Of a stretch of DNA of 64,000 nucleotides, positions 1-64,000 are shown in pieces. The notes beneath the pieces were generated by a model. The model did no database searches. It worked only from the letters and a program-made list of their open reading frames with translations, and was not told where the DNA came from. How positions within the stretch are numbered: the first letter of the stretch is position 1; each line of letters begins with the position of its first letter. The stretch spans positions 4,663 through 68,662 of the forward strand of contig CAZNUU010000004.1 of the NCBI GenBank assembly GCA_964576615.1. The letters are read 5' to 3'. The DNA comes from an uncultured Candidatus Saccharibacteria bacterium (lineage in GTDB: Bacteria > Patescibacteriota > Minisyncoccia > Phycocordibacterales > DATDWN01). The position numbers were made by a program, and so were the translations under genes.

Positions 1-400
1 CATTCGAAATATCCAATGCTCCTGATTTTGTTTCAAATGAGTAAGATAAATCTTTGTATCTTTCCCAGACTTTATTGAGACTTGCATGTGACACTAAGTA
101 GAGTTTCACTTCATAACCCTTACTTTTTATTTTTTCAATTGCTTCTTGTGTTTTAGGGTTATTGGGTGCGAGTACGCCAACACTTAAAACTCGGTTTACT
201 TCATTAAAAACAGCAAGTTGGGCTTCTCTTGTTTCAATCTCTGTTATTGCCCGTAGCGAGTCAATATCAATAGGTGTGACTGTAAGGTCAATGTAGGGGA
301 TACCATATCTATCAGATAAGGTTTGAGCTAGATTTTCCTCTTCTTGTTTTCGAAGGTCAGAGACACGTTTGTTCTGACTATCCTCGTCGAAAATAACCAT
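1..400 (-). CDS. Partial CDS (5' part, runs off the window start). The N-terminal domain of a type II secretion / type IV pilus assembly ATPase (GspE/PilB-like T2SSE_N).
   Basis: The reverse-strand translation from the ATG at complement 398-400 reads MVIFDEDSQNKRVSDLRKQEEENLAQTLSDRYGIPYIDLTVTPIDIDSLRAI... This resembles the N-terminal domain of GspE/PilB ATPases. It has no stop codon within the window, so it is absent from the ORF track. Confidence 0.45.
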   Translation of the reverse strand, partial: MVIFDEDSQNKRVSDLRKQEEENLAQTLSDRYGIPYIDLTVTPIDIDSLRAITEIETREAQLAVFNEVNRVLSVGVLAPNNPKTQEAIEKIKSKGYEVKLYLVSHASLNKVWERYKDLSYSFETKSGALDISN

Positions 401-467
401 ATCTAAATAATAACACACCTAATCCTAAGTAGGGTAAAAAAGCCTTTAAAATAAGGGCTTTTTCCGC

Positions 468-496
468 TTGACATAATATATTTTTTGGTATATAAT
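468..496 (+). promoter_or_regulatory. Sigma70-type consensus promoter for GC-rich cassette A: TTGACA, a 17-nt spacer, then TATAAT.
   Basis: TTGACA lies at 468-473, the spacer at 474-490 and TATAAT at 491-496. GGAGGT follows at 505-510 and the ATG at 516. Confidence 0.55.
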
Positions 497-515
497 TGGG
501 AACAGGAGGTGCGCA

Positions 516-1202
516 ATGACGCACAGATTGACATTGGTGGCCTTGGTGGCCTTGATTGCGTTCTCCGGGGCGGCGTATGCTCAGGAGAAGACGCCGGACG
601 CCTTGGAGGAGTTCATACTCGCAAAGAGTGTAACTCCGCAGGGCGAGACGCCGGAGGACAAGAAGGTCCGGATGCGGGCCATCGAACTTGCGGTGAAAGA
701 ACGCCTCGAACTTCTTGCGAAGGAGGCGCGCAAGTCCGAATCGCGCCTCGACAAAAAGGCGCGCGAGCAAGTCGAGAAGGAAGACAAGAACACTGCCAAG
801 CATGAGCATGAAGAGCGCAAGGCAATCTCACACGCGAACGTGGTCGGCTGTCCAGCAGACAGTGTCTGGGTCAGCTCGAATGCCGAGAACTACGATGTTT
901 TCAATGTCGGGGTGGAGCTGACCGTGGTCAACACGACGCCGCTTTACAAAGACATTCGAACATCGTTTCATGGTTTCGGCACCGTTGTTCGTGGGCTGTG
1001 CCCCGGCGGCTCGATCACGCTCTCCTTCAGACGCCAGATGGCGAAGGATAGCAGCAGCGTGCAAATACCGCTTGCTGCCGTGAGTGAACCGAATCCGGCT
1101 CAGGGGGTGATCGTCGAGGAGAGAAATTTCTACCTCAACGTATCCGACGTTCAGTACAATCGGGTGCGGAGCGAGACCTGGGAGCTCTACCGTCGTCAGT
1201 AA
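516..1202 (+). CDS. GC-rich secreted protein of unknown function (cassette A). It has a signal peptide, a Lys/Glu-rich coiled region and a C-terminal domain.
   Basis: A 228-aa ORF. Its N-terminus MTHRLTLVALVALIAFSGAAYAQE looks like a signal peptide. Its GC content is markedly higher than the flanking genes. It has its own consensus promoter and terminator. Confidence 0.6.
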   Translation: MTHRLTLVALVALIAFSGAAYAQEKTPDALEEFILAKSVTPQGETPEDKKVRMRAIELAVKERLELLAKEARKSESRLDKKAREQVEKEDKNTAKHEHEERKAISHANVVGCPADSVWVSSNAENYDVFNVGVELTVVNTTPLYKDIRTSFHGFGTVVRGLCPGGSITLSFRRQMAKDSSSVQIPLAAVSEPNPAQGVIVEERNFYLNVSDVQYNRVRSETWELYRRQ

Positions 1203-1214
1203 GTTCTTTGCACA

Positions 1215-1266
1215 CGCGGTGGCAATAGTGCCACCGCGAAGGTCGCCAGTAATGGCGGCTTTTTTC
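1215..1266 (+). terminator. Tandem hairpins ending in a T-run, serving as the terminator of cassette A.
   Basis: The first hairpin is cgcggtggc-aatagt-gccaccgcg at 1215-1238. The second is cgcca-gtaa-tggcg followed by cttttttcg at 1244-1266. Confidence 0.55.
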
Positions 1267-1293
1267 GTACTCTAAATATGCTAGTATTTTTTC

Positions 1294-1728
1294 ATGATTT
1301 ATACTTCCAATTCTCTCGAGGAAACAAAAAAAATAGCAGAGGATTTTGTCTCTAATCTTTCTCCAAAAGGTTCTGCAACAGTTGTCGGTCTTTATGGGAA
1401 TTTGGGTGCTGGTAAAACTACACTAACGCAGTTTTTAGCCAAAGCAGTAGGAATCGTTGAGACAGTAACTAGTCCAACTTTTGTAATAGAGAAAATTTAT
1501 GAGCTTCAAGATCAGAAATTTAAATTCCTGATTCACATCGATGCTTATCGCTTGGAAAAACCAGAAGAGTTGGTAAATCTGGGATGGAATAAAATTATTT
1601 CGGAAAGAGAGAACTTGATACTTATTGAATGGCCAGAAAATGTGCAGAATATTATGCCGGAGCATATAAAAATAAAATTAGAAACCCTTGAGGGTGAGAA
1701 TAAACGCCAAATAGAAATAGTAGATTAA
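1294..1728 (+). CDS. tsaE: tRNA threonylcarbamoyladenosine biosynthesis ATPase TsaE (YjeE).
   Basis: It has the P-loop GNLGAGKTT. Its size (144 aa) and the motif LIHIDAYRL are typical of TsaE. Confidence 0.75.
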   Translation: MIYTSNSLEETKKIAEDFVSNLSPKGSATVVGLYGNLGAGKTTLTQFLAKAVGIVETVTSPTFVIEKIYELQDQKFKFLIHIDAYRLEKPEELVNLGWNKIISERENLILIEWPENVQNIMPEHIKIKLETLEGENKRQIEIVD

Positions 1729-1737
1729 TGGAGTATC

Positions 1738-1800
1738 CCCTACACTAAGTTCAACATATTTTGCCAAACGAAGAAGTGATTTTTGTCTAAACTTAGTGTG
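1738..1800. repeat. Near-perfect 15-bp inverted repeat separated by ~33 nt, lying in the tsaE-polA intergenic region.
   Basis: cccctacactaagtt at 1738-1752 pairs with aacttagtgtggggg at 1786-1800. There is one mismatch. Confidence 0.4.
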
Positions 1801-1816
1801 GGGGTATACTTAGTTT

Positions 1817-4174
1817 GTGACCAAGTCTAAAGACAAAAAGACACTAGTCCTCCTCGATGTGCACGCCATAATTCATCGAGCTTATCATGCTCTGCCCGAG
1901 TTCCAATCCTCTCAGGGCGAGCCAACGGGAGCTCTCTATGGTCTTTGCACCATGCTCATCAAGTTGGTTAAGGATTTAAAACCGGACTATCTTATTGCTT
2001 GCTACGATTTACCGGGTGAGACTGTTAGGCACAAAGTTTATAAAGAATATAAAGGCACTAGAAAAGAGATTGATGATGCACTAATAACTCAGCTTGAAAA
2101 ATCAAAAGATGTTTTCAAGGCCCTAAATATTCCGATGTATTCTCATCCAGGTTTTGAGGCCGATGACATGCTCGGCACAATTACTCAGGCTGTTTCCAAA
2201 GATAAAAACATTGATGTAGTCATTGCTTCGGGAGATATGGATACGATGCAGCTCATATCTGGTGAGAAGGTAAGAGTTTATACTTTGCGCAAGGGAATAA
2301 AGGATACTGTCATTTATGACGAAAAAGGAATCATCGAGAGGTTTAAATTTCCACCCAAGTACTTTCCTGATTACAAAGGTTTACGTGGGGATCCATCGGA
2401 TAACATAATCGGCATAGCTGGCATTGGCGAAAAAACAGCCGAGGAACTCATCGTAAAGTTTGGTTCTATTGAAGATATTTATAAAAGACTAAGGAAAGGT
2501 GAGAAAGATTTTATTAAGGCAGGTATAAAACCAAGAATCATCGAGCTTTTAAAACAAGGTGAAGAAGAAGCCTTGTTTTCTAAGATGCTCGCAACTATTA
2601 GGCGAGATGCACCGATTAAATTTAAATTACCTGAAAAACCTTGGGAGGAAGATGTAGATATTCAAAAGGTTGAAAAGCTATTTGTGGAATTGGAGTTTAG
2701 AACACTGGCGACAAAAGTAGCCGAAGTTTTATCAATCGAAGTTGAAAAAAAGGAAGAAAAAGAAGAAAATCCGGATGAAGCTTATGATACTGCTCTCATG
2801 CTCTGGGTAGTTGATTCTAGTAAAACTACGCCAACTTTAGAGGATGCACTTTCTTATACCAGGACAAATACTCTATCTGATGCCAGAAAAGCCCTAGAGA
2901 AAATTATTAAAGACCAGGATCTCTCATTTGTTTTAGATAAGATCGAACGCCCTCTTATTCCGATAATAAAAGAGATGAAAGAAGTAGGCATAAAAATTGA
3001 TGCTGATTTTCTGGACGATTTATCCAAAAAATATCATAGAGAACTAAATAGTCTTGAAAAAAAAATCTGGAAAATAACAGGTGAAGAATTTAATATCGCT
3101 TCCCCAAAACAGTTGGGCGAGATGCTCTTTGTCAAAATGGGTATTAAAACAAAGGGTCAAAAAAAGACAGCCACTGGTGGATTTTCAACCAAGGAATCAG
3201 AATTGGAAAAACTAAAAGACGAGTATCCTATCGCCTCACTTGTACTAGATTATCGGGAATTGGCAAAGCTTTTGGGTACTTATATCGATACTATCCCAAA
3301 ACTTTTAGATAAAAATGAGAGGCTTCACCCAGAATTTTTGCAAGCCGGATCTGCTACAGGCAGAATGGCTAGCCAAAATCCGGGAGTTCAAAATATTCCG
3401 ATTAAAACAGAATTAGGCAGGGAAATTCGCAAGGCTTTTATTGCGGAGAAGGGTTACAAGATTGTTTCATTTGATTACTCCCAAATTGAACTTCGGATCG
3501 CCGCATTTCTGTCCGGTGATAAGAAATTAATTGAGATTTTCAAGAAAGGCGAAGATGTTCATACGGCTGTGGCGTGCGAAGTTTTTGGGGTTAATCCGGA
3601 TGAGGTAACCAAGGCCATGAGATCTCAAGCTAAAGTTATAAACTTTGGTGTCATGTATGGTATGGGGGTAACGGCACTGCAGAAAAATATTGGTACAAAT
3701 AGAGAAGAAGCGCAGAAGTTTTTAAATGAGTATTTCAAAAAATTCTCTGGTTTAGCGGAATATTTAGAGAAAATTAAAAGGCAGACAAGTCAAAAAGGTT
3801 ATACCGAAACGTTTTATGGCAGAAGAAGATATTTTCCAGAAATTCACTCCAGACTCCCATTTATGAAAGCCGCTGCAGAGAGAATGGCAGTTAACGCGCC
3901 TATTCAAGGTACAGAGGCAGACATAATCAAACTGGCCATGATTGAGATCGATAAGGTCCTAGCTTTCAAAAAAATAAAAAAAGATGTGAGACTTTTGCTT
4001 CAAGTTCACGATGAACTTGTCTACGAGATTAAGGTTGATCTGGTCGAAAAAATTGCACCGGAAATAAGGAATATAATGGAAAATGTCCTGCCGCCTGGTA
4101 AGGCTTCTGGAGTAGTCATGGCGGCTGAAGCCAATGCGGGGGATAATTGGGGTGAGTTGAAGAAGTTGCTATAA
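1817..4174 (+). CDS. polA: DNA polymerase I. It has a 5' nuclease domain and a family A polymerase domain, and is short (785 aa).
   Basis: The 5' nuclease N-terminus reads LLDVHAIIHRAYHAL. The polymerase motifs DYSQIELRIAAFLSGD and QVHDELV are present. It has a probable GTG start. Confidence 0.9.
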   Translation: MTKSKDKKTLVLLDVHAIIHRAYHALPEFQSSQGEPTGALYGLCTMLIKLVKDLKPDYLIACYDLPGETVRHKVYKEYKGTRKEIDDALITQLEKSKDVFKALNIPMYSHPGFEADDMLGTITQAVSKDKNIDVVIASGDMDTMQLISGEKVRVYTLRKGIKDTVIYDEKGIIERFKFPPKYFPDYKGLRGDPSDNIIGIAGIGEKTAEELIVKFGSIEDIYKRLRKGEKDFIKAGIKPRIIELLKQGEEEALFSKMLATIRRDAPIKFKLPEKPWEEDVDIQKVEKLFVELEFRTLATKVAEVLSIEVEKKEEKEENPDEAYDTALMLWVVDSSKTTPTLEDALSYTRTNTLSDARKALEKIIKDQDLSFVLDKIERPLIPIIKEMKEVGIKIDADFLDDLSKKYHRELNSLEKKIWKITGEEFNIASPKQLGEMLFVKMGIKTKGQKKTATGGFSTKESELEKLKDEYPIASLVLDYRELAKLLGTYIDTIPKLLDKNERLHPEFLQAGSATGRMASQNPGVQNIPIKTELGREIRKAFIAEKGYKIVSFDYSQIELRIAAFLSGDKKLIEIFKKGEDVHTAVACEVFGVNPDEVTKAMRSQAKVINFGVMYGMGVTALQKNIGTNREEAQKFLNEYFKKFSGLAEYLEKIKRQTSQKGYTETFYGRRRYFPEIHSRLPFMKAAAERMAVNAPIQGTEADIIKLAMIEIDKVLAFKKIKKDVRLLLQVHDELVYEIKVDLVEKIAPEIRNIMENVLPPGKASGVVMAAEANAGDNWGELKKLL

Positions 4175-4289
4175 TTCAGAGAGCAAAAACAAATTTTCTG
4201 GAGCACGGATATTTTCTTACTGGAAAATTCCTCGTGCTCGCGCCGTCGCGCTCCCAAGTCTCCAGAAAACTTATTTTTGCTCTCTGAAT
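4174..4289 (+). repeat. Copy 1 of the conserved-core element. A ~56-nt core is flanked by a 30-bp inverted repeat with 2 mismatches, and the element fills the entire polA-holA intergenic space.
   Basis: The left inverted repeat attcagagagcaaaaacaaattttctggag lies at 4174-4203. The core cacggatattttcttactggaaaattcctcgtgctcgcgccgtcgcgctcccaagt follows. The right inverted repeat ctccagaaaacttatttttgctctctgaat lies at 4260-4289. The next ATG is at 4290. Confidence 0.7.
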
Positions 4290-5012
4290 ATGCTTTATTT
4301 AATTTTCGGTACAGATACAGAAAAGTCTCGCAGAAAGCTCCATGAGCTTTTAGATTCGGCGCAGAAAAAAAGACCAGGCTCGGAGCTATTTAGGATGAAT
4401 ACAGAAAGTTGGGTCGAGGGCAGGTTTGATGAGCTAGTTGTCTCCCAGGGTTTGTTTGAACAGAAATACACTGTTGTTTTGGACAATTTATTTGAAAGAA
4501 AAGAAGTAAAGGATTATGTGTTGGATAGGATTAAGGAAGTGGCAGAATCAAAACAAGTATTCCTCATGCTGGAAAGCAAAATTGATGCGGCTACTCTAAC
4601 TAAAATAAAAAAGGTTGCAAAACAGGTCCAGGAATTTGAAAAAAAAGATGAAGATAAGTTTAGAAAACCAACTGGAAGTATATTTTCGATTGCAGATGGT
4701 TTAGTAAGTAAAGACAAGAAAAAACTTTGGACAAAATTTATTGATTTTATTTACAAAGGTACAGCTCCAGAGGAGATCCATGGAATTTTTTTCTGGCAAG
4801 TAAAAAATATGATTATCTCTCTTAAATCCAGTACTTTAGCAGAAACTGGTCTTTCTCCCTTTGTTTATAAAAATGCCTTAAACGGTTCAAAAAATTATAA
4901 AATAGAAGAACTCCAAAACATGTCTTCCGATTTGGTACAAATGACCCACAGAGTTCGTCAGGGTGAAGGGGATTTGGAAATTATGCTAGAGAAGTGGATA
5001 CTTTCACTTTAG
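4290..5012 (+). CDS. holA: Putative DNA polymerase III delta subunit (HolA-like).
   Basis: The N-terminus MLYLIFGTDTEKSRRKL resembles the HolA N-terminal LYLLYGE motif. Its position after polA fits. It is short (240 aa). Confidence 0.4.
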   Translation: MLYLIFGTDTEKSRRKLHELLDSAQKKRPGSELFRMNTESWVEGRFDELVVSQGLFEQKYTVVLDNLFERKEVKDYVLDRIKEVAESKQVFLMLESKIDAATLTKIKKVAKQVQEFEKKDEDKFRKPTGSIFSIADGLVSKDKKKLWTKFIDFIYKGTAPEEIHGIFFWQVKNMIISLKSSTLAETGLSPFVYKNALNGSKNYKIEELQNMSSDLVQMTHRVRQGEGDLEIMLEKWILSL

Positions 5013-5042
5013 TATGTTAACTTTTTTGAAGAGGTGGTATTT

Positions 5043-5234
5043 ATGCGCCGAGATCGGCAATTTGCGGTTACTCTGTCGTCAGAGGAGGAGAAGAGGGCCA
5101 TAAGGCTTCTAAAGGAAAGCGAGTTTTCCATAAAAGCCATCGCTGTGCGACTGGGGAAGAATGAGGCTCTGATCCGTGACTTAAACCACCGAGAGCAGAT
5201 CAGATCACAAGGGTGGCATGGTCCTTCATGTTAG
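5043..5234 (+). CDS. Small helix-turn-helix-like protein (63 aa) with moderately elevated GC, possibly another cassette (B).
   Basis: The RBS GAGGTGG lies 5 nt before the ATG at 5043. The segment FSIKAIAVRLGKNEALIRDL looks like an HTH. It is followed by a hairpin terminator. Confidence 0.4.
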   Translation: MRRDRQFAVTLSSEEEKRAIRLLKESEFSIKAIAVRLGKNEALIRDLNHREQIRSQGWHGPSC

Positions 5235-5243
5235 CTCTTATGC

Positions 5244-5279
5244 AATGCGGTCACTGAAAATGGCCGCATTCTCTTTTTG
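5244..5279 (+). terminator. Hairpin followed by a T-run.
   Basis: The hairpin is aatgcgg-(13 nt)-ccgcatt, followed by ctctttttg. Confidence 0.45.
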
Positions 5280-5467
5280 TTGATTTTTAGCCTTTTTTCT
5301 TGTATATTTTTCGAGTAGCTAAAGTAATCATGGTCAGGGATATTCTGTTCGCCGACGCGAACAGAATTCCACGACCCTGCCTCACTTGTTTTTTCTACTG
5401 AAAAAACATAGTTCCGGCTCGCATAAGTCTTTGAGAAATCAAAGCAGTTTGATTACTCAAAGCTTAT

Positions 5468-5540
5468 GCGCCCATAACTCAGCTGGTAGAGTAGCTCCCT
5501 TTTAAGGAGAAAGTCGCAGGTCCGATTCCTGCTGGGCGCA
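5468..5540 (+). tRNA. tRNA-Lys, anticodon UUU.
   Basis: The cloverleaf has the acceptor stem GCGCCCA/TGGGCGC and the anticodon loop CTTTTAA. The T-arm is GCAGG-TCCGATT-CCTGC. No CCA is encoded. Confidence 0.8.
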
Positions 5541-5544
5541 CACG

Positions 5545-5575
5545 ACGAATAAAATTCCCTGAACGGGAATTTTTT
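5545..5575 (+). terminator. Hairpin and T-run immediately after tRNA-Lys. It is the first part of the conserved tRNA tail.
   Basis: aaaattccct-gaac-gggaatttttt. Confidence 0.6.
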
Positions 5576-5679
5576 CGTACGTGTGCGAGACGGAGCGCGT
5601 CGTCTGCTCAGGCAGACCCACAAGCGAGTCCGGGTCGGGAAAGTTTTTAGTAAAAAACTATTCCTGACCACATGACTTT

Positions 5680-6378
5680 TTGATTCTATTTGATATAGTT
5701 TTGCTACAAATGAATCTAGAAGAATTTAAAAAGCAGTATGTTATTGGCGAGCTTGGTATAAGCAAGTCTTATGGAAAGATAATGACTGTTATAGATTTTG
5801 GGAATGTTAATTATTGGTTTAATGAGGATAGGCAAGATTCCGAGAATAAGCTTCTGAAAGACGATGAAAAATTTAGGATAAAATTACCAGCCCTTTATGA
5901 CTTTATATCTCTGTTTTCTGACCATGTGCGTTTTTATTATGGTCATGATCCTTCTAGACATGAATCTATTGGCTTTCTTTCAGCAACAAGATCTATATTT
6001 GGTAAAAAAGTATTTACAAAACCAATCCAAAAAGTCAGACATCATCTTTCGCCTGAAGAAATATTTTCAAATAAAAGGGACACATTTTCTGATGGTGAGG
6101 GTGTTTATGTGCATGTTCCAAAATGTAATTTTGATGTAGAAATATCAGTGGACTCGATGCGTCTTTTAGATCAATATGACACATTAGCCTTATTCTCTAG
6201 TGATGCTGATTTTATTAGTTTAATTCGCTTTTTAAAAGGAAAAGGTAAGAAAATTATTTTATTTAAGGGAGGGTTTATTTCTTCTGATTTAAGAAAAGGA
6301 GTTGATAAGATAATAAATGCTCAAAATATTAAGAGACACATTGCTGAGGTCGTAAAAAAGCAAAAACCTGGCATTTAG
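5680..6378 (+). CDS. NYN / LabA-like domain protein.
   Basis: The motif VIDFGNVNYW and the C-terminal LFSSDADFISLIRFLKGKGKKIILF are typical of NYN/LabA proteins (PF01936-like). The true start may be a downstream Met. Confidence 0.55.
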   Translation: MILFDIVLLQMNLEEFKKQYVIGELGISKSYGKIMTVIDFGNVNYWFNEDRQDSENKLLKDDEKFRIKLPALYDFISLFSDHVRFYYGHDPSRHESIGFLSATRSIFGKKVFTKPIQKVRHHLSPEEIFSNKRDTFSDGEGVYVHVPKCNFDVEISVDSMRLLDQYDTLALFSSDADFISLIRFLKGKGKKIILFKGGFISSDLRKGVDKIINAQNIKRHIAEVVKKQKPGI

Positions 6379-6390
6379 CCAGGTTTTGCG
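6364..6390 (+). terminator. Hairpin plus T-run overlapping the stop codon.
   Basis: aacctggc-attta-gccaggttttg. Confidence 0.55.
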
Positions 6391-6509
6391 AACCGATAAC
6401 CCGTATCCACGGGCAGGTATGTAAAGTCTATATCAGTTAAATGAAAATTTCAAGAAGTTGGGGATAATGAATATATTATAGACACAAAAACCCTAATTAT
6501 AAGCTATAT

Positions 6510-6564
6510 AACTTGTGGGGAAATTAAAATGGCTGTTACAGCCATTTTAATTTCCCCACAAGTT
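6510..6564. repeat. Perfect 26-bp palindrome with a 3-nt spacer. It spans the predicted ATG at 6529.
   Basis: acttgtggggaaattaaaatggctg-tta-cagccattttaatttccccacaagt. Confidence 0.8.
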
Positions 6565-7050
6565 GGTGTACAGCTCACAAGTACAAACATTTGTGTCGCA
6601 ATTAGAGATTTTGATATAGAAATTAATGATTTTTTAGAGGGCATCAAAGTTCTTATTAAGTATATCAAAAAACAGAGAAAAAATAAATTTATTGGTATAA
6701 TTAATTTGATGCCGAATAATAGACCTACTCCTCAAGTACTAGAATTAGTTGACGCTCTTAGAAAAAGAGGAGTGGAACTAGAAGTCGAACATTGGGATGG
6801 ACACAAACACATTGACGTCTACATTCCCAAAGATAATTTATATATCGAAGTCGATGGAATGCATCATACAACTAAACCTGAAACTATTATTTCCGATTTA
6901 AATCGTGACTATTTCTCATTTAAGGATGGATTTTTTACCAAACATATAACAAATGAAGCTATCGATACTCATTTAGATGAGATAGCTGATGCAATAGCCC
7001 ATGTCGCCAAAAACGCACCTAATAAAATTGGTGAAAACCTACATTCCTGA
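6529..7050 (+). CDS. DUF559 / Vsr-like (PD-(D/E)xK) endonuclease-domain protein. The N-terminal extent is uncertain.
   Basis: The C-terminal segment HKHIDVYIPKDNLYIEVDGMHH resembles the DUF559 endonuclease fold. The first 12 codons are encoded by the palindrome, so the real start may be a downstream Met, for example MPNNR. Confidence 0.4.
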   Translation: MAVTAILISPQVGVQLTSTNICVAIRDFDIEINDFLEGIKVLIKYIKKQRKNKFIGIINLMPNNRPTPQVLELVDALRKRGVELEVEHWDGHKHIDVYIPKDNLYIEVDGMHHTTKPETIISDLNRDYFSFKDGFFTKHITNEAIDTHLDEIADAIAHVAKNAPNKIGENLHS

Positions 7051-7053
7051 TAT

Positions 7054-7437
7054 CTACAATGGATAATCAAAAGCGAAAGCGCCTGGACCGGTAAGGAGAA
7101 GAGAGATTAAAATAAGTTCCATGAGGACCATAAGAGCAATTTTTTCCCGAGGAACGGGACCAGCTTTTCTTTCTGTCCAATAATCAAATTTGATTAACAG
7201 GATTGCAACCACTGCTGCGATCTGGGTATAAAGACCCACGATAATCATTATGCTGGAGACGATATAAAAGATCCCTGTCCAACCATAGTCTTTCCTACTT
7301 CTGTCCACACCTGCAAGAAGACGCAACCCCCCGATTCCTATTCGCAAAATCGTTGGAGCAAAAAAGCCATAATTTAGAAGTAGGGGAAAAACAGTAAGTA
7401 TATGCATAAAAATATTATATGTTATATTGCTTTCCAT
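7054..7437 (-). CDS. DoxX family membrane protein.
   Basis: Four predicted TM segments. The motif LRIGIGGLRLLAGVDRSRK is DoxX-like. Confidence 0.55.
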   Translation of the reverse strand: MESNITYNIFMHILTVFPLLLNYGFFAPTILRIGIGGLRLLAGVDRSRKDYGWTGIFYIVSSIMIIVGLYTQIAAVVAILLIKFDYWTERKAGPVPREKIALMVLMELILISLLLTGPGAFAFDYPL

Positions 7438-7915
7438 GACAAAGCCGAAAGAAGTTGTGGTTTTACTTCACAATATTCGTAGTACTCATAACGTTGGCTC
7501 TATTTTTCGAACATCTGACGCTCTAGGGGTATCAAAAATTTATATCTCAGGTTACACCCCAACCCCAATTGATAGATTTAATAGACCGAGAAAAGGTATT
7601 GCTAAGGTCTCTCTGGGTGCTGAAAAAAGTATTGCTTGGGAATACCTGAAAGACCCGAAGTCTATTTTAAAGAAGCTAAAGCAAGGAGGTTTTGAAATTG
7701 TGGCCTTGGAACAAGCTAAAGGTTCCAAAAACTATAAAAATATAAAAGTTAAAAATAAGACGGTTTTTGTTGTCGGAAACGAAGTCGAGGGTATCTCTCG
7801 AAACTTACTTAAACTGTCCGACATCATTGTCGAGATTCCAATGAAGGGTGAGAAGGAATCTCTAAATGTCTCTGTCGCCTTTGCAGTGGCACTTTTTCGG
7901 ATACTAGATCAATAA
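7427..7915 (+). CDS. SpoU/TrmH-class RNA 2'-O-methyltransferase.
   Basis: The motifs LLHNIRSTHNVGSIFRTSDALG and VVGNEVEGIS, and the SPOUT knot motifs, are present. 162 aa. Confidence 0.75.
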   Translation: MLSMTKPKEVVVLLHNIRSTHNVGSIFRTSDALGVSKIYISGYTPTPIDRFNRPRKGIAKVSLGAEKSIAWEYLKDPKSILKKLKQGGFEIVALEQAKGSKNYKNIKVKNKTVFVVGNEVEGISRNLLKLSDIIVEIPMKGEKESLNVSVAFAVALFRILDQ

Positions 7916-8793
7916 CTTATTGAATCCACTATTTTTCCTAGATTGTCATATAATGTAAGCGTCTCGCGGCGGTCCCTCCAAACGCTTCCCGTGTGTTTTA
8001 AATAAACTCTCCATTCATTGCCATAAAAATCGCGGTCGTTTTTGTGTCTATCGACGCAAGATGGATAATTAATTTTTGTATAGATAAAGTTGTTACATTC
8101 ATAGCTAAAACTTGGCGGCAAATTGTCAGTTTGGATTCGGCAAGATGGCATGGAATCAATATAGTCAAAACACGTATCATTTACCGGTGTATTTGGGATA
8201 GAGGAGAGGTCTTCATTTCTAGGAGCAGGACAAGAAGAAGTAATATATGGAATAAAAGTTTGAAATTGAGAAAGATAACCAGAGCATTTGTTTGATTTGA
8301 AGCCTACTCCTACTGGAGAAATTCCAGAGACAACATAGAGATAATCTCCTGAGTTCAGATAGATATTTTGTTCGGAGTTAATTGTAGATGTATAAAAGAG
8401 ATAAGCGCCTTTTGGAATTTGAACTGTTGTGTTGGTGGGGGATTCTTTAAGTGTCCAACCGGTTACGGGAATTGATTCGCTATCATAACTACTGTCTCTT
8501 ATAGCCACATATTCCTGAGATGGATCGTTTGCGTGGCTCACATATAGGAGGGAAACCTTACCTTTATAAACTGAATTTAGCTTTTTATCCTCCTCAACTT
8601 GGATTTTTTTCTGCAAATCTTCAACCTGGCTTTGAGCGTCGTTTACTCCCTCCTGGATGGTAACGTATTTTTGTTCAGGGGTTCTGGCTTCACCTGAGAC
8701 AAGACCATTGTGGTGGGCCCCAGTAGCTCCGCCAAAAAGTAGGGCAGCTATTACTATGCCTAAAATCAAAAGTCCTAATAGGCCATCGTTCAT
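7909..8793 (-). CDS. Membrane-anchored secreted protein with a Cys-rich C-terminal domain. Function unknown.
   Basis: An N-terminal TM segment (LLGLLILGIVIAALLF). Many Cys residues in the C-terminal half. Confidence 0.5.
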   Translation of the reverse strand: MNDGLLGLLILGIVIAALLFGGATGAHHNGLVSGEARTPEQKYVTIQEGVNDAQSQVEDLQKKIQVEEDKKLNSVYKGKVSLLYVSHANDPSQEYVAIRDSSYDSESIPVTGWTLKESPTNTTVQIPKGAYLFYTSTINSEQNIYLNSGDYLYVVSGISPVGVGFKSNKCSGYLSQFQTFIPYITSSCPAPRNEDLSSIPNTPVNDTCFDYIDSMPSCRIQTDNLPPSFSYECNNFIYTKINYPSCVDRHKNDRDFYGNEWRVYLKHTGSVWRDRRETLTLYDNLGKIVDSISY

Positions 8794-8816
8794 GAGTTAA
8801 TTTTATAACAGAATTT

Positions 8817-8916
8817 AACAAATTACATTATTTTGGAGACTTGCGAGCACGACGGCGCGAGCACGAGGAATTTTCTAGCAAGAAAATATCCGTGCTCCAA
8901 AATAATGTAATTTGTT
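8817..8916 (-). repeat. Copy 2 of the conserved-core element, in reverse orientation. It is flanked by a perfect 22-bp inverted repeat.
   Basis: aacaaattacattattttggag lies at 8817-8838 and ctccaaaataatgtaatttgtt at 8895-8916. Between them is the reverse complement of cacggatattttcttgctagaaaattcctcgtgctcgcgccgtcgtgctcgcaagt. Confidence 0.7.
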
Positions 8917-8920
8917 ATTG

Positions 8921-9817
8921 CTACTTTTGGCAATTCGGACAATAAACTGTTGTGCGCCCAGCAATTTTCGTCTCACTTAAAACATGTCCACACCTAAGGC
9001 ATTTTTCACCGCCCCGGCCATAAACTTTGTGCTCTCTCGCATAGTTACCCAAGCTTTCATCTAATAGACGGTAAGTTGCAACTGATGAGCCGCCGACTAA
9101 AATTGCCCTTTTTATTATTCTTAAAATTGCGGTATGGAGTCTTGCTGTCTCTTCACTTTTTAAGCTTCGGGCAACTCGATCTGGTCTGATTTTTGCCTCA
9201 AACAGGCTTTCATCCGTGTAGATATTGCCTAAACCTACCACCACACTCTGTCCCATGAGTACAGATTTTATTTTATCAGTGCTGCCTCCGAGAGATTTTT
9301 CGAAATAGCTTAACGTAAATTTCTTGTCTAATGGCTCTATACCAAGTGAGTCAAAATGATTTGTTTTCTCTAGATCTAGAAAAGATGGGTAGTAAAGCAA
9401 GTAGCCGAACATGCGCGTATCATTATAATAAAGTGTGCCTTTCTCAAGGTTGAAAATAACATGAGAGTGCTTGTTAGGCAGGATGCTTTCTGAAATTTCT
9501 ATAGGGTGTCCACCAACTACTTTTGTTTTGTCTTTTCCTTTATACACAAATTGGCCAGACATTTTAAGGTGAACAAGAAGTACTTTTCCGCTTCTGAATT
9601 TAATAATTAAATTTTTTGCTCTTCTTTCTATGGAATCGAACTCTTCTCCCTTAAGTTCCTTTTCAAACTCTATAACTTTTTTAGAGGATGAAGTACGGAT
9701 GTTGCCTTTACCAGAAACTAGTTTGGGTTTTCGAACATTAACGGACAGAATTTTTTGCCCAACAATATTTTTTTCAAGACCTCGCTTTAGATTTTCTACT
9801 TCAGGCAGCTCTGGCAT
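8921..9817 (-). CDS. mutM: Formamidopyrimidine-DNA glycosylase.
   Basis: The N-terminus is MPELPEVE. The C-terminal zinc finger reads CLRCG...CPNCQ. Confidence 0.9.
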   Translation of the reverse strand: MPELPEVENLKRGLEKNIVGQKILSVNVRKPKLVSGKGNIRTSSSKKVIEFEKELKGEEFDSIERRAKNLIIKFRSGKVLLVHLKMSGQFVYKGKDKTKVVGGHPIEISESILPNKHSHVIFNLEKGTLYYNDTRMFGYLLYYPSFLDLEKTNHFDSLGIEPLDKKFTLSYFEKSLGGSTDKIKSVLMGQSVVVGLGNIYTDESLFEAKIRPDRVARSLKSEETARLHTAILRIIKRAILVGGSSVATYRLLDESLGNYAREHKVYGRGGEKCLRCGHVLSETKIAGRTTVYCPNCQK

Positions 9818-10368
9818 TATGAAAGCAACTTTAATGCCTTTTTGACTTTTTCGCCAGTGTCCTTAACATCAGAGGCTTTTTTGAGTGCTTCTCTTGATTC
9901 TTGTTCACTGTAGCCGAGAGACTTAAGGGCTTCTAGAGCGTCGATATCACCAGAGAGGGAATGAGTTTCACCGGAGAGATCTTGGATTTTATCTTTTAAT
10001 TCTAAGACGATTTTTTCAGCATTCTTTTTACCAATGCCAGAAACCTTAGTTAAATGTCCTGTATCACCAGTTGCAATTGCTTTGCGCAAGTTGGAAAGGG
10101 AAGCCATTGAGAGTATTGCTATAGCTGACTTGGGTCCTATACCCGAGACGGAGAGAAGAAGTTCAAAGAAATCCAGTTCTTCTTTTTTAGAAAAACCGTA
10201 TAAATCTAGAGCATTTTCTTTTACGGCCAAATGTGTCCAAAATTCTGTATCTTTGCCTTTATTTAGACTGGCTGTTTTTGTATAAATCTTGTAGCCAATT
10301 CCAGAGACATCTAAAACAACTGATTTCAAATCCTTTTCAATGATTTTACCTTTGAGATAGCTGATCAT
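9817..10368 (-). CDS. ruvA: Holliday junction DNA helicase subunit RuvA.
   Basis: The helix-hairpin-helix repeats (LLSVSGIGPKSA, KVSGIGKKNAEKI) are present. The domain III tail is also present. Confidence 0.85.
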   Translation of the reverse strand: MISYLKGKIIEKDLKSVVLDVSGIGYKIYTKTASLNKGKDTEFWTHLAVKENALDLYGFSKKEELDFFELLLSVSGIGPKSAIAILSMASLSNLRKAIATGDTGHLTKVSGIGKKNAEKIVLELKDKIQDLSGETHSLSGDIDALEALKSLGYSEQESREALKKASDVKDTGEKVKKALKLLS

Positions 10369-10407
10369 GTGTGTATATGATACCAGTTTATAACGTTATT
10401 AATAAAA

Positions 10408-10436
10408 TTGACATTTATTCTAGGGTGGGGTTACAT
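10408..10436 (+). promoter_or_regulatory. Promoter of cassette C: TTGACA, a 17-nt spacer, then TTACAT.
   Basis: TTGACA lies at 10408-10413 and TTACAT at 10431-10436. GGGAGGTG lies at 10463-10470 before the ATG at 10476. Confidence 0.45.
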
Positions 10437-10475
10437 AAGCAATAGAAACCAGCAACATGCTGGGGAGGTGACGAC

Positions 10476-10982
10476 ATGCACAGGTTGTTATTGAAGTTCG
10501 CGATCTCAGTTGTTCTTGTCACTTTGTCAGGGTGGATCCTGTCGCTCTATTTCAGACCTGGGGTCCAGCCAAAGATGGAGGTTTTTACAAGAGGTGCTTC
10601 GGACATCTGGTTCGTGGCGCCGACCTGGGGCAATCCTCAGGTTTGCACCTGGTTTGATCGTGGTGACTTCCTGAAAATTGCCCATGGGCCGGTTGCAGTT
10701 ACCGGGCCAAGCGAAGACAATAAAATTTCGCTGCATGCCATCGATCGAAATGTGTGTCATGCCTGGACACCGGCCATTTCTCAAGAGGGCGATTTCGGTT
10801 ACGTAATCTCGGGAGTGGTCGTGACTACAGATTCAATCTCAGTCACTACTAGCAGAAGTTTCGCCCTTGTGTGGCTGTCTGCGTTCGTCTTTGTTGTCGC
10901 TCTCGGGTTCTTTTTGGCTTTTCTTGTGCAGCTGGTCGAGTATTTTCGTTATCGACCCAAATTGGCTGAGCCGGCCAACTAA
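10476..10982 (+). CDS. Membrane protein with N- and C-terminal TM segments, with elevated GC (cassette C).
   Basis: 168 aa. It has its own promoter, a strong SD and a terminator. Confidence 0.5.
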   Translation: MHRLLLKFAISVVLVTLSGWILSLYFRPGVQPKMEVFTRGASDIWFVAPTWGNPQVCTWFDRGDFLKIAHGPVAVTGPSEDNKISLHAIDRNVCHAWTPAISQEGDFGYVISGVVVTTDSISVTTSRSFALVWLSAFVFVVALGFFLAFLVQLVEYFRYRPKLAEPAN

Positions 10983-10989
10983 CCTACCC

Positions 10990-11027
10990 AGAGCCTTCGT
11001 GTGTAGCACGAAGGCTCTTTGCTTTTA
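10990..11027 (+). terminator. Hairpin followed by a T-run.
   Basis: gagccttcgtg-tgtag-cacgaaggctc, followed by tttgctttt. Confidence 0.6.
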
Positions 11028-11071
11028 TGTTGAGATTGATTTATTTTTTCAAATAGGATAGTATCGAAGCC

Positions 11072-11335
11072 ATGCCAATTACCACATCTGCTAAAAAAGC
11101 ACTCCGAGTTTCGCACAAAAAGCGAGTTTTTAATAATGCAAAAAAGGACCTCATCAACAAAACTATCAAGCAATTCAAAAAGCTTGTTTCAGAGAAGAAA
11201 ATAAAAGAGGCTAAGGAACAAATCAAGAATGTTCAAAAAGTTTTAGATAAATCAGTTAAAACTGGACTTATAAAATTAAATACAGCAGCAAGAAAGAAAT
11301 CGAGGTTAGTTAAAATGCTTAAGAAACTAGGTTAA
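11072..11335 (+). CDS. rpsT: 30S ribosomal protein S20.
   Basis: The N-terminus is MPITTSAKKALR and the C-terminus is TAARKKSRL. A TTGATT-N17-TAGTAT promoter lies upstream. Confidence 0.8.
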   Translation: MPITTSAKKALRVSHKKRVFNNAKKDLINKTIKQFKKLVSEKKIKEAKEQIKNVQKVLDKSVKTGLIKLNTAARKKSRLVKMLKKLG

Positions 11336-11336
11336 A

Positions 11337-11411
11337 TGGTGCTCCCGGCAGGAATCGAACCCACATTACAACCTCCGCAAGGTTGCGTCCTATCCATTGA
11401 ACGACGAGAGC
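11337..11411 (-). tRNA. tRNA-Arg, anticodon read as GCG. CCA is encoded.
   Basis: The cloverleaf has the acceptor stem GCTCTCG/CGGGAGC. The anticodon stem is CAACC/GGTTG with loop TTGCGGA. G37 is consistent with a CGN reader. A G34 anticodon is unusual for Arg. Confidence 0.65.
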
Positions 11412-11425
11412 TTGGCTTTACATTA

Positions 11426-11881
11426 TCAGAATCCCAAATAAAGCAAAACTTTTTCCAAAAAAGGTTCACGATGTTCCTCTTCTGGTAGGTATTGGCTTAG
11501 AAAAGTCTGGACCTCATCTGGTTTAACCTCTTCAATAAAAATTGTAATCAGGTGCATCACAAGTTTCTTTGATTTGATCAGAATTCTGGGATGAAATTCT
11601 CTTGTCTCAACCCAAAAGGATTCCAAACTGGAATAAGGATAAAGTGTTTTATTGATCATGATACCTCCTTCATTTAATTCTACTGCTATTACATGTGGTC
11701 TTCTGGATGCAAACAGAGCTAAGGTAAAAGAAGAGACAAGAATTAAAATTGCGAAAATCACATTGTTTAAAATAATAGAAATAATAGCTATTGAAACAGT
11801 TACAATTCCAACTATCCAATACCAGTCGGCTGTTTTTTCCGTATGAAAATACTCAACAGTCTCCCAGGATAATTTTTTCAT
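11426..11881 (-). CDS. Hypothetical membrane protein.
   Basis: Two TM segments near the N-terminus. No recognisable motif. Confidence 0.45.
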   Translation of the reverse strand: MKKLSWETVEYFHTEKTADWYWIVGIVTVSIAIISIILNNVIFAILILVSSFTLALFASRRPHVIAVELNEGGIMINKTLYPYSSLESFWVETREFHPRILIKSKKLVMHLITIFIEEVKPDEVQTFLSQYLPEEEHREPFLEKVLLYLGF

Positions 11882-11884
11882 AAG

Positions 11885-12328
11885 TTAGATTTGAGGGAGG
11901 TCGACTGGTCTTTTTGGCGACTCTATCGAGGCCCAAATAGTTAATGCACAGGCGATTAGTGCGATATTTTTTATTATGTACTGACCTTCTAGTGTCGGGA
12001 CCAGAAACTTTACCCAAACTTCTGACATAATAAAAATTGGTAGAACCGTTGTAATTATATGAATGAAAAACAAAATTAGTGCGTACTTTTCCTTCCCCGG
12101 TATTACAAACAGTATACCAATCAGCATTTCAAAAAGACCAAATAAAACAATAAAGGAGCTAAAGGGAAAGAACGGCATTGTTTTGGAAAGTAGGTGCTGA
12201 ATTAACTCTTTTAACTCGGGATTTGCTAGACCGATAACTTTTATTAGTCCAAACCAAAAATAGATTAAAAACAAGGAAACTCTTGATAAAAGAACAGAAT
12301 ATTGTCGAATGTTCATTCTCTGGTTCAT
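11885..12328 (-). CDS. Hypothetical multi-pass membrane protein. The start is probably an internal Met, to avoid overlapping the divergent DedA gene.
   Basis: A hydrophobic profile. Using the longest ORF would overlap the start of 12364. Confidence 0.4.
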   Translation of the reverse strand: MNQRMNIRQYSVLLSRVSLFLIYFWFGLIKVIGLANPELKELIQHLLSKTMPFFPFSSFIVLFGLFEMLIGILFVIPGKEKYALILFFIHIITTVLPIFIMSEVWVKFLVPTLEGQYIIKNIALIACALTIWASIESPKRPVDLPQI

Positions 12329-12363
12329 ATCATAATAATAACATCTCATGATAAAATAGGTAT

Positions 12364-12969
12364 ATGTCAGGATCTGTAGTTTCTCTTTTGCAGTATTATA
12401 AATACCCGATAATTTTTCCACTAGCTACTTTTGAGGGTCCGGTAGTTTCTCTGGCGGTCGGTTTCTTGGTTAGAGTCGGGGTATTTAAATTTTTACTGGC
12501 GTACCTTGTTATGATTACAGGAGACATTATCCCTGACAGCTTGTTTTATTTTATCGGTTATTATGGCAATGAGGCAAAAGTTGCCAAGAAGTATTTATCT
12601 AAATCTAAATTTTTTTCAAATCACTTTCCTGCAGTAGAGAGACTTTGGCTTGAGCATCCAGTAAAAATAATGTTTTTTGGTAAGCTGGCTTATGGTATGG
12701 CACTGCCTTTTTTAATCACAGCAGGAATGACCAAGATTCCGTATAAAAGATTTATAAAAATCGCTTTTCCTATTACACTTCTACAGTATTTTGTTCTAAT
12801 GGTGGTGGGGTATTACTTAGGATCTTTATATGGGGGAGCCACAAAATATGTTGAGTGGTTTTATTTCGTCTTTGCATTAGTCGTTGTTGTATTCATGTTG
12901 GTTTATCTAGTCAAATTTGCTAGGAGAAATATTGCCAAAATAGAAAAAGAGGCGGAGTTAGGGAAATAA
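12364..12969 (+). CDS. DedA / SNARE-associated family membrane protein.
   Basis: FEGPVVSLAVGFL ... ITGDIIPDSLFYFIGYYG matches the DedA signature. Confidence 0.65.
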   Translation: MSGSVVSLLQYYKYPIIFPLATFEGPVVSLAVGFLVRVGVFKFLLAYLVMITGDIIPDSLFYFIGYYGNEAKVAKKYLSKSKFFSNHFPAVERLWLEHPVKIMFFGKLAYGMALPFLITAGMTKIPYKRFIKIAFPITLLQYFVLMVVGYYLGSLYGGATKYVEWFYFVFALVVVVFMLVYLVKFARRNIAKIEKEAELGK

Positions 12970-12970
12970 C

Positions 12971-14380
12971 ATGAGTAAAAAAATATCCTGCATAATCCCG
13001 GCCTACAACGAAGAAAAAAGTATCGCAAAAGTTCTCTCTGTTGCTGGTTCCCTCCTTGGTTCACATATCTACGAAATAATCGTCATAGATGATAAATCAA
13101 AAGACAATACAAAAAAAATTGTTAAGACTTTCTCCCAAGTAAAATTAATTGAAAATCCAATAAACCAAGGTAAGAGTAAAAGTGTGGCGAATGCAATAAA
13201 ACAGTCACAAGGTGATTATATTTTCCTACTCGATGCAGACTTACTTTTTCTTAACCAAGAAAATATTAAAAATTTAATTGAGCCTATTATGTCCGGAGTA
13301 GCTGATGTAACAATAAGCTATAGAAAAAATGCGTGGCCACTTTTTCCATTTAAAGACATAGATTATTGTTCGGGCGAGAGAGTTTTTCCTAAAAAATATG
13401 TCACTCCTTTTTTAGATGCTATGTCGCGTTTACCGAGCTATGGGTTGGAGGTTTTTATCAATAGAAACATTATCATTTTAAATAAACTTCGTTTATTAGT
13501 AGTGAAATGGCCAAATGTTGAAAACGATTTTCATCACAAGAAAAAGAGTTTATTCGCTGGGATTTATGCAACATTAAGAATTTGGTTTCAGGTAATTAAG
13601 AGTTCGTCAATAATTGAAATTTATACTCAAAACATAATGATGAAGGGGCTCATGGTTAAGGAAAACAGATACAAGATAAGTCTTGTTATCTGTGCTCACA
13701 ATGAAGAAAATTATATTGCTCAATGTTTGGAGTATGTCTTAAAAAATTCTCACGGCAAATTTAATGAAATAATTGTTGTAAACAATGCCAGCACAGATAA
13801 AACAAAAGAGATTGCGGAGAAATACCCGGTTCGGGTCCTCGATGAGCCAAACAAGGGTCAGGTACGTGCGCGCCAGAGAAGTGTTGGAGAAGCCGGAGGA
13901 GATTTAATTGCATATATTGATGCGGACACTCGTATGCCTGAAAACTGGGTTGACTCTGCTATTTTTGAATTCGAAAAAGACAAAGACCTAGCTCTTTTAA
14001 GTGGTCCTTATATTTACTATGAATTCTCAAGTTGGGAGAATTTCCTAACGAAAATTTATTGGTATGTATTTGCTTACCCTACCTATTTATTTGTCGGTTA
14101 TATGGCGGTGGGAGGAAATTTTGTGATTAGAAAAGATGTATTAGATAAAATGAATGGTTTTGACACTAGCATTGAATTTTGGGGAGAAGATACAAATATT
14201 GCAAAAAGAGCCAGCCAATTCGGTAAGGTTAAGTTTAGTTTGCGTTTTTATATGTTGTCATCAGCTCGGCGCCTCAGACAATCTGGAATATTGAAAACAG
14301 CAGGGAATTATGTGGTAAACTTTCTAAGCCAGGTTTTTTTGAAAAAATCTGCCATGTCTTCCTATGAAGATATAAGATAG
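12971..14380 (+). CDS. Glycosyltransferase with two tandem family-2 (GT2) domains.
   Basis: The first domain has ISCIIPAYNEEKSI...VIDDKSKDNT. The second has SLVICAHNEENYI...VVNNASTDKT and DADTR. Confidence 0.7.
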   Translation: MSKKISCIIPAYNEEKSIAKVLSVAGSLLGSHIYEIIVIDDKSKDNTKKIVKTFSQVKLIENPINQGKSKSVANAIKQSQGDYIFLLDADLLFLNQENIKNLIEPIMSGVADVTISYRKNAWPLFPFKDIDYCSGERVFPKKYVTPFLDAMSRLPSYGLEVFINRNIIILNKLRLLVVKWPNVENDFHHKKKSLFAGIYATLRIWFQVIKSSSIIEIYTQNIMMKGLMVKENRYKISLVICAHNEENYIAQCLEYVLKNSHGKFNEIIVVNNASTDKTKEIAEKYPVRVLDEPNKGQVRARQRSVGEAGGDLIAYIDADTRMPENWVDSAIFEFEKDKDLALLSGPYIYYEFSSWENFLTKIYWYVFAYPTYLFVGYMAVGGNFVIRKDVLDKMNGFDTSIEFWGEDTNIAKRASQFGKVKFSLRFYMLSSARRLRQSGILKTAGNYVVNFLSQVFLKKSAMSSYEDIR

Positions 14381-14382
14381 AA

Positions 14383-15030
14383 ATGAAAGCCTTAGTAATA
14401 AAACATAAAAATTTATGGAACAACAGAACTTTTGTTGTTTCGGTTTCAGTATCCTTACTTCTTTTAATCATTAGTTTTTGTGTAAATTATGTTGCAGTCA
14501 AGGTTGCCACAGAAGACATAGGGAATTCTACAACCGATATTCTCCTCGATAACCTCCCTGTCGTTAATACTGATTTTATTGTGAGCGAAGGCGCGGCTAT
14601 TTTCACAGCCTTTATTGTATTTCTATGCATATTTGACCCAAAGATTATCCCTTTTTTGATTAAAAGCATTGCACTTTTTATTTTTATAAGGGCACTTTTT
14701 GTAGTAATGACCCATTTGGCTCCATTTCCAAACCACATCAATGCGGATTATAGCAATTTGAAGTATATAAGCTCTGGATCAGATTTATTTTTTTCAGGTC
14801 ATACCGGCATGCCTTTTTTACTCAGTTTAATTTTCTGGGATCATAAATTACTTCGATATGTTTTTCTCGCGATTTCGATCATTGCAGCCGTAGGAGTTAT
14901 TCTTGGACATCTACATTACACTATCGACGTTTTTTCAGCCTTTTTTATCACTTTTGGGATATACCATATGGTTTTGAAATTTTTCACAAAAGATTACAGA
15001 CTCTTTCTTCATGGTCCGGAAACCAACTAG
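14383..15030 (+). CDS. PAP2-family membrane phosphatase.
   Basis: The motifs SGHTG and GHLHYTIDV are the PAP2 signature. Confidence 0.55.
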   Translation: MKALVIKHKNLWNNRTFVVSVSVSLLLLIISFCVNYVAVKVATEDIGNSTTDILLDNLPVVNTDFIVSEGAAIFTAFIVFLCIFDPKIIPFLIKSIALFIFIRALFVVMTHLAPFPNHINADYSNLKYISSGSDLFFSGHTGMPFLLSLIFWDHKLLRYVFLAISIIAAVGVILGHLHYTIDVFSAFFITFGIYHMVLKFFTKDYRLFLHGPETN

Positions 15031-15031
15031 C

Positions 15032-15967
15032 TTATTTATAGTTTGAAAGAATATTTTTTACCGAATTGATTGGTATGGAAAAGCTAATACTATTTCCACC
15101 CTGGACTGTGGCCACATTTATTCCAACTATATCTCCGTTTAAATCAATAAGTGGACCGCCTGAATTTCCTGGATTGATCGCAGCATCTGTTTGAATAATA
15201 TTGGACAATGTCTCCGATTTGCCGGTTTCATCTTGGGCGGTGATACTTCTGTTTAGGCCAGAGACGATTCCAACAGAAACTGAATTGTCATATTCACCCA
15301 AAGCATTACCAATTGCCGCAACTGTTTGTCCAAGTTTTAGGCCGGAGGAGTCTCCAATTGATCCGATTGTTTTGTAACTTCCATCAATTTTTATTATGGC
15401 AATATCGTTATTTAAATCTCTGTATATGACTTTTGCTGTTTTTTGACTACCATTTGAAAGGAGAACAGTATATTGGGCCGAGGAGTCAAAGATGACATGT
15501 TTGTTAGTTACGATATATCCATCTTGTCTAAAAAGTATTCCCGTGCCAGCCCCGACCTTTTTAAGTGTGTTGCCGGTTTGGCGGTAAACTGGAATTCGGA
15601 AACCAGGGTCGGGTAAAGAAGGGTCGTCGCCAAATGGATTAACGTAAGCTACTTCGTATTGTGGTGCATATTGAGATATGACAATTGATACAACTGCTGG
15701 AGCAGTTTTTGCTACAGCCGAAGTCAGGAGCTGGTCTTGTGATTTTTGCACAACCTGTTTTCGATTCAGGAGTTCCTGGGCAGAAATCGCTGCAGCAAAA
15801 CTTCTCGAGCTAGATGCCAGAGACATCGTTTGGTTTTGTAGATTGCCAATTTCTCTTTGAAGCGTCAGGACTTTAGAGTTGAAAGACTGATTCTGTTTGA
15901 TATTCCAAAATACCTGAGTAGCCAGAGCAAGGACAAGAATAAATATAAATCCAATGGTTCTTTTCAT
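15032..15967 (-). CDS. Trypsin-like serine protease (HtrA/DegP-like S1C). It has no obvious PDZ domain.
   Basis: The motifs GNSGGPL, TNKHV and DIAIIKI are present. There is an N-terminal signal/anchor. Confidence 0.75.
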   Translation of the reverse strand: MKRTIGFIFILVLALATQVFWNIKQNQSFNSKVLTLQREIGNLQNQTMSLASSSRSFAAAISAQELLNRKQVVQKSQDQLLTSAVAKTAPAVVSIVISQYAPQYEVAYVNPFGDDPSLPDPGFRIPVYRQTGNTLKKVGAGTGILFRQDGYIVTNKHVIFDSSAQYTVLLSNGSQKTAKVIYRDLNNDIAIIKIDGSYKTIGSIGDSSGLKLGQTVAAIGNALGEYDNSVSVGIVSGLNRSITAQDETGKSETLSNIIQTDAAINPGNSGGPLIDLNGDIVGINVATVQGGNSISFSIPINSVKNILSNYK

Positions 15968-16032
15968 ACAATATTAATACGAAATATGGAGGGAAAAGTT
16001 CCCGATATTATAACACGTAGGTGGGGAAATTG

Positions 16033-16117
16033 CGGAGGCGGTGAGATTCGAACTCACGGTACCTTGCGGCACTCCCGTTTTCAAGACGGGTGCACTCGAC
16101 CACTATGCGACGCCTCC
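16033..16117 (-). tRNA. tRNA-Ser, anticodon UGA.
   Basis: The acceptor stem is GGAGGCG/CGCCTCC. The anticodon loop is CTTGAAA. There is a long variable arm. The T-arm is GTGAG-TTCGAAT-CTCAC. Confidence 0.8.
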
Positions 16118-16121
16118 AGTA

Positions 16122-16343
16122 TTACTTACTTTCTATTGTCTCTACAGTATACTTTTTAGCCACAAAGTATATGTAGATGATCTCTAAAATACCTAATGTG
16201 TTTATGATTAGCAAGGCGACAAACCATTTCTTGTGAGAGAGTCTAGCTGCTTTCCAAAGTGCCCAACCCTTCCAAGGCAGTGTCCAAAGGACAACAAGGG
16301 CGATGAGCCAAGCCGGAATGTTACTAAATGTATCTGGCGACAT
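16122..16343 (-). CDS. Small two-TM membrane protein.
   Basis: 73 aa. It carries a WKGWALWKAA motif. Confidence 0.45.
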   Translation of the reverse strand: MSPDTFSNIPAWLIALVVLWTLPWKGWALWKAARLSHKKWFVALLIINTLGILEIIYIYFVAKKYTVETIESK

Positions 16344-16407
16344 AATTAACTTATTTTAATTTACTTATTAATAGTAGCAAAAAACAGAAAAATGTTAAGA
16401 TAACCTA

Positions 16408-16809
16408 ATGAAGTATTTAGGCATTGACTATGGAGAAAAAAGAGTTGGCATAGCCATATCAGATGAGGAAGGAAAGTTAGCTTTCCCCTTTTCTGTCTCA
16501 GAAAACTCGGAGAAACTTATTTCTCAAATAGTTAATATATGTACTGAGAATAATATCTCGGAAATAATTGTGGGGGAGTCGAAAGATTTTATGCAAAATG
16601 AAAATACTATAATGGAGGAAATAAAAAAATTTGCGGAAGATCTAGGGAAAGAAATCAAGCTACCAATCCGTCTTCATCCTGAGTTTATGACTTCGGTCGA
16701 GGCGGAGAGAATCCAGGGTAAAAACGAAATGCTCGATGCTTCTGCTGCCGCTTTAATTTTAAGGCACTATTTAGATACAATTAATAACAAAAATAGTGAA
16801 AATGTATGA
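16408..16809 (+). CDS. ruvX: Putative Holliday junction resolvase / pre-16S rRNA nuclease YqgF.
   Basis: The N-terminus is MKYLGIDYGEKRVGIAISD. It is RNase H-like, 133 aa. Confidence 0.75.
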   Translation: MKYLGIDYGEKRVGIAISDEEGKLAFPFSVSENSEKLISQIVNICTENNISEIIVGESKDFMQNENTIMEEIKKFAEDLGKEIKLPIRLHPEFMTSVEAERIQGKNEMLDASAAALILRHYLDTINNKNSENV

Positions 16810-17195
16810 TTTCAATTGAAGATTTCAAAAAATTGGAAATAAAAATAGGGGAAATAAAAAGTGCTGAAAAAGTTCCTGAGACTGACAAATTACTCAAACT
16901 CTCCGTAGATTTTGGGCTAAAATCGCAAGGCGATTCGCCCGATCAGAACAGTAGTTCTGGTTTAGGGGAGAGAGAAATAAGACAGATTATTTCTGGGATA
17001 AGTGAGTTTTTCCCAGAACTAGAGAAACTAATTGGTAAGAAGTGTGCTTTTGCCTATAATCTCGAGCCGAGGACAATAAGAGGACTAGAGAGCCAGGGTA
17101 TGATTCTCGCAGTAAATGGTGGGGAGGGTGAAGAGAAATTCTTCTCGCTTTTGGAAGTTAATCCCGAGACAAAATCTGGCAGTAAAGTGAAGTAG
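16806..17195 (+). CDS. tRNA-binding (EMAPII / CsaA-like) domain protein.
   Basis: The motifs LEIKIGEIKSAEKVPETDKLLKLSVDFG, ISGISEFF, GKKCAFAYNLEP and GMILAV are present. Its ATG overlaps the ruvX stop in an ATGA arrangement. Confidence 0.6.
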   Translation: MISIEDFKKLEIKIGEIKSAEKVPETDKLLKLSVDFGLKSQGDSPDQNSSSGLGEREIRQIISGISEFFPELEKLIGKKCAFAYNLEPRTIRGLESQGMILAVNGGEGEEKFFSLLEVNPETKSGSKVK

Positions 17196-17239
17196 TTTTA
17201 CCTGTTTTTTTGGCTTCGCCTTGGTATAATTAAGCAAGT

Positions 17240-18205
17240 ATGTTTAATAAAATACTAGAGGCATTCCCACCGCCCAGGTTTTTAAGTTTGCCATTTTCGG
17301 GAGTTGCAATTTCTGACTCGGCTGTGAGATGTATACAGTTCGGTAGGCGTCACGGGTCTTTATATATTGAAAAATATGCAGAAAAAAAACTGCCTCCAGG
17401 CGTTGTAATCTCTGGAGAGATAAATAACCCAGATGAACTTATAAACACACTATCTAGTCTTAAAAAAGAGCTTAATTTAAATTATGTTCGGGTTTCCCTG
17501 CCAGAAGAGAGGGCCTACCTTTTCACTGCCAAGATTCCAATTGTGAAACAGAAGGAAGTTCGAAGTGCGATTGAGTCGAAAATGGAAGAAAATGTGCCGG
17601 TTTCTCCTACGGAATTAACTTATGACTACAAGCTATTTCATCATAAACAAAAACAACATTTAGACATTGTAGTATCCTGTCTACCAGTTAAGTTTATCGA
17701 TAATTATGTGGAAATAATAAAAAAAGCTGGTCTTTACCCGCTTTCACTGGAGATAGAATCTCAAGCAATTGTCAGGGCACTTCTGCCCCCAAATAGTTTT
17801 GGTACATCGCTCATCATACATTTCAATCCTGATAAAGTTGGCCTTTACGTCGAAAGTTTTGGGGTTGTAAGGTTTACCTCGACAATTCCACTAAAGGGGG
17901 AGTTGGCTACGGATCCGAATTTTCTTTCAGCAGAGATAAAAAAACTTTTTGTTTATTGGCATACCTTGAAAGAAAATATCGATAAGCCCGACAACAAAAT
18001 AACTAGAATCATTGCCTGTGGTGAGAATTTCGACGAGACGACGATTTCCTATCTCTCGGGCCACAATAAAACTGCAGCCTCGATTGGAAATGTCTGGATT
18101 AATGCTTTTAATATCGAAAAAAAACTGCCAGAAATTTCATTTAATGATTCACTAAAGTATACTGCAGCTGTTGGGCTTGCTCTTCCAACCGAGGCATTAA
18201 TATAA
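17240..18205 (+). CDS. pilM: Type IV pilus assembly protein PilM (actin-like ATPase).
   Basis: The length and position fit, and the sequence has PilM-like character. It is followed by PilN- and PilO-like genes. Confidence 0.6.
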   Translation: MFNKILEAFPPPRFLSLPFSGVAISDSAVRCIQFGRRHGSLYIEKYAEKKLPPGVVISGEINNPDELINTLSSLKKELNLNYVRVSLPEERAYLFTAKIPIVKQKEVRSAIESKMEENVPVSPTELTYDYKLFHHKQKQHLDIVVSCLPVKFIDNYVEIIKKAGLYPLSLEIESQAIVRALLPPNSFGTSLIIHFNPDKVGLYVESFGVVRFTSTIPLKGELATDPNFLSAEIKKLFVYWHTLKENIDKPDNKITRIIACGENFDETTISYLSGHNKTAASIGNVWINAFNIEKKLPEISFNDSLKYTAAVGLALPTEALI

Positions 18206-18208
18206 GCT

Positions 18209-18748
18209 ATGTTTAACGTACTTCCGGAAAATATAAAAAGAGAAATTAAGTCAAACTACAGGATGCGTTTGATAGTTGTGTGTCTGCTCATCATTATTGT
18301 AGTTCAGGTTTCTGCTTTAGTGTTCATGCTGCCTTCTTGGGTCAGTTCATACTATAGGCAAAAAGATGTCGCAAACAGAGCTGAAAAAATGAATCAAAAC
18401 TTGCCAGCCATTGATATGACGGCCATTGATTCAGAAATAAAATCGACCAACTTTAAATTAAAAATACTAACCTCAACCTTAGAATATCCAGAAATTATTC
18501 CGTATATTAACCTTATTTTAGAAAACAAGACTAACTCAATTAAATTAAATAGTCTTACTTATACTCTCCCAAATCAGTCTTCAGCCAAGTTTAACTTAAA
18601 CGGTGTAGCCGATTCTCGAGATGCTCTTCTAGCTTTTGTTAAAAATATTCAAAACACTGGAAAGTTTAAGGCGGTTGATCTGCCGATTTCGAACTTTGCT
18701 AAAGATAAGAATATTAGATTTTCACTTGATCTTACTATCAATTCATGA
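18209..18748 (+). CDS. pilN: PilN-like protein. It has one N-terminal TM segment and a periplasmic domain.
   Basis: The topology and its position in the operon. Confidence 0.5.
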   Translation: MFNVLPENIKREIKSNYRMRLIVVCLLIIIVVQVSALVFMLPSWVSSYYRQKDVANRAEKMNQNLPAIDMTAIDSEIKSTNFKLKILTSTLEYPEIIPYINLILENKTNSIKLNSLTYTLPNQSSAKFNLNGVADSRDALLAFVKNIQNTGKFKAVDLPISNFAKDKNIRFSLDLTINS

Positions 18749-19278
18749 AGTCTCTAAAAGTTACAATAGTAATACTGGCTCTAGTTTCTGCAGTACTTTT
18801 TTATGCGAAGTATTATATCTATCAAAATATAAAAGAGATTAATCAAAATGTCTCAGTCCTGGAGAACGGGCTCTCATCTTCGGACGAGAGAAGGGCATAC
18901 CAAATTGCAACTAAAAAAAATATAGCGAATCTTGAACCAGAAATAACCAAGATAAATAATTCAATCATCGCAAATGGTGAGGATGTTAAATTTATTGAAG
19001 ACTTGGAAGCCTTAGCCAACAGCAATGGTTTAAGTATCGATATAAGCTCCCTTTCCTTCGAGGACGATCCGAAAATCTCTTCCTCAACAATCACCACTTT
19101 TGTTATCAAAGCAAAAGCAAAGGGGGGGTGGGCCGGTAATTATACATTCCTCGCAGAGATGGAGTCCTTGCCCTTTAAGGTAAAGATCAATCGATTTGCA
19201 CTATCTAATATTGGCTTAGATAGCGGAGCAATTGGTTGGCAGTCAGATTTTGAAATGAGGGTCCTCAAATACAAATAA
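18745..19278 (+). CDS. pilO: PilO-like protein.
   Basis: An N-terminal TM segment, a coiled region, then a C-terminal domain. Its ATG overlaps the pilN stop in an ATGA arrangement. Confidence 0.45.
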   Translation: MKSLKVTIVILALVSAVLFYAKYYIYQNIKEINQNVSVLENGLSSSDERRAYQIATKKNIANLEPEITKINNSIIANGEDVKFIEDLEALANSNGLSIDISSLSFEDDPKISSSTITTFVIKAKAKGGWAGNYTFLAEMESLPFKVKINRFALSNIGLDSGAIGWQSDFEMRVLKYK

Positions 19279-19604
19279 TGAAAAAGATACTTGAAAAGTT
19301 AAAACCATATTTGGAAAAAATGAAGATGGGTAATTCCTATCGCAAGGAGGGAATTTGGCCAGAACGTGACTGGAAAATAATTCTGTCAGTTACTTTTATT
19401 GCTGTAATACTTGTCGGAGGGTTGTCAGTTTACTTTTACTTAGAAATTGATCAAGGCAACCTTTTTCAGGTTGAAAGCGCTGGGATGAATCAAGAATTAA
19501 AAATCGACGCTGGTCTACTTACGAAAACTATTGGCGAGATAAACTCAAGGCAGGATGCTCTCGCAAATATTAAGAATAATGTGCCGAAAGATCCGTCTCT
19601 TTAA
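19278..19604 (+). CDS. Small single-TM pilus-operon protein (PilP-like?).
   Basis: Its start overlaps the pilO stop in a TAATG arrangement. One TM segment. Confidence 0.35.
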   Translation: MKKILEKLKPYLEKMKMGNSYRKEGIWPERDWKIILSVTFIAVILVGGLSVYFYLEIDQGNLFQVESAGMNQELKIDAGLLTKTIGEINSRQDALANIKNNVPKDPSL

Positions 19605-19636
19605 TTCGAGTCAATTTTCTGATAATCTAAAGCCAC

Positions 19637-19708
19637 GCTCTCGTAGTTCAATGGATAGAACCGCGGACTTCTAAGCCGCTGATGTAAGTTCGATTCTTAC
19701 CGAGAGCA
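19637..19708 (+). tRNA. tRNA-Arg, anticodon UCU.
   Basis: The acceptor stem is GCTCTCG/CGAGAGC. The anticodon stem is GCGGA/GCCGC with loop CTTCTAA. The T-arm is GTAAG-TTCGATT-CTTAC. Confidence 0.8.
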
Positions 19709-19717
19709 CACAGACGA

Positions 19718-19746
19718 AATAATTCCCTTGAAGGGAATTTTTCGTA
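19718..19746 (+). terminator. Hairpin and T-run after tRNA-Arg. It is homologous to the hairpin after tRNA-Lys.
   Basis: ataattccct-tgaa-gggaattttt. Confidence 0.55.
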
Positions 19747-19820
19747 CTTGTGTGAGGCAGGCTGAGGGGCCGAGCCGGGGTCGCGGAAAATTTCAGGAGA
19801 AATTTATCTGTGACCAATAT

Positions 19821-20321
19821 TTATCCTCTTGAATCCGCACTTGGTCCGTAAATTGATGGCACTTTACCGCCCATTGGCCTAAGGTGTGTTGAAAGTTGGC
19901 CGCGGTGATGGACGAGGTCGAGTAAAAATCCCCAAACAATTTTTGCTTTGGTGTCTTCCCAGTCTGCCTTGCCGTTTGTAAGAAGGCTTACTTTCTTTTG
20001 CCAATCATCCTCTGACATTTTTGCTACCAGGCCTTCTACTGTTTTCATGTTATTAATAAAGACGTTTGCTATTTCTTCTGCCTTTTCCCATTTTGGCTCT
20101 GGCCATTTAACAAAATCAACTTCTCTACCTTCCACAATTGCAACCAACATATCGGATTCAACCCCAAACGTGTGTTTCATCAGCTCCAGAGTTGTTCTCG
20201 ATCTCTCATCATGTTTGTAGGAGTGTTTAGAATCTGGAGTTTCTTCCACCGCCTTAAAAACTCTTTCAAACCTAGGCATCTCGTCTTTTAATGTTTCTAA
20301 AAAAAATTGTTTGTCGGACAT
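19821..20321 (-). CDS. DinB/YfiT-like (DinB_2) metal-dependent hydrolase family protein.
   Basis: It has an HHRGQ motif. 166 aa. Confidence 0.55.
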   Translation of the reverse strand: MSDKQFFLETLKDEMPRFERVFKAVEETPDSKHSYKHDERSRTTLELMKHTFGVESDMLVAIVEGREVDFVKWPEPKWEKAEEIANVFINNMKTVEGLVAKMSEDDWQKKVSLLTNGKADWEDTKAKIVWGFLLDLVHHRGQLSTHLRPMGGKVPSIYGPSADSRG

Positions 20322-20485
20322 TGTTATAAAAATTAATTGTTAATGTGTAACAGAGGACTCGAGTCTTACAGACTCTGTATACCTTTTCTGTTTTTTGTTT
20401 CGTAAGCTCACAAAAAACTATCAAAGGTCTTCGAGTCCTCACGAAAATGCTCCCAGCATTTTCTCAGTGCGCACATGCACACATG

Positions 20486-20558
20486 TGCGCACTAGAGGAC
20501 TCGAACCTCTGACCTACCCGGTGTAAACGGGTTGCTCTACCAACTGAGCTAAGCGCGC
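20486..20558 (-). tRNA. tRNA-Val, anticodon UAC.
   Basis: The acceptor stem is GCGCGCT/AGTGCGC. The anticodon loop is TTTACAC. The T-arm is AGAGG-TTCGAGT-CCTCT. Confidence 0.8.
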
Positions 20559-20607
20559 AATAAAAGAAAGAATATAATACATTGTTTAAATTGTAAAATA
20601 ATGTAAA

Positions 20608-21306
20608 ATGGTCCAAATGAGTGGGAAAATTCCGGAGTGCCTTGGCATTATCATGGATGGCAATCGGCGCTGGGCCAAAAGTAAAAACCTTCATACTTTA
20701 AAGGGCCACAGTGCAGGAGGGGAGACTCTTAAAAACGTTGCCAAATGGGCCAAGGAGGTCGGTGTTAAGCATTTGATTCTTTATACTTTTTCGACAGAGA
20801 ACTGGAATAGGTCAGAGGAAGAGGTTTCATATCTTCTTAAATTAATCGGTGAAGTTATTGAAAAAGAGCTGCAAAACTTCAACAAGGAAGGTGGTGTTTT
20901 GCATTTTGTCGGTGATTTATCTAGGTTCTCAGAGGATCTTCAAGCAAAACTAATTAAAGCAAGGGATTATACTAAGAATAATCCTGGCCCTCATATTTAC
21001 TTTGCATTGAATTATGGGGGAAGACCAGAGATTCTTTCTGCGGTAAAAGAAATAGTAAAGGAAAATCCTAACCCCGATGCAATTACAGAAGAATATTTTG
21101 GCAAGCACCTGCAAACTTATCCTATGCCAGATCCAGATCTCATTATCCGAACCTCCGGAGAGATGAGATTGTCTGGCTTTCTGCCATGGCAGGGTGTTTA
21201 TAGTGAATTATTTTTTACAGATACTCTGTGGCCAGATTTTTCCAAGGATGAGTTTTTGAAAATTATCGAGGAGTATGGGAATCGGGAGAGAAGAAGGGGA
21301 AAATAA
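20608..21306 (+). CDS. uppS: Undecaprenyl diphosphate synthase (cis-isoprenyl transferase).
   Basis: The motifs HLGIIMDGNRRWAK, LILYTFSTENW and RTSGEMRLSGFLPWQ are present. Confidence 0.85.
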   Translation: MVQMSGKIPECLGIIMDGNRRWAKSKNLHTLKGHSAGGETLKNVAKWAKEVGVKHLILYTFSTENWNRSEEEVSYLLKLIGEVIEKELQNFNKEGGVLHFVGDLSRFSEDLQAKLIKARDYTKNNPGPHIYFALNYGGRPEILSAVKEIVKENPNPDAITEEYFGKHLQTYPMPDPDLIIRTSGEMRLSGFLPWQGVYSELFFTDTLWPDFSKDEFLKIIEEYGNRERRRGK

Positions 21307-22022
21307 TGGAACCAACTATTTTATATGAGGATAATGAAGTTTTGAGTATAAATAAGCCAGCTGGATTGGTTGTTCATTCTGATGGGAAAACTAGAGAGAT
21401 AAATCTAACTGATTGGATTCTAAAAAATTATCCGGAAATAAAAGATGTGGGCGAACCCGGGCGGACTTCTTCCGGCAAGATCATTTTGCGTCCAGGAATT
21501 GTTCACAGACTGGATCGCGAGACATCAGGTGTCATACTTATCGCAAAAACACAGAAGTCATTTGAAAATATAAAAAAACAATTCCAGAGTCATCAAATTG
21601 AAAAAATTTACCATGCCTTTGTCTTGGGAGAAATGAAAAATGACCAAGCTACTATCGATAGGTCAATCGGCAGAAGTTCAAAGGACTTCCGAATGTGGTC
21701 AGCACAAAGGGGAGCTCGAGGCGAGATGCGGGAGGCAATTACCGACTATAATGTCCTGGCTAAAAAGGATGGCTATTCTTTTGTAGAAATAAGACCAAAA
21801 ACTGGACGGACTCATCAAATCAGGGTTCACTTTAAGGCAATTAATTATCCTTTGGTTGGAGACTCTTTATATGCACCTAAAAGACCAAACAGCCTCGGTT
21901 TTAAGCGGCTAGCCCTGCACTCTCATCAAATTTCTTGGTCAGATTTAGATGGCAAAAAACACACTACAGTTGCTCCATACCCTGAGGATTTTGAAGAGGC
22001 AATAAAGATATTGCAAGTTTGA
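21306..22022 (+). CDS. RluA-family pseudouridine synthase.
   Basis: The catalytic Asp motif HRLDRETSGVILIAK is present. The N-terminal LVVH segment is also present. Confidence 0.8.
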   Translation: MEPTILYEDNEVLSINKPAGLVVHSDGKTREINLTDWILKNYPEIKDVGEPGRTSSGKIILRPGIVHRLDRETSGVILIAKTQKSFENIKKQFQSHQIEKIYHAFVLGEMKNDQATIDRSIGRSSKDFRMWSAQRGARGEMREAITDYNVLAKKDGYSFVEIRPKTGRTHQIRVHFKAINYPLVGDSLYAPKRPNSLGFKRLALHSHQISWSDLDGKKHTTVAPYPEDFEEAIKILQV

Positions 22023-22041
22023 ATTTCGTATGTTATCTTAA

Positions 22042-22458
22042 ATGCCTATGGAAATTAAGTCTCCAGTAAAAATAACTGAGAGAAAAGCACTAGATATAAG
22101 ATCTGGCGATACTATTCGTGTTTGGCAAAAAATTAAGGAAAAAGACAAAGTAAGACTCCAGGCTTTTGAAGGTTTAGTTATTGCAGTTAAACATGGCAAG
22201 GAAGCAGGAGCTACTTTTACTGTGAGACGGGTTGCATCTGGAGTCGGAGTTGAAAAAATTTTCCCACTATATTCTCCGATGATTGATTCAATTGAAACAG
22301 TGAAGAGATCAAAAGTTCGAAGAGCAAAACTTTACCATGTTCGGGAAAAAGCTGCTAAAGAAATCCGAAGACAGATGAGAAATATATTGGAAGTTCCTGA
22401 AATCGAAGAAGAAATCGCAGAGGAAAATACAGAAGTAAAAGAGGAAGTAAAAGAATAA
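22042..22458 (+). CDS. rplS: 50S ribosomal protein L19.
   Basis: [61 protein letters not shown] matches L19. It has an acidic C-terminal extension. Confidence 0.85.
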
Positions 22459-22462
22459 CTAG

Positions 22463-22544
22463 TGCCCAGGAGAGGACTCGAACCTCCACACCTTACGGCA
22501 CACCCACCTCAAGGGTGCTTGTCTACCAATTTCAACACCTGGGC
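22463..22544 (-). tRNA. tRNA-Leu, anticodon GAG.
   Basis: The acceptor stem is GCCCAGG/CCTGGGC. The anticodon stem is CACCC/GGGTG with loop TTGAGGT. There is a long variable arm. Confidence 0.75.
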
Positions 22545-22625
22545 GCACTAAGGAAGTATATTGAAATTAATATTTAATTTCAATCTAGATTTTAAGCCAG
22601 TTTTTTGCTATAAATTGGAAATAAT

Positions 22626-22698
22626 GGTGGCTATGGTGTAGTGGTAACACAGAGGCTTGTGGAGCCTTTATCTCCGGTTCGAATCCGGATAGCCACCC
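22626..22698 (+). tRNA. tRNA-His, anticodon GUG, with G-1 encoded.
   Basis: The 5' end GGTGGCTA carries the extra G that pairs with C73. The anticodon loop is TTGTGGA. Confidence 0.75.
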
Positions 22699-22780
22699 AA
22701 GAACTGCAGTGCATAACTTGTCTTTCGTATGTTTTTAAGGAGTTATTATTATATAAGGTTTATTATTAACTTATATCACT

Positions 22781-23137
22781 ATGACTAACAACAAAAAAGT
22801 AGAATGGCTTTTACGTGTTGGTGTTTTTGGTGAGTTTTTGGGACACGGTATGCTAGCTATAAATGGCAAAGCAGACTGGATTTCTTGGATAGTCAAACTT
22901 ATTCATGTAGATACCGGTACTGCTACAACACTACTTATGTTAATCGGTTTCTGTGATATTTTGGTTGCTATCATTGTTTTACTTAAGCCTCTTAATCCAG
23001 TCCTTTTGTGGGCAGCCTTCTGGGGATTTTGGACTGCATTAGTTAGGCCAATCGTTGGTGTAGGCTGGCTTGATTTTGTTGAGAGATCAGCAAACTGGGC
23101 AGCACCACTTGCTCTCTACTTTTTCAACAAAAAATAA
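22781..23137 (+). CDS. Hypothetical membrane protein.
   Basis: A hydrophobic 118-aa ORF. Confidence 0.45.
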   Translation: MTNNKKVEWLLRVGVFGEFLGHGMLAINGKADWISWIVKLIHVDTGTATTLLMLIGFCDILVAIIVLLKPLNPVLLWAAFWGFWTALVRPIVGVGWLDFVERSANWAAPLALYFFNKK

Positions 23138-23140
23138 TTA

Positions 23141-23482
23141 ATGAAGTCTCATCATAATTTATACGCTGCTATTGTTTTAGGTATTGTTGCGGGACTTTTG
23201 AGCACTTACCCTTTCCTTCTCGGTCCTTACGAAAGTTTCTTTTTGTGGGGAATGGTTGCTCTCGGTCTTGGGTTTTTTGCACACGGTAATAAACAAGCTA
23301 TGTGGAGTGGTGCTTACTACGGTTTCTTCTTGTCTTTATCTTTTCTTTATTCAAGATTTGGTGGTGGGAGTGAGAAGTTTTTGACTTATAGTGTTTTTGT
23401 TCTGGGTATGAGTGTCCTGGGAATTGTAGTTGGGGTCTTCACTTCTCTTGTGGGTTCAAAGCTAAAAGGTCTCAAACAGTAG
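23141..23482 (+). CDS. Hypothetical membrane protein.
   Basis: A hydrophobic 113-aa ORF. Confidence 0.45.
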   Translation: MKSHHNLYAAIVLGIVAGLLSTYPFLLGPYESFFLWGMVALGLGFFAHGNKQAMWSGAYYGFFLSLSFLYSRFGGGSEKFLTYSVFVLGMSVLGIVVGVFTSLVGSKLKGLKQ

Positions 23483-23494
23483 CTCAAAATAGAA

Positions 23495-23525
23495 GGAGCC
23501 GCACCCTCTGGTGCGGCTCCGTTTT
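23495..23525. terminator. Bidirectional GC-rich hairpin terminator. Its stem sequence is shared with the hairpin at 31965-31996.
   Basis: ggagccgcacc-ctctg-gtgcggctcc. It is flanked by T-rich runs on both strands. Confidence 0.6.
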
Positions 23526-23540
23526 GTCTGTCTTGAAGAT

Positions 23541-23888
23541 CTAGGCGCTCGGCTCCGGCTGGTCGGATGACCAGTTCACGTCGGTGCCGTCGGGCTGCCG
23601 GAATGCCGTCACACCTCGGATCGACCTGCACTTGGCCTCGAAATCGAAGCCAAGCTTGTCCTTGGCATAGGCTCGCATTTCTGGCCCCACACCCCCCTCG
23701 ACTTTCAGGCCGTGAGCCGCCTGAAAATCGGCGTTCCGTTTCGAGCCGGTTTCTCCGAACTCACCATCGACAAGGATTCCTTCGCCGAAGCCTCGCTCGA
23801 TCAAAAACTCAAGCCAGGGGTCGACGTGCGGCCCCTTCGAACCCACTTCCATGTATGGCGGTGGGGTAAAGCCATTAATGACAGCCAT
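23541..23888 (-). CDS. GC-rich small protein with a peptidoglycan-binding (PG_binding_1-like) domain (cassette D).
   Basis: A 115-aa protein from the ATG at complement 23886-23888, with AGGAGGT 4 nt upstream. The C-terminal half, ADFQAAHGLKVEGGVGPEMRAYA, resembles a PG-binding domain. The promoter TTGACT-N16-TAATAT lies at 23903-23933 on the minus strand. Confidence 0.55.
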   Translation of the reverse strand: MAVINGFTPPPYMEVGSKGPHVDPWLEFLIERGFGEGILVDGEFGETGSKRNADFQAAHGLKVEGGVGPEMRAYAKDKLGFDFEAKCRSIRGVTAFRQPDGTDVNWSSDQPEPSA

Positions 23889-23953
23889 CGCTACCTCCTG
23901 CGAGCATATTACTTGGGGATGCAATAAAGTCAAATAGATATATAATATTTCTC

Positions 23954-24481
23954 ATGTCAAAAGAATACTCGGTGCATCTTGAAACAAAAAAATATCAAAC
24001 TAAATACAGAACTGAATTTATTACAATCACAAAAGATGTAGAACACGCTATAAAAAGTTCTGGTATAAAAACTGGTACAGTTTTAATTCAAACTTATCAT
24101 ACTACTTGTGGTATTTGGGTAAACGAGGATGAAAAAAATTTAATAGGTCCAAGCGAAGTTTTAGGATACACCTCGGACTTGCGAAAAGTTTTAGATAGGT
24201 TTGCCGATCCCATGCATGACTATGGCCACAATGATGTTAACCATGCCCAAAACCCAAAAGGCAAACGGGATACTCATCTCTGTGAGCCAGATGAAAATGG
24301 GGTAATAAATGAATGTATAAATGGTCATGCTCATGCGCAAGCTCTGATGATCCATCCATCAATTTCTCTTATTGTAGAAGGCGGCAAGATCTTAAAAGGC
24401 AGATGGCAGGAAGTTATGTTAGTTGAGCTGGATCATGATAGGGAAAGGCAGGTGTCATTTCTGGTTAGTGGTATTAAGTAG
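23954..24481 (+). CDS. YjbQ/UPF0047 family protein.
   Basis: The motif TGTVLIQTYHTTCGIWVNEDE is present. The promoter TATAAT at 23940-23945 is very close to the ATG, so the transcript may be leaderless. Confidence 0.65.
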   Translation: MSKEYSVHLETKKYQTKYRTEFITITKDVEHAIKSSGIKTGTVLIQTYHTTCGIWVNEDEKNLIGPSEVLGYTSDLRKVLDRFADPMHDYGHNDVNHAQNPKGKRDTHLCEPDENGVINECINGHAHAQALMIHPSISLIVEGGKILKGRWQEVMLVELDHDRERQVSFLVSGIK

Positions 24482-24672
24482 CATAAATTCTCTTTCTCAT
24501 CATATTTCTCAGAGAGCACGGATATTTTCTTGCTGAAAATCTTCTTACAGAAGCTGTACACCTTTCGCTACTACGTGCTCAAGGTCTTGCGAAGCTTCCC
24601 TTCTCACCTCGTGATTGCGAAAGTGCGCTCCCAAGGCTCTCTTCGAAACATGATTCAACAAGATTTTATGCT
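24478..24672 (+). repeat. Copy 3 of the conserved-core element. It is an expanded variant with a ~100-nt internal insertion, flanked by an imperfect ~37-bp inverted repeat.
   Basis: The start of the core gagcacggatattttcttgctgaaaat lies at 24514. The end of the core gtgcgctcccaagg lies at about 24624-24637. The flanks agcataaattctctttctcatcatatttctcagagag and ctctcttcgaaacatgattcaacaagattttatgct are complementary at about 27 of 37 positions. Confidence 0.55.
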
Positions 24673-24687
24673 AAAATTACCATCATA

Positions 24688-25560
24688 ATGGAAAATGTTC
24701 TTGTTACAGAAAAATCTTCCGATTACGAACTACTAGATAGTGGGGATGAAGAAAAATTAGAAAGATACGGCAGTGTAATTTTATCCCGGCCCGATCCCCA
24801 AGCTATTTGGAAAAAAAATCTTGTCCCAGAGAGATGGCAGGAGGCTAGAGCAATATTTAACAGGAATGGTGCGTCTGGTAAGTGGAAAATAGAAAGAGAA
24901 ACTCCTGATCCTTGGCGGATTCACCTAAATGGTCTCACTTTTAATTTAAAACTTAATCCCTCAAAACATGTTGGTGTTTTTCCAGAACAATCTGCGCATT
25001 GGAAATGGTTGGAAGAGAAAATAAAAAAAGATTTTTCGGGACAAAAACTAAATATCCTGAATCTTTTTGGTCACACTGGTGGAGCATCACTTGCCTGTGC
25101 TCGAGCTGGGGCCAAAGTCACTCACGTTGATAGCTCCAAATTTGTGGTTGATTTTGCCCACAAGAATTTAATTGATTCGGGACTTTATGATAAACCGGTC
25201 AGGTTTATTGTGGATGACTGTCGAAAGTTTGTGGAAAGAGAGATACGGCGCAAGAGCAAGTATGATGTTATTATCCTCGATCCTCCCGTTTATGGTAAAG
25301 GTAAGAAAGGTGAGATCTGGAAAATAGAAAAAGATTTACCAGATTTTGTCCTGAGACTAAAGGGGATTCTTTCAGCAAAGCCAACTGCAATTGTTTTAAA
25401 CGGTTATTCTTCTTCGTATTCAAATATTACCTATGCCCAGATTCTTTCTCCACTAGTCTCGGATCTTGGTGGGGAAGTTTCCTCTGGAGAGCTGGGGATT
25501 AGGGAATCCAGTAGCTCACGCATTCTACCATCGGGTATTTTTGCTCGCTGGGAAAAATAA
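24688..25560 (+). CDS. Class I SAM-dependent RNA methyltransferase (RlmI/RlmK-like catalytic domain).
   Basis: The motifs LNLFGHTGGASLACARAGA, VTHVDSS and VIILDPP are present. Confidence 0.6.
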   Translation: MENVLVTEKSSDYELLDSGDEEKLERYGSVILSRPDPQAIWKKNLVPERWQEARAIFNRNGASGKWKIERETPDPWRIHLNGLTFNLKLNPSKHVGVFPEQSAHWKWLEEKIKKDFSGQKLNILNLFGHTGGASLACARAGAKVTHVDSSKFVVDFAHKNLIDSGLYDKPVRFIVDDCRKFVEREIRRKSKYDVIILDPPVYGKGKKGEIWKIEKDLPDFVLRLKGILSAKPTAIVLNGYSSSYSNITYAQILSPLVSDLGGEVSSGELGIRESSSSRILPSGIFARWEK

Positions 25561-25561
25561 A

Positions 25562-26092
25562 ATGTACGGAATTGATATTTTTGTTCAACGGTATTTATCA
25601 TCGACCCCAACACCATCTTGGGTCGAGTTTTACTATTTAATCACTGGTCTTTTTGATTTCTCACTAGCATTTATTCTTGTTTCGATCCTGGTTTCATTTT
25701 TAATATATTTGATTAGGGGTGTTCGTTACTCACTTCTTTTTCTGGTAACCGTAATTTCAGGCGGGGTTATTGTATACCTACTCAAAATCTTCTTTAATGT
25801 GCAGCGGCCGCTTCAATCCATAATCACAGCTTTTGGTCCAAGTTTCCCTAGCTATCATGCTACGATCTCAACTATCTTTTTTGTCATGCTTATGTATATT
25901 TTTGACCAGTATTATAAGGGCTTTTGGCGATATCTGTTTAATGCTTTTTGTATTTCTTCTGTAATTCTGGTTGGTTTGAGCCGTCTGTATTTGGGAGTTC
26001 ATTGGCTAAGCGATGTGCTCTTTGGAATATTTTTAGGGATTTTAATAGCTTATTTTGCCGTTATAATTTTTAGAAATGTGCTAAAATATTAA
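25562..26092 (+). CDS. PAP2-family membrane phosphatase (BcrC/UppP-like).
   Basis: The motifs PSYHAT and SRLYLGVHWLSDV are present. The start was chosen at 25562 to avoid overlapping the upstream gene. Confidence 0.55.
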   Translation: MYGIDIFVQRYLSSTPTPSWVEFYYLITGLFDFSLAFILVSILVSFLIYLIRGVRYSLLFLVTVISGGVIVYLLKIFFNVQRPLQSIITAFGPSFPSYHATISTIFFVMLMYIFDQYYKGFWRYLFNAFCISSVILVGLSRLYLGVHWLSDVLFGIFLGILIAYFAVIIFRNVLKY

Positions 26093-26118
26093 GTAAATTA
26101 TTAAGTAACAATATTTAA

Positions 26119-26925
26119 ATGCTGTTTCAAAACCTAAGTGATTCACAGAAGCAAAATCTTTACAGGGCTTTTCTTGCTACCGTAGTTCTCCTCGCAGTAT
26201 TTTTGGGGGTTAAAGTATTAAGCTCTCTTAAGGAATTAGAATATATTGGTCGAGGCACATCTGCGGCCAACGTTATTGCGGTCTCTGGTAGTGGCGAGGT
26301 TTACGCTGTGCCAGATGTCGGTTCCTTCTCTTTTTCGGTTGTGGAAGAAGGCAAAACTGTAAAAGAAGCTCAGGACAAAGCTTCTAAAAAAGTAAATAGT
26401 GTTATCGATGCGATTAAGAAAATGGGCATTGAGGAGAAAGATATAAAAACAACCGGATACAATTCTTATCCAAAATATGAATATTCCCAAGCCCAGATCT
26501 GTACCAATGGTTACTGTCCGCCATCCAGGCAGACTCTAATCGGTTATGAAGTAAATCAGAATATAACTGTAAAAGTCCGAAAAACCGATCAAGCTGGAGA
26601 TGTGCTAACAAAGGTTGGGTCTCTGGAAGTTTCTAATATAAGTGGACTTGATTTTGTGATTGATGATATGGACAAGGTTCAAAGCGAAGCGCGCGACAAG
26701 GCAGTTCAGGATGCAAAAGAAAAAGCCAAAGTTTTATCAAGAACACTTGGAGTTAAGCTAAAAAGGATTGTTAATTATTACGAATCGGGGAATCAGCCAC
26801 CGATCTATTATGGTATGGAAGCTAAGGCAATGGGGGGGACCGATATGATGCCTACTGTTCCAGAAATTCCAACCGGGGAGAATAAGGTGGTTAGTAATGT
26901 AGTTATTACCTACGAAATAGAGTAA
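26119..26925 (+). CDS. SIMPL (DUF541) domain protein.
   Basis: An N-terminal TM segment. The sequence is typical of the DUF541/SIMPL family. Confidence 0.6.
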   Translation: MLFQNLSDSQKQNLYRAFLATVVLLAVFLGVKVLSSLKELEYIGRGTSAANVIAVSGSGEVYAVPDVGSFSFSVVEEGKTVKEAQDKASKKVNSVIDAIKKMGIEEKDIKTTGYNSYPKYEYSQAQICTNGYCPPSRQTLIGYEVNQNITVKVRKTDQAGDVLTKVGSLEVSNISGLDFVIDDMDKVQSEARDKAVQDAKEKAKVLSRTLGVKLKRIVNYYESGNQPPIYYGMEAKAMGGTDMMPTVPEIPTGENKVVSNVVITYEIE

Positions 26926-26926
26926 A

Positions 26927-26952
26927 ACTTCCAAATTTGGAAGTTTTGTGGA
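26927..26952 (+). terminator. Perfect 10-bp palindrome followed by a T-run, after the SIMPL gene.
   Basis: aacttccaaa-tttggaagtt, followed by ttgtgg. Confidence 0.5.
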
Positions 26953-26953
26953 T

Positions 26954-26982
26954 TGACATTCAATCTTTTTTAAGATATAAAG
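26954..26982 (+). promoter_or_regulatory. Promoter of cassette E: TTGACA, a 17-nt spacer, then TATAAA.
   Basis: TTGACA lies at 26954-26959 and TATAAA at 26977-26982. GAGGTG lies at 26991-26996 before the ATG at 27002. Confidence 0.5.
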
Positions 26983-27001
26983 CTTCAGCAGAGGTGCTTT
27001 C

Positions 27002-27319
27002 ATGAAGAGAGAAGATTTTTTGGCCGCACTGGCCGATATCATCCAAGACCTTCAAGGTCTGGATTTCGGTCAGAGTCACGAAGATCTGTTTGGCTACGTA
27101 ACTCGGATTCTCCGATCCCGTAGCCTGCTCGCCTGGGAAGATTCCGATGCGGCCCAAGCAGGTCATAACGAGCTTGTGAGGGCTGTCGTCTCGATGTATC
27201 ATCTGCCGTCGGACACTCATCCGGTTGTAACGGCACTGAAGGTTCGGCGACTCGAAGAGAAAGCGTGGAACTATTACCACGACCAGTTCACTTATCATGA
27301 GGTGGTACAGCACGGTTGA
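27002..27319 (+). CDS. GC-rich small cytoplasmic protein of unknown function (cassette E).
   Basis: 105 aa. It has its own promoter, SD and terminator. Confidence 0.5.
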   Translation: MKREDFLAALADIIQDLQGLDFGQSHEDLFGYVTRILRSRSLLAWEDSDAAQAGHNELVRAVVSMYHLPSDTHPVVTALKVRRLEEKAWNYYHDQFTYHEVVQHG

Positions 27320-27326
27320 GATGGTG

Positions 27327-27358
27327 GGGCGACTAGGCAGATGCCGATGTCGCCCTTT
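27327..27358 (+). terminator. GC-rich hairpin followed by a T-run. Its stem is shared with the hairpin at 52228-52258.
   Basis: gggcgac-(15 nt)-gtcgccc, followed by ttt. Confidence 0.55.
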
Positions 27359-27458
27359 GACATTTAGAAATAAAAGAGTACTATGTGAACAAGCCCTTCG
27401 GGGGTTTTTTATTACCAACGCAGCGCGAAAGAAATGAAAGTAATCTTACTTTCATTTC
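27357..27458 (+). promoter_or_regulatory. secE-nusG promoter and structured leader.
   Basis: The promoter is TTGACA at 27357-27362, a 16-nt spacer, then TACTAT at 27379-27384. It is followed by the hairpin aagccc-ttcg-gggg plus T6. A perfect 12-bp hairpin gaaatgaaagta-atct-tactttcatttc follows at 27431-27458. Confidence 0.4.
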
Positions 27459-27480
27459 CGAGCCAAGACAGGTAATATGG

Positions 27481-27687
27481 ATGTTAAAGATAATAACAGA
27501 GACTATTATGTCACTAATTACATATCTAAAGGATACTCAAGGAGAATTGAAACATGTTTCCTGGCCAACTAGAAATCAGGCCATTGCATTTACAATTGTT
27601 GTCATAATCATTTCAATTTTTGTCTCTTTTTTCTTGGGGTTTTTTGACTATCTATTTAAGTTAATTTTGCAGAAGTTCGTTATATAA
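27481..27687 (+). CDS. secE: Preprotein translocase subunit SecE. The alternative start is at 27508.
   Basis: The C-terminal ELKHVSWPTRNQAIAFTIVVIIISIFVSFFLGFFD matches SecE. It lies directly upstream of nusG. Confidence 0.6.
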   Translation: MLKIITETIMSLITYLKDTQGELKHVSWPTRNQAIAFTIVVIIISIFVSFFLGFFDYLFKLILQKFVI

Positions 27688-27698
27688 ACTAGACAAAA

Positions 27699-28244
27699 AT
27701 GTCAAAGCAACAAGTTCGTAGCGAAAGAAACTGGTACGCAATCCACACTTATGCTGGATATGAAAACGCTGTGATGCGAAATCTAAAACAGCGTATAGAA
27801 TCCCTTGGCATGGAGGATAAAATTTTTGATGTGATTGTTCCAACCGAAAGAAAGATAAAAATAAAAGCCGGCAAGCGTGTAGAAGAGGAAGAGAAAATTT
27901 ATCCTGGTTATATTCTTGTGGACATGATTGTAACCGAGGATTCTTGGTATGTGGTTAGAAACACTCCGCGCGTAACTGGCTTCGTGGGCTCTGGGGTTTA
28001 CCCTGTGCCTATAGATAAAAAAGAAATTGATGAACTTTTCTCCCGCATGAATGCCCAGGATGTTAAGCATAAAATTGATCTGTCCCAAAACGATGCTGTG
28101 CGAATAGTGGACGGTCCATTTAAAGATCTTGAAGGAAAAGTAAGCGAAGTGGACGAGGAAAGGGGTAAGGTGAAGGTTTTAGTTGCAATGTTCGGGCGAG
28201 AAACGCCGGTGGAACTGGACTTCCTTCAAGTAAAGAAAATTTAG
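27699..28244 (+). CDS. nusG: Transcription termination/antitermination factor NusG.
   Basis: The NGN domain (WYAIHTYAGYENAV) and the KOW domain (VRIVDGPFKDLEGKV) are present. Confidence 0.9.
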   Translation: MSKQQVRSERNWYAIHTYAGYENAVMRNLKQRIESLGMEDKIFDVIVPTERKIKIKAGKRVEEEEKIYPGYILVDMIVTEDSWYVVRNTPRVTGFVGSGVYPVPIDKKEIDELFSRMNAQDVKHKIDLSQNDAVRIVDGPFKDLEGKVSEVDEERGKVKVLVAMFGRETPVELDFLQVKKI

Positions 28245-28422
28245 AAAATTAAGGAGTGAAACGACTATAATTTACTTAACCCAAGCACCACTTTATTGAT
28301 TTAAAAAAAGAAGTATGATAACTTTCAAGAGCGAAATTATATCGAGAAATGGCACTTACTTGGTGTATAAAGTGGTGCTGGGTAATGATTTTTATAGTCA
28401 CTACGCTCGTTAAAAATCAACC
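28245..28422 (+). promoter_or_regulatory. Structured leader element, copy 1. It has conserved 5' and 3' modules, a covarying long stem and a possible 32-codon uORF. It ends 9 nt upstream of the rplK ATG.
   Basis: The 5' module aaaattaaggagtgaaacgactataatttacttaaccca lies at 28245-28283. The stem arms cccaagcaccacttta at 28280-28296 and aaagtggtgctgggt at 28369-28383 pair. The 3' module tgatttttatagtcactacgctcgttaaaaatcaacc follows. The uORF runs 28315-28413. Confidence 0.55.
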
Positions 28423-28848
28423 ATGGCAAAGAAAGTAGTTAAAAAATTAAGACTTATTCTCACTGCAGGTAAGGCAACTCCTGCTCCTCCAGCTGGCCCT
28501 ATTTTAGGTCAGGCCGGGGTTAATATTGGAGAATTTGTTAAGCAGTTTAATGATGCATCTGCAAAAATGGCAGGGGATTTAACACCTGTTTCTGTTTCTG
28601 TTTACGACGATAGGTCTTTTACTTTCAAACTAAAAACTCCTCCAGCTTCCAATCTAATTTTAAAAGCTGCAAACAAAGATAAAGGTTCCGGTAAAAATAC
28701 AGTTTCAAAGGCAGGTAGTATTACCAAAGCCCAACTAAAAGCAATTGCGGAAAAGAAAATGCCAGACTTGAGTGCGAACGATATTGAAGCCGCAATGAAA
28801 ATTATTGCAGGTAGTGCTCGTTCGATGGGGATTGAGGTTAAGGGATAA
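28423..28848 (+). CDS. rplK: 50S ribosomal protein L11.
   Basis: [35 protein letters not shown] matches L11. Confidence 0.9.
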
Positions 28849-28865
28849 TACCGAAAAACCTAAAT

Positions 28866-28895
28866 GAAAAAAGACACTTATGTAAAGTGTCTTTT
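28866..28895 (+). terminator. Hairpin followed by a T-run, after rplK.
   Basis: aagacactt-atgtaa-agtgtctt, followed by ttttct. Confidence 0.55.
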
Positions 28896-28954
28896 TTCTT
28901 GTTTTCGTGATAGTACAAGGTCAGACGTTAACAGTTTTTTGAAAGGAAGAAACG

Positions 28955-29584
28955 ATGTCAGCCAAGAACATTCTGTCCAATGGGATTTGTTTGTCGGACC
29001 GATACATTCCGAACTACGACAAACTCCAAGAAGTACTGAGGGTGATGCGTTCTCTGGGACACACAATTTCGATGACCCAGGGCGTTTACGACCTCATCCA
29101 CCCCGGGCACACCCGGTATCTCGAGAAGGCGAAATCCTTCGGGGATATCTTGGTCGTGGCTGTGGATACGGATGAGTACACCCGACTGCGCAAGCAGAGG
29201 GAAAATGAGCGTCGGCCAGTTGTGCCGTTCGAAGAGAGGCTGGAACTTCTAGCCAACCTGCGCACAGTCGACATACTGACTGTGCGGGACGTAACGGAAC
29301 ACGAGAAGGATCCGACACACGTAATAAAGATCGTACAACCGGATGTTCTCGTCATGTCGCGATCAACGAAGGATGTGGGGAAAGATTGGTACGACGAGCT
29401 TCGCAAACTCTGCGGACGTCTCGAGGTACTCGAGCCGCAGTCAACGGGCTCAACAACCAAACAACTTCGTGATCTCATGATGGACGGGGCTTCTGGACTT
29501 GTCGATCACCTCCGTGAGACGATCGACAATTACTTCAGGGCGGCCGGCCGAGAGGTGACGTTTGGTAAAAGGAGGGATGGATGA
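28955..29584 (+). CDS. Cytidylyltransferase-like (HxGH) nucleotidyltransferase. It is GC-rich.
   Basis: GVYDLIHPGHTRYL ... ILVVAVDTDEYTRLRK ... RPVVPFEERLELLANLRTVD matches the TagD / RfaE-domain-II style nucleotidyltransferase fold. It is the first gene of a GC-rich island. Confidence 0.55.
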   Translation: MSAKNILSNGICLSDRYIPNYDKLQEVLRVMRSLGHTISMTQGVYDLIHPGHTRYLEKAKSFGDILVVAVDTDEYTRLRKQRENERRPVVPFEERLELLANLRTVDILTVRDVTEHEKDPTHVIKIVQPDVLVMSRSTKDVGKDWYDELRKLCGRLEVLEPQSTGSTTKQLRDLMMDGASGLVDHLRETIDNYFRAAGREVTFGKRRDG

Positions 29585-30441
29585 GGGCATTACTCGCCTA
29601 CGTTCCTGTCTTGAACCAACGTCACGTTGATTGGTTCAAGAGACATGAGGAGAGTCCGCTCTACCTCATACCGCAAGAGATGGCGGTGGGTTTCTTACCG
29701 CGACTCTCTCGAAATATTGCGGCTGTTTCTCCCGAGACGACCGCAACATCGATCAGATTCAACGGGTTGATACGAGAGGTGGCAATATTCAATCCCGAAA
29801 ACTGGGATCCGCGTTTGGCAAAAGACAGTGGGTGGAAAGATTGGGTTTTGCCAGACGAGGATATCTCACACGAAGTAGCTGAGAGGTACCTCAAACCGAT
29901 CGGAGCTTCGTGCCTCTTCGAAGAAATCTGGGCACGTTGGGATATGACCGCTGTACAAAAAATGCAGCCGGTCATTCCAGATGTGATAGTCAGCGAGTCC
30001 GAATTTGACCAAGTTCGGATGAGGTTAGCTGAGTGCCGAAAGACAGACAGCCCGGATTGGTGGCGGCAGATTGGTGCGGTATTGTTTGATGCGGGAGGTG
30101 AACCGATTTCATCTGCCTGCAACTTACACATGCCGAACGAATACGAGACGTATATCTTCGGAGATCCACGTCTCAATGTTGATGCCGGTCAGATCGGCAA
30201 GTACACCTCGCTTCACGCCGAGAAGGCTGTCATTGTTTTGGCGGCCAGGCTGGGTCGTCCGACGAACGGCGGATCGATGTATGTCACAGTTTTTCCTTGC
30301 GAGGACTGTGCCAGAGAGATCGCGTTCGCCGGGATTTCCAAAGTGTTCTTTCGTGAAGGGTACTCTGCTCTCAATGCTCGAGAAGTCTTTCGATCATGGG
30401 GAGTGGAAGTGGTCCAAGTCAAAGGCCCCGAGTCCGCGTAA
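29581..30441 (+). CDS. Two-domain protein. The N-terminal domain (~180 aa) is unknown. The C-terminal domain is a CMP/dCMP deaminase zinc-binding domain. It is GC-rich.
   Basis: The C-terminal SLHAEKAVIVLAARLG ... VFPCEDCAREIAFAGI gives the HAE...PCxxC deaminase signature. It overlaps the previous gene in an ATGA arrangement. Confidence 0.55.
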   Translation: MRALLAYVPVLNQRHVDWFKRHEESPLYLIPQEMAVGFLPRLSRNIAAVSPETTATSIRFNGLIREVAIFNPENWDPRLAKDSGWKDWVLPDEDISHEVAERYLKPIGASCLFEEIWARWDMTAVQKMQPVIPDVIVSESEFDQVRMRLAECRKTDSPDWWRQIGAVLFDAGGEPISSACNLHMPNEYETYIFGDPRLNVDAGQIGKYTSLHAEKAVIVLAARLGRPTNGGSMYVTVFPCEDCAREIAFAGISKVFFREGYSALNAREVFRSWGVEVVQVKGPESA

Positions 30442-30457
30442 GCGGCCGGGGCCTTGT

Positions 30458-30913
30458 CTATTTCTTCCAGCCGAGAGTCACCAGAAGACGGTTTTCGGCA
30501 GTCATGTCTTCTGTTTTTTTCTCGCCAACAAGAAAATGAAAGTGCAAGTGGTCTAGAGTGGCGCCTGTATACTCCATGTCCCCTGACCTTGCAAACATAG
30601 AGTACCCAGTTACTCCGAGATGGTCCTCGAGCCAAGCGAGAAGTTCAAAAAGTTCCACTATCTCTCTCGTGTCTAGCTCGCTAGCTCTCTTCATGTGCCT
30701 CTTTGGCACGAGCAAGTAATGGTGAACACTCCCCAGGTAGGGGAAGTTGTTGGGACAGACGTACCACCACTCCGTTTCATGGATAGTGGTCGGGAGTGTC
30801 TGCTCTTCTTCCGATCCACCTCGACAGAAGTAGCAGATACCAGCGTCAATCAATTTCTGCATTCTTCTTCTTTGTTCTGGATCACGCGAGTTACTCATAT
30901 TCACTTGAGACAT
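30458..30913 (-). CDS. HIT (histidine triad) family protein. It is GC-rich.
   Basis: The histidine triad LDHLHFHFLVG is present. A CYFC zinc-binding-like motif lies near the N-terminus. Confidence 0.65.
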   Translation of the reverse strand: MSQVNMSNSRDPEQRRRMQKLIDAGICYFCRGGSEEEQTLPTTIHETEWWYVCPNNFPYLGSVHHYLLVPKRHMKRASELDTREIVELFELLAWLEDHLGVTGYSMFARSGDMEYTGATLDHLHFHFLVGEKKTEDMTAENRLLVTLGWKK

Positions 30914-30998
30914 GCGTTATACCTCTTTCGGATTTCTAACATTTTAAATATAAAAAGCAAGTCGCCCCAGAATTTTGGGGCGACTCAGTGCAGAAGGA

Positions 30999-31908
30999 CT
31001 AGACCGTGACCGGGATGTCGTTCATCACTTCTCCCGGGTGATACTCACGCAGCTCGAAGTGATTGGGTCGAAAATCGAACAGGTCACTGACCCTCTCTCC
31101 TTCTTCGGTGAGATACATCGTCGGAAACTGTCGTGTCTCTCGCTCCACAATTTTCTTTGCAGCTTCCATCTGGTCTTCGTAGATGTGGCTGTTGTGGGTT
31201 GAGTGAACAAACAGGTGCGGCTCGTAACCAAGCACATGTCCGAGCATCATGGTGAGCGCTGCGTACTGGATGGTGTTCGACGGTACGCCGATGGGGAAAT
31301 CGGCAGACCTTTGATCCATACGCAAGCTGAGTCGCTTGTTCATCACGGTGATTTCAATGTCACCGTGACATGGTGCGACGACAACTTTCCTCTTACGGCC
31401 TAAGTGTTGGATCGCGTAGTGTGGAATCCAGGAGGTGATCTTGTGAGTGATCACATCGGGGTAGTCACGAATCTGCTCGATCACTTCTCGGAACTGATTA
31501 AAGGTCCCGCCGTCGGGTGTCGTGTACTGGAACGCGCCGCCATACGAACCCGGACCCATATCGTACGGCTCAAGGTCGAAGTCGGCACATTTCTCTGGTG
31601 TGGCCCATTTCTCCATCCACCAGTTGACTCCCCACTTCTCAGCGAGTTCACGTGCGTCGCGGACACCGTGAATGAAACCGAGAAGCTCGCCGATCGGTTT
31701 TCGCCAGAAGCCCACCTTTCGTTCGGTGAGTACTGGGAAGCCGTTCGAGAGGATGTAACTCATCGGTGCGAGGTCGAGGACAACGTAACGCCCGGTCCTC
31801 TGGAATGGATTCTTGGCGTACTCGCCGCTTGCCAGAATCTGTGCCAGGAAATTCTTGTACTGCGTATCCGGCGTACGAAGGCTATACGGTCGATAATTCG
31901 GATGCATG
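30999..31908 (-). CDS. thyA: Thymidylate synthase (ThyA family). It is GC-rich.
   Basis: The catalytic VVAPCHGDIEI (PCH motif) is present. QRSADFPIGVPSNTIQYAALT retains the Asn equivalent of E. coli N177, indicating dUMP specificity. The start was chosen at the Met preceded by AAAGGA (MHPNYR). Confidence 0.7.
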
Positions 31909-31964
31909 CTAGTCCTTTCAAAAAAGCAGATCTTTTGTGATACTAGCATCTAACTTTTTTAAGT

Positions 31965-31996
31965 CAAAGGAAGAGCCGCACCCACTGGTGCGGCCC
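31965..31996. terminator. GC-rich hairpin between folA and thyA. It shares its stem sequence with the hairpin at 23495-23525.
   Basis: agagccgcacc-cactg-gtgcggccc. Confidence 0.45.
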
Positions 31997-31999
31997 AAG

Positions 32000-32491
32000 T
32001 TATCGTCGGTACTCGACGACATTGAACGAGAATTCGTTCTCTTTGTCAGCATCATGTCGAAAGAGGGAGGAGCCGACGTATTCCCTGGGAATTTCTGGGA
32101 AAAATGTGTCACCTCCCTCGATCTCAGTTTCAACGTGGGTTACGACAAGTCGTTCCACGGCAGAAAGGAAGAGTGAGTAAATCTCTCTTCCACCCATCAC
32201 GAAGACTTCGCGTGTTCTTGAGAGTCTTTGAATCTCAGCGAGATGCAGACCCAACATGGTGTGGCAGCCTGCGGCCCTAAATGTCGGGTCGTTGGTCAGG
32301 ACGATGTTCTCTCTACCAGGTAGGGGTTTGTACGCCGCTGGGATTGACTTGTAGGTTTTTCTGCCCATGACAACCACATGACCCATGGTCGTGTTCTTGA
32401 AGTGATCCATGTCTGCCTTGAGGTGCCAAGGGATGTTGTCTTTCTTGCCAATCACACGATTGGCATCCATTGCCACGATAATACTGAGCAT
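32000..32491 (-). CDS. folA: Dihydrofolate reductase. It is GC-rich.
   Basis: The N-terminus MLSIIVAMDANRVIGKKDNIPWHLKADMDHFKNTTMGHVVVMGRKTY matches DHFR. AAGGAG lies 7 nt upstream of the chosen ATG (complement 32489-32491). Confidence 0.8.
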   Translation of the reverse strand: MLSIIVAMDANRVIGKKDNIPWHLKADMDHFKNTTMGHVVVMGRKTYKSIPAAYKPLPGRENIVLTNDPTFRAAGCHTMLGLHLAEIQRLSRTREVFVMGGREIYSLFLSAVERLVVTHVETEIEGGDTFFPEIPREYVGSSLFRHDADKENEFSFNVVEYRR

Positions 32492-32549
32492 GAGAGACTC
32501 CTTTTCTATCGCGATACTACTCTTTATAAAGGCTAGGGTCAATGTTAAG

Positions 32550-34235
32550 ATGAAAGAAATGAAAGATCTCTTAGGATCAGTAATTTTAGAAGAGTTGAAG
32601 GCTCGTGGTGTTGAAAATGCGATAGTGAATTTCGATTACCCAACTCACATGGAAATGGGCGATTTGTCTACTAATGTGGCCATGGTTTCTGCGGGGAAAT
32701 TGAAAACCAGCCCCATCGATTTAGCAAATGAGATAAAAGAGGCAATTCAAATTAAAGGAGTTAAACATATCAAAAGAGTTGATGTGATTAAACCAGGTTT
32801 TATCAATTTTTTCTTTGATGAACATTATTTCGCGAAAAATGTAGATGAGATTTTGAATAAAAAAGAGGAATTTGGGAAAAATAACAGATTTGGTGGAGAG
32901 AAGGTAACTATCGAATATACCGATCCGAATATTTTCAAAGAATTTCATATTGGACACCTAATGCCAAATGTTGTGGGGGAGTCTCTCTCTAGAATAATTG
33001 AAAATAGTGGGGCAAAAGTTAAGAGGGTAAATTATCAAAGTGACATTGGGCTTAATGTTGCAAAGGCGGTCTGGGCAGCCCAGAAAGGGATAAAAGTGGA
33101 AGAAGCCTATGCCTATGGTCATAAAGAGTATGAGGAAAATGAAGAAGCTAAAGGAGAAATTATAGAAATAAACAAAAAGATTTACGAAAAAAGTGATAGT
33201 GAGATAAATAAAATTTACGAAAAAGGGAGAAAGGAGTCACTCAATTATTTCGAGAAGATCTATAAATTGCTTGGTACAAAATTTGATCATTATTTCTTTG
33301 AAAGCGAAGTAGCGGAGTTTGGTAAAGAAACGGTGGAAAAAAATATTGGTAAGGTATTTGAAAAATCCGAAGGTGCCGTTGTCTTCAAAGGTGAAAAATT
33401 CGATAAATCACTTCATACTAGAGTTTTTATCAATAAAGAGAATTTGCCAACTTACGAAGCAAAGGAACTTGGCTTAGCTAAAATAAAATATGATGTTTCG
33501 CCGTATGATTTATCAATAATTGTTACAGGTGACGAGATAAATGAATATTTTAGAGTTTTGATTAAAGCTATGTTATTAGTTTTCCCAGATTTAGCAGCGA
33601 AAACAAAACACATTTCCCACGGAATGCTAAAACTTTCGACTGGCAAGATGTCGTCGAGGACCGGTAATGTTATCACAGCCGAAAGTTTAATTGCTGAGGT
33701 TAAGGAGAAAGTCTTACATAAGATGAAGAACCCTTCTTTATCTGAATATTCAGAAAATTTAGTTAAGGGATTCTCCGAGAGTGAACTCAGTGATATTGCC
33801 GAAGTTGTTTCTATTGGGGCAATAAAATACTCCATCCTTCATCAAGCCATTGGAGGAGATATAATTTTTGATTTCGATAAATCGATTTCATTTGTCGGAG
33901 ACTCTGGTCCCTACCTCCAGTATTCAACTGTTAGAGCTAATTCGATATTAAGAAAATCAGAAGGGAAATCAGGGGAGATGCCGAGTGATTGGGAAACAAC
34001 AAATCTGGAGAGGTTTTTGGAGAGGTTCCCAGGTGTTGTGGAAAAAGCAGGGAAGGAATATGCATCACACTACATTGCGACGTACCTCATTAATTTAGCT
34101 GGAGAATTTAATTCTTTTTATTCTGGTGAAAAGATTTCTGGTTCACCTTATCGTCTGGCTTTAACTGAAGCTTTTATCCAAGTAATGAATTCTGGGCTTT
34201 ATTTACTAGGTATCAAAGTTCCAGAAAGAATGTAA
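32550..34235 (+). CDS. argS: Arginine--tRNA ligase.
   Basis: The HIGH-type motif HIGHLMPNVVGESL is present. The C-terminal DALR domain with SGPYLQYSTVRANSILRK is present. The start was placed at 32550, because the longer ORF would overlap folA. Confidence 0.8.
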   Translation: MKEMKDLLGSVILEELKARGVENAIVNFDYPTHMEMGDLSTNVAMVSAGKLKTSPIDLANEIKEAIQIKGVKHIKRVDVIKPGFINFFFDEHYFAKNVDEILNKKEEFGKNNRFGGEKVTIEYTDPNIFKEFHIGHLMPNVVGESLSRIIENSGAKVKRVNYQSDIGLNVAKAVWAAQKGIKVEEAYAYGHKEYEENEEAKGEIIEINKKIYEKSDSEINKIYEKGRKESLNYFEKIYKLLGTKFDHYFFESEVAEFGKETVEKNIGKVFEKSEGAVVFKGEKFDKSLHTRVFINKENLPTYEAKELGLAKIKYDVSPYDLSIIVTGDEINEYFRVLIKAMLLVFPDLAAKTKHISHGMLKLSTGKMSSRTGNVITAESLIAEVKEKVLHKMKNPSLSEYSENLVKGFSESELSDIAEVVSIGAIKYSILHQAIGGDIIFDFDKSISFVGDSGPYLQYSTVRANSILRKSEGKSGEMPSDWETTNLERFLERFPGVVEKAGKEYASHYIATYLINLAGEFNSFYSGEKISGSPYRLALTEAFIQVMNSGLYLLGIKVPERM

Positions 34236-34261
34236 ATGTGTTATATTGAGGCTATCTAGGA

Positions 34262-34460
34262 GCCTAATCACCTCCGATTAATCGGGAAGAAGTTCGTCTG
34301 ATTTACGAATGTAGAACCCGACGGGTAAGCCCGTTATAGCAGTAATGAGAAACCCTAAGCCTAAACAAGATTACTTGTCGGCCGGGTAAAGCAAGGTGGT
34401 ACCACGGTTCGAGTTATCTCACCGTCCTTGCACGGAGTTTCCGTGTAAGGAATTTTTTAT
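34262..34460 (+). promoter_or_regulatory. Candidate T-box riboswitch leader upstream of ileS.
   Basis: The T-box-like sequence aagcaAGGTGGTACCaCGG lies at 34389-34408. It is followed by the terminator hairpin ccttgcacgg-agttt-ccgtgtaagg and aatttttt at 34427-34458. The leader is short, so stem I is not fully resolved. Confidence 0.5.
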
Positions 34461-34533
34461 TACCTGTCCCGTACTAAATTTTTGATTAGGTAATAAAAAA
34501 TTCATATGAACTGTTTAAAATTTTAGTACTGGG

Positions 34534-37500
34534 ATGGAAAAAGAAGAAAAAAAATTAGGCAAATCAGATGTGGCTTTGAAAGAAGAAGCTATTTTAGAGT
34601 CCTGGCAAAAAAATAGAATATTTGAAAAGACTTTGGAAAAAAATTCCCCGAAGGGTGAGTTTGTTTTTTATGATGGGCCACCTTTTGCCACGGGCTTACC
34701 TCACTACGGTAGTTTACTTGGCTCCATCGCTAAAGATCTTTTTCCGCGTTACAAAACCATGCAAGGCTATTATGTACGCCGTCGCTGGGGCTGGGATTGT
34801 CACGGGCTTCCAATTGAAAATTTGGTGGAAAAGAAATTAGGCCTTAAACACAAAAAAGACATTGAGGTTCTGGGTATAGAGAAATTTAACGAGGAATGTC
34901 GGAGCCAGGTTCTAACTTATGTACACGATTGGAAAAAGTACATTGATCGGGTAGCTCGCTGGGTTGATTTTGATGGCTCCTACAAAACCATGGATGCCAG
35001 TTTTACTGAAAGTGTCTGGTGGGCACTTTCCGAAATGAATGAAAAAGGACTTCTCTACGAAGGTCGTAAGGTCTTACTTTATTGTCCGCACTGCGAAACT
35101 CCTCTGGCCAAGGCCGAGATTGCTATGGATAACTCTTACAAGGACATAACAGAGGAGGCTGTGACAGTAGAATTCAAGCTAAAAGATGACCCTAAGACTT
35201 CTATTCTCGCCTGGACAACAACACCGTGGACTCTCCCAGGTAACGTGGCGTTGGCAGTTCATCCTGATATTGATTACGTAGTAATAGAGAAGAAAGATAT
35301 GGGTGTGGGGGACTTGGTTCGATTTATTCTAGCTAAAAAAAAGCTCGAGGATATTTTTGGTAAAGACGAATATAGGGTTGTTGAAGAAAAAAAAGGAAGG
35401 GATTTAGTTGGCCTTGAATATGAACCTCTCTATGAAATTGAAGCAGTTAAAAAAACAGGTAAAAAAGCTTGGTATGTGACTGGAGCGGATTTTGTTAACA
35501 CGGAAGAGGGAACAGGTGTAGTTCATACAGCTGTAATTTATGGGGAGGACGATTTTAATCTAGGCCAGAAAATTGATTTACCGATGGTGCCCCTACTTTT
35601 GCCAAATGGAAATTTTAACCTGGAGGCACCAGAGTTTATTAGAGGTGTCTATCTAAAAAAAGCAGAGGGTTTGATAAAAGAAGATCTCGAGAAGCGTGGG
35701 CTTTTATTCGATAAGAAAATGAATACCCACTCCTATCCGCATTGTTACAGGTGTGGCACGCCACTCATATACAATGCACTTTCTAGCTGGTTCATTGATG
35801 TTCAGAAGATAAAGGACAAAATAATTTCGACAAACGAAAACATTAATTGGATGCCAGATCACCTGAAACACGGACGTTTTCTAGATATCATGACTAACGC
35901 GCCAGATTGGGCAATAAGCCGAAATCGTTTTTGGGCTTCACCTTTGCCGATTTGGAAAGATAGCCAAGGGAATATAACAGTTGTAAGTGGTTTGGAAGAT
36001 TTGAAAAAGCATCTTAGGAAAACTGGCAATAAATTCTTTTTAATAAGACACGGAGGGTCACTCAGCAATGAAAAAAATGTAAGCAGTTTAGTGCCGGGTG
36101 AAGAAAATGATTGCCTCACGAAAAAAGGCGAAGATCAGGTTAGAAAATCAGCCAAAGAGTTTAAAGACAAGGTTGATTTAATTATTACCTCTAATTTTAG
36201 AAGGACGCAAAAAACAGCCGAAATTTTCGCTGAAGAAAAAGGATTAAGTAAGGAGGATATCGTGGTTGATGATAGCCTGCATGAATTTATTGATGAGGGT
36301 GACCGGGCTGAAAATTATGCAGATGTCAGAAAGAGGATGGTTCATGTTCTCTCGCGTTTAGACAAAGAATATTCGGATAAAAATATTCTGGTCGTTTCTC
36401 ACGAGTATCCATTGCGAGTCCTGCTTTCCTCCCACGAATCTCTCGACGATTTTGAAGAGAGTGAAAACTTTAATAATAAATTTACTTACCTGGATAATGC
36501 CAAAATTACCCCAATAAATTTTATTTCGCTACCCCGAAATATCTTTGCTCAAGTTGATTTTCACCGACCTTATATTGATGAGGTTCAGTTATACAACGAT
36601 ATAGGGGATTCTATATATAGAATTCCGGAGGTAATTGATTGTTGGGTAGAGTCAGGCTCCATGCCTTTTGCAGAATATAATTATCCTTTTGCGCATAAGA
36701 AAGAATTTGAAAAGAGAAGCCCTGCAGATTTTATAGCAGAGTACATACCCCAAACACGTACCTGGTTTTACTATATGCATGTCGTTTCCAACGCTTTGTT
36801 TGGGCATGAAGCATTTAAAAACGTTGTCACGACGGGGAATGTTCTTGCGATAGATGGTAGCAAAATGAGTAAATCAAAAAATAATTATACCGATCCGCTT
36901 ATATTAATGGATAAATTTGGCGCAGATTCGTTACGCTACTATTTGACGACCAGTGTAGTGATGCAAGCAGAAGATTTGGCTTTTTCGGATAAGGATGTGC
37001 AAGAAATTCACCAGAGGCTTCTAAATATTTTGAGAAATGTTGCGGTATTTTACGAGACTTATAAAAGTGATTCAGAGCCAAAATTAAATCACGAGAATGT
37101 TTTAGACAAATGGATATCTATGCGCCTCAAACAATTGAGGGATGAAACCACGGTAAATTTAGATAGATTTGATTCAATCCGAGCTGGCAGACCGCTTAAG
37201 CAGCTTGTGGATGATTTGTCTACTTGGTATTTGAGAAGATCTAGAGAGCGTTTAAAGATGGGCGGAGAAGAGGGGGAGAAAGCACTCCAGCATTTAGCCT
37301 TTATTCTCGGGGAGCTATCAAAGCTTATTGCACCGTTTGTGCCGTATGTTGCTGAGGAAATTTACCAGAAAGTTAAAGGCAAAAGAGGCCTACAAAGTGT
37401 GCATTTAGAAAGTTGGCCAGAAATGAGGGATGTAAATGTTGAACCAGATTTTCTAGCTATCATGTCTAATACCAGAGAAATAGTAACTCAAGCTCTCGAG

Positions 37501-37914
37501 TTAAGGCAGGAGGCTAATATAAAGGTGCGTCAACCCCTGGCGTCACTCACTATTCCTGAGAGTTTGCCAAAAGAGTTTTTGGAAATTTTACGAGATGAAG
37601 TTAATGTCAAAGAGGTAAAAGTTGGTGGTGATTTAAATCTTGATACTAATTTAACCCCCGAACTTCTCGCGGAGGGGCTGGTACGGGATGTTATAAGAGG
37701 GATTCAAGATGTGAGAAAAACAGAAGGTTTAAATCCAAATCAAAAGATAAAGATAGTTGCTCATGCCGATAAGGAGTTAGAAAAAATGATTAATTCAAAT
37801 TTAAGCCAAATTAAACAGCCGACTCAGGTATCTGGCGTTTCTTTCTCGAGAGAAGAACAAAAACATAAAATTGCACTTGAAAAAAACAAACTCTCTGTTT
37901 CAATAGAGAAGTAA
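34534..37914 (+). CDS. ileS: Isoleucine--tRNA ligase with an inserted histidine-phosphatase (PGAM-like) domain.
   Basis: The HIGH-class motif PHYGS and the KMSKS motif are present. WAISRNRFWASPLPIW is present. The insert between that and DCWVESGSMPFA carries FLIRHGGSLSNEKN and VVSHEYPLRVLL, which are the RHG and SH motifs of histidine phosphatases. Confidence 0.85.
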   Translation: MEKEEKKLGKSDVALKEEAILESWQKNRIFEKTLEKNSPKGEFVFYDGPPFATGLPHYGSLLGSIAKDLFPRYKTMQGYYVRRRWGWDCHGLPIENLVEKKLGLKHKKDIEVLGIEKFNEECRSQVLTYVHDWKKYIDRVARWVDFDGSYKTMDASFTESVWWALSEMNEKGLLYEGRKVLLYCPHCETPLAKAEIAMDNSYKDITEEAVTVEFKLKDDPKTSILAWTTTPWTLPGNVALAVHPDIDYVVIEKKDMGVGDLVRFILAKKKLEDIFGKDEYRVVEEKKGRDLVGLEYEPLYEIEAVKKTGKKAWYVTGADFVNTEEGTGVVHTAVIYGEDDFNLGQKIDLPMVPLLLPNGNFNLEAPEFIRGVYLKKAEGLIKEDLEKRGLLFDKKMNTHSYPHCYRCGTPLIYNALSSWFIDVQKIKDKIISTNENINWMPDHLKHGRFLDIMTNAPDWAISRNRFWASPLPIWKDSQGNITVVSGLEDLKKHLRKTGNKFFLIRHGGSLSNEKNVSSLVPGEENDCLTKKGEDQVRKSAKEFKDKVDLIITSNFRRTQKTAEIFAEEKGLSKEDIVVDDSLHEFIDEGDRAENYADVRKRMVHVLSRLDKEYSDKNILVVSHEYPLRVLLSSHESLDDFEESENFNNKFTYLDNAKITPINFISLPRNIFAQVDFHRPYIDEVQLYNDIGDSIYRIPEVIDCWVESGSMPFAEYNYPFAHKKEFEKRSPADFIAEYIPQTRTWFYYMHVVSNALFGHEAFKNVVTTGNVLAIDGSKMSKSKNNYTDPLILMDKFGADSLRYYLTTSVVMQAEDLAFSDKDVQEIHQRLLNILRNVAVFYETYKSDSEPKLNHENVLDKWISMRLKQLRDETTVNLDRFDSIRAGRPLKQLVDDLSTWYLRRSRERLKMGGEEGEKALQHLAFILGELSKLIAPFVPYVAEEIYQKVKGKRGLQSVHLESWPEMRDVNVEPDFLAIMSNTREIVTQALELRQEANIKVRQPLASLTIPESLPKEFLEILRDEVNVKEVKVGGDLNLDTNLTPELLAEGLVRDVIRGIQDVRKTEGLNPNQKIKIVAHADKELEKMINSNLSQIKQPTQVSGVSFSREEQKHKIALEKNKLSVSIEK

Positions 37915-38498
37915 TGTCGTATCACATATATTCTACAGAAGGGATTATCTTAAAACGCATACCCCAGGGCGAAGCCAGTGCTACTTTTTATATTTTGACC
38001 GAAAAATTTGGTCTTATTATTGCTTCGGCAAGGTCAGTAAGAGTGATGGTCTCAAAACTTCGTCCAGCCCTTCAAGAGTTTGAAAACATAAACCTGTCTT
38101 GCATTAAAGGGAAAAATGGTTGGAAGGTGACAAATGTAGTTAGTTTGGGGAGTTATTTTTTTGAGAGTCAAGATTTTGCTAAAAAGATACTTGCTCAAAT
38201 CTCTTCTTTTTTGATGCGGACAATAACGGGAGAGTTACCTCATCCTAAAATATTTGAGACGGTAAAAAGTGGATTTGAGTTTCTTCGGACTCTTAACAAA
38301 AAAGAAGTTTCTAATTTTGAGGTCTTAATTATGCTGAGGATCCTATTTGAGCTAGGTTACGTTGAGAAAAATCCAGATATTAGAATCTATCTTGATGATT
38401 TAACAAAGTGGAGTACTGGTTTACTGGAGAAAATTGAAGAAAACAAGCTTGAAACCATCGCCATAATTAACAAGGCCTTGAAAGAGAGCCATTTGTAA
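37914..38498 (+). CDS. recO: DNA repair protein RecO (short form).
   Basis: The N-terminal OB-fold region reads STEGIILKRIPQGEASATFYILTEKFG. 194 aa. Confidence 0.6.
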   Translation: MSYHIYSTEGIILKRIPQGEASATFYILTEKFGLIIASARSVRVMVSKLRPALQEFENINLSCIKGKNGWKVTNVVSLGSYFFESQDFAKKILAQISSFLMRTITGELPHPKIFETVKSGFEFLRTLNKKEVSNFEVLIMLRILFELGYVEKNPDIRIYLDDLTKWSTGLLEKIEENKLETIAIINKALKESHL

Positions 38499-38655
38499 AA
38501 TCTATGGTATTTTTTGCGAATTTCTGCGTTACTCGCTCCGTTTGCTCCACGCGCAGTATTACTCATACAGCTTGGTCGCAATACTCGCTCGTGCCTTGAA
38601 CTTCACAAAAAATCCTCATAGCTTTCCTGATTACGGTTCATGATATAATTTAAAT

Positions 38656-40551
38656 ATGGATGAAGAAGAGAGTAGTATAGAGCGCCTGAAAAAATCGCTA
38701 TATACCAGGAATGAAAAACTTGTTCCTAAAGAAAAAAGGACACCAGTTTCTCCCCATGAAGTTGAGGCGCCGCCAGATTGGGGTGGTAAGAGGACATTTG
38801 ATTATTCTCCAGAGGTTGTAATAAAAAGAAATAATTCTTTTTTCAATAAATTTTTAATCGGCAGCCTTGTCTTTTTTACCCTATCTTTAGCTATTGCTCT
38901 CTTTATCTTTTTTGGTGGTCTTAACATGATTTCATCTAATAATCTCACTCTCGAGATTACTGCACCAAGTTCGGTTTCCTCTGGCGAAGAATTAGACATT
39001 GGTTTAACCATAACCAATCAAAATAGAACGGATCTGGAAGAAGCCTCCCTCATTATTGATTATCCGGAAGGTGCACAATCTGTGGGGGATAATAATAAAC
39101 CTTTGGTTCACGAAAAAATTGATCTTGGTACAATCGCCAAACATGACAAAACAAATTACACCGTGAGAGCGCTACTTTTTGGCGATAAAGACGTAACAAA
39201 GACGTTTAATTTCAGAATTGAGTACAAAGTTAAGGGTTCAAATGCCGTTTTCTCAAAAGAGAAATCCTTCGATGTTCTAATCGGTTCTTCACCGTTACTT
39301 CTCAATGTAAGCTACCCAACTCAGATTACTTCAGGCGATACAATTACTTTAAAATTAGAAATTACCTCAAACTCGTCTGTGCCCATTAGGAATGCTCTGG
39401 TGAAAATTGAATATCCATACGGGTTTACGTATAAAACTTCAAATGTGAAACCACTGCGCAGTAATTCTGTTTGGAACATAGGGGACTTGAAAAACGGGGA
39501 CAAGAAAACACTGACAGTTACAGGGGTTCTCATTGGCCAGAATCAAGAGGATAGATCATTTAGAATTTCTGCTGGAACGCCTGATTCAGGCTCGAACGAT
39601 TTTACTGAAAGCCTAGCTCAAACTATTGTTACTTTAGGTATAAGAAAATCGTTTTTCGATTTGGGAATAAACCTGGTTGGGGGGACTGTAGTTCATCCCA
39701 ATGAAAATATACAAATGCAAGTCATGTGGGAGAATACTTTACCGGACAGAGTCCTTAACAATGTTATTTTAGTTAAGCTCTCTGGAAATGCTATTGATCG
39801 GTCCCTCATAAGTGTTAATAATGGAGGGTTTTACAGATCTGGCGATGACACTATTACTTGGGACAAAAACGGCGATAATGATCTACAAGAACTATCTCCG
39901 GGGGATCATAATCAAGTGACATTTTCACTACATTCCCTACAGGATAATTTAAATAGGCTCGTAAAAAATCCCCATATCGATGTGAATGTGGTTATGACCG
40001 GAGACAGGTCTGGAACAAATGTAGAGAGCATATCTTCAGTTGCTGATTACTCAGTTAAAATTTCCTCCACTCTTACTCTGGTAGGCAAAACATACAGAAG
40101 TGTCGGTCCGTTCTCAAACACCGGCTCGATACCGCCTCGGGTTGATAAAGAAAGCACTTATACTATTTATTGGTCTGTTTCTAACACAACGAATGACTTA
40201 AAAAATACTCTGGTTACGGCAACTCTACCTCCGGGAGCAGTTTGGAAAAACGAGACTTCAGCTGGTACCGGCAGTATTTCATATGATCCAGATAGTAGGT
40301 TAGTAACTTGGAATATCGGGAATGTCTCAGCAGGAGTTGGGTATAGCTACCCTGTTCTAGAAGCATATTTTAAAGTTGGCCTAACGCCAAGTGCAAACCA
40401 AGTCGGCTCGCCGGCAGTGGTTATAAACGAATCTAAACTTGAGGCGCTAGATACATATAGTGGCAATACTTTAACAGAAGGTATAACTACTTTAACCACC
40501 CATTACGCTGATCCGGATTTTTCTACTGGTAAGGATAATGTGACAAAGTAA
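38656..40551 (+). CDS. Single-pass membrane protein with a large extracellular beta-sandwich repeat region (CARDB/DUF11-like). Function unknown.
   Basis: The topology is a cytoplasmic N-terminus, then the TM segment FLIGSLVFFTLSLAIALFIFF, then ~540 aa of repetitive extracellular sequence. Confidence 0.45.
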   Translation: MDEEESSIERLKKSLYTRNEKLVPKEKRTPVSPHEVEAPPDWGGKRTFDYSPEVVIKRNNSFFNKFLIGSLVFFTLSLAIALFIFFGGLNMISSNNLTLEITAPSSVSSGEELDIGLTITNQNRTDLEEASLIIDYPEGAQSVGDNNKPLVHEKIDLGTIAKHDKTNYTVRALLFGDKDVTKTFNFRIEYKVKGSNAVFSKEKSFDVLIGSSPLLLNVSYPTQITSGDTITLKLEITSNSSVPIRNALVKIEYPYGFTYKTSNVKPLRSNSVWNIGDLKNGDKKTLTVTGVLIGQNQEDRSFRISAGTPDSGSNDFTESLAQTIVTLGIRKSFFDLGINLVGGTVVHPNENIQMQVMWENTLPDRVLNNVILVKLSGNAIDRSLISVNNGGFYRSGDDTITWDKNGDNDLQELSPGDHNQVTFSLHSLQDNLNRLVKNPHIDVNVVMTGDRSGTNVESISSVADYSVKISSTLTLVGKTYRSVGPFSNTGSIPPRVDKESTYTIYWSVSNTTNDLKNTLVTATLPPGAVWKNETSAGTGSISYDPDSRLVTWNIGNVSAGVGYSYPVLEAYFKVGLTPSANQVGSPAVVINESKLEALDTYSGNTLTEGITTLTTHYADPDFSTGKDNVTK

Positions 40552-40574
40552 TATTAATTCTATATATTAAGAAA

Positions 40575-41885
40575 ATGAAAAAAGACGAGGCCTTGATGGA
40601 AAAAATAGTTTCTTTGTGTAAACGTAGAGGCTTTGTTTTGGCCAGTTCTGAAATCTACGGTGGACTCTCCGGTGTTTGGGATTATGGTCACTATGGTCAA
40701 GCTCTAGCGCACAATGTAAAAGATCTTTGGTGGAAACACTTTGTCACGGAGCAAGAAAACATGTTCGGTCTGTCGACTTCCACTTTAATGCCTGAAGCTG
40801 TCTGGAAGGCGAGTGGACATTTGGATGGGTTTTCAGATCCAATGGTAGTTTGCAAAAATGGTCATGCTTTTAGGGAAGACCAACTAGAGGATTCTAAAAA
40901 ATGTCCAGAATGTGGAGCTGAATTTACTCAAAGTAGCAATTTCAACTTAATGTTTCCAGTTTCGATGGGAGCAAATAAAGATAGCAAAAATCAAGCATAT
41001 CTCCGAGGGGAAATCGCCCAAGGTATGTTTGTAAATTTTAAAAATATTCTCGATACCATGCATCCTAAGCTCCCTTTTGGGATTGCCCAAATCGGTAGAG
41101 CATACAGAAATGAGATTGCGCCCAGAGATTTTCTTTTTCGAGTTCGTGAGTTTGATCTTATGGAATTTGAATATTTTGTTCGGGAGTCGGATTGGGAAAA
41201 ATATTTTGAAATGTGGAGAGATCAAATGTGGCATTGGATAGAGCGAGTAGGTATAGACAAACATAGAGTCACTGAGCTTGAGGTGAGGGCCGAAGACAGA
41301 GCACATTATTCCAAAAGAACAATTGATTTTGAATTCGAATATCCTTTTGGCAAGAAAGAGCTCTATGGTTTGGCTTATAGAACTGATTATGATCTAAAAA
41401 ATCATTCGGCTGCATCTGGGGTGGAGCTTTCTTACTTTGATGAGGAAAATAAAGACAAGTTTATTCCACATGTTATTGAGCCGACATTTGGTCACGGCAG
41501 AACAATTCTCTCGGTTATCTTGTCTGCATACAGAGAGGATGAAATGGGAGGAGAATCCAGAAATTATCTTGCCTTTAGGCCTAGTATAGCTCCAGTCAAA
41601 GTAGCTGTTTTCCCATTACTTAAGAACAAACCTGAATTAGTCGAGAAAGCTCGCGAAATTTACAAAAAACTGAAAAAGGAATTTGGCGATGTTGAATTTG
41701 ATGATAATGGCAACATCGGCAAACGTTACAGAAGACAAGATGAGATTGGCACACCCTGGTGCATTACCGTTGATTTTGAAACCATCGAGAAAGATGCGGG
41801 AGTTACGGTGCGGGATCGTGATACAGGTAAGCAAGACAGGATGCAGGTAGAAGAACTCATCTCCTATATAAAAGAGAGACTATAA
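40575..41885 (+). CDS. glyQS: Glycine--tRNA ligase (alpha2 dimeric type).
   Basis: The N-terminus IVSLCKRRGFVLASSEIYGGLSGVWDYGHYG is present. Class II motifs and a C-terminal anticodon-binding domain are present. Confidence 0.85.
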   Translation: MKKDEALMEKIVSLCKRRGFVLASSEIYGGLSGVWDYGHYGQALAHNVKDLWWKHFVTEQENMFGLSTSTLMPEAVWKASGHLDGFSDPMVVCKNGHAFREDQLEDSKKCPECGAEFTQSSNFNLMFPVSMGANKDSKNQAYLRGEIAQGMFVNFKNILDTMHPKLPFGIAQIGRAYRNEIAPRDFLFRVREFDLMEFEYFVRESDWEKYFEMWRDQMWHWIERVGIDKHRVTELEVRAEDRAHYSKRTIDFEFEYPFGKKELYGLAYRTDYDLKNHSAASGVELSYFDEENKDKFIPHVIEPTFGHGRTILSVILSAYREDEMGGESRNYLAFRPSIAPVKVAVFPLLKNKPELVEKAREIYKKLKKEFGDVEFDDNGNIGKRYRRQDEIGTPWCITVDFETIEKDAGVTVRDRDTGKQDRMQVEELISYIKERL

Positions 41886-41926
41886 ATTACTTTGTTTTTG
41901 GTTTGGGGTTGTGCTATATTCAGCTG

Positions 41927-43195
41927 ATGAATTTTAAGAAAAAAACGTTCAAAAATGGAATGCGGGCCGTTGTTGTCTCTATGCCAGAGTCTCCCTCTGT
42001 CACGGTAATGTCGATGATTGAGACAGGTTCGGAATATGAAAAAAAGAATAAAAACGGCATATCTCACTTTTTGGAGCATATGTTTTTCAAAGGTACAAAA
42101 AATCGCAAAACTTCTCTAGATATTTCTAAGGAATTTGATGGGATGGGAGCACAGCACAATGCTTTCACTTCGAACGAGGTAACTGCTTACTATGGTAAGG
42201 CAGCAAACAAAAATTTTGGGAAGATTCTGGATATTATTTCCGATATGTATTTAAATCCTACTTTTCCAGAGAAAGAATTAGAAAAAGAGAAGGGGGTAAT
42301 AATCGAGGAGATAAATATGTACGAGGATCTCCCTCAGAGACATGTGCACGAAGTATTTCAAGAACTTCTGTATGGTGATACACCTCATGGTTGGACTGTC
42401 TTGGGGCCAAAGGAAAACATTAGAGGAATGAAACAAAAAGATTTCATCGATTACCGGAAGACCCACTATGTTGCTAAGAAAACTCTAGTTGTAGTGGCAG
42501 GCAATGTCGCTCCCGAAGACGCCTTTAATAAAATCGAGAAAGCTTTCAAGAATATCCCTACCGGAAAAGTGGTTGGTAAAGAGAAGCTGTTGGAAAAACA
42601 AAACAAACCTGAAATAAAGATAAAGCACAAGGATACTGATCAAATGCATATAATCATCGGTTTTAGAACTTTCGATCTCTATGATAAGAGAATGCCAACT
42701 TTGAAGGTTTTAAATACTGTTCTAGGTAGAGGAATGAGTTCGAGGCTTTTCCAAAAAATGAGAGAGGAATTAGGCATTTGCTATTATATTCGTTCATACA
42801 TTAACGACCTAACAGATCATGGCAATTTTATTATTACTGCGGGTGTAGATAAGACGCGGCTGGACCAAGCTATCGTCGGCATACTTGAGGAAGTCAAAAA
42901 AATGGTAAACGAGACAGTAAAGGGAGAGGAGTTAAAAAAAGCAAAGGATTTCTTAATCGGCAATATGCATCTTAATCTAGAAGCTTCTGATGATGTTGCA
43001 AATTTTTACGGATTTCAAGAGATAATGCGGGAGATAGTAAAAACACCTGCCCAGATAGAAAAAGACATGAATAAAGTTAAGGCTGGGGACATTCAAAGAC
43101 TCGCAAAACAGATTTTTAAGAATGGCAATTTAAACCTTGCAATTGTTGGCAACGTTAAGGATGAAAAGCCTTTACGAAAAATTCTTCATTTTTAA
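41927..43195 (+). CDS. M16-family zinc peptidase (insulinase-like).
   Basis: The inverted zinc motif HFLEHMFFKGT (HxxEH) is present. The start was taken at MNFKKKTF. Confidence 0.75.
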   Translation: MNFKKKTFKNGMRAVVVSMPESPSVTVMSMIETGSEYEKKNKNGISHFLEHMFFKGTKNRKTSLDISKEFDGMGAQHNAFTSNEVTAYYGKAANKNFGKILDIISDMYLNPTFPEKELEKEKGVIIEEINMYEDLPQRHVHEVFQELLYGDTPHGWTVLGPKENIRGMKQKDFIDYRKTHYVAKKTLVVVAGNVAPEDAFNKIEKAFKNIPTGKVVGKEKLLEKQNKPEIKIKHKDTDQMHIIIGFRTFDLYDKRMPTLKVLNTVLGRGMSSRLFQKMREELGICYYIRSYINDLTDHGNFIITAGVDKTRLDQAIVGILEEVKKMVNETVKGEELKKAKDFLIGNMHLNLEASDDVANFYGFQEIMREIVKTPAQIEKDMNKVKAGDIQRLAKQIFKNGNLNLAIVGNVKDEKPLRKILHF

Positions 43196-43244
43196 TTCAT
43201 TCTCCCTTGTGTTATTATGTTTTTAGTGTTATTTTTCTATTTCC

Positions 43245-44324
43245 ATGGAAATTAGAGAACAAACTATTCACATAAGTGCGGGTTCCATAGCAAAAGCCAT
43301 TTTTGTATTGCTACTTTTTGCTGCTCTATTTTTACTTAAAGATTTAGTTCTAGTTCTCTTAATGTCTATTGTTATTGCTTCAGCTATGGAGCCAGCAACC
43401 CAGTGGTTTACCAGAAGGGGCTTGCCCAGACTTTTTGCTGTCATCCTGATTTATTTCACTATTGCTATCTGTCTTATTGCAATTGTTTTCTTTTTGCTCA
43501 TTCCACTTCTTTCGGAAACCTCCGATTTCTTAAAAAATCTTCCATCTTATCTCAATGCCAGGGTGGTTGAGAGAACTATCGCAAATAGTGAGTTCTTATC
43601 TTCTCAACCATTCGTTGCCGGTCTTACAGACAGTATAAACATCTCGCATATAATTACTGAGGTAAATGATTTGATAGTTACAATTTCTTCAAATGCGTTC
43701 GGGGCAGTGACGACTATCTTCGGAGGAATTTTAAGTTTTATTTTGATGATCGTCATATCGTTTTATTTGTCCGTCGAGGACGATGGAGTAGGGAAGTTCC
43801 TTAAGGCGATCACACCTTTAAAGCATGAGAAGTACATGGTTGCCCTCTGGAAGAGATCCCAGAGGAAAATAGGTCTTTGGATGCAGGGGCAGTTTGTGTT
43901 GGCTATTATAATCGGAATGCTAGTTTATCTCGGTCTCCTAATCCTAAATGTGCCAAATGCCTTACTTTTGGCTGCTCTAGCTGCTGCATTTGAAATTATC
44001 CCTCTTTTTGGGCCTATTTTGGCCTCAATACCAGCAATTGGCATAGCTTTCTCAAGTGGGGGGTTGGCCCTGGCCTTACTTGTGGTAGGTCTTTACGTTA
44101 TCATCCATCAGTTCGAAAATCAGCTGATTTACCCCCTTGTGGTGAAGAAAGTTGTGGGGGTCTCTCCAGTAATTTCAATTGTGGCCTTAATTGCTGGCTT
44201 TAAATTAGCTGGGTTTTTAGGCTTAGTACTCTCTGTTCCAATTGCGACCGCTGTTATAGAATTTGTCAGTGACTTTGAAAAAGACAAAATAGAGAAATTT
44301 GAAAGGATGCAATCTGCCGAGTAA
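43245..44324 (+). CDS. AI-2E family transporter (PerM/UPF0118).
   Basis: An eight-TM profile. The C-terminal conserved region reads YVIIHQFENQLIYPLVVKKVVGVSPV. Confidence 0.7.
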   Translation: MEIREQTIHISAGSIAKAIFVLLLFAALFLLKDLVLVLLMSIVIASAMEPATQWFTRRGLPRLFAVILIYFTIAICLIAIVFFLLIPLLSETSDFLKNLPSYLNARVVERTIANSEFLSSQPFVAGLTDSINISHIITEVNDLIVTISSNAFGAVTTIFGGILSFILMIVISFYLSVEDDGVGKFLKAITPLKHEKYMVALWKRSQRKIGLWMQGQFVLAIIIGMLVYLGLLILNVPNALLLAALAAAFEIIPLFGPILASIPAIGIAFSSGGLALALLVVGLYVIIHQFENQLIYPLVVKKVVGVSPVISIVALIAGFKLAGFLGLVLSVPIATAVIEFVSDFEKDKIEKFERMQSAE

Positions 44325-44339
44325 TTTTCTCTGGATTAG

Positions 44340-45767
44340 ATGAAAAAGACTTTCTATATCACAACTACTTTGCCATATATAAATGCTGATCCGCATATCG
44401 GTTTTGCTATGGAGATAATTCAGGCTGATGTCATTAATCGAGCAAAAGTCCTTCAAGGTTTTGAGACTTTCTTCAATACTGGCAGTGACGAACACGGTCA
44501 AAAAATGTACAAGAAAGCTCTGGAGGCCAAGAAAGAACCTAAGGTTTACATGGACGAATTTGCAGAAAAATTTAGGAATCTTAAATCACTCTTAAATCTA
44601 AGTGAAAATTTAAAGTTCATTAGAACAACTGATGATTATCACAAAAAAGCGGCACAAGAATTTTGGAAGAGGTGTGAGGTGAACGGAGATATATATCAAA
44701 AAGAGTACAAGATTAAATATTGTGTCGGCTGCGAGCTTGAGAAAACAGATTCAGAACTTGTAGATGGAAAATGTCCTATTCATCCTGATAAGGAGCTGGA
44801 GTTAATTGATGAAATAAATTATTTTTTTAGGTTTTCAAAATACAGCGAAAAATTACTTGAGCTTTATAGAAATAATCCAGAATTTGTAAAACCAGATTAT
44901 AGATTAAACGAGATAAAAGCTTTAATTCGCAGAGGTTTGGAGGATTTTAGTGTTTCTCGGGTTGCAAAGAAAATGCCTTGGGGAGTTCCAGTTCCAGGAG
45001 ATGAGAGTCAAGTTATGTACGTGTGGTTCGATGCTTTAGTTAATTATGTCTCGACTATTGGTTGGCCAAATGACTTAGATAGTTTCAGTAAATGGTGGCC
45101 AGTCGTTCAATTCGCAGGTAAAGACCAAGTTCGTCAGCAGGCGGCAATGTGGCAGGCTATGCTTCTCTCAGCCGGGCTTACACCGTCGGAAAAAATTGTG
45201 ATCCATGGATTTATAAATATTGGTGGTGAAAAAATGTCAAAAAGTGTCGGTAATGTCGTCGGTCCAGTTGAGTTAGTTAACGAATACGGGGTTGATGCAC
45301 TTAGGTATTACCTGACTCGTGAAGTTAATCAGTTTGAGGATAGTGATTTCACGAAAGAGAGATTTAAGGAGGCCTATAATGCCAATCTGGCCAATGGCTT
45401 GGGGAACCTAGTCTCAAGAGTGATGAAAATGGCCCAGGACAACCTAGAAGAACCTGTTGAGGTGCCAGAATTTGAGAACATGGAGTCTTATTTCACTTTT
45501 CTAAATGCTTTTGATATCAATAAGGCGGTCAATTTCGTATGGGAAGAGATTAGTAAGATGGATAAATTCATTCAAGACAGTGAGCCCTTCAAGGTTGTTA
45601 AGGAAGACAAAGAAAAAGGTAAGAAAATGATCAAGGATTTGGTCACAAGGCTCTATAGTGTGGCTAGAATGTTAAATCCAATAATGCCTGAGACGTCAAA
45701 TAAGATAAAGGAGCTTATCAAATCAAATAAATCACCGGAAAAACCACTCTTTCTTCGCAAAGACTAA
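44340..45767 (+). CDS. metG: Methionine--tRNA ligase (short form).
   Basis: The HIGH-type motif PYINADPHIGFA is present. KMSKSVGN and the anticodon-binding domain are present. Confidence 0.9.
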   Translation: MKKTFYITTTLPYINADPHIGFAMEIIQADVINRAKVLQGFETFFNTGSDEHGQKMYKKALEAKKEPKVYMDEFAEKFRNLKSLLNLSENLKFIRTTDDYHKKAAQEFWKRCEVNGDIYQKEYKIKYCVGCELEKTDSELVDGKCPIHPDKELELIDEINYFFRFSKYSEKLLELYRNNPEFVKPDYRLNEIKALIRRGLEDFSVSRVAKKMPWGVPVPGDESQVMYVWFDALVNYVSTIGWPNDLDSFSKWWPVVQFAGKDQVRQQAAMWQAMLLSAGLTPSEKIVIHGFINIGGEKMSKSVGNVVGPVELVNEYGVDALRYYLTREVNQFEDSDFTKERFKEAYNANLANGLGNLVSRVMKMAQDNLEEPVEVPEFENMESYFTFLNAFDINKAVNFVWEEISKMDKFIQDSEPFKVVKEDKEKGKKMIKDLVTRLYSVARMLNPIMPETSNKIKELIKSNKSPEKPLFLRKD

Positions 45768-45768
45768 A

Positions 45769-46563
45769 ATGTACGAATATTTTGATATTCATTCTCACAT
45801 TTATTCTCCCGAATTCGACAATGATAGGGAAGAGGAAATTGAGAAGTTAAAGAAAGCAAAAATTGGGACGATAACTATTGGCGCAGATCTTGAGACATCC
45901 AAGCAGGCAATCGAACTTGCGGACAAACATGAGAATATTTTTGCGACTATCGGACAAATTCCAAGTGACCTAAATAACAATTCTGTCTTTGAAGAGAAGT
46001 TAGAGATCCTTGTCCAAAATAAAAAAGTAGTAGCTATAGGGGAATGTGGGCTGGATTATTTTCGAGATGAATCTCCAGATCTAAAAAATATTCAAAAAAC
46101 AATTTTTGAATATCACATTGATCTTGCCCTTTCATCGGAACTTCCACTTATGTTACATGTCCGGGATAAGCGCGGATCATTTTTGGCGTATAAGGATACT
46201 CTGGATGTTTTAGAGCATCATGCAAAATTAGCAGGTAGTCGTTTGCGAGGGAATGCGCATTTTTTTGCAGGTAATATGGATACTCTAAAAAGATTTCTTG
46301 CAATTGGTTTTACCGTTTCCTTTACTGGGGTTATCACTTTTACTCAGGACTATGATGAGCTTATCCAATTTGTACCTCTCAATATGATAATGGCGGAAAC
46401 CGATGCACCATTTGTTGCTCCAGTGCCATACAGAGGGAAGAGGAACTCGCCACTTTATGTAGCAGAAGTAGTAAAGAAAATTGCAGAGATAAGAAGTGAA
46501 CCACTCATGCATGTAAAAAAAGCTCTACTAGAGAATACTTTTTCAAGCTTCAAATTGGGCTAA
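45769..46563 (+). CDS. tatD: TatD-family metal-dependent hydrolase.
   Basis: The motifs FDIHSHI, GECGLDY and METDAPF are present. Confidence 0.85.
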   Translation: MYEYFDIHSHIYSPEFDNDREEEIEKLKKAKIGTITIGADLETSKQAIELADKHENIFATIGQIPSDLNNNSVFEEKLEILVQNKKVVAIGECGLDYFRDESPDLKNIQKTIFEYHIDLALSSELPLMLHVRDKRGSFLAYKDTLDVLEHHAKLAGSRLRGNAHFFAGNMDTLKRFLAIGFTVSFTGVITFTQDYDELIQFVPLNMIMAETDAPFVAPVPYRGKRNSPLYVAEVVKKIAEIRSEPLMHVKKALLENTFSSFKLG

Positions 46564-46595
46564 TTCGACCCTGGTTATCCACAGAGAGGGGAAGT

Positions 46596-46650
46596 ATGGA
46601 TGGTCAGGAGTGGTAACGATCAGTGTCACATTTCCATCCATTTTTTTTTG
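46596..46650 (+). terminator. Hairpin with a long loop, followed by T9.
   Basis: atggatgg-(27 nt)-ccatccat, followed by ttttttttt. Confidence 0.45.
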
Positions 46651-46979
46651 CTGATTTTTGCAATCTTTTATCTCAAAGTAATTCTCAAAGGAGGTCTAAA
46701 AATGGCCGTTTGAACTATATGCAACATTACTAAACCTTAATAGGTCTCATGAAAAAATATAGATATTTTTTTGATGGTCTTTTTTTGAAAATTTTTTCAG
46801 AATTCATAACTTTTGGACTCACTAGTTTAGTTTTTTTAATTAGATTTGAGCCAAAAAAATACCTAAATTTTCCAACATTTTCTTAGGGGGTCTTTTTACC
46901 AAAAAAAGGCTTATTTATAGGCAAATAAGTGATAAAATATATATAAATCGCTGTCCGTTGGACCGATATTAATTCACTC

Positions 46980-49900
46980 ATGATCGGCGATGCAGTAAAA
47001 AGAATAGTGAGAAAAGAATTTCCTACTGGAAAAACTGTTTTTTCTTCACTCTTAATTTCTCTGTTAGCCCTCTCGCCCCTGCCACTTTTTGCCTCTACTT
47101 ATCAAACTTTAGCCTACCAAGACGTACACAAAGACAGATACCTATTTGCCTTTAATTTGATTTCAAGTGTTCAGAATTCTCTTGCGAATTTAAGTGATGG
47201 CCAGATAGGAAGTAAGTTTTCAGATGAGGAAAATCAGTTAATTTCAGCGAGCCAGCAGAACGCAGATAAGTTAGGAGAATTAATTAATGAAAAAATAGAT
47301 TACTTGGGTTATTCAATAAACCAGGGTTCAGCAGATTTGGTGTACCAAGGAGAATTATTTTTTGAATATATTTTTGGTTTATCTTTGAATAATAATCCAA
47401 GCGGTAATTATAATTTCAAATCACCGATAAGTGGAGGAGTGTCTTTGAGCAATCTTTTTGAAGGCAAAGTGATTTCAAAGTTTAGAAATTTATTTGGTAA
47501 TGGGATCAATTTTCCAAAAGTTGCTGAAGCAAAAAAAATAGTAGAAAAGAAATCGGAACAGATTTCAGAAAAAACGAAAGCTGCCGAAGTTGCAGTTTCA
47601 AATAAACCAGAGCCAAAAGTTTTGGCTGCAAATATTTCTGTTCCAACAAGTGCAATAAAAAAAGTTATAAATAATTATTTGGCTCCAACTCCTAAACAGG
47701 ATGCGGCACTTAGTATTTTACCTAACTACGTAACAAAAAAAGATTTAGACAGTCGCTTGAAGTTATTATCTGAAGAATTTATTAAAAAAATATCGGCAAT
47801 TAACATTAATCCCGTAAGTGGTGACGATTTGGCAAACATATACAGGCAGATCGCTCTAACCCAGAGGATAGACCAAATTTCAAATGTAACCATCAATAAT
47901 TCCTACATTAGCAGCGGTAGTGTCGGGGGTGTCTCTGTGACCAACATTGTTTCAAATACTGGCTCAACAAGTATCCCGAATCTAGTAGTAAACAACACCT
48001 CTACCTCTACATTTGCCGGGGGGGTAGCTATTACAGGCGGATGTATAAGTGTAAATGGTACATGTGTGGGTGGCGGTGGGGGTAGTGGTACACCCGGAGG
48101 TAGTGATGGCCAGATCCAATTTAACAGTGGAGGGACATCATTCGGAGGGTCGTCCAGTTTGGTCTGGGATAATACTAACTTGAGGCTGGGTGTTGGTACA
48201 ACATCACCATACGCTCCACTTTCAGTTGTGGGGCAAATTGTTGCAGCCTATTTTACGGCAACAACAACATTGGTAAATACATTTCCTTATGCTTCAACCA
48301 CAGCTCTGTCGGTTTCCAGTGGACTGACATTGAATACTTCAACTAATGGTCCACTTCAAGCAGTTGGTGGAATTGTTTCAGCTACCACATCGATTGGTGT
48401 TGCGTACGGTGGTACCGGTTGGGCATCTCTTCAATCAAACGCAGTTCTTCTTGGAAATGGTTCAGGGAAAATTGCAACAACATCAGCTGGTACCGACGGG
48501 CAAGTCTTGGCATTAGTAAACGGGGTACCAACCTGGCAATCGACTACAACACTTTCTACAATTACTGGAACACTTACAGTAGGGAAGGGTGGTACTAATG
48601 CAACATCTTTCTCAGCTAACTCGATTGTGGTTTCTGATGCTGCCGGGACAACTCTAATTGCTACTGGGTCGAAACTAACCATTGGCTCACTCCTTTCTAC
48701 CACAACCGCAACATCCACATTTTCTGGAGCACTAGGAATTGGCACGACATCACCTTGGGCAGTATTTTCTGTTAACCCAACGGGAGGTACAGCAGCTGCA
48801 CAATTTGTAGTTGGATCCTCATCTGCAACAAATCTAATCGTGTTAAACTCGGGATTTGTTGGTATTTCCAGTACAACCCCGACATCTAGATTTGGAGTAA
48901 ACCCTCAAGCCGGAGATATAGTAGCTTTTGCAGTAGGTTCTTCAACTAAATCACTTCTCTCCATCTCGACTGAAGGTTTTGGCACCACAACCCTTGCTGG
49001 TCTTAACGTAAATGCTACAGCCACTTCTACATCAAATGTTGGCTGGAATATAAGTAATGGTTGTTATGCTATTTCTGGAACCTGTCTTTCTCTTTCTAAT
49101 TTGGCTGGAACACTTGCTGTCTCCAAGGGCGGAACAAATGCTACTTCTTTTGCAGCTAACTCCATCATTGTCTCTGATGCTGCTGGCACAACTCTCATTG
49201 CAACAACATCAAACAACTTCACACTCGGATCGTTTATTGCCACCTCCACCACACTTAACTCCTACTCACTTAATAACTGGACAGGTTTTGGCACAAGTAC
49301 GCCGGTATACGAAGTTACAATCTCATCTTCTACAGCGCCCCAGTTAGCTTTATCTGCAGGCTCGGGTATAGCGCAGTGGGTATTTAGAAACGGTGGGGGT
49401 GATCTTTATCTCGCGACTACAACTGTCGCGGGAACTGCTACTACCTCAATCACAGCTCTAACCATATCTGGTAGTGGCTTCGGTACCACAACAATCCGCG
49501 GCCTAACTATTGCTAACGGCCAAGCAACTTCTACCTCCAACGTCGGTTGGTCAATCACAAATGGTTGTTACGCTATAGGTACGACCTGTCTATCACTTTC
49601 ATCACTTACTGGAACACTCGCGGTTGCAAGTGGTGGTACTAACTCGACATCTTTTGCGGCTAACTCGATTATCACATCTGATGCCGCCGGAACTACACTC
49701 ATTGCAACAACATCAAACAACTTCACACTCGGATCATTTATTGCCACCTCCACCACACTTAACTCCTACTCACTTAATAACTGGATTGGTTTTGGTACCA
49801 CAACATCGAAGTACCCCTTAACAATTTCATCTTCGACGGCATCTCAACTTGCTCTCTCAGCTAGCTCTGGTTTTGCTCAGGTGGTGTTTAGAAATGATGG

Positions 49901-50801
49901 CACTAACTTTTACATTGCCACAACCACTACTGCTGGTACAGCTACCACTTCAACTCCGGCGATGCAGATAGCAATATCTACTGGTAATGTTGGTTTTGGT
50001 ACAACAACTTCTCTTGGGCCGCTCACCATGAACTCTGGTGCGTTTGTGACAACAGGAGGTACATGGACAAACGCGTCAGATCGAAACTTGAAGGAAAATT
50101 TTGTGGAGCTAGATATTAACGATATCTTAAACAAGATTATGCAGTTGCCGATAACACAGTGGAATTATAAATCTGAAAATATTAACATTCCTCACATCGG
50201 TCCAGTTGCTCAAGATTTCCATGCAATATTTGGTCTTGGTAATTCTGATACATCAATCTCGACCATTGACCCTGCCGGTGTAGCACTTGTGGGTATAAAA
50301 GCTTTATATAAAAAAATCGAAGACATTGGCAAATATTTTGCAGATAATGTTCTTAAAATAAACAAAGTCTCTACGGAAAACCTTTGTGTAAGTGATGATG
50401 AAGGTGAGACGTGTATCACTAGGGCAGAACTTCTAGCACTTCTTTCAAAATCAAAAGGGCAAAGCAGTAATACTCCTCCTCCAACGGCTTCGACAACTCT
50501 GTCTGTCCCGCAAGACACTTCCGCTCCAGTTATTACTATTTTGGGGGATAACCCAGCACAGATAGTTGTTGGCTCAACTTATTCCGACATGGGTGCCACA
50601 GTTTCTGATACCAACGCAGATGGAAGTGTAAATAATAATCTGGGTCTGCACTACACTGTAAATGGTCTAAGTACAGATTCTGTTTCGATTGATACGGCTA
50701 CTTCATCAAGTCACACCGTCGTATATTCGGCAGTAGATTCGTCAGGAAACTGGGGCTATGCAACTCGAACTGTAGAGGTAAAAGAAGCTGTTGCGCCGTA
50801 A
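46980..50801 (+). CDS. Giant secreted protein (1273 aa) resembling a tail fibre. It has a signal peptide, Thr/Ser/Gly-rich beta repeats, a C-terminal intramolecular-chaperone (peptidase S74-like) module, and a DUF5011-like Ig domain.
   Basis: The signal peptide is FSSLLISLLALSPLPLFAS. A ~170-aa unit is repeated (GTLAVSKGGTNATSFAANSI...). The chaperone-like block is LPITQWNYKSENINIPHIGPVAQDFHAIFG...VALVGIKALYKKIEDI. The C-terminal PVITILGDNPAQIVVGSTYSDMGATVSDTNADGS is DUF5011-like. Confidence 0.6.
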   Translation: MIGDAVKRIVRKEFPTGKTVFSSLLISLLALSPLPLFASTYQTLAYQDVHKDRYLFAFNLISSVQNSLANLSDGQIGSKFSDEENQLISASQQNADKLGELINEKIDYLGYSINQGSADLVYQGELFFEYIFGLSLNNNPSGNYNFKSPISGGVSLSNLFEGKVISKFRNLFGNGINFPKVAEAKKIVEKKSEQISEKTKAAEVAVSNKPEPKVLAANISVPTSAIKKVINNYLAPTPKQDAALSILPNYVTKKDLDSRLKLLSEEFIKKISAININPVSGDDLANIYRQIALTQRIDQISNVTINNSYISSGSVGGVSVTNIVSNTGSTSIPNLVVNNTSTSTFAGGVAITGGCISVNGTCVGGGGGSGTPGGSDGQIQFNSGGTSFGGSSSLVWDNTNLRLGVGTTSPYAPLSVVGQIVAAYFTATTTLVNTFPYASTTALSVSSGLTLNTSTNGPLQAVGGIVSATTSIGVAYGGTGWASLQSNAVLLGNGSGKIATTSAGTDGQVLALVNGVPTWQSTTTLSTITGTLTVGKGGTNATSFSANSIVVSDAAGTTLIATGSKLTIGSLLSTTTATSTFSGALGIGTTSPWAVFSVNPTGGTAAAQFVVGSSSATNLIVLNSGFVGISSTTPTSRFGVNPQAGDIVAFAVGSSTKSLLSISTEGFGTTTLAGLNVNATATSTSNVGWNISNGCYAISGTCLSLSNLAGTLAVSKGGTNATSFAANSIIVSDAAGTTLIATTSNNFTLGSFIATSTTLNSYSLNNWTGFGTSTPVYEVTISSSTAPQLALSAGSGIAQWVFRNGGGDLYLATTTVAGTATTSITALTISGSGFGTTTIRGLTIANGQATSTSNVGWSITNGCYAIGTTCLSLSSLTGTLAVASGGTNSTSFAANSIITSDAAGTTLIATTSNNFTLGSFIATSTTLNSYSLNNWIGFGTTTSKYPLTISSSTASQLALSASSGFAQVVFRNDGTNFYIATTTTAGTATTSTPAMQIAISTGNVGFGTTTSLGPLTMNSGAFVTTGGTWTNASDRNLKENFVELDINDILNKIMQLPITQWNYKSENINIPHIGPVAQDFHAIFGLGNSDTSISTIDPAGVALVGIKALYKKIEDIGKYFADNVLKINKVSTENLCVSDDEGETCITRAELLALLSKSKGQSSNTPPPTASTTLSVPQDTSAPVITILGDNPAQIVVGSTYSDMGATVSDTNADGSVNNNLGLHYTVNGLSTDSVSIDTATSSSHTVVYSAVDSSGNWGYATRTVEVKEAVAP
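48570..49800 (+). repeat. Intragenic tandem repeats with a period of about 510-540 nt. The last two units are almost identical over ~130 nt.
   Basis: The segment at 49141-49270 is near-identical to the segment at 49651-49780 (...tcattgcaacaacatcaaacaacttcacactcggatc...). Mirror ORFs appear on the minus strand at 49064-49252 and 49568-49756. Confidence 0.75.
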
Positions 50802-50826
50802 ATCGTCCTATGGTAGTCTTTTTGGA

Positions 50827-51354
50827 ATGGAAGGGGATTTTAACAAGGAAAAACAAGGCAAAAATGACGAGGTTCTAGTTTATGAAGTCTCGTATATTCT
50901 CCTACCTCATATAAATTCCGGGGATGTTCCAGCAAAAGCGGATTCACTAAAGAACGAAATAATCTCCCTGGGCGGCGAGATTATTTCAGGAGAGAACCCA
51001 GTCCTAATTGAACTGTCTTATCCAATGGTCAAAACCGTTGGTGCTACTCGTAATAAAGTTACATCTGGTTATTTTGGCTGGCTAAAGTTTGAACTAAAAA
51101 GAGGGGAGGAGGCGGGGATATTAAAGGTGAAGAAAATGTTAGATGGCAATAGTGATATTGTTCGATTTCTCCTAATAAACACTGTTAGAGAAAACACACT
51201 GCTTAACGGCAAGATGGTTTTAGTAAATGAGGAGAAAGAAAAGAAATCTCCAGACGAAGAGGTGCCTTATGAAGGCGAAAGTACAGAAGTAGTTGAAGAG
51301 AAAAGTACAACCGAAGATATTGATAAGAGTATTGATGATTTAGTAATTGTTTAG
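50827..51354 (+). CDS. rpsF: 30S ribosomal protein S6, with a C-terminal acidic extension.
   Basis: YEVSYILLPHINSGDVPAKADSLKNEI...LIELSYPM is S6-like. The start was taken at MEGDF, because the longer ORF overlaps the upstream gene. Confidence 0.7.
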   Translation: MEGDFNKEKQGKNDEVLVYEVSYILLPHINSGDVPAKADSLKNEIISLGGEIISGENPVLIELSYPMVKTVGATRNKVTSGYFGWLKFELKRGEEAGILKVKKMLDGNSDIVRFLLINTVRENTLLNGKMVLVNEEKEKKSPDEEVPYEGESTEVVEEKSTTEDIDKSIDDLVIV

Positions 51355-51571
51355 AAAATTAAGGAGTGAAACGACTATAATTTACTTAACCCAGCCCCAC
51401 TTTTGGTAAAAAATGAAACAAAATATAAAACAAACAAATAGTGAAAAAATCTCTAGCGACGCGCGAAGGAATACTTCGGCCCTATTCGGGCCAGCGTCGA
51501 GGAATAGTTTACTAGCAAAAGTGGGGCTGGGTGAAGATTTTTATAATCGCTTCGCTCATTAAAAATCAATC
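51355..51571 (+). promoter_or_regulatory. Structured leader element, copy 2. It has the same 5' and 3' modules as 28245-28422, and a possible 49-codon uORF at 51413-51562. It ends 9 nt upstream of the ssb ATG.
   Basis: The 5' module aaaattaaggagtgaaacgactataatttacttaaccca lies at 51355-51393. The covarying arms cccagccccactttt and aaaagtggggctggg pair. The 3' module agatttttataatcgcttcgctcattaaaaatcaatc follows. Confidence 0.55.
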
Positions 51572-52009
51572 ATGTATTTAAACAAAGCACTGATTATAGG
51601 AAATTTAACTAGGGATCCAGAGATGAGGTCTTTGCCGTCTGGCGTAAAAGTATCGAGCTTTTCGGTGGCCACAAACCGAGTCTGGAAAGATAAAAACGGT
51701 GTTAAACAAGAAAATGTTGATTATCACAACGTGGTTGTCTTTGGAAAACAAGCGGATATTGTTTCGCAATATTTGAAAAAAGGATCTTCGATTTTAGTGG
51801 AAGGACGAATGCAGACTCGCAGTTGGGACGATGCTTCGGGGGTGAAAAAATATAGAACGGAAATAATTGCAGAAAGAATCCAGTTTGGACCAAAGAGGGA
51901 AGGTTCAGGTGGCTACGCTGTGCCAATGCCGGAACATGAAGAAAAAAAGGCAATTGATACGATCGAGTATCCCGAAGAAGAAATTAATCCAGATGATATT
52001 CCATTTTAG
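51572..52009 (+). CDS. ssb: Single-stranded DNA-binding protein.
   Basis: The OB fold NKALIIGNLTRDPEMR is present. The acidic C-terminal tip DDIPF is present. Confidence 0.85.
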   Translation: MYLNKALIIGNLTRDPEMRSLPSGVKVSSFSVATNRVWKDKNGVKQENVDYHNVVVFGKQADIVSQYLKKGSSILVEGRMQTRSWDDASGVKKYRTEIIAERIQFGPKREGSGGYAVPMPEHEEKKAIDTIEYPEEEINPDDIPF

Positions 52010-52019
52010 GTGAAATTTT

Positions 52020-52220
52020 ATGAAACAAGATTATTTTAACGAAAACAATATAAAATACATTGACTACAAAGACGTGGATCTTCTTAAGAAGTTTTTAAAT
52101 CCGCATGCCAGGGTAATGTCTCGTAGACGAACTGGGGTTAGTGCAAAAAATCAAAGACTGTTAGCAAATGCCGTAAAGAGGGCTCGCTTCATGGGCCTAC
52201 TTCCTTTTGTAAGCAGATAA
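52020..52220 (+). CDS. rpsR: 30S ribosomal protein S18.
   Basis: [50 protein letters not shown] matches S18. Confidence 0.85.
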
Positions 52221-52227
52221 TCAAGAT

Positions 52228-52258
52228 AGGAAAGGGGCGACCAGCAAGTCGCCCTCTT
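52228..52258. terminator. Bidirectional GC-rich hairpin. Its stem gggcgac/gtcgccc is shared with the hairpin at 27327-27358.
   Basis: aggggcgac-cagcaa-gtcgccctc. Confidence 0.55.
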
Positions 52259-52260
52259 CT

Positions 52261-52467
52261 TTACCCAACCATCCCTTCTATTCTTGCGATCAAGGCGATG
52301 ACGTGCATTCTCACTATCTCGGGTTCGATGTAGCCCCAATCCGTACGATTCCGCATTGTCTCGAGGTACCTTCGTAGTTCCTCCAAGCGGGCCTTCTTGT
52401 CGAATCCGGCTGCAAGACCTGAAACGAATCGCATCTCGTCTCCAGTCGAATAAATGAAATCGCTCAT
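52261..52467 (-). CDS. GC-rich 68-aa protein of unknown function (cassette G).
   Basis: The minus-strand promoter TTGAAA-N17-TACTAT lies at 52482-52511. GGAGGC lies 3 nt before the ATG. Confidence 0.45.
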   Translation of the reverse strand: MSDFIYSTGDEMRFVSGLAAGFDKKARLEELRRYLETMRNRTDWGYIEPEIVRMHVIALIARIEGMVG

Positions 52468-52512
52468 AGAGCCTCCAGCGCAATAGTAATATTTTAAAGC
52501 TCAGATTTCAAG

Positions 52513-53094
52513 TTAGAAATTTGCACCACCAACTCTTTCTGTGTATTCGCCAGACTCGGTGTTAATTCGGATAGTATCTCCTTCTTTTATAAACATAGGC
52601 ACTTGAAGTTCTACTCCAGTTTCTACCTTTACACTCTTTGTGCCGCCTTGAGCTGTGTTACCTTTTACTGCAGGATGAGCCTCGATAACCTTAAGTTCTA
52701 CTTTTATTGGCATATCGACTCCAATCATCTTTTCTCCAAAGTACATTATCTCAATAACTGTGTTTGGTTTTAGAAATTTTCCTCGTGGTCCAATGACATC
52801 CTCCTTTAACGAAAATCTTTTGGATGGATCTTTTGGGTCGCAGAACCAGTATTCACCTCTGTTGTTGTATAGGTATTTTGCTTCTTTGGAATCAATTTCT
52901 GCTTCCTCTACCTTTTCAGACACATGAAAAGATCTCTCGGTTACTTTGCCAGTAATAAGATTTTTTAGTTTCGTAGCGTTAACTGGTTTTCTTTGCTGTT
53001 TTCTAAAAACATGGGCGTCAATAACTTCCCATGGTTCTCCATCGAGAACTATGTATTTTCGAAGTGTAACCTCACTGTAATCTAGCATTGCCAT
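52513..53094 (-). CDS. efp: Elongation factor P.
   Basis: RKYIVLDGEPWEVIDAHVFRKQQRKPVNATKLKNLITGKV matches EF-P, including the KPG/KNL loop region. Confidence 0.9.
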   Translation of the reverse strand: MAMLDYSEVTLRKYIVLDGEPWEVIDAHVFRKQQRKPVNATKLKNLITGKVTERSFHVSEKVEEAEIDSKEAKYLYNNRGEYWFCDPKDPSKRFSLKEDVIGPRGKFLKPNTVIEIMYFGEKMIGVDMPIKVELKVIEAHPAVKGNTAQGGTKSVKVETGVELQVPMFIKEGDTIRINTESGEYTERVGGANF

Positions 53095-53199
53095 CCCATT
53101 AGAGATTTAAAATAATAAATTTCCCGGTCGATCTTCGTTAGCTGAATCTCTAACGGGACAAGTAGGGGAATAATAGCTAATTTAAGCCATTTTATCTAC

Positions 53200-53235
53200 T
53201 TGACATTTTATAATATATATTTACAATGTGGTTTA
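53200..53235 (+). promoter_or_regulatory. Promoter of cassette H: TTGACA, a 16-nt spacer, then TACAAT.
   Basis: TTGACA lies at 53200-53205. The -10 element is TACAAT. GGAGGT lies before the ATG at 53248. Confidence 0.5.
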
Positions 53236-53247
53236 GGAGGTCGAAGT

Positions 53248-53436
53248 ATGAGATGGTTCGTAAAACGCATTCGTGGTGCCCAGGAGCACGTTGTGGGATT
53301 CGCAAACGACCACAATCTCAAACCGGGCGAGCTACTCGTCATCTCGTCAGATCCAGGAGAGTACAGCCGCTTTGGCGGTGGTCGGGAAGCTTCGGTTCTG
53401 CTAATGTACTACGCAGAAAAGGAGCTCGAGTCATGA
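53248..53436 (+). CDS. GC-rich 62-aa protein, first gene of cassette H.
   Basis: The protein reads MRWFVKRIRGAQEHVVGFANDHNLKPGELLVISSDPGEYSRF... Its stop overlaps the next ATG in an ATGA arrangement. Confidence 0.45.
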   Translation: MRWFVKRIRGAQEHVVGFANDHNLKPGELLVISSDPGEYSRFGGGREASVLLMYYAEKELES

Positions 53437-53591
53437 CTCGAAGAATTGTCGGAGGATTTCTCGTCCTCGGTGCGATCATTATGGGAGTCATTCAGTATCG
53501 AACAGACAATCGTGATCTCATCGTGATCGGTGGTCTCACACTCGGTGTCGGGCTCATTCTGCTCTTCCCCAAAAGACAAGGCGTCTTGTAG
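53433..53591 (+). CDS. GC-rich 52-aa two-TM membrane peptide, second gene of cassette H.
   Basis: The protein reads MTRRIVGGFLVLGAIIMGVIQYRTDNRDLIVIGGLTLGVGLILLFPKRQGVL. Confidence 0.45.
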   Translation: MTRRIVGGFLVLGAIIMGVIQYRTDNRDLIVIGGLTLGVGLILLFPKRQGVL

Positions 53592-53856
53592 CCGGTCAGG
53601 CAGAAGCTTGCAAAGCGAGTTTCATAGCTTGGCCGGTTTTCTGCATTTAAATACTTGAGTGAAAATACTCTTTTATAAAACATTGCACAGGAGCTTAGAA
53701 AATAAAAGCAAATTAGAAAGCTGAAGGCATTGTTTGAGCGTAGCGAGTTTGCCGAGAAGCTCAGTCTAATTTGCGCATTATTTTCTTGAGCGACGAGCAT
53801 GGTAAAACTTCAGTAGAAGTTTATACGCGTTTTGCAAAAGAGTATTTGAACGACTA

Positions 53857-54972
53857 TTAGCCCTCGGCTTCCATCCCACCAGTACCTGGAACCATTGATC
53901 CACCGTTTTTCTTTAATCCAGCACGGATTTCTTTTAATATTGAGTCAGCAACTTTTTTATTTTCTTTATCTTTCAAAAATTGTCGTGTAGCATCGTAACC
54001 GCGGCCAAGTTTAACTTCACCAAACGAGTAGCTTGTGCCAGTTTTAGAAATTATGCCCATTTTCTCACCTAGGGCAATAAGTTCACCCTCACGCGAAATT
54101 CCTTCGTTATACATGAGGTCAAACTCTGTTTGTTTAAATGGTGCTGCCACTTTGTTTTTAACAACTTTAACTCTTATGCGTCCACCCATGACTTCTTCAC
54201 CTTTTTTTATTTGGGCAATTCGGCGGATATCTAATCGAACAGATGTGTAAAATTTGAGAGCTTTTCCGCCTGGAGTTGTCTCCGGATTACCAAACATTAC
54301 TCCTATCTGCATCCTGATCTGATTGAGGAAAATAACTATTGTTTTAGACTTGGCTACGATGGCGGTTAATTTGCGTAGAGCTTGAGACATTAGTCTGGCC
54401 TGCTTACCAACATGATGAGCTCCCATATCTCCCTCGATTTCATCTTTTGGTGTCAGAGCCGCAACAGAGTCAACAACAATTACATCGATTTTCCCGGAGC
54501 GAACAAGTGAATCCACGATTTCCAGGGCTTGTTCGCCATTATCCGGTTGAGAAATAAGTAAGTGATCTATATTTACACCGATTCTCTTGGCATATTCTGG
54601 ATCCATAGCATGTTCTGCGTCTATGAAGGCACAAATACCATCTTTTTTTTGAGCCTCGGCTATTACGTGAAGTGAAAGTGTTGTTTTACCAGATGATTCC
54701 GGCCCAAAAATCTCAATTATCCTCCCACGTGGCAGACCACCAACTCCAAGTGCCGCATCCAGACCAATTGACCCAGTTGATACTGCGTTTATATCGACAT
54801 GTGGCTTTTCGCCGAGCATCATGATGGAGTCATCGCCAAATTTTGTTTTTATTTCGCGAAGGGTATTATCAATGCTCACTTTTTCACCTCGACTAGGCAT
54901 TTCCCCGCCTGCGCGGGCAGTTTTTTCTGATTTTTGTTTTGATTTCATTTTTTTAGGATTTCGTTGAGCCAT
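53857..54972 (-). CDS. recA: Recombinase A.
   Basis: The Walker A motif [13 protein letters not shown] is present. [36 protein letters not shown] is present. The start was set at MAQRN (complement 54970-54972). The longer ORF would run through the repeat element. Confidence 0.9.
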
Positions 54973-55060
54973 AATTTTTCTGGCGCCTTGGGAGCGCGAC
55001 GGCGCGAGCACGAGGAATTTTCTAGCAAGAAAATATCCGTGCGCAAGAAAAATTATGGGG
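54969..55060 (-). repeat. Copy 4 of the conserved-core element, in reverse orientation. It is flanked by an 18-bp inverted repeat with 1 mismatch. The recA start codon lies inside the element end.
   Basis: ccataatttttctggcgc lies at 54969-54986 and gcgcaagaaaaattatgg at 55043-55060. The core is the reverse complement of acggatattttcttgctagaaaattcctcgtgctcgcgccgtcgcgctcccaag. Confidence 0.7.
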
Positions 55061-55082
55061 AGAAAGAAATCCGATTAAACTT

Positions 55083-55436
55083 TTAATATTCCTTTAAAAT
55101 CACTTGTAGTTTCTTTTCAGTGTAAGTTTTGAACTTATCACGTGCGTCTAGTTTTATTATATTAAGGCCAGGCGACAGAAGCAACTTCTCCTTAAAGTAG
55201 CCATTTTTATCCGTAAATATGGGTCGATCGTCAAGGTTTAGATACGCGGCATTCTGGGCACGGCCTTCTATTTCAATAAGCGTCTGGTTGTAAACCGCAC
55301 CATCCTGCGGAGTATTAACTTGGATCACTGGACCAGTTAGAAGCTTTTTAGCTTGAAACAATGTATAGCCTACAATAATAACTACAAATAACGAGATTAG
55401 GGTTAACCTAATAATAGTTCTAGCATTTCTGGTCAT
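55083..55436 (-). CDS. Small membrane-anchored protein of unknown function.
   Basis: An N-terminal TM segment (LTLISLFVVIIVGYTLF). 117 aa. Confidence 0.4.
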   Translation of the reverse strand: MTRNARTIIRLTLISLFVVIIVGYTLFQAKKLLTGPVIQVNTPQDGAVYNQTLIEIEGRAQNAAYLNLDDRPIFTDKNGYFKEKLLLSPGLNIIKLDARDKFKTYTEKKLQVILKEY

Positions 55437-55438
55437 AT

Positions 55439-57649
55439 TTATTGTGGTTCTTCCGTTGTCGAAGCTGTTGCTCCAATGACTTCTCTTGGCTTTGCCCCTG
55501 ATCCAGGTCCAACGACTCCACGTTCTTCTAGCATGTCAATTAATCTAGCTGCTCTAGCATAACCAACTCCTAGTTTTCTCTGGAGATACGAAGTCGAGGC
55601 CTTGCCCGCCTCCAAGACAGTTTGTTTTGCCTCCTCGTACAAATCATCATCGTCTTCCATACTTTCGTTTTCTAACGTCGCCTCAAAGATACTATTTTTC
55701 TCCACCTGCCCGGTAATGTTTATCTCGCTAGGTATTTCGTCAGCATACGTATCAACCAAGTACTTCACGACCGCTTTTGTTTCTGTTTCTGATATGTAAG
55801 CTGATTGAATTCTGGTCGGTTGGGACATTTCACCCGAAAGATAGAGCATGTCGCCGGCACCCAAGAGCTTTTCAGCTCCGCTCATATCCAAGATTGTTCG
55901 AGAGTCGATCTGGGAGGCCACTTGAAGTGCAATACGTGAAGGAATATTGGCTTTAATAAGACCGGTTATCACGTTAACAGACGGTCTTTGAGTTGAAAGA
56001 ATGAGGTGAATTCCCACTGCTCGGGACATCTGAGCAAGTCGAACAATTGTGGCTTCAAGCTCTCTGGGATAGGCTGACATAATATCTGCAAGTTCATCGA
56101 TGACGATGACGATATACGGCATAGTATCGATTGGCTTATCATCTTCACTTTTTTTGCCCTTAGCCTTTTTTAGCTCTGGTTCCAAAACATTTTTATGATA
56201 CGAAGCAATATTTTGAAGCCCTTCTGCTTGTAGCACGTCGTAGCGTCTGTCCATCTCTTTGGCCGCCCACTTTAAAGCCAGAATGGTTTTCTTTGCATCA
56301 GTAATAACTGGAGTAAGTAAATGTGGAATTTTATTATACAACGTTAACTCGACTCTCTTCGGATCAATCATTATAAATTTTAAGTTATCTGGGGAATTTC
56401 TGTATAAAAGCGAAGTGATAAGTGCGTGAATTGTGATGGACTTACCTGAGCCTGTAGCTCCGGCAATCAAAATATGAGGAGCTTTGGCTAAGTTTTCAAA
56501 ATAGGAAATGCCAGAAATTCCTCGGCCAAGCGACATTAGAAGTGGTTTATCTGAGTTCTTAAAATCATCTGTATCTAATAGTGTACCGAGCCCAACTGTG
56601 GTTTTTATACTGTTTGGTATTTCGATTCCAACTAGTGATTTTCCCGGAATTGGGGCTTCTATTCTGATTGGATGTGCAGCTAAGGCTAAAGACAAATCAT
56701 TCTGAAGTCCGACTATTCTAGAAAGTTTTACTCCCTCAGCTGGTTTCAAAGCATATCTGGTTATGGAAGGTCCAATTGAGATCTCATCCATCTCCACATT
56801 TATGCCGAAATTGGCTAAAGTTCTTTTTATAATATTTGAATTAGCTTTAATATCGCCAACTCCAGGTTTGCCCTTATCACCTTGTAGCAGCGAAAGTGGT
56901 GGCGGAGTATATTCTCTGTTCCATAGGAGTGGACTTATACCGAACTCGTCTTTCTGGGTAGATTTCTGAACTGGCGCAACTGCTGCCTCGGGTGGGGGTT
57001 CACTTTTTTGAAAGAATGATTTTGCAGTTTCAACTACAGGATTCAACTGCTCCGGATTTGTTATTAATAATTCTGGCTCAGCATCCTCCCCTTCTTCCAA
57101 CTTCTTTTTTCTAAAGAGTGAAGTGAGGAGTTCAATGTTTATTGTTGCATCAAATATTACCAGAATAGAAATAACAATAAGCGCAATCAGGATCACAATA
57201 CTTAGGGGAGTATCGAATAATTTAATGAGTGGGGAAGAGGTGTAACTTCCAACCAATCCTCCCTTATCTGGCATGGAAATACTGATAAGCGAAAGGCTAG
57301 AAATAAAAAAGATTAACCCTCCGATGCTATGTGTCAGAGCCAATTTTTTGTGAAGTGAACGTAAAAATGAGATGCCGAGGATTACAAATAAGATAGGCAA
57401 GAGGTAGTATCCGACACCAAACAGATAATGAAAAAAGCTATAAGTTTCCGCACCCACAACACCACCTTTGCCTATTGGCCCAGAAGAGAGTACAAGAAGC
57501 ACGCTTAAGACAAAAAAAACAACTGCTGATATAGCTCTCATGGTCTCATCTCGAAGGTAATTTCCAAGTGATAGTTCCGACTCACTCTTGCCCCGTTTCT
57601 TATCAGCCTTTTTTTGTCTTGCCATCCTAGATATTCTAACAGATTCCAA
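55439..57649 (-). CDS. ftsK: DNA translocase FtsK.
   Basis: An N-terminal membrane domain is present. The Walker A motif HILIAGATGSGKS is present. A C-terminal gamma (winged-helix) domain is present. Confidence 0.9.
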   Translation of the reverse strand: MESVRISRMARQKKADKKRGKSESELSLGNYLRDETMRAISAVVFFVLSVLLVLSSGPIGKGGVVGAETYSFFHYLFGVGYYLLPILFVILGISFLRSLHKKLALTHSIGGLIFFISSLSLISISMPDKGGLVGSYTSSPLIKLFDTPLSIVILIALIVISILVIFDATINIELLTSLFRKKKLEEGEDAEPELLITNPEQLNPVVETAKSFFQKSEPPPEAAVAPVQKSTQKDEFGISPLLWNREYTPPPLSLLQGDKGKPGVGDIKANSNIIKRTLANFGINVEMDEISIGPSITRYALKPAEGVKLSRIVGLQNDLSLALAAHPIRIEAPIPGKSLVGIEIPNSIKTTVGLGTLLDTDDFKNSDKPLLMSLGRGISGISYFENLAKAPHILIAGATGSGKSITIHALITSLLYRNSPDNLKFIMIDPKRVELTLYNKIPHLLTPVITDAKKTILALKWAAKEMDRRYDVLQAEGLQNIASYHKNVLEPELKKAKGKKSEDDKPIDTMPYIVIVIDELADIMSAYPRELEATIVRLAQMSRAVGIHLILSTQRPSVNVITGLIKANIPSRIALQVASQIDSRTILDMSGAEKLLGAGDMLYLSGEMSQPTRIQSAYISETETKAVVKYLVDTYADEIPSEINITGQVEKNSIFEATLENESMEDDDDLYEEAKQTVLEAGKASTSYLQRKLGVGYARAARLIDMLEERGVVGPGSGAKPREVIGATASTTEEPQ

Positions 57650-57714
57650 AATGATGGGAAATTTTAGTTAGAATAGAAATAATAGGATATGTAAAGTAGG
57701 GAAGTCTTGATTCC

Positions 57715-57818
57715 GTGTCCTTTAAAGCATATAATAGACATGACCTTGACGATATAAAAGACACGTGATATTATAAAGGACATTTAAGGACAGTCAAATT
57801 TATAAAGGACATTTAAGT
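57715..57818. promoter_or_regulatory. Operator-like repeats upstream of the regulator gene. Two direct 17-bp repeats are accompanied by an inverted partial copy.
   Basis: tataaaggacatttaag occurs at 57772-57788 and again at 57801-57817. The inverted partial copy gtgtcctttaaag lies at 57715-57727. Confidence 0.45.
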
Positions 57819-57836
57819 TAGCCATATAATGCACAA

Positions 57837-58547
57837 ATGGAGCAGGAAAAAAACTTGCCAGTTCAAAAAGTAGAAAAAAACCTCGAGCCAGTCTCATTTT
57901 TTGAGAATGATGCTGATTTTGTATTTGCCTTCAAAAAGACAGAAAAGTTAGTTTCTGCCATATACATGGTTACTGGTTTGTTTTCAGAAAATGAACCAAT
58001 GAAGTGGGCTCTAAGGAAGAAGGCTTCAGATCTTTTGTCTTTTACTGCTACATATAAAGATACTAATGAACACAGGGGTGCAGATTTTGTGTATACACTT
58101 AAGAGTCAGGTGTTGGAGGTGGTTTCTTTCTTAGAGGTCTGTTTTAGAGGGGGAATGGTCTCTGAAATGAATCTATCTATTTTAAAACAAGAATTTGTTA
58201 GCGTTGTATCAGTATTTGAATCTGGGGTTAGTAGAACTAGAGTCTCACACAGAACTGTCATCACACCTAGTTATCTTAAGGTTGATCCTGTAGTAAAGGA
58301 CAAGAGAAGTTATACGGAGGAGATAAAGGACAGTGTACCTGTCGAAACCAATTTCAAAAGATCGAACAGACAAAACATTATCCTCGGGTTGCTCAAAAAG
58401 AAAAAAGAACTAACAATTAATGATATTGCTGAAGTTATAAAAGATTGTAGTGAAAAAACTATTCAAAGAGAGCTTATCTCTTTTATTGCTGCTGGGGTAA
58501 TAAAGCGAACTGGTGAGAGGAGATGGAGTAAATATTCCTTAAAATAA
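57837..58547 (+). CDS. Putative transcriptional regulator. It has an unknown N-terminal domain and a C-terminal winged helix-turn-helix.
   Basis: The C-terminal LTINDIAEVIKDCSEKTIQRELISFIAAGVIKRTGERRWSKYSL is winged-HTH-like. Confidence 0.45.
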   Translation: MEQEKNLPVQKVEKNLEPVSFFENDADFVFAFKKTEKLVSAIYMVTGLFSENEPMKWALRKKASDLLSFTATYKDTNEHRGADFVYTLKSQVLEVVSFLEVCFRGGMVSEMNLSILKQEFVSVVSVFESGVSRTRVSHRTVITPSYLKVDPVVKDKRSYTEEIKDSVPVETNFKRSNRQNIILGLLKKKKELTINDIAEVIKDCSEKTIQRELISFIAAGVIKRTGERRWSKYSLK

Positions 58548-59137
58548 GGCTTTTTTGGTGTTTGTAACTAAAAGATCGTCTTTACGTCTAAATGCTTGGT
58601 CTTCCTAAAGAATTATATAAAGTTGACTTTTTAAGCCATTTTATGAAATAATGGCTTAAATTCGTGGCCAAGCAATTTAGGTGTTTTATGACATAAAACG
58701 CTAAAAAAGCTATGGTTATCCACACGGATGTTTGAAAGGATGAACTCGAGAATATATAATACGTCTAATGCATGGCATTTGCTGTGCATAGACCCGTATT
58801 CTCATAATTCAGACCGAAAAAGTACGTTGACAATTTAATATGGATTTTATGCACGTTTTAGTGCACGCAGATATACTGTCAATCCCTTGACGAAAGAAAT
58901 CGGAAACTCAGTCCAAATTCGCATCTATCCGTCTTTTTTGTGTCGAGTTGCTCGGCTCTGCCTACATGTGGAGATATGAGTAAAATATAAAAAGGGCGGG
59001 TTAGTATGAAGATAAGATGAAGAAAGATCTTTCTCTTCTTATCTGGAAATTATAAGTTCGGTTAACCGTTTTCAATAACTGGTCTCGAATAATTATTAAT
59101 AGTAAAAGAGACAAGTTGTTTTATTAAAAACATATAT

Positions 59138-62100
59138 ATGAATCTAAACAAATCAAAAACTGCAAAGTTGGCTGCCGGAGTAGTCGGACTTGCTATGGCG
59201 GTTTCAGTATTTATGCCAGTAATGGCTTCTGCTGATACAGCTTCAGATTTGCAAGCGCAAATCAATAGCTTAATGGCTACAATCGCTTCGCTTCAAGCAA
59301 AGCTTGCGGCATCGACAGGTGGCTCAATGTCAACTGGCTACACATTCAACGTAAACTTGACTGTCGGTAGTACAGGAGCAGATGTTATGAATCTACAAAA
59401 GGTTCTTAACATGTCTGCAGACACACAAGTTGCAGCTTCAGGTACTGGATCACCAGGTCATGAATCATCATACTTCGGTGCTCTAACAAAGGCCGCTGTT
59501 GTTAAATTCCAAACAAAAAATGGAATTTCTCCAGCTGCTGGTTATGTAGGTCCAATCACTCGAGCGAAACTTAATTCAATGGGCGGTGGTACAACCACAG
59601 TTCCTCCAGTAGGAACAGGCGCTCTATCAGTTTCAGCTGGAGTTCAGCCTGCTAACTCGCTTGCACCTCAAAGTGCAGCTCGAGTTCCTTTCACAACAGT
59701 TGTCCTCACAGCAGGATCAGCTGATGTGACTGTAAACTCAATCACAGTTGAAAAAGCTGGCCTAGGTCAGGATGCTGTATTTAGTGGCGTCGTTCTTCTA
59801 AGATCAGACGGTACTCAAATCGGTATCGCAAAGACACTTAACTCAAATCACCAAGCAATGGTTGGTGAACCATTTGTGGTTAAGGCTGGTACTTCAATGA
59901 CAGTTACAGTTGCTGGTAACATGGCATCTTCTCTTGCAACATATGCAGGACAGGTTCTTGGTCTAAACGTTGTCGCAGTTAACGCTGCCGGCACAGTTTC
60001 AGGCTCTCTACCTATAAGTGGTGCAATGCATACTATCAACGCAACACTTACACTAGGTTCAGTTACTGTTGGTACTTCTTCTTATGATCCTGGTTCATCC
60101 CAGAGTAAGGAAATTGGTACAACTGGTTACAAATTCGCTGGCTTCAGACTTACAGCTGGTTCAGCTGAACAAGTAAGACTATGGTCAGTAAGATTTAACC
60201 AAACAGGTAGTGCTGCATCAGGCGACCTTGCAAACGTAATGGTCGTTATCGATGGCACATCTTACCCAACAACAGTTTCTGCTGATGGTAAGTACTACAC
60301 AGCGATGTTCCCAGGCGGACTACTTATTGATAAGGGTCTTTCTAAGGACGTCTACATTCAGGGTGATATCGTAGGAACAGGTGCTGCAGGACGAACTGTA
60401 AAGTTTGATCTCTACAAGCAAACTGATCTATACGTATCTGGAGTAACATATGGTTACGGAATTACACCTCCAGCAGGTTCAAACTCTGTAGTTACATGTT
60501 CAACTACCCAGGCTTGTGGTAACTTCACTACAGGTACACCTTGGTTCCAAGCAAATATACTTACAGTTTCAGCTGGTTCGGTTACAACAATCAACAAGGC
60601 AACATCAGTGCCTTCACAAAACATTGCTGTAAACGTTCCTAACCAAGTTCTCGGTGGATTTACAACAGATATTAAGGGTGAACCAATATCAGTACAGTCA
60701 ATGGTCTTCACTATTGCTACAACTGGTACATGGACATCTTCAACTGGCATTACCAACATCACTATCGTCGATTCAAACGGCGCAGTTGTTGCTGGTCCAA
60801 TTGATGAGGCTACATCTTGTACATCTGGTTGTTCAATCACATTCACTGACACAGTTACATTCCCAGTTGGTCCAAGGACTTACACTTTGAAAGGTAAAAT
60901 CCCTTCTGGTGCACCTAATGGAGCAACAGTTACAGTTTCGGCTACACCTTCATCAGGTTGGACAAACGTAACAGGACAAGTTACTGGAAACACAATCAGT
61001 CTCTCAGGAGCTGGTGCGTTCTCAATGAATGCTATGACTGTTAAAGCAGCCGCTCTATCGATTGCAGTATCAGCTACACCTGCTGCTCAGTCAGTAGTTG
61101 CTGGTTCTCAAGGCTTCGTATTTGCTAACTATCAATTCGATGCTTCTCAATCAGGTGAAGATCTAAGATTCTCATCTATTGGACTTCTGTATGATGGTGC
61201 AAACCAAAGCTTAGCTGCAGATCCATCATCCCAAACAGCTTGTCAGTTGTTCGATAGCTCTACAGCTTTGAACACTGGTTCAAACACTGTTAACCCAACA
61301 AATGGTGGTACAGCAACTTCGTCTAACACAACAGGTTACTCATCTACATTCACGTTCGATCAATCTCTCGTAGTTCCAAAAGGAACTGTCAAGACTTTGA
61401 CTCTAAAATGTAATGTATCTGCTTCGGCAAACAGTAACTCTGTATTCCAGTGGGGCATCGCTGCTTCACCTTCGATCACAGTCACTGGCGTAACTTCTGG
61501 AAACACAGTTTCATCAGTTGTTACTTCATCTAACGGTCAGGCAATGACAGTTGCTAATGGTTACCTAACAGTAACTACAGATCCGTCATCACCTTCATAC
61601 GCCGTTGTTGCAGGAGGTACAACAGGAAATGTTGTGGGAGTTTACAAGATTCGTGCATCAAACGATTCTGTAAATCTAACAACACTTGGTCTTAAACTTA
61701 CTAACACAGCTTCATCTTCAGCTTCTGATCTAGTTCAGGTCACAGTCTGGGATGGTGCTACTCAAGTAGGTTCAGCAGTCTTCACAGGTAGTAACACAGT
61801 AGCTACGTCAACATTGACACTAGCTTCACCTTCTGGAGTATTGCTTACAAAGGACACAGATAAGCTCTTGACTATCAAGGCTGATCTTACAAATATCGGG
61901 ACTTCACAGCCTGGTACACAAGGTCACTTGATTGCAATTGATATAAACGCAAACGACACAACAGGTACACAAGGTACAGGTATTGGCTCGGGTGCAACAA
62001 TCAACCTTGCAACTTCAGGTTCCACAGCTTCAACAGCTGTAGCTGGAGTAAGAGTCTTTAGGTCATACCCAACATTCGCTAAATTATCAGTACCTACAAA

Positions 62101-62680
62101 CACTCTAAACAATGGTACTCAATCATTGTTAAGATTTAAGGTCACTGCTAACGCAGCTGGTGATGTCGGTATCTACAAGTTCACATTGAATGTTGCTACA
62201 TCAACTGCAACTGTAACTAACATCAACATAAAGGCTTACACTGATTCAGGCTTCTCAACACCAGTTTCTGGTTTGAGTGCTGACGGATCGATGCTTGTTA
62301 CACCACTTACGGGTACAGCATGGGCTGCATCAAACACTGATCTAGAAGTATTTGCACAGAATTCTTCTGCTGCCTCTACAACAGTTCAGGTTCCAGCAGG
62401 TCAGACACGTTACTTTGATGTAACTGGTACTGTCGCCGGCGCCGCAACAGGTGCTTCTGTACAGACCCAACTTCAAGGTGATGCTGCTTACCCAGTCAAC
62501 CAGTATGTATCTAACTTTATGGCAACATCAACTGCTGTAAACAACGATACAAACAACGACTTTATCTGGTCACCAAACGCTACATCAACATCAGTTGTCT
62601 CATCTAACGACTGGACAAACGGATTTGGTCTAGTTGGTCTACCAGCAGTTAACATGTCACCAGAGGTATTATCTAGGTAA
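59138..62680 (+). CDS. Large secreted surface protein (1180 aa). It has a signal peptide, a coiled segment, a peptidoglycan-binding-like domain and long Thr/Ser/Gly/Val-rich beta-sandwich repeats.
   Basis: The signal peptide is MNLNKSKTAKLAAGVVGLAMAVSVFMPVMASA. The PG_binding_1-like block is GADVMNLQKVLN...YFGALTKAAVVKFQTKNGISPAAGYVGPITRAKL. Confidence 0.55.
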   Translation: MNLNKSKTAKLAAGVVGLAMAVSVFMPVMASADTASDLQAQINSLMATIASLQAKLAASTGGSMSTGYTFNVNLTVGSTGADVMNLQKVLNMSADTQVAASGTGSPGHESSYFGALTKAAVVKFQTKNGISPAAGYVGPITRAKLNSMGGGTTTVPPVGTGALSVSAGVQPANSLAPQSAARVPFTTVVLTAGSADVTVNSITVEKAGLGQDAVFSGVVLLRSDGTQIGIAKTLNSNHQAMVGEPFVVKAGTSMTVTVAGNMASSLATYAGQVLGLNVVAVNAAGTVSGSLPISGAMHTINATLTLGSVTVGTSSYDPGSSQSKEIGTTGYKFAGFRLTAGSAEQVRLWSVRFNQTGSAASGDLANVMVVIDGTSYPTTVSADGKYYTAMFPGGLLIDKGLSKDVYIQGDIVGTGAAGRTVKFDLYKQTDLYVSGVTYGYGITPPAGSNSVVTCSTTQACGNFTTGTPWFQANILTVSAGSVTTINKATSVPSQNIAVNVPNQVLGGFTTDIKGEPISVQSMVFTIATTGTWTSSTGITNITIVDSNGAVVAGPIDEATSCTSGCSITFTDTVTFPVGPRTYTLKGKIPSGAPNGATVTVSATPSSGWTNVTGQVTGNTISLSGAGAFSMNAMTVKAAALSIAVSATPAAQSVVAGSQGFVFANYQFDASQSGEDLRFSSIGLLYDGANQSLAADPSSQTACQLFDSSTALNTGSNTVNPTNGGTATSSNTTGYSSTFTFDQSLVVPKGTVKTLTLKCNVSASANSNSVFQWGIAASPSITVTGVTSGNTVSSVVTSSNGQAMTVANGYLTVTTDPSSPSYAVVAGGTTGNVVGVYKIRASNDSVNLTTLGLKLTNTASSSASDLVQVTVWDGATQVGSAVFTGSNTVATSTLTLASPSGVLLTKDTDKLLTIKADLTNIGTSQPGTQGHLIAIDINANDTTGTQGTGIGSGATINLATSGSTASTAVAGVRVFRSYPTFAKLSVPTNTLNNGTQSLLRFKVTANAAGDVGIYKFTLNVATSTATVTNINIKAYTDSGFSTPVSGLSADGSMLVTPLTGTAWAASNTDLEVFAQNSSAASTTVQVPAGQTRYFDVTGTVAGAATGASVQTQLQGDAAYPVNQYVSNFMATSTAVNNDTNNDFIWSPNATSTSVVSSNDWTNGFGLVGLPAVNMSPEVLSR

Positions 62681-62715
62681 TCAATTTACTCAGAGATACT
62701 AAGTTGACATAAGTC

Positions 62716-62748
62716 GCAAAAACCACCCCGAGAGGGGTGGTTTTTGCT
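62716..62748 (+). terminator. Hairpin followed by a T-run.
   Basis: caaaaaccacccc-gagag-gggtggtttttg. Confidence 0.65.
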
Positions 62749-62848
62749 ATCTACAATTTATTAACATTTTGTCAACAAAATTACTTCCTACAAAACTCCA
62801 TGTGATGGATAATTATAAAGTTTAAATTATTCATTCTTTTTAATCCTT

Positions 62849-64000
62849 ATGAGAAAAATAAATGTAGTTATATTACTAAGTCTATTCTTGCCTATGACTG
62901 TGTTGGCGACAACTGATACTTTTACATCATCAGGTACTTGGGTTGCACCAGGCGGAGTGACATCAGTAGATATTGATGTTTGGGGTGCAGGAGGAGGGGG
63001 TGGTGGGTCCCGAGGAGGTGTTGCAGGATGCGAAGGTTCAGGTGGGGGTGGTGGAGCTTATTCAAAAAAATTATCAGCTTCCGTGATTCCAAGTAATAGT
63101 TACACTGTTACTGTAGGGGCTGGGGGTTCAGGAGGAAGTTACGGATTTGGAGGTACAGATGGAGTAGACGGAGGAGATTCATGGTTTGATGCTTCAACAA
63201 CTATTCTTGCAAAGGGTGGTTCAGGTGGGGGTTCTGGTTCTGGATGTAACCCAGGAGGAACTGGGGGGTCTTCAGTTTCTGGTATAGGAGATACAAAATA
63301 TTCTGGTGGAAATGGTGGAAATGGGCAAACATATGCTGGTAATAGTGCAGGAGGGGGAGGGGGTGCTGGAAATGCTAGTGATGGATCTAATGGAAATAAT
63401 GGAAATTTAGGTGGTGGAGGGGGTTCAGGGGGGAGTGCCTTAGGCGGTAATGGAGGAAATGGGGTAGTGTATTCTGGTGGAAATGACGGCTCAACTATTG
63501 GTGGCGGAGCATCTGGAGGAGCTGGTAATGCAGGGTATACAGGCGCAAGAGGAGAAATCAGAATCACTTACTTTCTTACCCCTGTCGTATCTTTTTCAGC
63601 TAACCCAACCTCGGTAGATTACAATGCTTCCACAACTTTAACCTGGAGTTCCACTGATTCAACATTATGTACAGCTTCAGGAGATTGGTCTGGGAATAAA
63701 CCAACTACAGGAAGTGAAGCACAGAATAATCTTATGTCTAACAAATTATACGTGCTTTCTTGTACTGGCCCTGCGGGGTCGGCAACAAGCACTATCAATG
63801 TGATTGTAGGTGCACCATCAATCCAGGGTTCGGGAGACATAAATAGACTTTCTAAATTTATAGCTACCTCAACACTTGGTGACTCTCTGTTATCAGATGA
63901 CGGGTTTAATACGACTTTAGTTTCTGGTAATTTATTTATGCCTATTAACTCAATAATTGACTCCATAAATTCTGGAGGAATTAATTTCGGTATATCGACA
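62849..64000 (+). CDS. Glycine-rich-domain secreted protein. It is partial and runs off the window end.
   Basis: The signal peptide is MRKINVVILLSLFLPMTVLA. It is followed by FTSSGTWVAPGGVTSVDIDVWGAGGGGGG, the hallmark start of glycine-rich-domain proteins. The minus-strand ORFs at 63139-63567 and 63619-63966 are mirror artefacts. Confidence 0.6.
   Translation, partial: MRKINVVILLSLFLPMTVLATTDTFTSSGTWVAPGGVTSVDIDVWGAGGGGGGSRGGVAGCEGSGGGGGAYSKKLSASVIPSNSYTVTVGAGGSGGSYGFGGTDGVDGGDSWFDASTTILAKGGSGGGSGSGCNPGGTGGSSVSGIGDTKYSGGNGGNGQTYAGNSAGGGGGAGNASDGSNGNNGNLGGGGGSGGSALGGNGGNGVVYSGGNDGSTIGGGASGGAGNAGYTGARGEIRITYFLTPVVSFSANPTSVDYNASTTLTWSSTDSTLCTASGDWSGNKPTTGSEAQNNLMSNKLYVLSCTGPAGSATSTINVIVGAPSIQGSGDINRLSKFIATSTLGDSLLSDDGFNTTLVSGNLFMPINSIIDSINSGGINFGIST

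Follow-up and report, generated by a model that had tools for sequence, protein, structure and literature searches.

Among the conserved core genes of an AT-rich bacterium lie short stretches of DNA that are far richer in GC, and the question raised by this locus is where they came from and how they have stayed so different from their surroundings. The organism is an AT-rich member of the Patescibacteria, class Paceibacteria (Minisyncoccia in NCBI), close to ‘Candidatus Zambryskibacteria.’ An earlier note on the window, that is, the whole 64-kb stretch of DNA that was analyzed, described eight GC-rich segments (here C1 to C8) as one dispersed family of cassettes built of promoter (quoted for six of them), Shine–Dalgarno sequence (SD), small ORF, and terminator, acquired perhaps through an unrecognized mobile system or from a high-GC host. 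The present analysis suggests that the segments are best read as neither a mobile-element family nor host-derived DNA. Instead, we lean toward genes moving within the phylum and alleles being exchanged at recombination hot spots, with expression from promoters of host type. Below, W denotes the window's own sequence and L-numbers the related loci compared with it.

The compositional claim was borne out by comparisons of GC and GC3. Segments C1 to C8 have GC contents of 57.4, 51.0, 50.5, 60.1, 52.2, 51.7, 50.2, and 52.0%, respectively, against 38.8% in the remainder of the window; summed, they amount to 6,140 bp (9.6% of the window), dispersed over 53 kb. Codon usage likewise differs between segment and native genes, with complete separation in GC3: 0.53–0.72 in the 13 segment genes and 0.22–0.40 in the 50 native ORFs that encode 100 aa or more, with zero overlap (Mann–Whitney U=650, p=1.8e-8). 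GC1, GC2, amino-acid use, and synonymous codon choice are shifted in the same direction, Arg being doubled in the segment proteins and Lys, Asn, and Ile reduced to ~0.6×. A shift at all three codon positions is expected of genes equilibrated at roughly 52–57% GC, and in composition (GC about 0.48–0.60 versus 0.38) the segments look like horizontally acquired genomic islets. The small segments are organized as follows.

5043..5280 (+), C2 unit: ORF and terminator
5043–5234 (+), C2 ORF, 63 aa, weak HTH matches; GC 0.51, GC3 0.55
5244–5270 (+), C2 terminator hairpin
10408..11018 (+), C3 unit: promoter, SD, ORF, terminator
10408–10436 (+), C3 promoter TTGACA-17-TTACAT
10464–10468 (+), C3 SD GGAGG
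10476–10982 (+), C3 ORF, 168 aa, hydrophobic N and C termini; GC 0.50, GC3 0.56
10990–11018 (+), C3 terminator, 13 pairs
23495..23933 (−), C4 unit: promoter, ORF, terminator
23933–23906 (−), C4 promoter TTGACT-16-TAATAT
23888–23541 (−), C4 ORF, 115 aa, stand-alone peptidoglycan-binding-like domain; GC 0.60, GC3 0.71
23495–23520, C4 shared bidirectional terminator
26953..27358 (+), C5 unit: promoter, ORF, hairpin
26953–26981 (+), C5 promoter TTGACA-17-TATAAA
27002–27319 (+), C5 ORF, 105 aa, predicted all-helical; GC 0.52, GC3 0.55
about 27324–27358 (+), C5 imperfect GC hairpin
52234..52511 (−), C7 unit: promoter, ORF, terminator
52511–52483 (−), C7 promoter TTGAAA-17-TACTAT, abutting the efp stop codon
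52467–52261 (−), C7 ORF, 68 aa; GC 0.50, GC3 0.59
52234–52255, C7 shared bidirectional terminator
53200..53645 (+), C8 unit: promoter, two ORFs, terminator
53200–53227 (+), C8 promoter TTGACA-16-TACAAT
53248–53436 (+), C8 ORF 1, 62 aa, overlapping ORF 2; GC3 0.57
53433–53591 (+), C8 ORF 2, 52 aa, membrane peptide; GC3 0.53
about 53592–53645 (+), C8 hairpin and T-run

All six promoters that had been quoted were found in place, matching the consensus at 12/12 positions in C1, 11/12 in C8, and 9/12 in both C4 and C7, with those of C3 and C5 identified by direct reading of the sequence; the strongest GC-rich terminator hairpins of the window stand at cassette ends. The view of the segments as compositionally foreign, self-contained transcription units is supported, and the promoter–SD–small ORF–terminator design holds for most of them, the exceptions being C2, which lacks its own promoter and starts 30 nt downstream of a holA-like gene, and 28955–32491 (C6), a set of five enzyme genes on two strands. 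As a class, promoter-like sites are not enriched relative to shuffled sequence (58 versus 51, 32 versus 37, and 40 versus 45). Native genes have equally good promoters, e.g., at 7442(−), 27357(+) (the secE promoter, after C5), 57797(−), and 58732(+), and thus the cassette promoters are of the organism's normal type and not a cassette hallmark.

The proposed presence/absence or replacement polymorphism was seen at the C3, C5, C7, and C8 sites. Of 25 relatives, 22 have only a gap of 24–178 bp between RuvA and S20, where C3 lies in the window. At the C5 site (SIMPL/SecE), secE stands alone in most of 50 relatives and roughly a dozen carry unrelated genes; in L162, the site has an unrelated GC-rich 212-aa gene with its own TTGACA promoter. 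The C7 site is empty in L168 (31 bp), is occupied in L166 (the closest relative compared, EF-P 96%) by a GC-rich but unrelated gene of 152 aa in reverse orientation, and contains an AT-rich GNAT acetyltransferase gene (GC 0.29) in L167; the C8 site is empty in L168 (47 bp) and contains other small membrane ORFs in L167. C2, which neighbors a tRNA-Lys gene (5468–5541) and two AT-rich accessory genes at 5680–7050, has no homolog in 23 syntenic relatives; among relatives, its site can be as short as 554 bp or as long as 3505 bp. The two accessory genes, NYN and DUF559-like, are missing from 23 relatives; together with the GNAT gene of L167, they indicate that the slots also take AT-rich foreign genes. 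Distribution is thus patchy for C2, C3, C5, C7, and C8.

The small cassette proteins are all singletons at 90% identity. Family searches gave no match for the C3, C7, and C8 proteins, and the predicted structure of the C5 protein (pLDDT 66) gave no fold match. The C4 domain matches PG_binding_1 at E=1e-3 (below the curated cutoff), PHROG endolysin families at E=4e-7, and PDB 4lpq at E=0.006, with no homolog among 5.8 billion clusters; synteny is lost at the C4 site in relatives, and C4 is probably a lineage-specific orphan insertion as well. Since these proteins are singletons, and C4 has no homolog at all, it is only composition and patchy distribution that point to transfer.

The idea of one dispersed cassette family did not hold: the segments have no DNA in common, their proteins show no similarity to each other or to 170 related loci, and no family of direct or inverted repeats is shared among them in the window. 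Nor did an unrecognized mobile system come to light. No integrase-like gene was found among the window ORFs examined, no flanking repeats, no target duplication between occupied and empty sites, and no recombination signature (repeats, breakpoints) at the junctions, and scans of viral contigs with C1, C3, C5, and ThyA returned no relatives. Integron cassettes are likewise small single-ORF modules of foreign composition, but they are promoterless, carry attC, and cluster beside an integrase and attI; they were rejected because the units here share no repeat family, are spread out, and, except for C2, have their own promoters. A diversity-generating retroelement target was also rejected, there being no repeat copy of a cassette and no reverse transcriptase seen in the window; at third positions A and T are both depleted, not A alone.

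Two segments behave differently. The first is the thymidylate/nucleotide island, with genes assigned by Pfam and NCBIfam.

28955..32542 (both strands), C6 island, five genes
28955–29584 (+), cytidylyl/adenylyl-transferase-like
29581–30441 (+), dCMP-deaminase-domain protein
30458–30913 (−), HIT
30999–31907/31949 (−), ThyA; PF00303 178.9 bits, TIGR03284 131.6 bits versus a cutoff of 108
32000–32491 (−), DHFR; PF00186 168.5 bits
30958–30987 and 31973–31996, terminators
31967–31940 and 32542–32514, promoter-like sites

ThyA and DHFR are full-length matches above the curated threshold, and all five genes follow rplK in many Paceibacteria relatives. Conservation in place across relatives, which the earlier note took as an argument against acquisition, was found for C1 and for this 3.5-kb island, two segments out of eight. 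The island genes have a GC3 of 0.55–0.65 in the window and 0.35–0.60 in the closest clade, where the flanks are at 0.23–0.37. The best ThyA matches are 59–74% identical, and the named ones belong to Patescibacteria/Minisyncoccia save for one MAG labeled Thermoplasmatota (61%); judged by these matches, ThyA is of Patescibacteria type and not host-like.

The second is C1, which occupies a slot between a pilB-like gene and tsaE.

468..1265 (+), C1 unit: promoter, GGAGG, ORF, double hairpin
468–496 (+), promoter TTGACA-17-TATAAT
505–509 (+), SD GGAGG
516–1202 (+), ORF, 228 aa; GC 0.57, GC3 0.72
about 1216–1265 (+), terminator, double GC hairpin and T-run

The C1 protein combines a signal peptide and a Lys/Glu-rich helix with a C-terminal domain in which two Cys residues are invariant in the protein alignment. 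Homologs, all GC-elevated, occupy the slot in L002, L003, L005, L006, L049, L053, L171, L172, and L175, and the family (131 clusters at 50% identity) was recovered solely there, its only named members being Zambryskibacteria/Parcubacteria hypothetical proteins. In ten lineages the gene has a GC of 0.49–0.59 and a GC3 of 0.51–0.72, against backgrounds of GC 0.36–0.43 (Wilcoxon p=0.002). The −35 hexamer is invariant across seven aligned promoters, and TTGACA is likewise present in L171, L172, and L175; an invariant, near-consensus promoter implies selection for strong expression. Between W and L002, the promoter, SD, first four codons, stop codon, and terminator are common to both (~90% identical by eye), whereas the ORF body has only 34% protein identity. 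Moreover, pairwise similarities of C1 do not correlate with those of PolA (Spearman 0.17, p=0.25; at C1 identities of 20–46%, unequal rates could partly account for this). Within that same range of identities, C1 of W has closer counterparts in L171 and L175 than in L002, the sister of W, and C1 of L006 has closer ones in L049 and L003 than in L005, the sister of L006. With promoter, start region, and terminator conserved, the body of the C1 gene is hypervariable, and species appear to exchange it.

How such composition has persisted is a separate matter. Fourfold-degenerate sites are at random-expectation identity in every C1 pair, the flanking genes being saturated too, and five lineages have a GC-elevated island although its fourfold sites are saturated between all ThyA pairs. 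High GC in ten C1 and five island lineages despite synonymous saturation fits poorly with passive retention after one old transfer; either repeated import or a GC-maintaining force is required. Relationships among C1 alleles that cut across the species tree can on their own account for persistence, by way of repeated import.

If transfer and allele exchange within the phylum are responsible, the GC-rich segments would constitute an accessory, exchangeable part of the genome, drawn from a gene pool circulating in a phylum whose genomes span ~28 to 60% GC, and insertions would be confined to a limited number of intergenic slots between core genes, the order of which is strongly conserved. Arrival would have involved DNA uptake, after which the conserved flanks would likely have served for homologous or homology-facilitated recombination, with no dedicated mobile element. 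Most units would be expressed through a host-type σ70 promoter, GGAGG, ORF, and an intrinsic terminator often common to the neighboring gene, with C2 as the exception behind its holA-like gene. Three layers may be distinguished: lineage-specific orphan insertions (C2, C3, C5, C7, and C8); an older, clade-inherited five-gene island that is GC-elevated only in the closest subclade; and the C1 slot, with conserved edges around a hypervariable secreted-protein gene body. The predicted products include secreted and membrane proteins, wall-binding proteins, and small cytosolic ones, a set that would suit cell-surface functions or dealings with hosts and phages.

Persistence of atypical GC across species is known from hypervariable surface loci, such as O-antigen and capsule clusters or the GC-rich vls of AT-rich Borrelia. 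C1 resembles these in its fixed position, conserved flanks, exported and highly divergent product, similarities that cross the species tree, and GC long decoupled from the genome. It differs in that one gene of 0.7 kb is involved, not a cluster; it has no G-runs and no strong GC skew, and, unlike in gene conversion of the vls/pilE type, there are no silent donor cassettes or paralogs of C1 in the 64-kb window. In 125 groundwater Patescibacteria genomes, up to 13% of genome length was ascribed to horizontal transfer, 83% of transfers were intraphylum, and thyA was among the transferred genes (PMC12455944). The segments share with genomic islets at recombination hot spots (PMC12455944) atypical composition and codon use, patchy presence at syntenic sites (C2, C3, C5, C7, and C8), reuse of few sites by unrelated genes in different relatives, and mainly intraphylum relationships, with thyA among the transferred functions. 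However, the units here are very small (0.2–0.7 kb), single transcription units without mobility genes; only C2 adjoins a tRNA gene, C1 and the island (two of the eight) are conserved in place instead of polymorphic, and most inserts are GC-richer than the recipient.

A locus-specific process, either GC-biased gene conversion at diversifying loci prone to recombination or selection on mRNA or codon composition in fast-evolving genes with strong expression, might instead maintain high GC in resident genes, which would then be no sign of foreign origin. We consider this unlikely, although much of the C1 evidence is compatible with it: the family is GC-rich in all ten lineages, its promoter is near consensus and invariant, and GC4 at sites common to W and L002 is still 0.85 and 0.61, respectively, at random-expectation identity. 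In addition, the pilB/tsaE slot of more distant relatives holds nonhomologous small lipoprotein genes with a GC of 0.49–0.63 irrespective of background, including one at background GC in the 57% GC genome of L008, and the GC elevation of the island in five saturated lineages fits as well. However, highly expressed native genes, including ribosomal-protein genes, have a GC3 of 0.22–0.30, so translational selection for GC-ending codons is not general. In relatives, the slots also accommodate genes that are AT-rich or of background GC, the island matches background GC in 33 lineages that are more distant, and repeated import could suffice for the persistence of C1. The effect of GC-biased gene conversion in bacteria is reportedly much smaller than the GC3 gap here (about 0.7 versus 0.33).

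A high-GC host or partner of a presumed episymbiont is an improbable source. Codon positions GC1, GC2, and GC3 do fit a donor of roughly 52–57% GC, and secreted, membrane, and wall-binding products could act at a host interface. However, ThyA, the sole phylogenetically informative gene, is of Patescibacteria type, the entire island is syntenic within Paceibacteria, the C1 family was recovered only at its slot and has named members only from Zambryskibacteria/Parcubacteria, promoters and SD sequences are in the recipient's own grammar, and Paceibacteria of 56–60% GC are closer potential donors. Recent capture from a sampled host lineage should leave matches, and the empty searches with C4 and the other small proteins therefore count against it; a donor lineage was found for none of the cassettes.

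Phage derivation, as morons or remnants of degraded prophages, is more doubtful still. The units have the moron build (own promoter and terminator, small orphan ORF of atypical composition), C4 resembles an endolysin wall-binding domain, and phages often carry ThyA, DHFR, and dCMP deaminase; the deaminase of the island matches PHROG 174 (E=3e-23). A moron, however, by definition lies among prophage genes, whereas these cassettes all lie between core housekeeping genes (polA, tsaE, ruvA, rpsT, secE, nusG, efp, recA, and rpsR) that dozens of relatives conserve. Where the window was examined for phage genes, it showed none for structural proteins, integrase, or repressor. The four viral-contig scans were empty, the island is chromosomal with class-wide synteny, and beyond C4 and the deaminase the sole PHROG match among scanned proteins was a weak one, between HIT and a PHROG whose function is not known (E=0.002). 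That reads of GC-rich organisms were chimerically inserted by assembly or binning, as a metagenome-assembled contig with sharp composition changes at gene borders could suggest, is scarcely credible, in agreement with the earlier note, since an independent Logan assembly (L001) contains the same pilB–C1–tsaE–polA junctions, the C3, C4, and C7 proteins are each on record in two contigs, ten relatives from different studies have this same GC-rich gene, with the same promoter, in the C1 slot, and the junctions fall exactly between terminators and promoters.

That most inserts are richer in GC than their recipient is uncommon, since in bacteria it is usually the foreign DNA that has more AT. Across ~100 related loci, which are centered on only three anchor genes and are not a genome-wide sample, GC-high outlier genes make up 5.2% in loci of 36–40% GC and GC-low outliers ~1.9% in loci of 44–56% GC, and atypical genes lean toward intermediate GC, a point in favor of intraphylum transfer. 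In L162, a reverse transcriptase with bAvd adjoins a GC-rich gene.

The GC-rich segments of the window are atypical in composition, a few intergenic slots are reused, and the regulatory ends of one, C1, are conserved. We class them as intra-phylum horizontally transferred islets at hot spots. An earlier note had interpreted all eight as one dispersed family of self-contained expression cassettes, perhaps derived from a host. This was partly right: they are acquired or exchangeable self-contained expression units, with the exception of C2, which has no promoter of its own. Intra-phylum transfer as a general phenomenon is already known, and the literature on GC-rich conserved loci in genomes of the candidate phyla radiation yielded only general surveys of horizontal gene transfer and an unrelated hypervariable repeat gene. 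The C1 slot is potentially a more novel element.

Segments and adjoining accessory genes, with the state of each site in related genomes
516-1202: C1, gene for a 228-aa secreted protein, between the pilB-like gene and tsaE
5043-5234: C2, after holA; weak HTH match; site of 554-3505 bp with varied content in relatives
5680-6378 and 6529-7050: NYN-domain gene and DUF559/Vsr-like endonuclease-fold gene, adjoining tRNA-Lys; GC3 0.23-0.24
10476-10982: C3, between ruvA and rpsT; site of 24-178 bp and empty in 22 of 25 relatives
23541-23888: C4, weak stand-alone peptidoglycan-binding domain match; neighbourhood upstream of yjbQ, different in all relatives sampled
27002-27319: C5, between a SIMPL gene and secE; secE alone in most of 50 relatives, unrelated genes in roughly a dozen
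28955-32491: nucleotide island (C6)
52261-52467: C7, between rpsR and efp; 31 bp with one shared terminator in L168
53248-53591: C8, between efp and recA; 47 bp in L168, other small membrane ORFs in L167

The closest relatives of the PolA, NusG, EF-P and ThyA encoded in the window are uncultured Patescibacteria, labelled Paceibacterota, Minisyncoccia, Parcubacteria or Zambryskibacteria, some MAGs carrying an automatic 'Saccharibacteria' label. The order of the core genes (pilB-like ATPase, tsaE, polA, holA, ruvA, rpsT, secE-nusG-rplK, argS, ileS, recO, rpsF-ssb-rpsR, efp, recA and ftsK) is common to dozens of relatives. Against this background the impression that the eight segments are GC-richer than their surroundings was confirmed by measurement, at 50.2-60.1% versus 38.8% elsewhere in the window (40.1% overall). 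It extends to the codon level: GC3 is 0.53-0.72 in the 13 segment genes and 0.22-0.40 in every one of the 50 native ORFs that encode 100 aa or more, with no overlap (U = 650, p = 1.8e-8). GC1 and GC2 are also raised, the segment proteins contain about twice as much Arg, His, Cys and Trp and down to about 0.6 times as much Lys, Asn and Ile, and synonymous choice is flipped (AAG 58% versus 31%; CTC/CTG instead of TTA/CTT). Such a profile matches genes that have had a long time to equilibrate at roughly 52-57% GC, and not young ORFs born from local AT-rich DNA. Two other candidate causes were rejected: translational selection for GC-ending codons, since GC3 in the window is lowest precisely in ribosomal-protein genes, and adenine mutagenesis of the kind associated with diversity-generating retroelements, since A and T are depleted equally and a template repeat is absent.

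Every promoter, GGAGG site and hairpin terminator quoted for the cassettes is present. Because promoter-like sites in the window show no enrichment over shuffled sequence, and equally good ones lie at native genes, these signals represent the organism's standard grammar.

The presence/absence variation expected of acquired cassettes is found at the sites of C2, C3, C5, C7 and C8, while C1 and the island are conserved in place. In the related locus L162, the C5 site holds a 212-aa gene (GC 0.60) that is equipped with a TTGACA promoter of its own and a GC hairpin. L166 and L002 derive from one MAG, that of the closest relative available (EF-P 96%); at the C7 site, L166 has an unrelated, oppositely oriented 152-aa gene (GC 0.53), and L167 has an AT-rich acetyltransferase gene (GC 0.29). 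C2 in the window is neighbored by tRNA-Lys and two AT-rich accessory genes, the NYN and DUF559/Vsr-like pair, found in none of the 23 syntenic relatives compared; the pair is an accessory islet of compositional sign opposite to that of the GC-rich cassettes. The AT-rich occupants of the C7 and C2 sites indicate that the slots accept foreign genes of any composition. In a set of about 100 related loci, genes of atypical composition tend towards the centre of the GC range of the phylum: GC-high outliers account for 5.2% of the genes where the locus has 36-40% GC, and GC-low outliers for about 1.9% where it has 44-56% GC. Entry may have proceeded by homologous or homology-facilitated recombination in the conserved flanks after DNA uptake, and the cassette products may have surface or interaction roles. 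The flanks of tRNA-Lys (5300-5460 and 5545-5660) are themselves GC-rich, non-coding and conserved in relatives such as L006, and account for part of the GC bump beside C2; they contain several hairpins, one of which, AAATTCCCTGAACGGGAATTT, occurs again at 19706-19741, adjoining tRNA-Arg(TCT).

The island at 28955-32491 had been counted among the small-ORF cassettes. It instead comprises five enzyme genes, encoding a cytidylyl/adenylyl-transferase-like protein, a 286-aa dCMP-deaminase-domain protein, a HIT protein, ThyA and DHFR. This five-gene set is located after rplK in many Paceibacteria, and in the closest clade (L162, L163, L164 and L170) their order after rplK is identical and ThyA is 65-69% identical. 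The best ThyA matches have 59-74% identity, and the named ones are Patescibacteria except for one Thermoplasmatota-labelled MAG at 61%; a host donor outside the Patescibacteria is therefore not supported. Of the islands compared, the copy in the window has the highest GC3 (0.55-0.65); in the closest clade island GC3 lies at 0.35-0.60 versus 0.23-0.37 for the flanks, and in 33 more distant relatives it equals background (mean difference -0.001). The simplest account would be that a higher-GC version replaced the island long ago in the subclade ancestor and has since partly ameliorated. However, ThyA fourfold sites show random-expectation identity between all closest-clade lineages compared, and this saturation makes the old-replacement account a tight fit; continued exchange or a maintaining force may be involved.

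C1 homologues occupy the pilB-like/tsaE slot in L002, L003, L005, L006, L049, L053, L171, L172 and L175, and every copy is GC-elevated (mean GC 0.55 and GC3 0.65 versus backgrounds of 0.39 and 0.35; Wilcoxon p = 0.002). The family comprises at least 131 clusters at 50% identity, all of about 200-300 aa, with a signal peptide or lipobox, a charged helical region and, in the protein alignment, a C-terminal domain bearing two invariant Cys and an LCPGGS motif. A single-sequence AlphaFold model is poor (pLDDT 48), only a long N-terminal helix being moderately confident. The promoter has an invariant TTGACA -35 element in 10 of 10 lineages and a TATAAT-like -10 element with G/TG just upstream, and the surrounding spacer varies freely. 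Between the window and L002 (PolA 87%), the promoter, Shine-Dalgarno site, first four codons, stop and terminator are about 90% identical by eye, versus 34% at the protein level for the ORF body. The start codon lies in the loop of a small hairpin, GTGCG-CAATGA-CGCAC (505-531), which immediately follows GGAGG, is conserved in L002 together with the first four codons and could control translation initiation.

Synonymous sites between the window and L002 are saturated in C1 and likewise in the flanking genes. At the fourfold sites shared by the two C1 genes, GC4 is nevertheless 0.85 in the window and 0.61 in L002, with neighbors at 0.22-0.37; the high GC is thus not the fading relic of a single ancestral event. 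Moreover, C1 similarity is uncorrelated with PolA similarity (Spearman 0.17, p = 0.25). The allele of the window matches those of L171 and L175 best (157-162 bits at about 40% identity) and that of sister L002 less well (104 bits at 30%), and that of L006 is nearest to L049 and L003 rather than to sister L005. In more distant relatives the slot holds non-homologous small lipoprotein genes of GC 0.49-0.63 whatever the background; in L008, a 57% GC genome, the slot gene equals its background. Together, the conserved ends, the incongruence with the species tree, seen at low sequence identities, and the persistent GC suggest a conserved expression slot whose ORF would be exchanged between species out of a pool of GC-rich alleles.

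The persistence of high GC at C1 and in the island is also the best motivation for a process that would maintain GC in situ, by biased gene conversion or selection. We consider such a process an unlikely cause of the high GC: native genes that are highly expressed have low GC3, AT-rich genes also occupy these slots, and the effect is large. Doubtful to a similar degree is the fullest form of the expression-slot reading. It holds that, in Zambryskibacteria-like Patescibacteria, an invariant strong promoter with a conserved start region and terminator would serve a hypervariable, cross-species-exchanged secreted or lipoprotein body kept at about 55% GC whatever the genome composition (36-47%). 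If true, one of two things would follow: a diversifying locus subject to a process that favours GC, for example biased gene conversion, or a pool of alleles that evolves separately. The slot would then represent a type of surface-variation system that has yet to be described for the candidate phyla radiation, and the same regime would act, more weakly, on the remaining GC-rich cassettes.

Acquisition of the cassettes from a high-GC host, as the earlier note proposed, could not be demonstrated: the one informative gene, ThyA, has intra-phylum affinity, and with no homologue outside the Patescibacteria such capture appears very improbable. Nor do the segments form one family. A repeat search of the window revealed no DNA repeat linking the cassettes, only similar terminator stems: GAGCCGCACC…GGTGCGGCTC occurs nearly alike at 23495-23520 and 31973-31996, and GGGGCGAC…GTCGCCCC three times (27326-27355, 30958-30987 and 52234-52255), which may reflect chance among GC-rich terminators or the lineage's preferred terminator design. 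Apart from C1 and the island, the small proteins are without similarity, whether to one another or to any protein of 170 related loci, and Pfam, PHROGs, PADLOC and NCBIfam gave no recognisable family beyond the weak hints for C2 and C4. All ten proteins looked up are singleton clusters, a word-indexed search of 5.8 billion clusters with C4 returned only C4, and the single-sequence AlphaFold model of C5, five helices at pLDDT 66, has no Foldseek match at E<0.2 in PDB or BFVD. The proposal that the cassettes are cargo of an unrecognised mobile system fared no better, as no integrase, transposase or phage gene lies near them; comparison of occupied with empty sites revealed no target-site duplications, and four scans of viral contigs (C1, C3, C5 and ThyA) found no relatives. 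The architecture would suit phage morons, but the location does not, which leaves that origin slightly less credible still than host capture. An assembly artefact is excluded for practical purposes by conservation in relatives and by independent assemblies, parts of the 72.5-kb source contig (NCBI) having been assembled separately in Logan from SRR12313479.

Because Patescibacteria rely on other cells and have very small genomes of strongly conserved gene order, the small number of genes that differ between relatives offers the best candidates for interaction with hosts or phages. In the window these genes are recognisable by composition alone; they come as complete transcription units and use a limited number of intergenic slots that can be occupied repeatedly. 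If a GC-favouring process or a cross-species allele pool truly underlies the high GC of C1, the locus would be a tractable natural test case for bacterial biased gene conversion and a pointer to a previously unnoticed variable surface protein in Patescibacteria; if not, the finding amounts to an ordinary case of intra-phylum gene transfer.

Several other features were observed. In L162, a reverse transcriptase and bAvd gene (a diversity-generating retroelement, 2644-5222) lie beside a 217-aa gene that is GC-rich for its contig (0.56 against 40%), and L175 has a bAvd-like gene between polA and holA (8656-9030); no retroelement was seen in the window. An intergenic element of about 80-100 nt is dispersed at 4191-4274 (inverted), 8827-8906 and 54971-55054, and is present in incomplete form at 24491-24539 and 24607-24639. 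Variable terminal inverted repeats enclose a core that is GC-rich and conserved (…GAGCACGACGGCGCGAGCACGAGGAATTTTCTAGCAAGAAAATATCCGTGCTC…), and the fold is a long hairpin of -40 to -52 kcal/mol. The element is found at gene 3' ends, that of polA among them, and recurs in L002 (same position), L003, L053 and L122. It has no Rfam match at the gathering threshold and may be a REP/MITE-like element, a structured terminator or a small RNA. A promoter/leader sequence is duplicated upstream of two unrelated operons, at rplK and at ssb (28240-28283 and 51350-51393, 44 nt exact; 28369-28425 and 51518-51574, 86%), and could be a shared regulatory leader; the copy upstream of ssb carries a 55-nt inverted repeat (51359-51413/51508-51562). 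The gene at 46980-50801 encodes a large repetitive surface protein of 1273 aa with a signal peptide and internal repeats 504-540 bp apart that are 76% identical; its raised GC (45-48%) at native GC3 (0.31) is due, unlike that of the cassettes, to amino-acid content. Finally, 62860-63620 shows an extreme GC skew of +0.45 to +0.48 at 48-49% GC, and its only long ORF is a putative proline-rich minus-strand frame with a GC3 of 0.17.

Follow-up and report, generated by a model that had tools for sequence, protein, structure and literature searches.

The window, a 64,000-nt stretch of DNA from an uncultured Candidatus Saccharibacteria bacterium, contained a 55-nt core in three nearly identical copies and in a fourth, expanded one, each capping long inverted repeats. 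All four copies were located between co-directional genes: polA and holA, fpg and the gene of an LTD-domain protein, a UPF0047 gene and a methyltransferase gene, and a 117-aa ORF and recA. The degenerate 55-nt core matched with 0 mismatches at 4204-4258(+), 8840-8894(-), and 54987-55041(-), with 0 matches expected in 100 shuffles. The 16-mer GCACGGATATTTTCTT was also present at 24516-24531(+) as the 5' end of the expanded copy, which terminated in GCGCTCCCAAG at about 24637. The four-copy element and the gene context reported in a preliminary description were therefore confirmed.

Copy 1 extended over 4174..4289 with (-) as its better-folding strand, and its arms at 4174-4203 and 4260-4289 were 30 nt long with a complementarity of 93%. 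It occupied the entire spacer from the polA stop to the holA ATG, which lay at 4290 directly after the last arm base, and it was matched by models R1 and R2 at 4193-4270(-) (89-92 bits). Copy 2 (8816..8917, better-folding strand (+)) had perfect arms of 23 nt at 8816-8838 and 8895-8917 (complementarity 100%) and was matched by R1 and R2 at 8828-8905(+) (96-99 bits). In copy 3 (24480..24676, (-)), the arms were a long imperfect inverted repeat; about 72 nt were inserted in hairpin P2, and the 5' and 3' ends of the core were as in the other copies (R2 match 24506-24647(-), E 4.6e-6). Copy 4 (54956..55072, (+)) had 18-nt arms at 54969-54986 and 55041-55058 (complementarity 94%) and an outer pairing of 54956-54962 with 55066-55072; the annotated recA ATG (54970-54972) fell within its arm, and R1 and R2 matched it at 54975-55052(+) (95-96 bits). 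Folding of each copy gave z-scores from -4.6 to -9.5. The inverted repeats were as first described, but they were not entirely unrelated between copies: the inner 11-14 nt were common to copies 1, 2, and 4. Aligned by eye in one register, copies 3 and 4 agreed at about 16 of 22 positions of their outer flanks, which appeared partly homologous.

Across the family, the unit had a median length of about 119 nt (range 77-243 nt) and combined a long stem with a conserved three-way junction that closed it. Read on the complement of the strand given in the preliminary description, the layout was arm, AC, P2, CGA, P1, GUG, arm. P2 was composed of U/A-G-C, GA, GCGC, a GAC(U)G loop, GCGC, GA, and G-C-A/U; P1 was composed of GGAAUUUUCU, an AGCA loop, AGAAAAU, a bulged A, and UCC. 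Every helix covaried. In alignment A1, paired cells reached 90.9% compared with 75.7% in shuffles, and double-change cells numbered 251 compared with 75; in alignment A4, covariation was found in 28 of 28 pairs. The attttct/agaaaat hairpin and the GC stem of the fold proposed earlier were retained, but the enclosing gagcacg/cgtgctc pairing showed no covariation and was broken in 20-25 of 58 sequences, and cgTgc paired with gcAag in its place. The P1 sequence was near-invariant across many lineages, an observation biased by the search pattern; even diverged copies with a changed P1 stem sequence kept the AGCA loop, the bulged A, and the residues of the junction.

The complement of the strand written in the preliminary description was the better folder in 85 of 100 copies (p = 3e-14). 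With the arms alone, it folded better in 53 cases versus 17 (p = 1e-5), and this held in every gene-orientation class. On the written strand, the arm mismatches were A.C 35 times versus G.T 13 times, and C.T 37 times versus G.A 0 times. Stable non-Watson-Crick pairs (G.U/G.T and tandem G.A) were thus found on one strand only, whatever the direction of the neighbouring genes, and in all four window copies the better-folding strand was antisense to the flanking genes.

The number of four copies proved too low. Covariance model R2 gave 8 matches in the window, with three to four more diverged copies beyond the original four. A diverged, expanded member at 53663..53847(+) had arms at 53663-53681 and 53829-53847, a 93-nt insertion in P2, and a P1 of GGUAAAACUUC AGUA GAAGUUU A UAC (R2 match 53670-53840(+), E 6.5e-6; fold z -5.4). 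Two diverged members belonged to a 'GGGGUCG-P1-GUGACC' subfamily, each on the same strand as the tRNA upstream of it: 19741..19823(+) (R1 E 2e-3, R2 E 4e-6), 33 nt downstream of the tRNA at 19637-19708(+), and 5598..5677(+) (R1 E 3e-4, R2 E 3e-4), downstream of the tRNA at 5468-5540(+). Loci L055, L097, L098, L008, and L028 shared this subfamily with the 19741..19823 copy. A doubtful relative at 20430..20505(-) (R2 E 1.5e-3; fold z -8.7) also had a three-way junction; its 5' arm and first hairpin strand were the T arm and acceptor end of the tRNA at 20486-20558(-), and it resembled the family only in the GAG-hairpin-GUG part. Long hairpins with unrelated apexes were seen at three places in the window (1737-1804, 28281-28382, and 51359-51562), and L131 had one in its polA|holA spacer.

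A scan with a 19-mer from the core recovered 109 loci, of which about 100, in at least 40 Patescibacteria assemblies, had the full core and paired flanks. Model R1 added about 30 diverged copies in the scanned loci, or about 1 per 23 kb. Adjacent copies had the same opposite-orientation arrangement in all seven pairs. No Rfam family and no intron or ribozyme family matched the repeat, and a literature search found no paper describing it; this family of hairpins of about 120 bases, spread through small Patescibacteria genomes, is apparently undescribed so far.

Among about 100 copies, the strand of the preliminary description was coding for both neighbours in 35 and opposite to both in 17, while the neighbours were convergent in 12 and divergent in 5. 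A T-run followed only 4-5 of 93 hairpins, and some copies were located beyond classical terminators, between convergent genes. Fifteen of 107 copies lay in frame inside ORFs, including uvrB and metG; they were stop-free, occurred in both orientations, and folded as well as the intergenic copies. In uvrB orthologues, the element was found at two different sites, adding 52 and 42 codons; the two insert lengths measured, 156 and 126 nt, were both multiples of three, and inspection of 52 co-directional contexts found no gene split out of frame.

Comparison of orthologous sites revealed filled and empty states. The polA|holA junction of a relative (L111) read TAAtATG without the element, and the ruvB|ruvC junction was filled in L058 and empty in L121. 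In the ftsK/117-aa/recA block, the element was at a different junction in the window than in L033 and L039, whose insertion site was empty in the window (TAAatATG); in L084 it was at neither junction, and the 117-aa gene overlapped recA (ATGgTAA). The remaining empty sites were uninterrupted ORFs (uvrB, metG, and a methyltransferase gene), and the metG and methyltransferase genes of the window were uninterrupted orthologues of the interrupted genes in L072 and L083. At alignable sites both arms were part of the inserted segment, and no pre-existing hairpin was found at any alignable empty site, these being tight junctions or intact ORFs; the orthologous fpg|LTD spacer of L131 had no significant hairpin.

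The arms travelled with the element. L026, L042, and L072 shared about 130 identical nt in three different ORFs of one MAG. The arms of L016/L029, L067/L101, and L008/L028 were 80-100% identical, with outer flanks only about 45-69% identical, and in ELA554 the arms differed by single changes that were partly uncompensated. No target-site duplication was found, including at the three fresh copies, no conserved target motif was found at insertion sites, and no transposase was found in the window by Pfam search, as had been reported before; the mobility is therefore read from comparative patterns only.

These patterns make it probable that the repeat is non-autonomous and palindromic, of the REP, Rickettsia palindromic element (RPE), or MITE kind, and that it moves, or once moved, in the genomes of Patescibacteria. 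The unit that moves would be the whole hairpin, arms included. The comparisons made here indicate gain and loss at tight gene junctions and inside ORFs, with persistence only where the element is harmless, in spacers or at in-frame, stop-free positions in proteins; in spacers, the stem brings stop and start codons back together. Because copies sit between genes and in frame inside genes such as uvrB, they have the appearance of selfish mobile DNA and not of an mRNA-processing signal. As judged from the alignments, fresh copies inherit the arms of the parent, whereas in older copies only the core and the innermost 11-14 nt of each arm are preserved and the outer parts drift via compensated substitutions, so that the arms look locus-specific. 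Since the stable non-Watson-Crick pairs occur on one strand only, we infer that the active form is the single-stranded nucleic acid of the folded strand. This would most likely be single-stranded DNA handled by an unlinked structure-specific enzyme, candidates being HUH/Y1 transposases (IS200/IS605 or RAYT kind) and host enzymes.

The preliminary description had offered other origins for the paired flanks. One was selection for a long stem that serves the RNase III-type processing, or the stabilisation, of polycistronic mRNA; selection for pairing would then explain locus-specific flanks. The stems are long and near-perfect, their base unites stop and start codons in spacers, and all four window copies lie between co-directional genes, two of them abutting the next start codon. 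This origin is nevertheless very unlikely, as the orientation is mixed over the four classes (35/17/12/5), the mRNA-sense strand folds less well in the window copies, the strand asymmetry is independent of gene direction, and some copies lie beyond terminators between convergent genes. The in-frame copies, in both orientations and with undiminished stems, are hard to square with an mRNA cleavage or termination signal, and T-runs are rare. The other proposal was that an element inserts at the apex of hairpins already in place; in that case a short core would transpose into, for instance, terminators, and the flanks would be native arms. It agrees with the terminator-like GC-rich outer stems flanked by A- and T-runs in L006, L096, L104, L068, and L067/L101 and with the long hairpins of unrelated apex in the window and relatives, but the hairpin-free empty sites, the position of both arms within the insertion, the inheritance of arms by paralogues in one genome, and the same scarcity of T-runs leave it little credence. 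What stands of it is a mobile element whose structure is relevant on one strand only.

Removal of intragenic copies from the mRNA, intron-like or by bypass, would use the paired arms to bring exon ends together. The arms do juxtapose the two flanks, and insertions in rRNA genes that are absent from the mature RNA have been reported for this group; but with all 15 intragenic copies in frame and stop-free, both measured inserts multiples of three, no out-of-frame split gene among the co-directional contexts, and intron and ribozyme families unmatched, such removal is scarcely credible. A structured nucleic acid serving the host, in which a conserved Patescibacteria factor binds the three-way junction of the folded strand or uses it as a substrate and each copy is under selection, is doubtful but deserves more weight. 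It could act as RNA, whether as a protein sponge or as an antisense or cis-acting module, or else in the form of a DNA hairpin (e.g., linked to replication or repair), with mobility only as the origin of the copies. Covariation of all four helices, the junction residues, loop, and bulged A conserved in diverged copies, and the tandem G.A and G.U mismatches on one strand are consistent with it. One subfamily closely followed tRNA genes, on the same strand as the tRNA, in 3 of 3 cases, and by raw tally many copies adjoined replication or repair genes (polA, holA, fpg, recA, ruvB/C, and uvrB). In L047/L088, the sole orthologous pair with clearly alignable flanks, the core was 93% identical and the flanking coding DNA 66-73%. 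Against such a role, about half of the copies have the folded strand antisense to both adjacent genes, no conserved promoter is possible because the arms differ between copies, ORF copies occur in both orientations, positions are not conserved between related genomes, and there is no Rfam family.

Among known systems, RPEs are palindromic repeats of about 100-150 bp in a reduced genome, found in frame in conserved protein genes, where translation passes through them to give extra peptide loops, and also in spacers. The Patescibacteria repeat is like them in palindromic form, size, reduced genome, and insertion into both protein genes and spacers, although the phylum differs and the likeness is one of description. 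RPEs are not known for a strongly covarying three-way-junction apex or for G.U or G.A pairing specific to one strand. Correia, ERIC, and similar MITEs with long terminal inverted repeats are likewise non-autonomous long hairpins of about 100-200 bp; they are co-transcribed with adjacent genes, and they may bring along or change a start codon. In MITEs the terminal repeats serve as transposase binding sites and are conserved, and insertion duplicates the target site, whereas here the termini vary, only the inner 11-14 nt and the centre are kept, and no duplication was seen in three fresh copies. Miniature elements derived from IS200/IS605 (HUH/Y1) share a strand-specific hairpin, no target duplication, no required terminal inverted repeats, and an enzyme that can act in trans, but their left and right ends each form a hairpin of their own, and a fixed target of 4-5 nt adjoins the left one; a motif of this type was not found here, and no TnpA gene was seen in the window (Pfam). 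The GTAG- and CGTC-tagged REPs and REPINs (PMC3733652) are also short, many-copy palindromic repeats, mostly intergenic and sometimes in frame in genes, with neighbouring copies in opposite orientation and a structure relevant on single strands. Intragenic REPs in uvrB and uvrA, 'HH dimers predominant' in opposite orientation, some families without a linked transposase, and RPE-1, RPE-4, and RPE-6 are mentioned in the same paper (PMC3733652). REPs are simple hairpins of 20-40 bp with a conserved stem and an unpaired GTAG/CGTC tag at the foot, whereas the unit here is about 120 nt, the branched apex is conserved, the stem is variable, CGTC is confined to the P2 loop on the strand first described, and no RAYT gene was found in the window.

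With the selfish palindromic repeat as the probable explanation, the resident copies nevertheless look constrained, as suggested by the core conservation in L047/L088 and the undiminished folding of copies inside ORFs. Pure selfish DNA would be expected to decay, and the level of conservation would need selection on each copy or homogenisation between copies. For junk, the high density of the repeat in very small, streamlined genomes would also be unexpected.

The degenerate 55-nt core of the preliminary description matched the window without mismatch at 4204-4258 (plus), 8840-8894 (minus) and 54987-55041 (minus), with 0 matches expected in shuffled sequence. The first 16 bases of the core recurred at 24516 (plus), where the expanded copy 3 finished with the same GCGCTCCCAAG, and the claim of a repeated core was thus upheld. 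Inverted-repeat flanks (arms) were found at all four copies: 30 nt and 93% complementary in copy 1 (4174-4289), 23 nt and 100% complementary in copy 2 (8816-8917), 18 nt and 94% complementary in copy 4 (54956-55072), and a long, imperfect inverted repeat in copy 3 (24480-24676). Fold z-scores of the four copies ranged from -4.6 to -9.5 against shuffles. The gene context also agreed with that first described, the neighbours being polA and holA (copy 1), fpg and the gene of an LTD-domain protein (copy 2), UPF0047 and a methyltransferase (copy 3), and a 117-aa ORF and recA (copy 4). The last arm base of copy 1 directly preceded the holA ATG, and the annotated recA ATG sat within an arm of copy 4. 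Although all four copies were real, the count was too low: R2, the broader of two covariance models of the element, gave eight matches in the window, adding 19741-19823 (plus), 53670-53840 (plus), 5598-5677 (plus) and a doubtful one at 20430-20505 (minus).

Rfam 15, searched over the whole window at the gathering threshold, returned six tRNAs only and did not match the element; at E ≤ 10, copies 1 and 3 gave just generic hairpin (miRNA-like) matches far below threshold. Inspection by eye revealed no convincing promoter-like hexamers within the core. The annotated recA ATG and first codons (54970-54948) lay in sequence that looked element-derived, a second in-frame ATG was present 8 codons downstream (54948-54946), and the RecA N-termini of relatives were unrelated K-rich tails; the true recA start is therefore uncertain.

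When one genome per species was scanned for the 19-mer GCACGGATATTTTCTTRCT, 109 loci were retrieved, and about 100 of these had the remaining core and paired flanks. At least 40 assemblies carried them, their labels being Patescibacteria, Paceibacterota, Zambryski-, Wildermuth- or Nomurabacteria, or 'Saccharibacteria'; some 'Saccharibacteria' labels are doubtful, because the window and a Nomurabacteria locus were both syntenic with the locus L039. Seven 19-mer matches in other phyla lacked the rest of the core and were chance matches, and viral contigs scanned with the 19-mer gave 0 matches. The covariance model R1 added about 30 diverged copies within the loci already retrieved. The repeat may make up about 1-2% of the genome in Patescibacteria. 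A literature search found no published description of such a Patescibacteria element, and the repeat is apparently undescribed. A contig of 1.8 kb that had been binned as Flavobacterium sp. (L035, CAZSZH010000134.1) carried the element and was 99.4% identical to a contig (L050) of the Patescibacteria MAG ELA554; to judge from this sequence match, it was probably mis-binned. The only other assembly with the window's 117-aa protein was a Logan SRR12313479 contig of 3968 nt (L110), which ended inside an element (R1 match 3385-3424, cut by the contig end); this contig end suggests that the repeat breaks short-read assemblies.

Alignment of 58 sequences showed that paired cells amounted to 90.9% vs 75.7% in shuffles, with 251 vs 75 double changes. 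The GC stem of hairpin P2 varied with compensation (GCGC/GCGC, GGCU/AGCC, GCUC/GAGC, and others), and a T/A switch in cgTgc was coupled to an A/T switch in gcAag. In a broader set including copies with a different P1, the other hairpin, 28 of 28 pairs covaried, the alignment there being fitted to the model. The helix gagcacg/cgtgctc, proposed at the outset to enclose the core, had zero covariation, was broken in 20-25 of the 58 sequences, and was abandoned. On the strand on which the core was originally written, arm mismatches were A.C in 35 cases vs G.T in 13, and C.T in 37 vs G.A in 0. On the complement, the same mismatches became G.U pairs and tandem G.A pairs, the latter in the contexts CGAG/CGAG, UGAA/UGAA and GCGAAGC/GCGAAGC, and P2 internally held the same GA/GA loop. 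The complement was the better folder in 85 of 100 copies (mean -56.9 vs -50.9 kcal/mol, p = 3e-14); for the arms alone it was better in 53 vs 17 (p = 1e-5), independent of the direction of the neighbouring genes. This non-Watson-Crick bias and the better folding of the complement indicated that the element folds on the complementary strand, as a three-way junction. The modelled layout on that strand is arm - AC - P2 - CGA - P1 (AGCA loop, bulged A) - GUG - arm. The whole unit had a median length of 119 nt and a branched apex.

Comparison with relatives supplied empty sites. The polA/holA junction was TAAtATG in the locus L111, and in the window it held a hairpin of 115 nt from TAA to ATG. In the block of ftsK, the 117-aa gene and recA, the element stood before recA in the window and one junction further along in L033 and L039, and L084 had it at neither junction; the empty junctions read ATGgTAA and TAAatATG. 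The ruvB/ruvC junction was occupied in L058 and tight in L121. In uvrB and metG, the inserted codons contained both arms. It had been proposed that the element inserts at the apex of pre-existing hairpins, in which case empty sites might carry a shorter hairpin. The junctions of L111, L084 and L121 were tight and had no hairpin, and both arms lay inside the insert; therefore no prior hairpin existed and the arms belong to the element. The part of that proposal which stands is a mobile element with single-strand structure; the hairpin target does not.

The arms had also been described as unrelated between copies; their outer ends differed, but the inner 11-14 nt are still common. About 130 nt were identical in three different ORFs of a single MAG (L026, L042 and L072), and in the pairs L016/L029, L067/L101 and L008/L028 the arms were 80-100% identical with poorly alignable outer flanks. 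About ten copies in ELA554 had a common outer CTCG motif and inner cctttttaga, and varied in the 8-nt middle arm segment by single steps, some uncompensated so far. Such arm inheritance between paralogues means that the 'locus-specific' arms of the window are old, diverged arms. The flanks of copies 3 and 4 looked partly alignable by eye, including the stretch with the annotated recA start. Other sources of the arms were considered. Capture of other DNA was rejected, as each arm sequence, searched elsewhere in the window and the loci, matched only itself and its partner. A snap-back or inverted duplication of the target, an idea prompted by the tRNA case at 20430-20505 and a degenerate inverted copy of recA codons, was rejected as a general rule, since both arms lay within the insert at polA/holA, uvrB and metG.

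The other initial interpretation, an RNase III-type stem that processes or stabilises mRNA, would call for cleavage within the stem as well as a fixed sense orientation in transcripts. Four of four window copies lay in one orientation between co-directional genes, which proved to be a biased sample: across the loci, the four classes of element orientation relative to neighbouring genes numbered 35, 17, 12 and 5. In addition, 15 of 107 copies lay in long ORFs, in frame, stop-free and in both orientations. T-runs (at least 6 of 8) after the hairpin numbered 4 among 93 copies when one strand was read and 5 among 93 for the opposite strand, with 2-4 in controls, so that intrinsic terminators were ruled out; some copies lay between the classical terminators of convergent genes. 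A link to the direction of replication, judged by GC skew, amounted to a weak bias (52 vs 28) that was confounded with gene direction. Orthologous uvrB genes (72% identical) were interrupted at two different sites, by 52 and 42 additional codons, and the window's metG and methyltransferase genes were uninterrupted orthologues of interrupted genes in L072 and L083. Copies in ORFs folded as strongly as intergenic ones. No gene split out of frame was found; L058, tried as a split gene in the intron test, proved to contain the separate genes ruvB and ruvC. No candidate for the 42-aa insert-encoded peptide was found in a protein collection that may lack such proteins or whose word filter may miss them. 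The mixed orientation, the few T-runs and the stop-free copies in ORFs speak against both a signal for mRNA processing or termination and an intron.

Among known repeat classes, a REP is a simple palindrome of 20-40 bp, one end of which carries a GTAG or CGTC tag that stays unpaired. The element differed in length and in its branched apex; no tag was noticed by eye at the stem foot of aligned copies, and its CGTC was the P2 loop. REPs and REPINs are associated with a RAYT (TnpA_REP) gene in the genome. Pfam revealed no Y1/HUH protein, transposase or recombinase among the approximately 65 window ORFs, in accordance with the earlier statement that no transposase is linked, and the carrier genomes were seen as 8-kb pieces. 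Reported REPs include copies within uvrB and uvrA, as well as families that have no transposase (PMC3733652). The element shared with RPEs the in-frame, stop-free inserts in conserved genes with uninterrupted orthologues, a likeness in insertion behaviour. MITEs are defined by terminal inverted repeats that are conserved and by duplication of the target site. Neither was seen here: the termini varied, and no direct repeat flanked the three identical copies in the MAG REEB237 or the uvrB and metG inserts, with boundaries uncertain by a few bases. IS200/IS605-type elements have a conserved left-end target or cleavage motif of 4-5 nt and separate end hairpins read on one strand. The element had a one-strand bias, but the few copies whose boundaries could be defined showed no target or flank motif in common. 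Seven adjacent element pairs were found, all in the same opposite-orientation arrangement.

On balance, we favour the reading that the element is a non-autonomous mobile repeat of the REP/RPE/MITE pattern, with the whole hairpin as the mobile unit. The many copies, gain and loss at harmless sites, in-frame survival, inheritance of the whole unit, opposite neighbours and lack of a linked transposase all point this way. Its active form would be a single strand, most likely ssDNA, whose junction an unlinked enzyme would recognise. What is apparently new about it, as a palindromic repeat, is the combination of a branched apex that is conserved with a stem that varies. Three observations strain this reading. 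The core was 93% identical vs 66-73% for the surrounding coding DNA in the only orthologous pair with clearly alignable flanks; P1 was near-invariant across many lineages, a figure biased by the search pattern; and the repeats were dense for genomes of so small a size. Either each copy must be under selection, or the copies must be homogenised among themselves. This tension gives some room to a rather unlikely alternative, in which the one-strand junction would be the substrate of undescribed, unlinked Patescibacteria machinery: either a new hairpin (single-strand) transposition that carries the whole stem without target duplication, or a host-adopted RNA or ssDNA module (about 50-100 copies per genome) that a conserved factor binds and that selection maintains at every site, also inside essential genes. 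A diverged subfamily lay directly downstream of tRNA genes and on their strand (3 of 3), which may point to some members acting as RNA; canonical copies had no tRNA linkage.

Other hairpins were observed in the window. Terminator-like hairpins with T-runs directly followed two tRNA genes (5537-5587 and 19705-19760), and a diverged member of the family followed each. Their extended stems began at or near the tRNA 3' end, that at 5537 within the last bases of the tRNA at 5468-5540. At 20400-20530 (minus), sequence 3' of the tRNA at 20486-20558 was complementary to its T arm and acceptor 3' strand; the predicted three-way junction was strong (z -8.7), and in the precursor it would compete against formation of the tRNA structure. 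The entire rpsF-ssb spacer (51352-51572) was one 221-nt hairpin with 55-nt arms (-78 kcal/mol, z -8.75) and a GC-rich branched apex; it contained ...CGAGGAAUAGUUUACUAGCAA..., resembling the P1 region of the family, and was not detected by the covariance models. Long spacer hairpins with arms of 15-22 bp and unrelated apexes of 38-78 nt were present at 1737-1804, 28281-28382 and 46754-46871, examples being the tsaE-polA and nusG-rplK spacers, and the spacers of this genome seem generally to contain long hairpins with large apexes. In the relative's locus L131 (PolA 72% identical), the polA-holA spacer (12353-12431) was occupied by a hairpin of about 25 bp (z -4.4) that was AT-rich and unrelated; this junction has copy 1 in the window and is TAAtATG in L111. 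At 6510-6564, a perfect palindrome of 27 bp around a single central nucleotide (AACTTGTGGGGAAATTAAAATGGCTGT A ACAGCC...) overlapped the predicted start of an ORF at 6529-7050, the first 12 codons of which would be an inverted copy of its 5' leader; this ORF had no Pfam match, and its true start may lie further downstream. The isoleucyl-tRNA synthetase ORF (34534-37914, 1126 aa) matched His_Phos_1 (histidine-phosphatase) over residues 502-585, within the synthetase domain, an unusual insertion.

Patescibacteria genomes are among the smallest and most streamlined of bacteria, and to our knowledge almost nothing is known of their mobile-DNA biology. The repeat reaches core genes such as uvrB and metG and supplies or masks start codons, as for recA in the window; its presence at such places affects gene calling, protein models and assembly, as at the L110 contig break. 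The covariance model is ready for annotating Patescibacteria genomes. The family shows cleanly a palindromic repeat conserved at its branched apex and not at its termini, with clear selection on one strand, which makes it a good starting point in the search for the Patescibacteria enzyme or factor by which it is recognised.

Follow-up and report, generated by a model that had tools for sequence, protein, structure and literature searches.

The window, by which we mean the whole 64-kb stretch of DNA analysed, holds two plus-strand tRNA genes, for lysine and arginine, each followed by a tail of closely similar sequence. Both genes lie where the sequence-only reading had placed them, the strings it quoted from the two tails are present, and the likeness it reported is borne out by local alignment, which scores 51 against 15.8 ± 2.5 (maximum 30) in 500 dinucleotide shuffles. 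Within the hairpin part of the tails, 40 of 43 aligned bases (93%) are identical. The trailers of the window's other five tRNAs score only 14–18 against either tail, and these five tRNAs are without the element, here called E, that makes up the second part of each tail. The two loci are laid out as follows, R1 being a covariance model of E.

5468–5541, plus strand: tRNA-Lys(UUU), found by ARAGORN and by the Rfam tRNA model (65.5 bits); CCA not encoded
5537–5587, plus strand: long hairpin CGCACACGACGAAUAAAAUUCCC-UGAAC-GGGAAUUUUUUCGUACGUGUGCG, whose 5′ arm begins with the last 5 nt of tRNA-Lys, positions 70–74
5588–5669, plus strand: Lys copy of E; R1 52.2 bits, E-value 1e-10 over 5610–5669; nhmmer match 5588–5669
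5670–5676, plus strand: flank repeat ACATGAC, which repeats ACACGAC (5540–5546), from the tRNA-Lys discriminator; a "position 73" junction
19637–19709, plus strand: tRNA-Arg(UCU), found by ARAGORN and by the Rfam tRNA model; CCA not encoded
19707–19754, plus strand: hairpin CACACAGACGAAAUAAUUCCC-UUGA-AGGGAAUUUUUCGUACUUGUGUG, which takes in the last 3 nt of tRNA-Arg
19755–19815, plus strand: Arg copy of E; R1 65.4 bits, E-value 7e-14, full length (1–63)

The downstream contexts differ as had been claimed, a co-directional NYN-domain gene (5710–6378) in one case and a convergent DinB-family gene (19821–20321) in the other, and we agree that the conservation does not reflect a shared promoter. 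The extent of the tails needs correction: the unit reaches 5669, or 5676 with the short flank repeat, and 19815, and the ends first proposed fall in the middle of the second hairpin of E, at GGUCGGGAA...UUCCUGACC in one copy and GGUCGCGGA...UCUGUGACC in the other. The flank repeat after the Lys copy is limited to 7 nt, no recognisable repeat of the tRNA 3′ part follows the Arg copy, and the closing stems of the two tails are weak (-5.4 and -3.6 kcal/mol).

The hairpin had been described as a shared terminator. It is indeed common to both tails, but that description is incomplete: the 3′ end of the tRNA itself takes part in the stem. As in Rho-independent (bidirectional) terminators, the tRNA-E hairpin has A/U runs flanking a short GC stem; unlike them, its stem reaches into the tRNA, its U run is paired inside the longer stem in the predicted fold (-45.2 kcal/mol for the Lys tail, z = -3.7), and a conserved 63-nt structured element follows. 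A consensus scan of the plus strand found no Rho-independent terminator in either tail. The same module is found after other tRNAs in other genomes (loci L002, L078 and L024), so the hairpin belongs to the repeat unit.

Structure and distribution of element E

Both tails are copies of E, a multi-copy family with a 63-nt consensus, AGCCGGAGCGCGACGGCGCGAGGCGGGGUCGCGGAAAUUUUCAGCAGAAAAUUAUCCGUGACC. Its first part is a hairpin with a 3-bp stem, a bulged G, tandem G·A pairs, a 4-bp GC stem and a GACG loop; its second is a 16-bp hairpin with the loop AGCA, in which one pair is G·U and one A is bulged. We built R1 from 43 metagenome copies, with no window copy in training, and besides the two tails it finds four further copies in the window, at 30–45 bits. 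It scores 85.7 bits on L002 and returns 132 matches in 642 kb of metagenome loci, with up to five per locus. A pattern scan had yielded at least 120 such loci, all of the family statistics coming from loci selected with a pattern taken from the window's own sequence. In the E alignment 98.4% of cells are paired, 13 pairs are changed on both sides, and the covariation score of 0.442 compares with 0.125 in shuffles (none of 500 reaches the observed value) and with at most 0.085 in slid registers. Pair 33–57, which the search pattern left free, occurs as G-C in 21 copies and as G-U in 20, so E folds only on the tRNA-sense strand. Among the matches listed, nearly all copies are full length with the structure kept.

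Against this background the two tails carry idiosyncrasies. The first hairpin of the Lys copy is enlarged by an additional GUCUGC/GCAGAC stem, and its second hairpin reads GGUCGGGAAAGUUUUU-AGUA-AAAAACU(A)UUCCUGACC; in the Arg copy the G-GA motif of the first hairpin is 2 nt short. The second hairpins differ much between the copies, which argues that the tails are not recent insertions, and they do so by compensatory changes, which indicates that the divergence is old.

Six copies in the window are recognised by R1, and three of the four outside the tails are among the GC-rich cassettes of the sequence-only reading; R1 thereby places the tails in the cassette family, a connection that reading had already drawn. 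The copies and associated features beyond the tails are these.

4174–4289, minus strand: cassette-type copy, core 4204–4255, R1 35.8 bits; between polA and holA
5332–5419, minus strand: copy upstream of tRNA-Lys; R1 30.0 bits, E-value 2.7e-5 over 5332–5399
5420–5470, strand not assigned: hairpin between that copy and tRNA-Lys, its outer pairs using the tRNA's first 3 nt
8816–8917, plus strand: cassette-type copy, core 8841–8897, R1 39.9 bits; perfect palindrome with 23-nt arms, between two minus-strand genes
24491–24639, minus strand: cassette-type copy, split, with direct and inverted repeats; from reading the sequence and an alignment of E2
54971–55067, plus strand: cassette-type copy, core 54990–55044, R1 45.3 bits; direct and inverted repeats, upstream of recA

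The copy at 5332–5419 is a mirror image of the Lys tail and, like L068 and L118, has an AT-rich insertion in the first hairpin. The loop motif of the adjoining hairpin, CAAACUGCUUUG on the minus strand, also lies 5′ of E in L067, L068, L073, L095 and L118. At 4174–4289 the element sits in the loop of a palindrome whose 30-nt arms are 93% complementary (flank duplex -15.6 kcal/mol), and in the split copy the second hairpin is interrupted by an unrelated small element, E2, at about 24540–24606. Cassette A (1180–1290) had been linked to the tails through the motif TTTTTTCGTAC; the motif is present exactly, at 1261–1270, but R1 has no match in the cassette, which we reject as a member of the family, and with one mismatch allowed the 10-mer is not enriched (10 found, 7.0 ± 2.7 expected).

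E is common in Parcubacteria-type (candidate phyla radiation) bacteria, in lineages of 30–62% G+C. The genomes of this radiation are tiny, yet in the window the 63-nt element turns up about every 10 kb. At gathering score, Rfam 15 finds nothing over E in the window and 32 loci, only tRNA, tmRNA, rRNA, group I intron and LOOT, and E-value thresholds give only sub-threshold, chance-level matches. We found no description of E in accessible literature searches or in PMC13011429. A genome-collection scan with the 5′ hairpin pattern gave 12 chance matches and one true one (L002), a viral-contig scan a single chance match within a phage coding region, and BLAST of the Lys locus against phage tRNA matches only. 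As identities for E, domains of RNase P RNA, SRP RNA and tmRNA, a hammerhead or twister core and an attC site were dropped on reading of the sequence and general knowledge. Group II intron domains V/VI were set aside since the AGC-like triad is not constant in position and the bulge falls on the wrong strand, and a k-turn since the bulge is 1 nt, not 3.

Junctions with tRNA genes

Among the matches listed by nhmmer, 100 of 154 copies have a tRNA or tmRNA gene no more than 150 nt away, and all 100 are in the sense orientation: 83 are at most 150 nt downstream and 17 upstream, with none antisense. The linked tRNAs serve 15 amino acids, and the same ones (Lys, Arg-UCU, Ile-GAU and Val-UAC) bear E across many genomes. 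The 3′ end of E abuts T-loop position 57 in about 47 copies and discriminator position 73 in about 20, the Lys copy included. In relatives 18–82 nt of the tRNA 3′ part are repeated after E, and because the repeat takes up the tRNA sequence from the junction onward, the upstream gene is left intact.

The flanks of E form its closing stem, and a copy's own flanks pair better than mismatched ones (-10.4 versus -7.8 kcal/mol, p = 6e-8). At position-73 junctions the arm lying 5′ to E is complementary to tRNA positions 70–74 regardless of sequence (GTGCG, GTGGA, GCGCA, GTGCA, GTGCC), and in the T-loop class the flanks re-create the upstream tRNA's T stem together with part of its acceptor stem. In the tRNA-Ser cases a 5′ partial copy precedes the gene, and E lies in the D loop of that copy. 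Some copies adjoin antisense 5S rRNA fragments. Copies away from tRNAs are oriented evenly with respect to co-directional genes, 5 in sense and 5 antisense, and the window's four are all antisense to their neighbours. In no case did we find E inside a sole functional tRNA; removing it in silico restores a tRNA only by fusion to the intact upstream gene, and recovers no intron-bearing tRNA, which speaks against a tRNA intron of the group I or bulge-helix-bulge kind.

The placement of E at tRNAs suggests an RNA element that is mobile or tied to tRNAs. Its exact attachment to two structural landmarks of the tRNA, together with the copies of the tRNA 3′ strand, makes the insertion mechanism directly testable, as is the possibility that E represents a family of tRNA-mimicking RNAs. 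Equally testable is its practical role as a source of assembly breaks and of mis-annotated tRNA fragments in candidate phyla radiation genomes.

Proposed mobility and competing explanations

We propose that E is, on balance, probably a family of small non-autonomous mobile elements of Parcubacteria-type bacteria that acts through a single-stranded form. It would be recognised and propagated as RNA or as one DNA strand, ending up either inside the loop or at the base of a stem that its own flanks make, and near tRNA and tmRNA genes its 3′ end would be joined at position 57 or 73. What underlies this may be nicking or template switching at a set position in the tRNA, accompanied by a long duplication whose length varies, and fold-back copying may give the arm complementary to the tRNA end. 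The window tails would then be old, diverged insertions of the position-73 kind. Of the suggestions made in the sequence-only reading, insertion of cassettes at tRNA 3′ ends comes nearest to the evidence, and a small RNA derived from the tRNA trailer is a possibility; its interpretation as a whole is only partly supported.

We infer mobility for a family in which tandem units recur with a period of 150–154 nt (L130, L128 and L021), in which one copy is split by E2 and none breaks a sole functional tRNA, and in which close relatives differ. Compared with its closest relative, L016 (PolA identity 87%), the polA-holA copy has the opposite orientation, other arms and an additional neighbouring element. 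L017 and L018 have a tRNA-Lys without E and L016 ends within holA, short of the tRNA, so these relatives offer no clean empty-site comparison; the exact holA and DinB proteins were not on record in our look-ups. Clustering of the ORFs within 5 kb of 124 copies found no recurring transposase, integrase or reverse transcriptase; the families around them, by sequence reading, are housekeeping only (for example PilM-, RluD-, LepA- and TrmH-like). The island-like loci L076, L102 and L026 have no obvious integrase. We note that the proposed mechanism leaves the tRNA-Ser D-loop cases unexplained, and that full-length copies with structure kept, on the same tRNAs in many genomes and uniformly in sense, would equally fit a selected, co-transcribed RNA.

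A functional RNA module, transcribed together with the tRNA and kept by selection rather than by selfish spread, is a possible reading of E, though we consider it unlikely. It might act as a signal for processing or stability, or as a small RNA within a mimic of the tRNA's acceptor/T arm, and would be handled along with the tRNA by RNase P, RNase Z or RNase III. The strongly covarying, strand-specific structure argues for this, as do the uniform sense orientation of the 100 tRNA-linked copies and the narrow distance at which they lie, the recurrence on particular tRNAs, the position-73 arm that tracks tRNA positions 70–74 and the T and acceptor stems rebuilt by the T-loop class. Against it stand the evenly divided orientation of the copies away from tRNAs and the antisense placement of all four in the window, the tandem arrays, the nested insertion, the inversion between close relatives and the neighbouring antisense 5S rRNA fragments; the first hairpin is, moreover, damaged or expanded in the window copies, and five of the window's tRNAs do without E.

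Two further accounts of the tails fare worse. If the tails were scars or att sites of integrase-driven islands in tRNA 3′ ends, with E as a conserved att arm, one could understand why direct repeats of the tRNA 3′ part begin within the T loop, like attR, downstream of an intact gene, why tmRNA genes are affected too, and why L102 has two E-plus-repeat units 1.4 kb apart flanking cargo-like genes. Yet most units measure only 100–170 nt (about 150) and lie between adjacent tRNA genes, no recombinase or integrase recurs nearby, and a single E sequence serves dozens of different tRNAs, each repeat, present in relatives, matching the local tRNA. E also falls within the would-be identity block, splitting the core site, and cassette copies occur with no tRNA nearby. 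These points largely refute the reading, which we regard as very unlikely; the attachment site offered by the sequence-only reading does not stand in the integrase sense. Had the two tRNA loci recently undergone segmental duplication or gene conversion, or were the tails no more than a pair of similar intrinsic terminators, the near-identity of the hairpin part would follow, but such an account is hardly credible. The similarity runs 60–80 nt past the hairpin, no relationship exists between the two tRNAs or between the sequences outside the unit, and the compensatory changes speak of old divergence. Neither a private duplication nor a likeness confined to the hairpin, either of which would have undone the original observation, is compatible with the metagenome scan and the R1 matches in window and loci.

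Repetitive extragenic palindromes (REP, BIME, REPIN) are mobilised by RAYT transposases. Like them, E is short, GC-rich and imperfectly palindromic, with many extragenic copies, often at terminators, conserved mismatches and bulges, a strand-specific fold and no coding capacity. Unlike them, it consists of two unlike hairpins in fixed order over 63 nt, without a GTAG-type or other fixed tetranucleotide at its 5′ side, and no RAYT or transposase-like ORF recurs within 5 kb of its copies. It is strictly sense, with base-exact junctions at tRNA positions 57 and 73 and repeats of the tRNA 3′ part, none of which is, to our knowledge, a property of REPs. We also rejected a MITE, since E has no fixed terminal inverted repeats, its arms vary with the local target and its repeats are not of fixed length.

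The non-LTR retrotransposons and SINEs that target tRNA genes have an exact 3′ and a heterogeneous 5′ junction, and their target duplications vary in length but are fixed at one end; they are eukaryotic, carry a poly(A) or defined 3′ tail and depend on an autonomous partner encoding reverse transcriptase. E shares the exact 3′ junction, the variable 5′ junction and the variable duplication fixed at one end, a pattern that agrees with target-primed reverse transcription, but E loci contain no reverse transcriptase or partner gene that we could find. We know of no bacterial element of this type. Retrotransposons such as the Dictyostelium TRE are described as inserting beside tRNA genes without destroying them (PMC5006619). 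That E is a bacterial SINE-like retroelement, or another nick-and-copy element that reads tRNA structure, strikes us as doubtful. Its 3′ end would then be joined where a polymerase or nuclease meets the strand ends of the acceptor/T arm, positions 73 and 57, and every insertion would leave behind an RNA resembling the neighbouring tRNA's acceptor/T-arm helix but with the T loop replaced by E. If so, E would combine a mobile-element mechanism with a class of tRNA-mimic RNA not described in bacteria. Intervening sequences of 23S rRNA lie inside a functional rRNA and are cut out by RNase III, whereas E is never within a functional tRNA copy; what it has in common with them, and with IS1397, which targets REP hairpin loops, is insertion in the loop of a stem-loop whose flanks form the closing stem.

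The tRNA tails and the repeat family they belong to

The window encodes PolA, the DNA polymerase III delta subunit, UppS, IleRS, RecA, FtsK, L11, and SSB at a G+C of ~0.39, and the top relatives of its PolA carry labels such as Candidatus Zambryskibacteria, Parcubacteria group, Paceibacterota, and Minisyncoccia. Gene content and PolA relatives thus identify a cellular genome from a Parcubacteria-type member of the candidate phyla radiation (Patescibacteria), and we reject a phage origin.

A sequence-only reading had described parallel tails after two tRNAs of this genome; both quoted tail sequences are present, and the unit that they share is longer than described.

The two tRNAs followed by related tails
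5468-5541, + strand, tRNA-Lys(UUU) (ARAGORN, Rfam)
19637-19709, + strand, tRNA-Arg(UCU) (ARAGORN, Rfam)

Aligned locally, the two trailers agree at 40 of 43 bases across the hairpin part and reach a score of 51, against 15.8 ± 2.5 for dinucleotide shuffles of the trailers (n=500). The remaining five tRNA trailers in the window score just 14-18 against either tail, so the similarity is both real and specific. In both tails, GGGUCG(G/C)GGAAA leads through a small AT stem-loop into a further stretch, UAUUCCUGACC for Lys and UAUCUGUGACC for Arg, which closes a 16-bp hairpin (Lys, GGUCGGGAA/UUCCUGACC; Arg, GGUCGCGGA/UCUGUGACC) with compensatory changes between copies.

Both tails belong to a family that is multi-copy, structured, and strand-specific, has exact junctions at two structural landmarks of tRNA, and differs between close relatives. 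We call this two-hairpin repeat E (63-nt consensus, AGCCGGAGCGCGACGGCGCGAGGCGGGGTCGCGGAAATTTTCAGCAGAAAATTATCCGTGACC). The single true match of a hairpin-pattern scan across the genome collection was L002, a MAG labelled Saccharibacteria in which the hairpin and downstream element of the window recur behind tRNA-Lys(CUU). Scanning metagenomes by the second-hairpin pattern gave at least 120 loci; among the matches listed, all metagenome loci show the consensus except L085 and L108, which we rejected as chance matches in coding regions. Several loci hold 2-5 copies, and E-bearing loci span 0.30-0.62 G+C, one at high G+C being Kaiserbacteria by its ClpB. The suggestion that a private duplication produced the tail similarity is largely excluded, as are plain terminators, and we regard either as scarcely credible. 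The earlier interpretation is supported in part: among its suggestions, cassette insertion at tRNA 3' ends agrees best with the evidence; its shared hairpin terminator falls short, the tails being more than terminators alone.

The fold of E was tested on 43 gapless copies. Paired cells amount to 98.4% in the proposed fold, 81.8% in shuffles, and at most 47% in slid registers; the covariation score is 0.442, compared with 0.125 for shuffles (0 of 500 reaching the observed value) and at most 0.085 for slid registers; and 13 pairs changed on both sides, with 140 such cells vs 32 in shuffles, the second hairpin being partly fixed by the search pattern, which left the covarying pairs 3-23, 8-19 to 11-16, 34-56, and 37-52 to 42-47 free. 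Pair 33-57 is G-C in 21 copies and G-U in 20, an alternation that places the structure on the tRNA-sense strand only and points to selection acting on RNA or on a single strand of DNA.

E has no match among Rfam families at gathering score in the window and 32 loci, and looser E-value thresholds, used on two loci and one stretch of the window, gave sub-threshold matches only. The literature searched, which included a paper on tRNA introns of Patescibacteria, yielded no description of E.

A covariance model, R1, was trained on metagenome copies alone and run on the entire window with filters off.

Copies of E in the window
19755-19815, + strand, Arg tail (R1, 65.4 bits, E = 7e-14)
5610-5669, + strand, Lys tail (R1, 52.2 bits)
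54990-55044, + strand, cassette (R1, 45.3 bits)
8841-8897, + strand, cassette (R1, 39.9 bits)
4204-4255, − strand, cassette (R1, 35.8 bits)
5332-5399, − strand, upstream of tRNA-Lys (R1, 30.0 bits)
24491-24639, − strand, seventh copy, split by the second element E2 (from sequence)

The Lys copy is extended to 5588-5669 by nhmmer because its first hairpin is expanded. The proposed link between the tails and GC-rich cassettes holds for the three cassettes that R1 scores as E, each of which occupies the loop of a long, AT-rich palindrome (arms 23-30 nt; flank duplexes of ~−16 kcal/mol); cassette A (1180-1290), which the sequence-only reading had linked by a terminator motif, falls outside the family. 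The copy upstream of tRNA-Lys is a mirror image of the Lys tail, with a hairpin that here too takes in terminal tRNA nucleotides.

Position and junctions of E at tRNA genes

Among the matches listed, 63 of 124 pattern matches have a same-strand tRNA that precedes the second hairpin by 38-116 nt; these upstream tRNAs represent 15 amino acids, and tmRNA genes are followed by E too. Of 154 copies from a profile search, 83 follow a tRNA or tmRNA in sense at no more than 150 nt, 17 precede one in sense, and none is antisense; copies away from tRNAs show no orientation bias (5 sense vs 5 antisense).

The 3' junction of E is base-exact and falls into two classes. In about 47 copies the flank following ...GUGACC begins at T-loop position 57, such that tRNA ...GGUUC|GAAUCC... 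corresponds to element ...GUGACC|GAAUCC..., and in about 20 it begins at the discriminator, position 73; the latter class includes the window Lys tail, L002, and the loci L134, L050 (GCAAA), and L119 (ACCAAA). From the junction onward the tRNA is repeated for 18-82 nt, always through the tRNA end and then to a variable stop. The 5' side differs between copies. Those of the T-loop class have there an imperfect reverse complement of the tRNA segment that is repeated, and their flanks thereby restore the T stem and in some cases the acceptor stem; those of the position-73 class have a hairpin, the outer arm of which base-pairs with tRNA positions 70-74 irrespective of sequence. Several recurrent small hairpin modules may precede E. 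The element's own flanks pair better than mismatched flanks (p = 6e-8). None of the copies examined lies inside a sole functional tRNA. More rarely, E sits upstream of tRNA-Ser, within the D loop of a 5' partial copy, or beside antisense 5S rRNA fragments.

Readings of E and a possible mechanism

We lean towards E being a non-autonomous mobile element that acts via a single-stranded form. Signs of turnover include tandem arrays (period 150-154 nt at L130 and L128; 1.6 units of 126 nt at L021) and an E2 insertion nested in one E copy (window 24491-24639). At L016, from a relative with 87% PolA identity, the polA-holA cassette is inverted relative to the window with different outer arms, and the region carries an E2 copy absent from the window counterpart; a short-read contig with identical PolA breaks off within this cassette, which fits a repeat. 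The main rival, in which E is under selection as a co-transcribed RNA, either a trailer or a tRNA mimic, seems to us possible but distinctly less probable. It draws support from the strictly sense orientation, from pairing that matches the end of the tRNA, and from the repeated association with the same tRNAs; antisense copies in cassettes, tandem arrays, and turnover weigh against it as a full account. The two readings are mutually compatible.

Integrase scars at tRNA 3' ends are largely excluded and, in our judgement, very unlikely: E does not behave as an integrase att site, no obvious integrase occurs in the island-like E loci, and no protein family turns up repeatedly at a set position beside E, the recurrent neighbours being housekeeping genes. 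We likewise rejected E as a MITE, as a member of any Rfam family, and as a tRNA intron. E works most like structured repeats of the REP/REPIN type and also like elements that insert into hairpin loops, and its junction pattern resembles that of eukaryotic target-primed retroelements settling beside tRNA genes. We doubt that E is categorically new, as against the known kind of small structured mobile repeats. It is abundant in a major, poorly known bacterial group, unannotated, and unusually precise in its geometry relative to tRNA.

We hypothesize that a nick or template switch would occur at tRNA position 56|57 or 72|73 and that a second break further downstream would leave a long duplication with one end fixed, only those events surviving whose duplication spans the remainder of the tRNA. 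The arm complementary to the tRNA end would arise as the displaced 3' strand folds back at the terminator palindrome and is copied. Such a scheme would account for the exact 3' junction, the variable repeat end, the varied 5' side, and an upstream gene that stays intact; it leaves the tRNA-Ser D-loop cases unexplained. In the stacked acceptor and T stems, the 3' strand is continuous and has its two ends at positions 73 and 57; there an enzyme travelling along the folded precursor from the trailer would halt, a hint of an RNA-level step.

A second element and other observations

E2 is a second, unrelated small element family of ~65 nt with the 3' end GAAAGGTRTACAGNNTCTGTAAGA.

Copies of E2
20364-20430, − strand, T-loop-like site of a partial tRNA-Val copy (from sequence)
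24540-24606, − strand, within a cassette-type E copy (from sequence)
L016 9111-9200, after polA
L017 18540-18650, tRNA-Arg(GCG) trailer

The tRNA-Val trailer (20345-20484, −) holds an inverted copy of its own tRNA 3' end, which a small hairpin interrupts (GTGCGCACTGAG[...]CGTGAGGACTCGAA), and, after E2, a direct partial tRNA copy, CTCGAGTCCTCTGTTACAC, the same architecture as around E. The tRNA-Lys trailer of L018 (15580-15727, −) and L019 (Zambryskibacteria) carries an inverted tRNA 3'-end copy split by a GC hairpin (GTGCGCCCGG[...]GTCAGGAATCGAAC), without a strong E copy (nearby R1 match, 26.5 bits). At L135 (200-520), a tmRNA gene is followed by three successive E-like units, two with a different second hairpin outside the reach of the search pattern; the E family is thus broader than sampled. 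L102 (minus-strand view, ~960-2430) is island-like: two E units 1.4 kb apart surround a 308-aa ORF, both followed by the same tRNA 3'-end repeat GAATCCCTGTCCCCCAGCCA, with HNH- and Abi-like ORFs nearby, as judged from reading the sequence. The metagenome rRNA-operon locus L094 (1-2936, 5635-5863) has matches to four group I introns, three within matched 23S rRNA and one downstream, and L049 (1371-1493) a LOOT RNA (83 bits).

In the window, a 45-nt inverted repeat (11387-11431 vs 19617-19661, 91% complementary) is common to tRNA-Arg(GCG) and tRNA-Arg(UCU), spanning the upstream leader ttctgataatNtaaagcca and the tRNA 5' part. A perfect 27-nt inverted repeat with a 1-nt spacer (6510-6564) lies near the start of ORF 6529-7050. 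Directly upstream of rplK (L11) and ssb, 28240-28425 and 51350-51574 have a repeat in common, with 44 identical nt and an internal inverted repeat, which may be a duplicated promoter or leader. The block 29000-32000, at 0.50-0.53 G+C vs ~0.39 elsewhere, codes for thymidylate synthase and for a protein with a dCMP/cytidine deaminase domain; this block may be a horizontal acquisition. An IleRS-like protein of 1126 aa (34534-37914) matches a His_Phos_1 (histidine-phosphatase) domain at residues 502-585, within the synthetase core, and a 1273-aa ORF with Peptidase_S74 and surface Ig-like domains contains 504-540-nt tandem repeats that are 76% identical (48550-49822).
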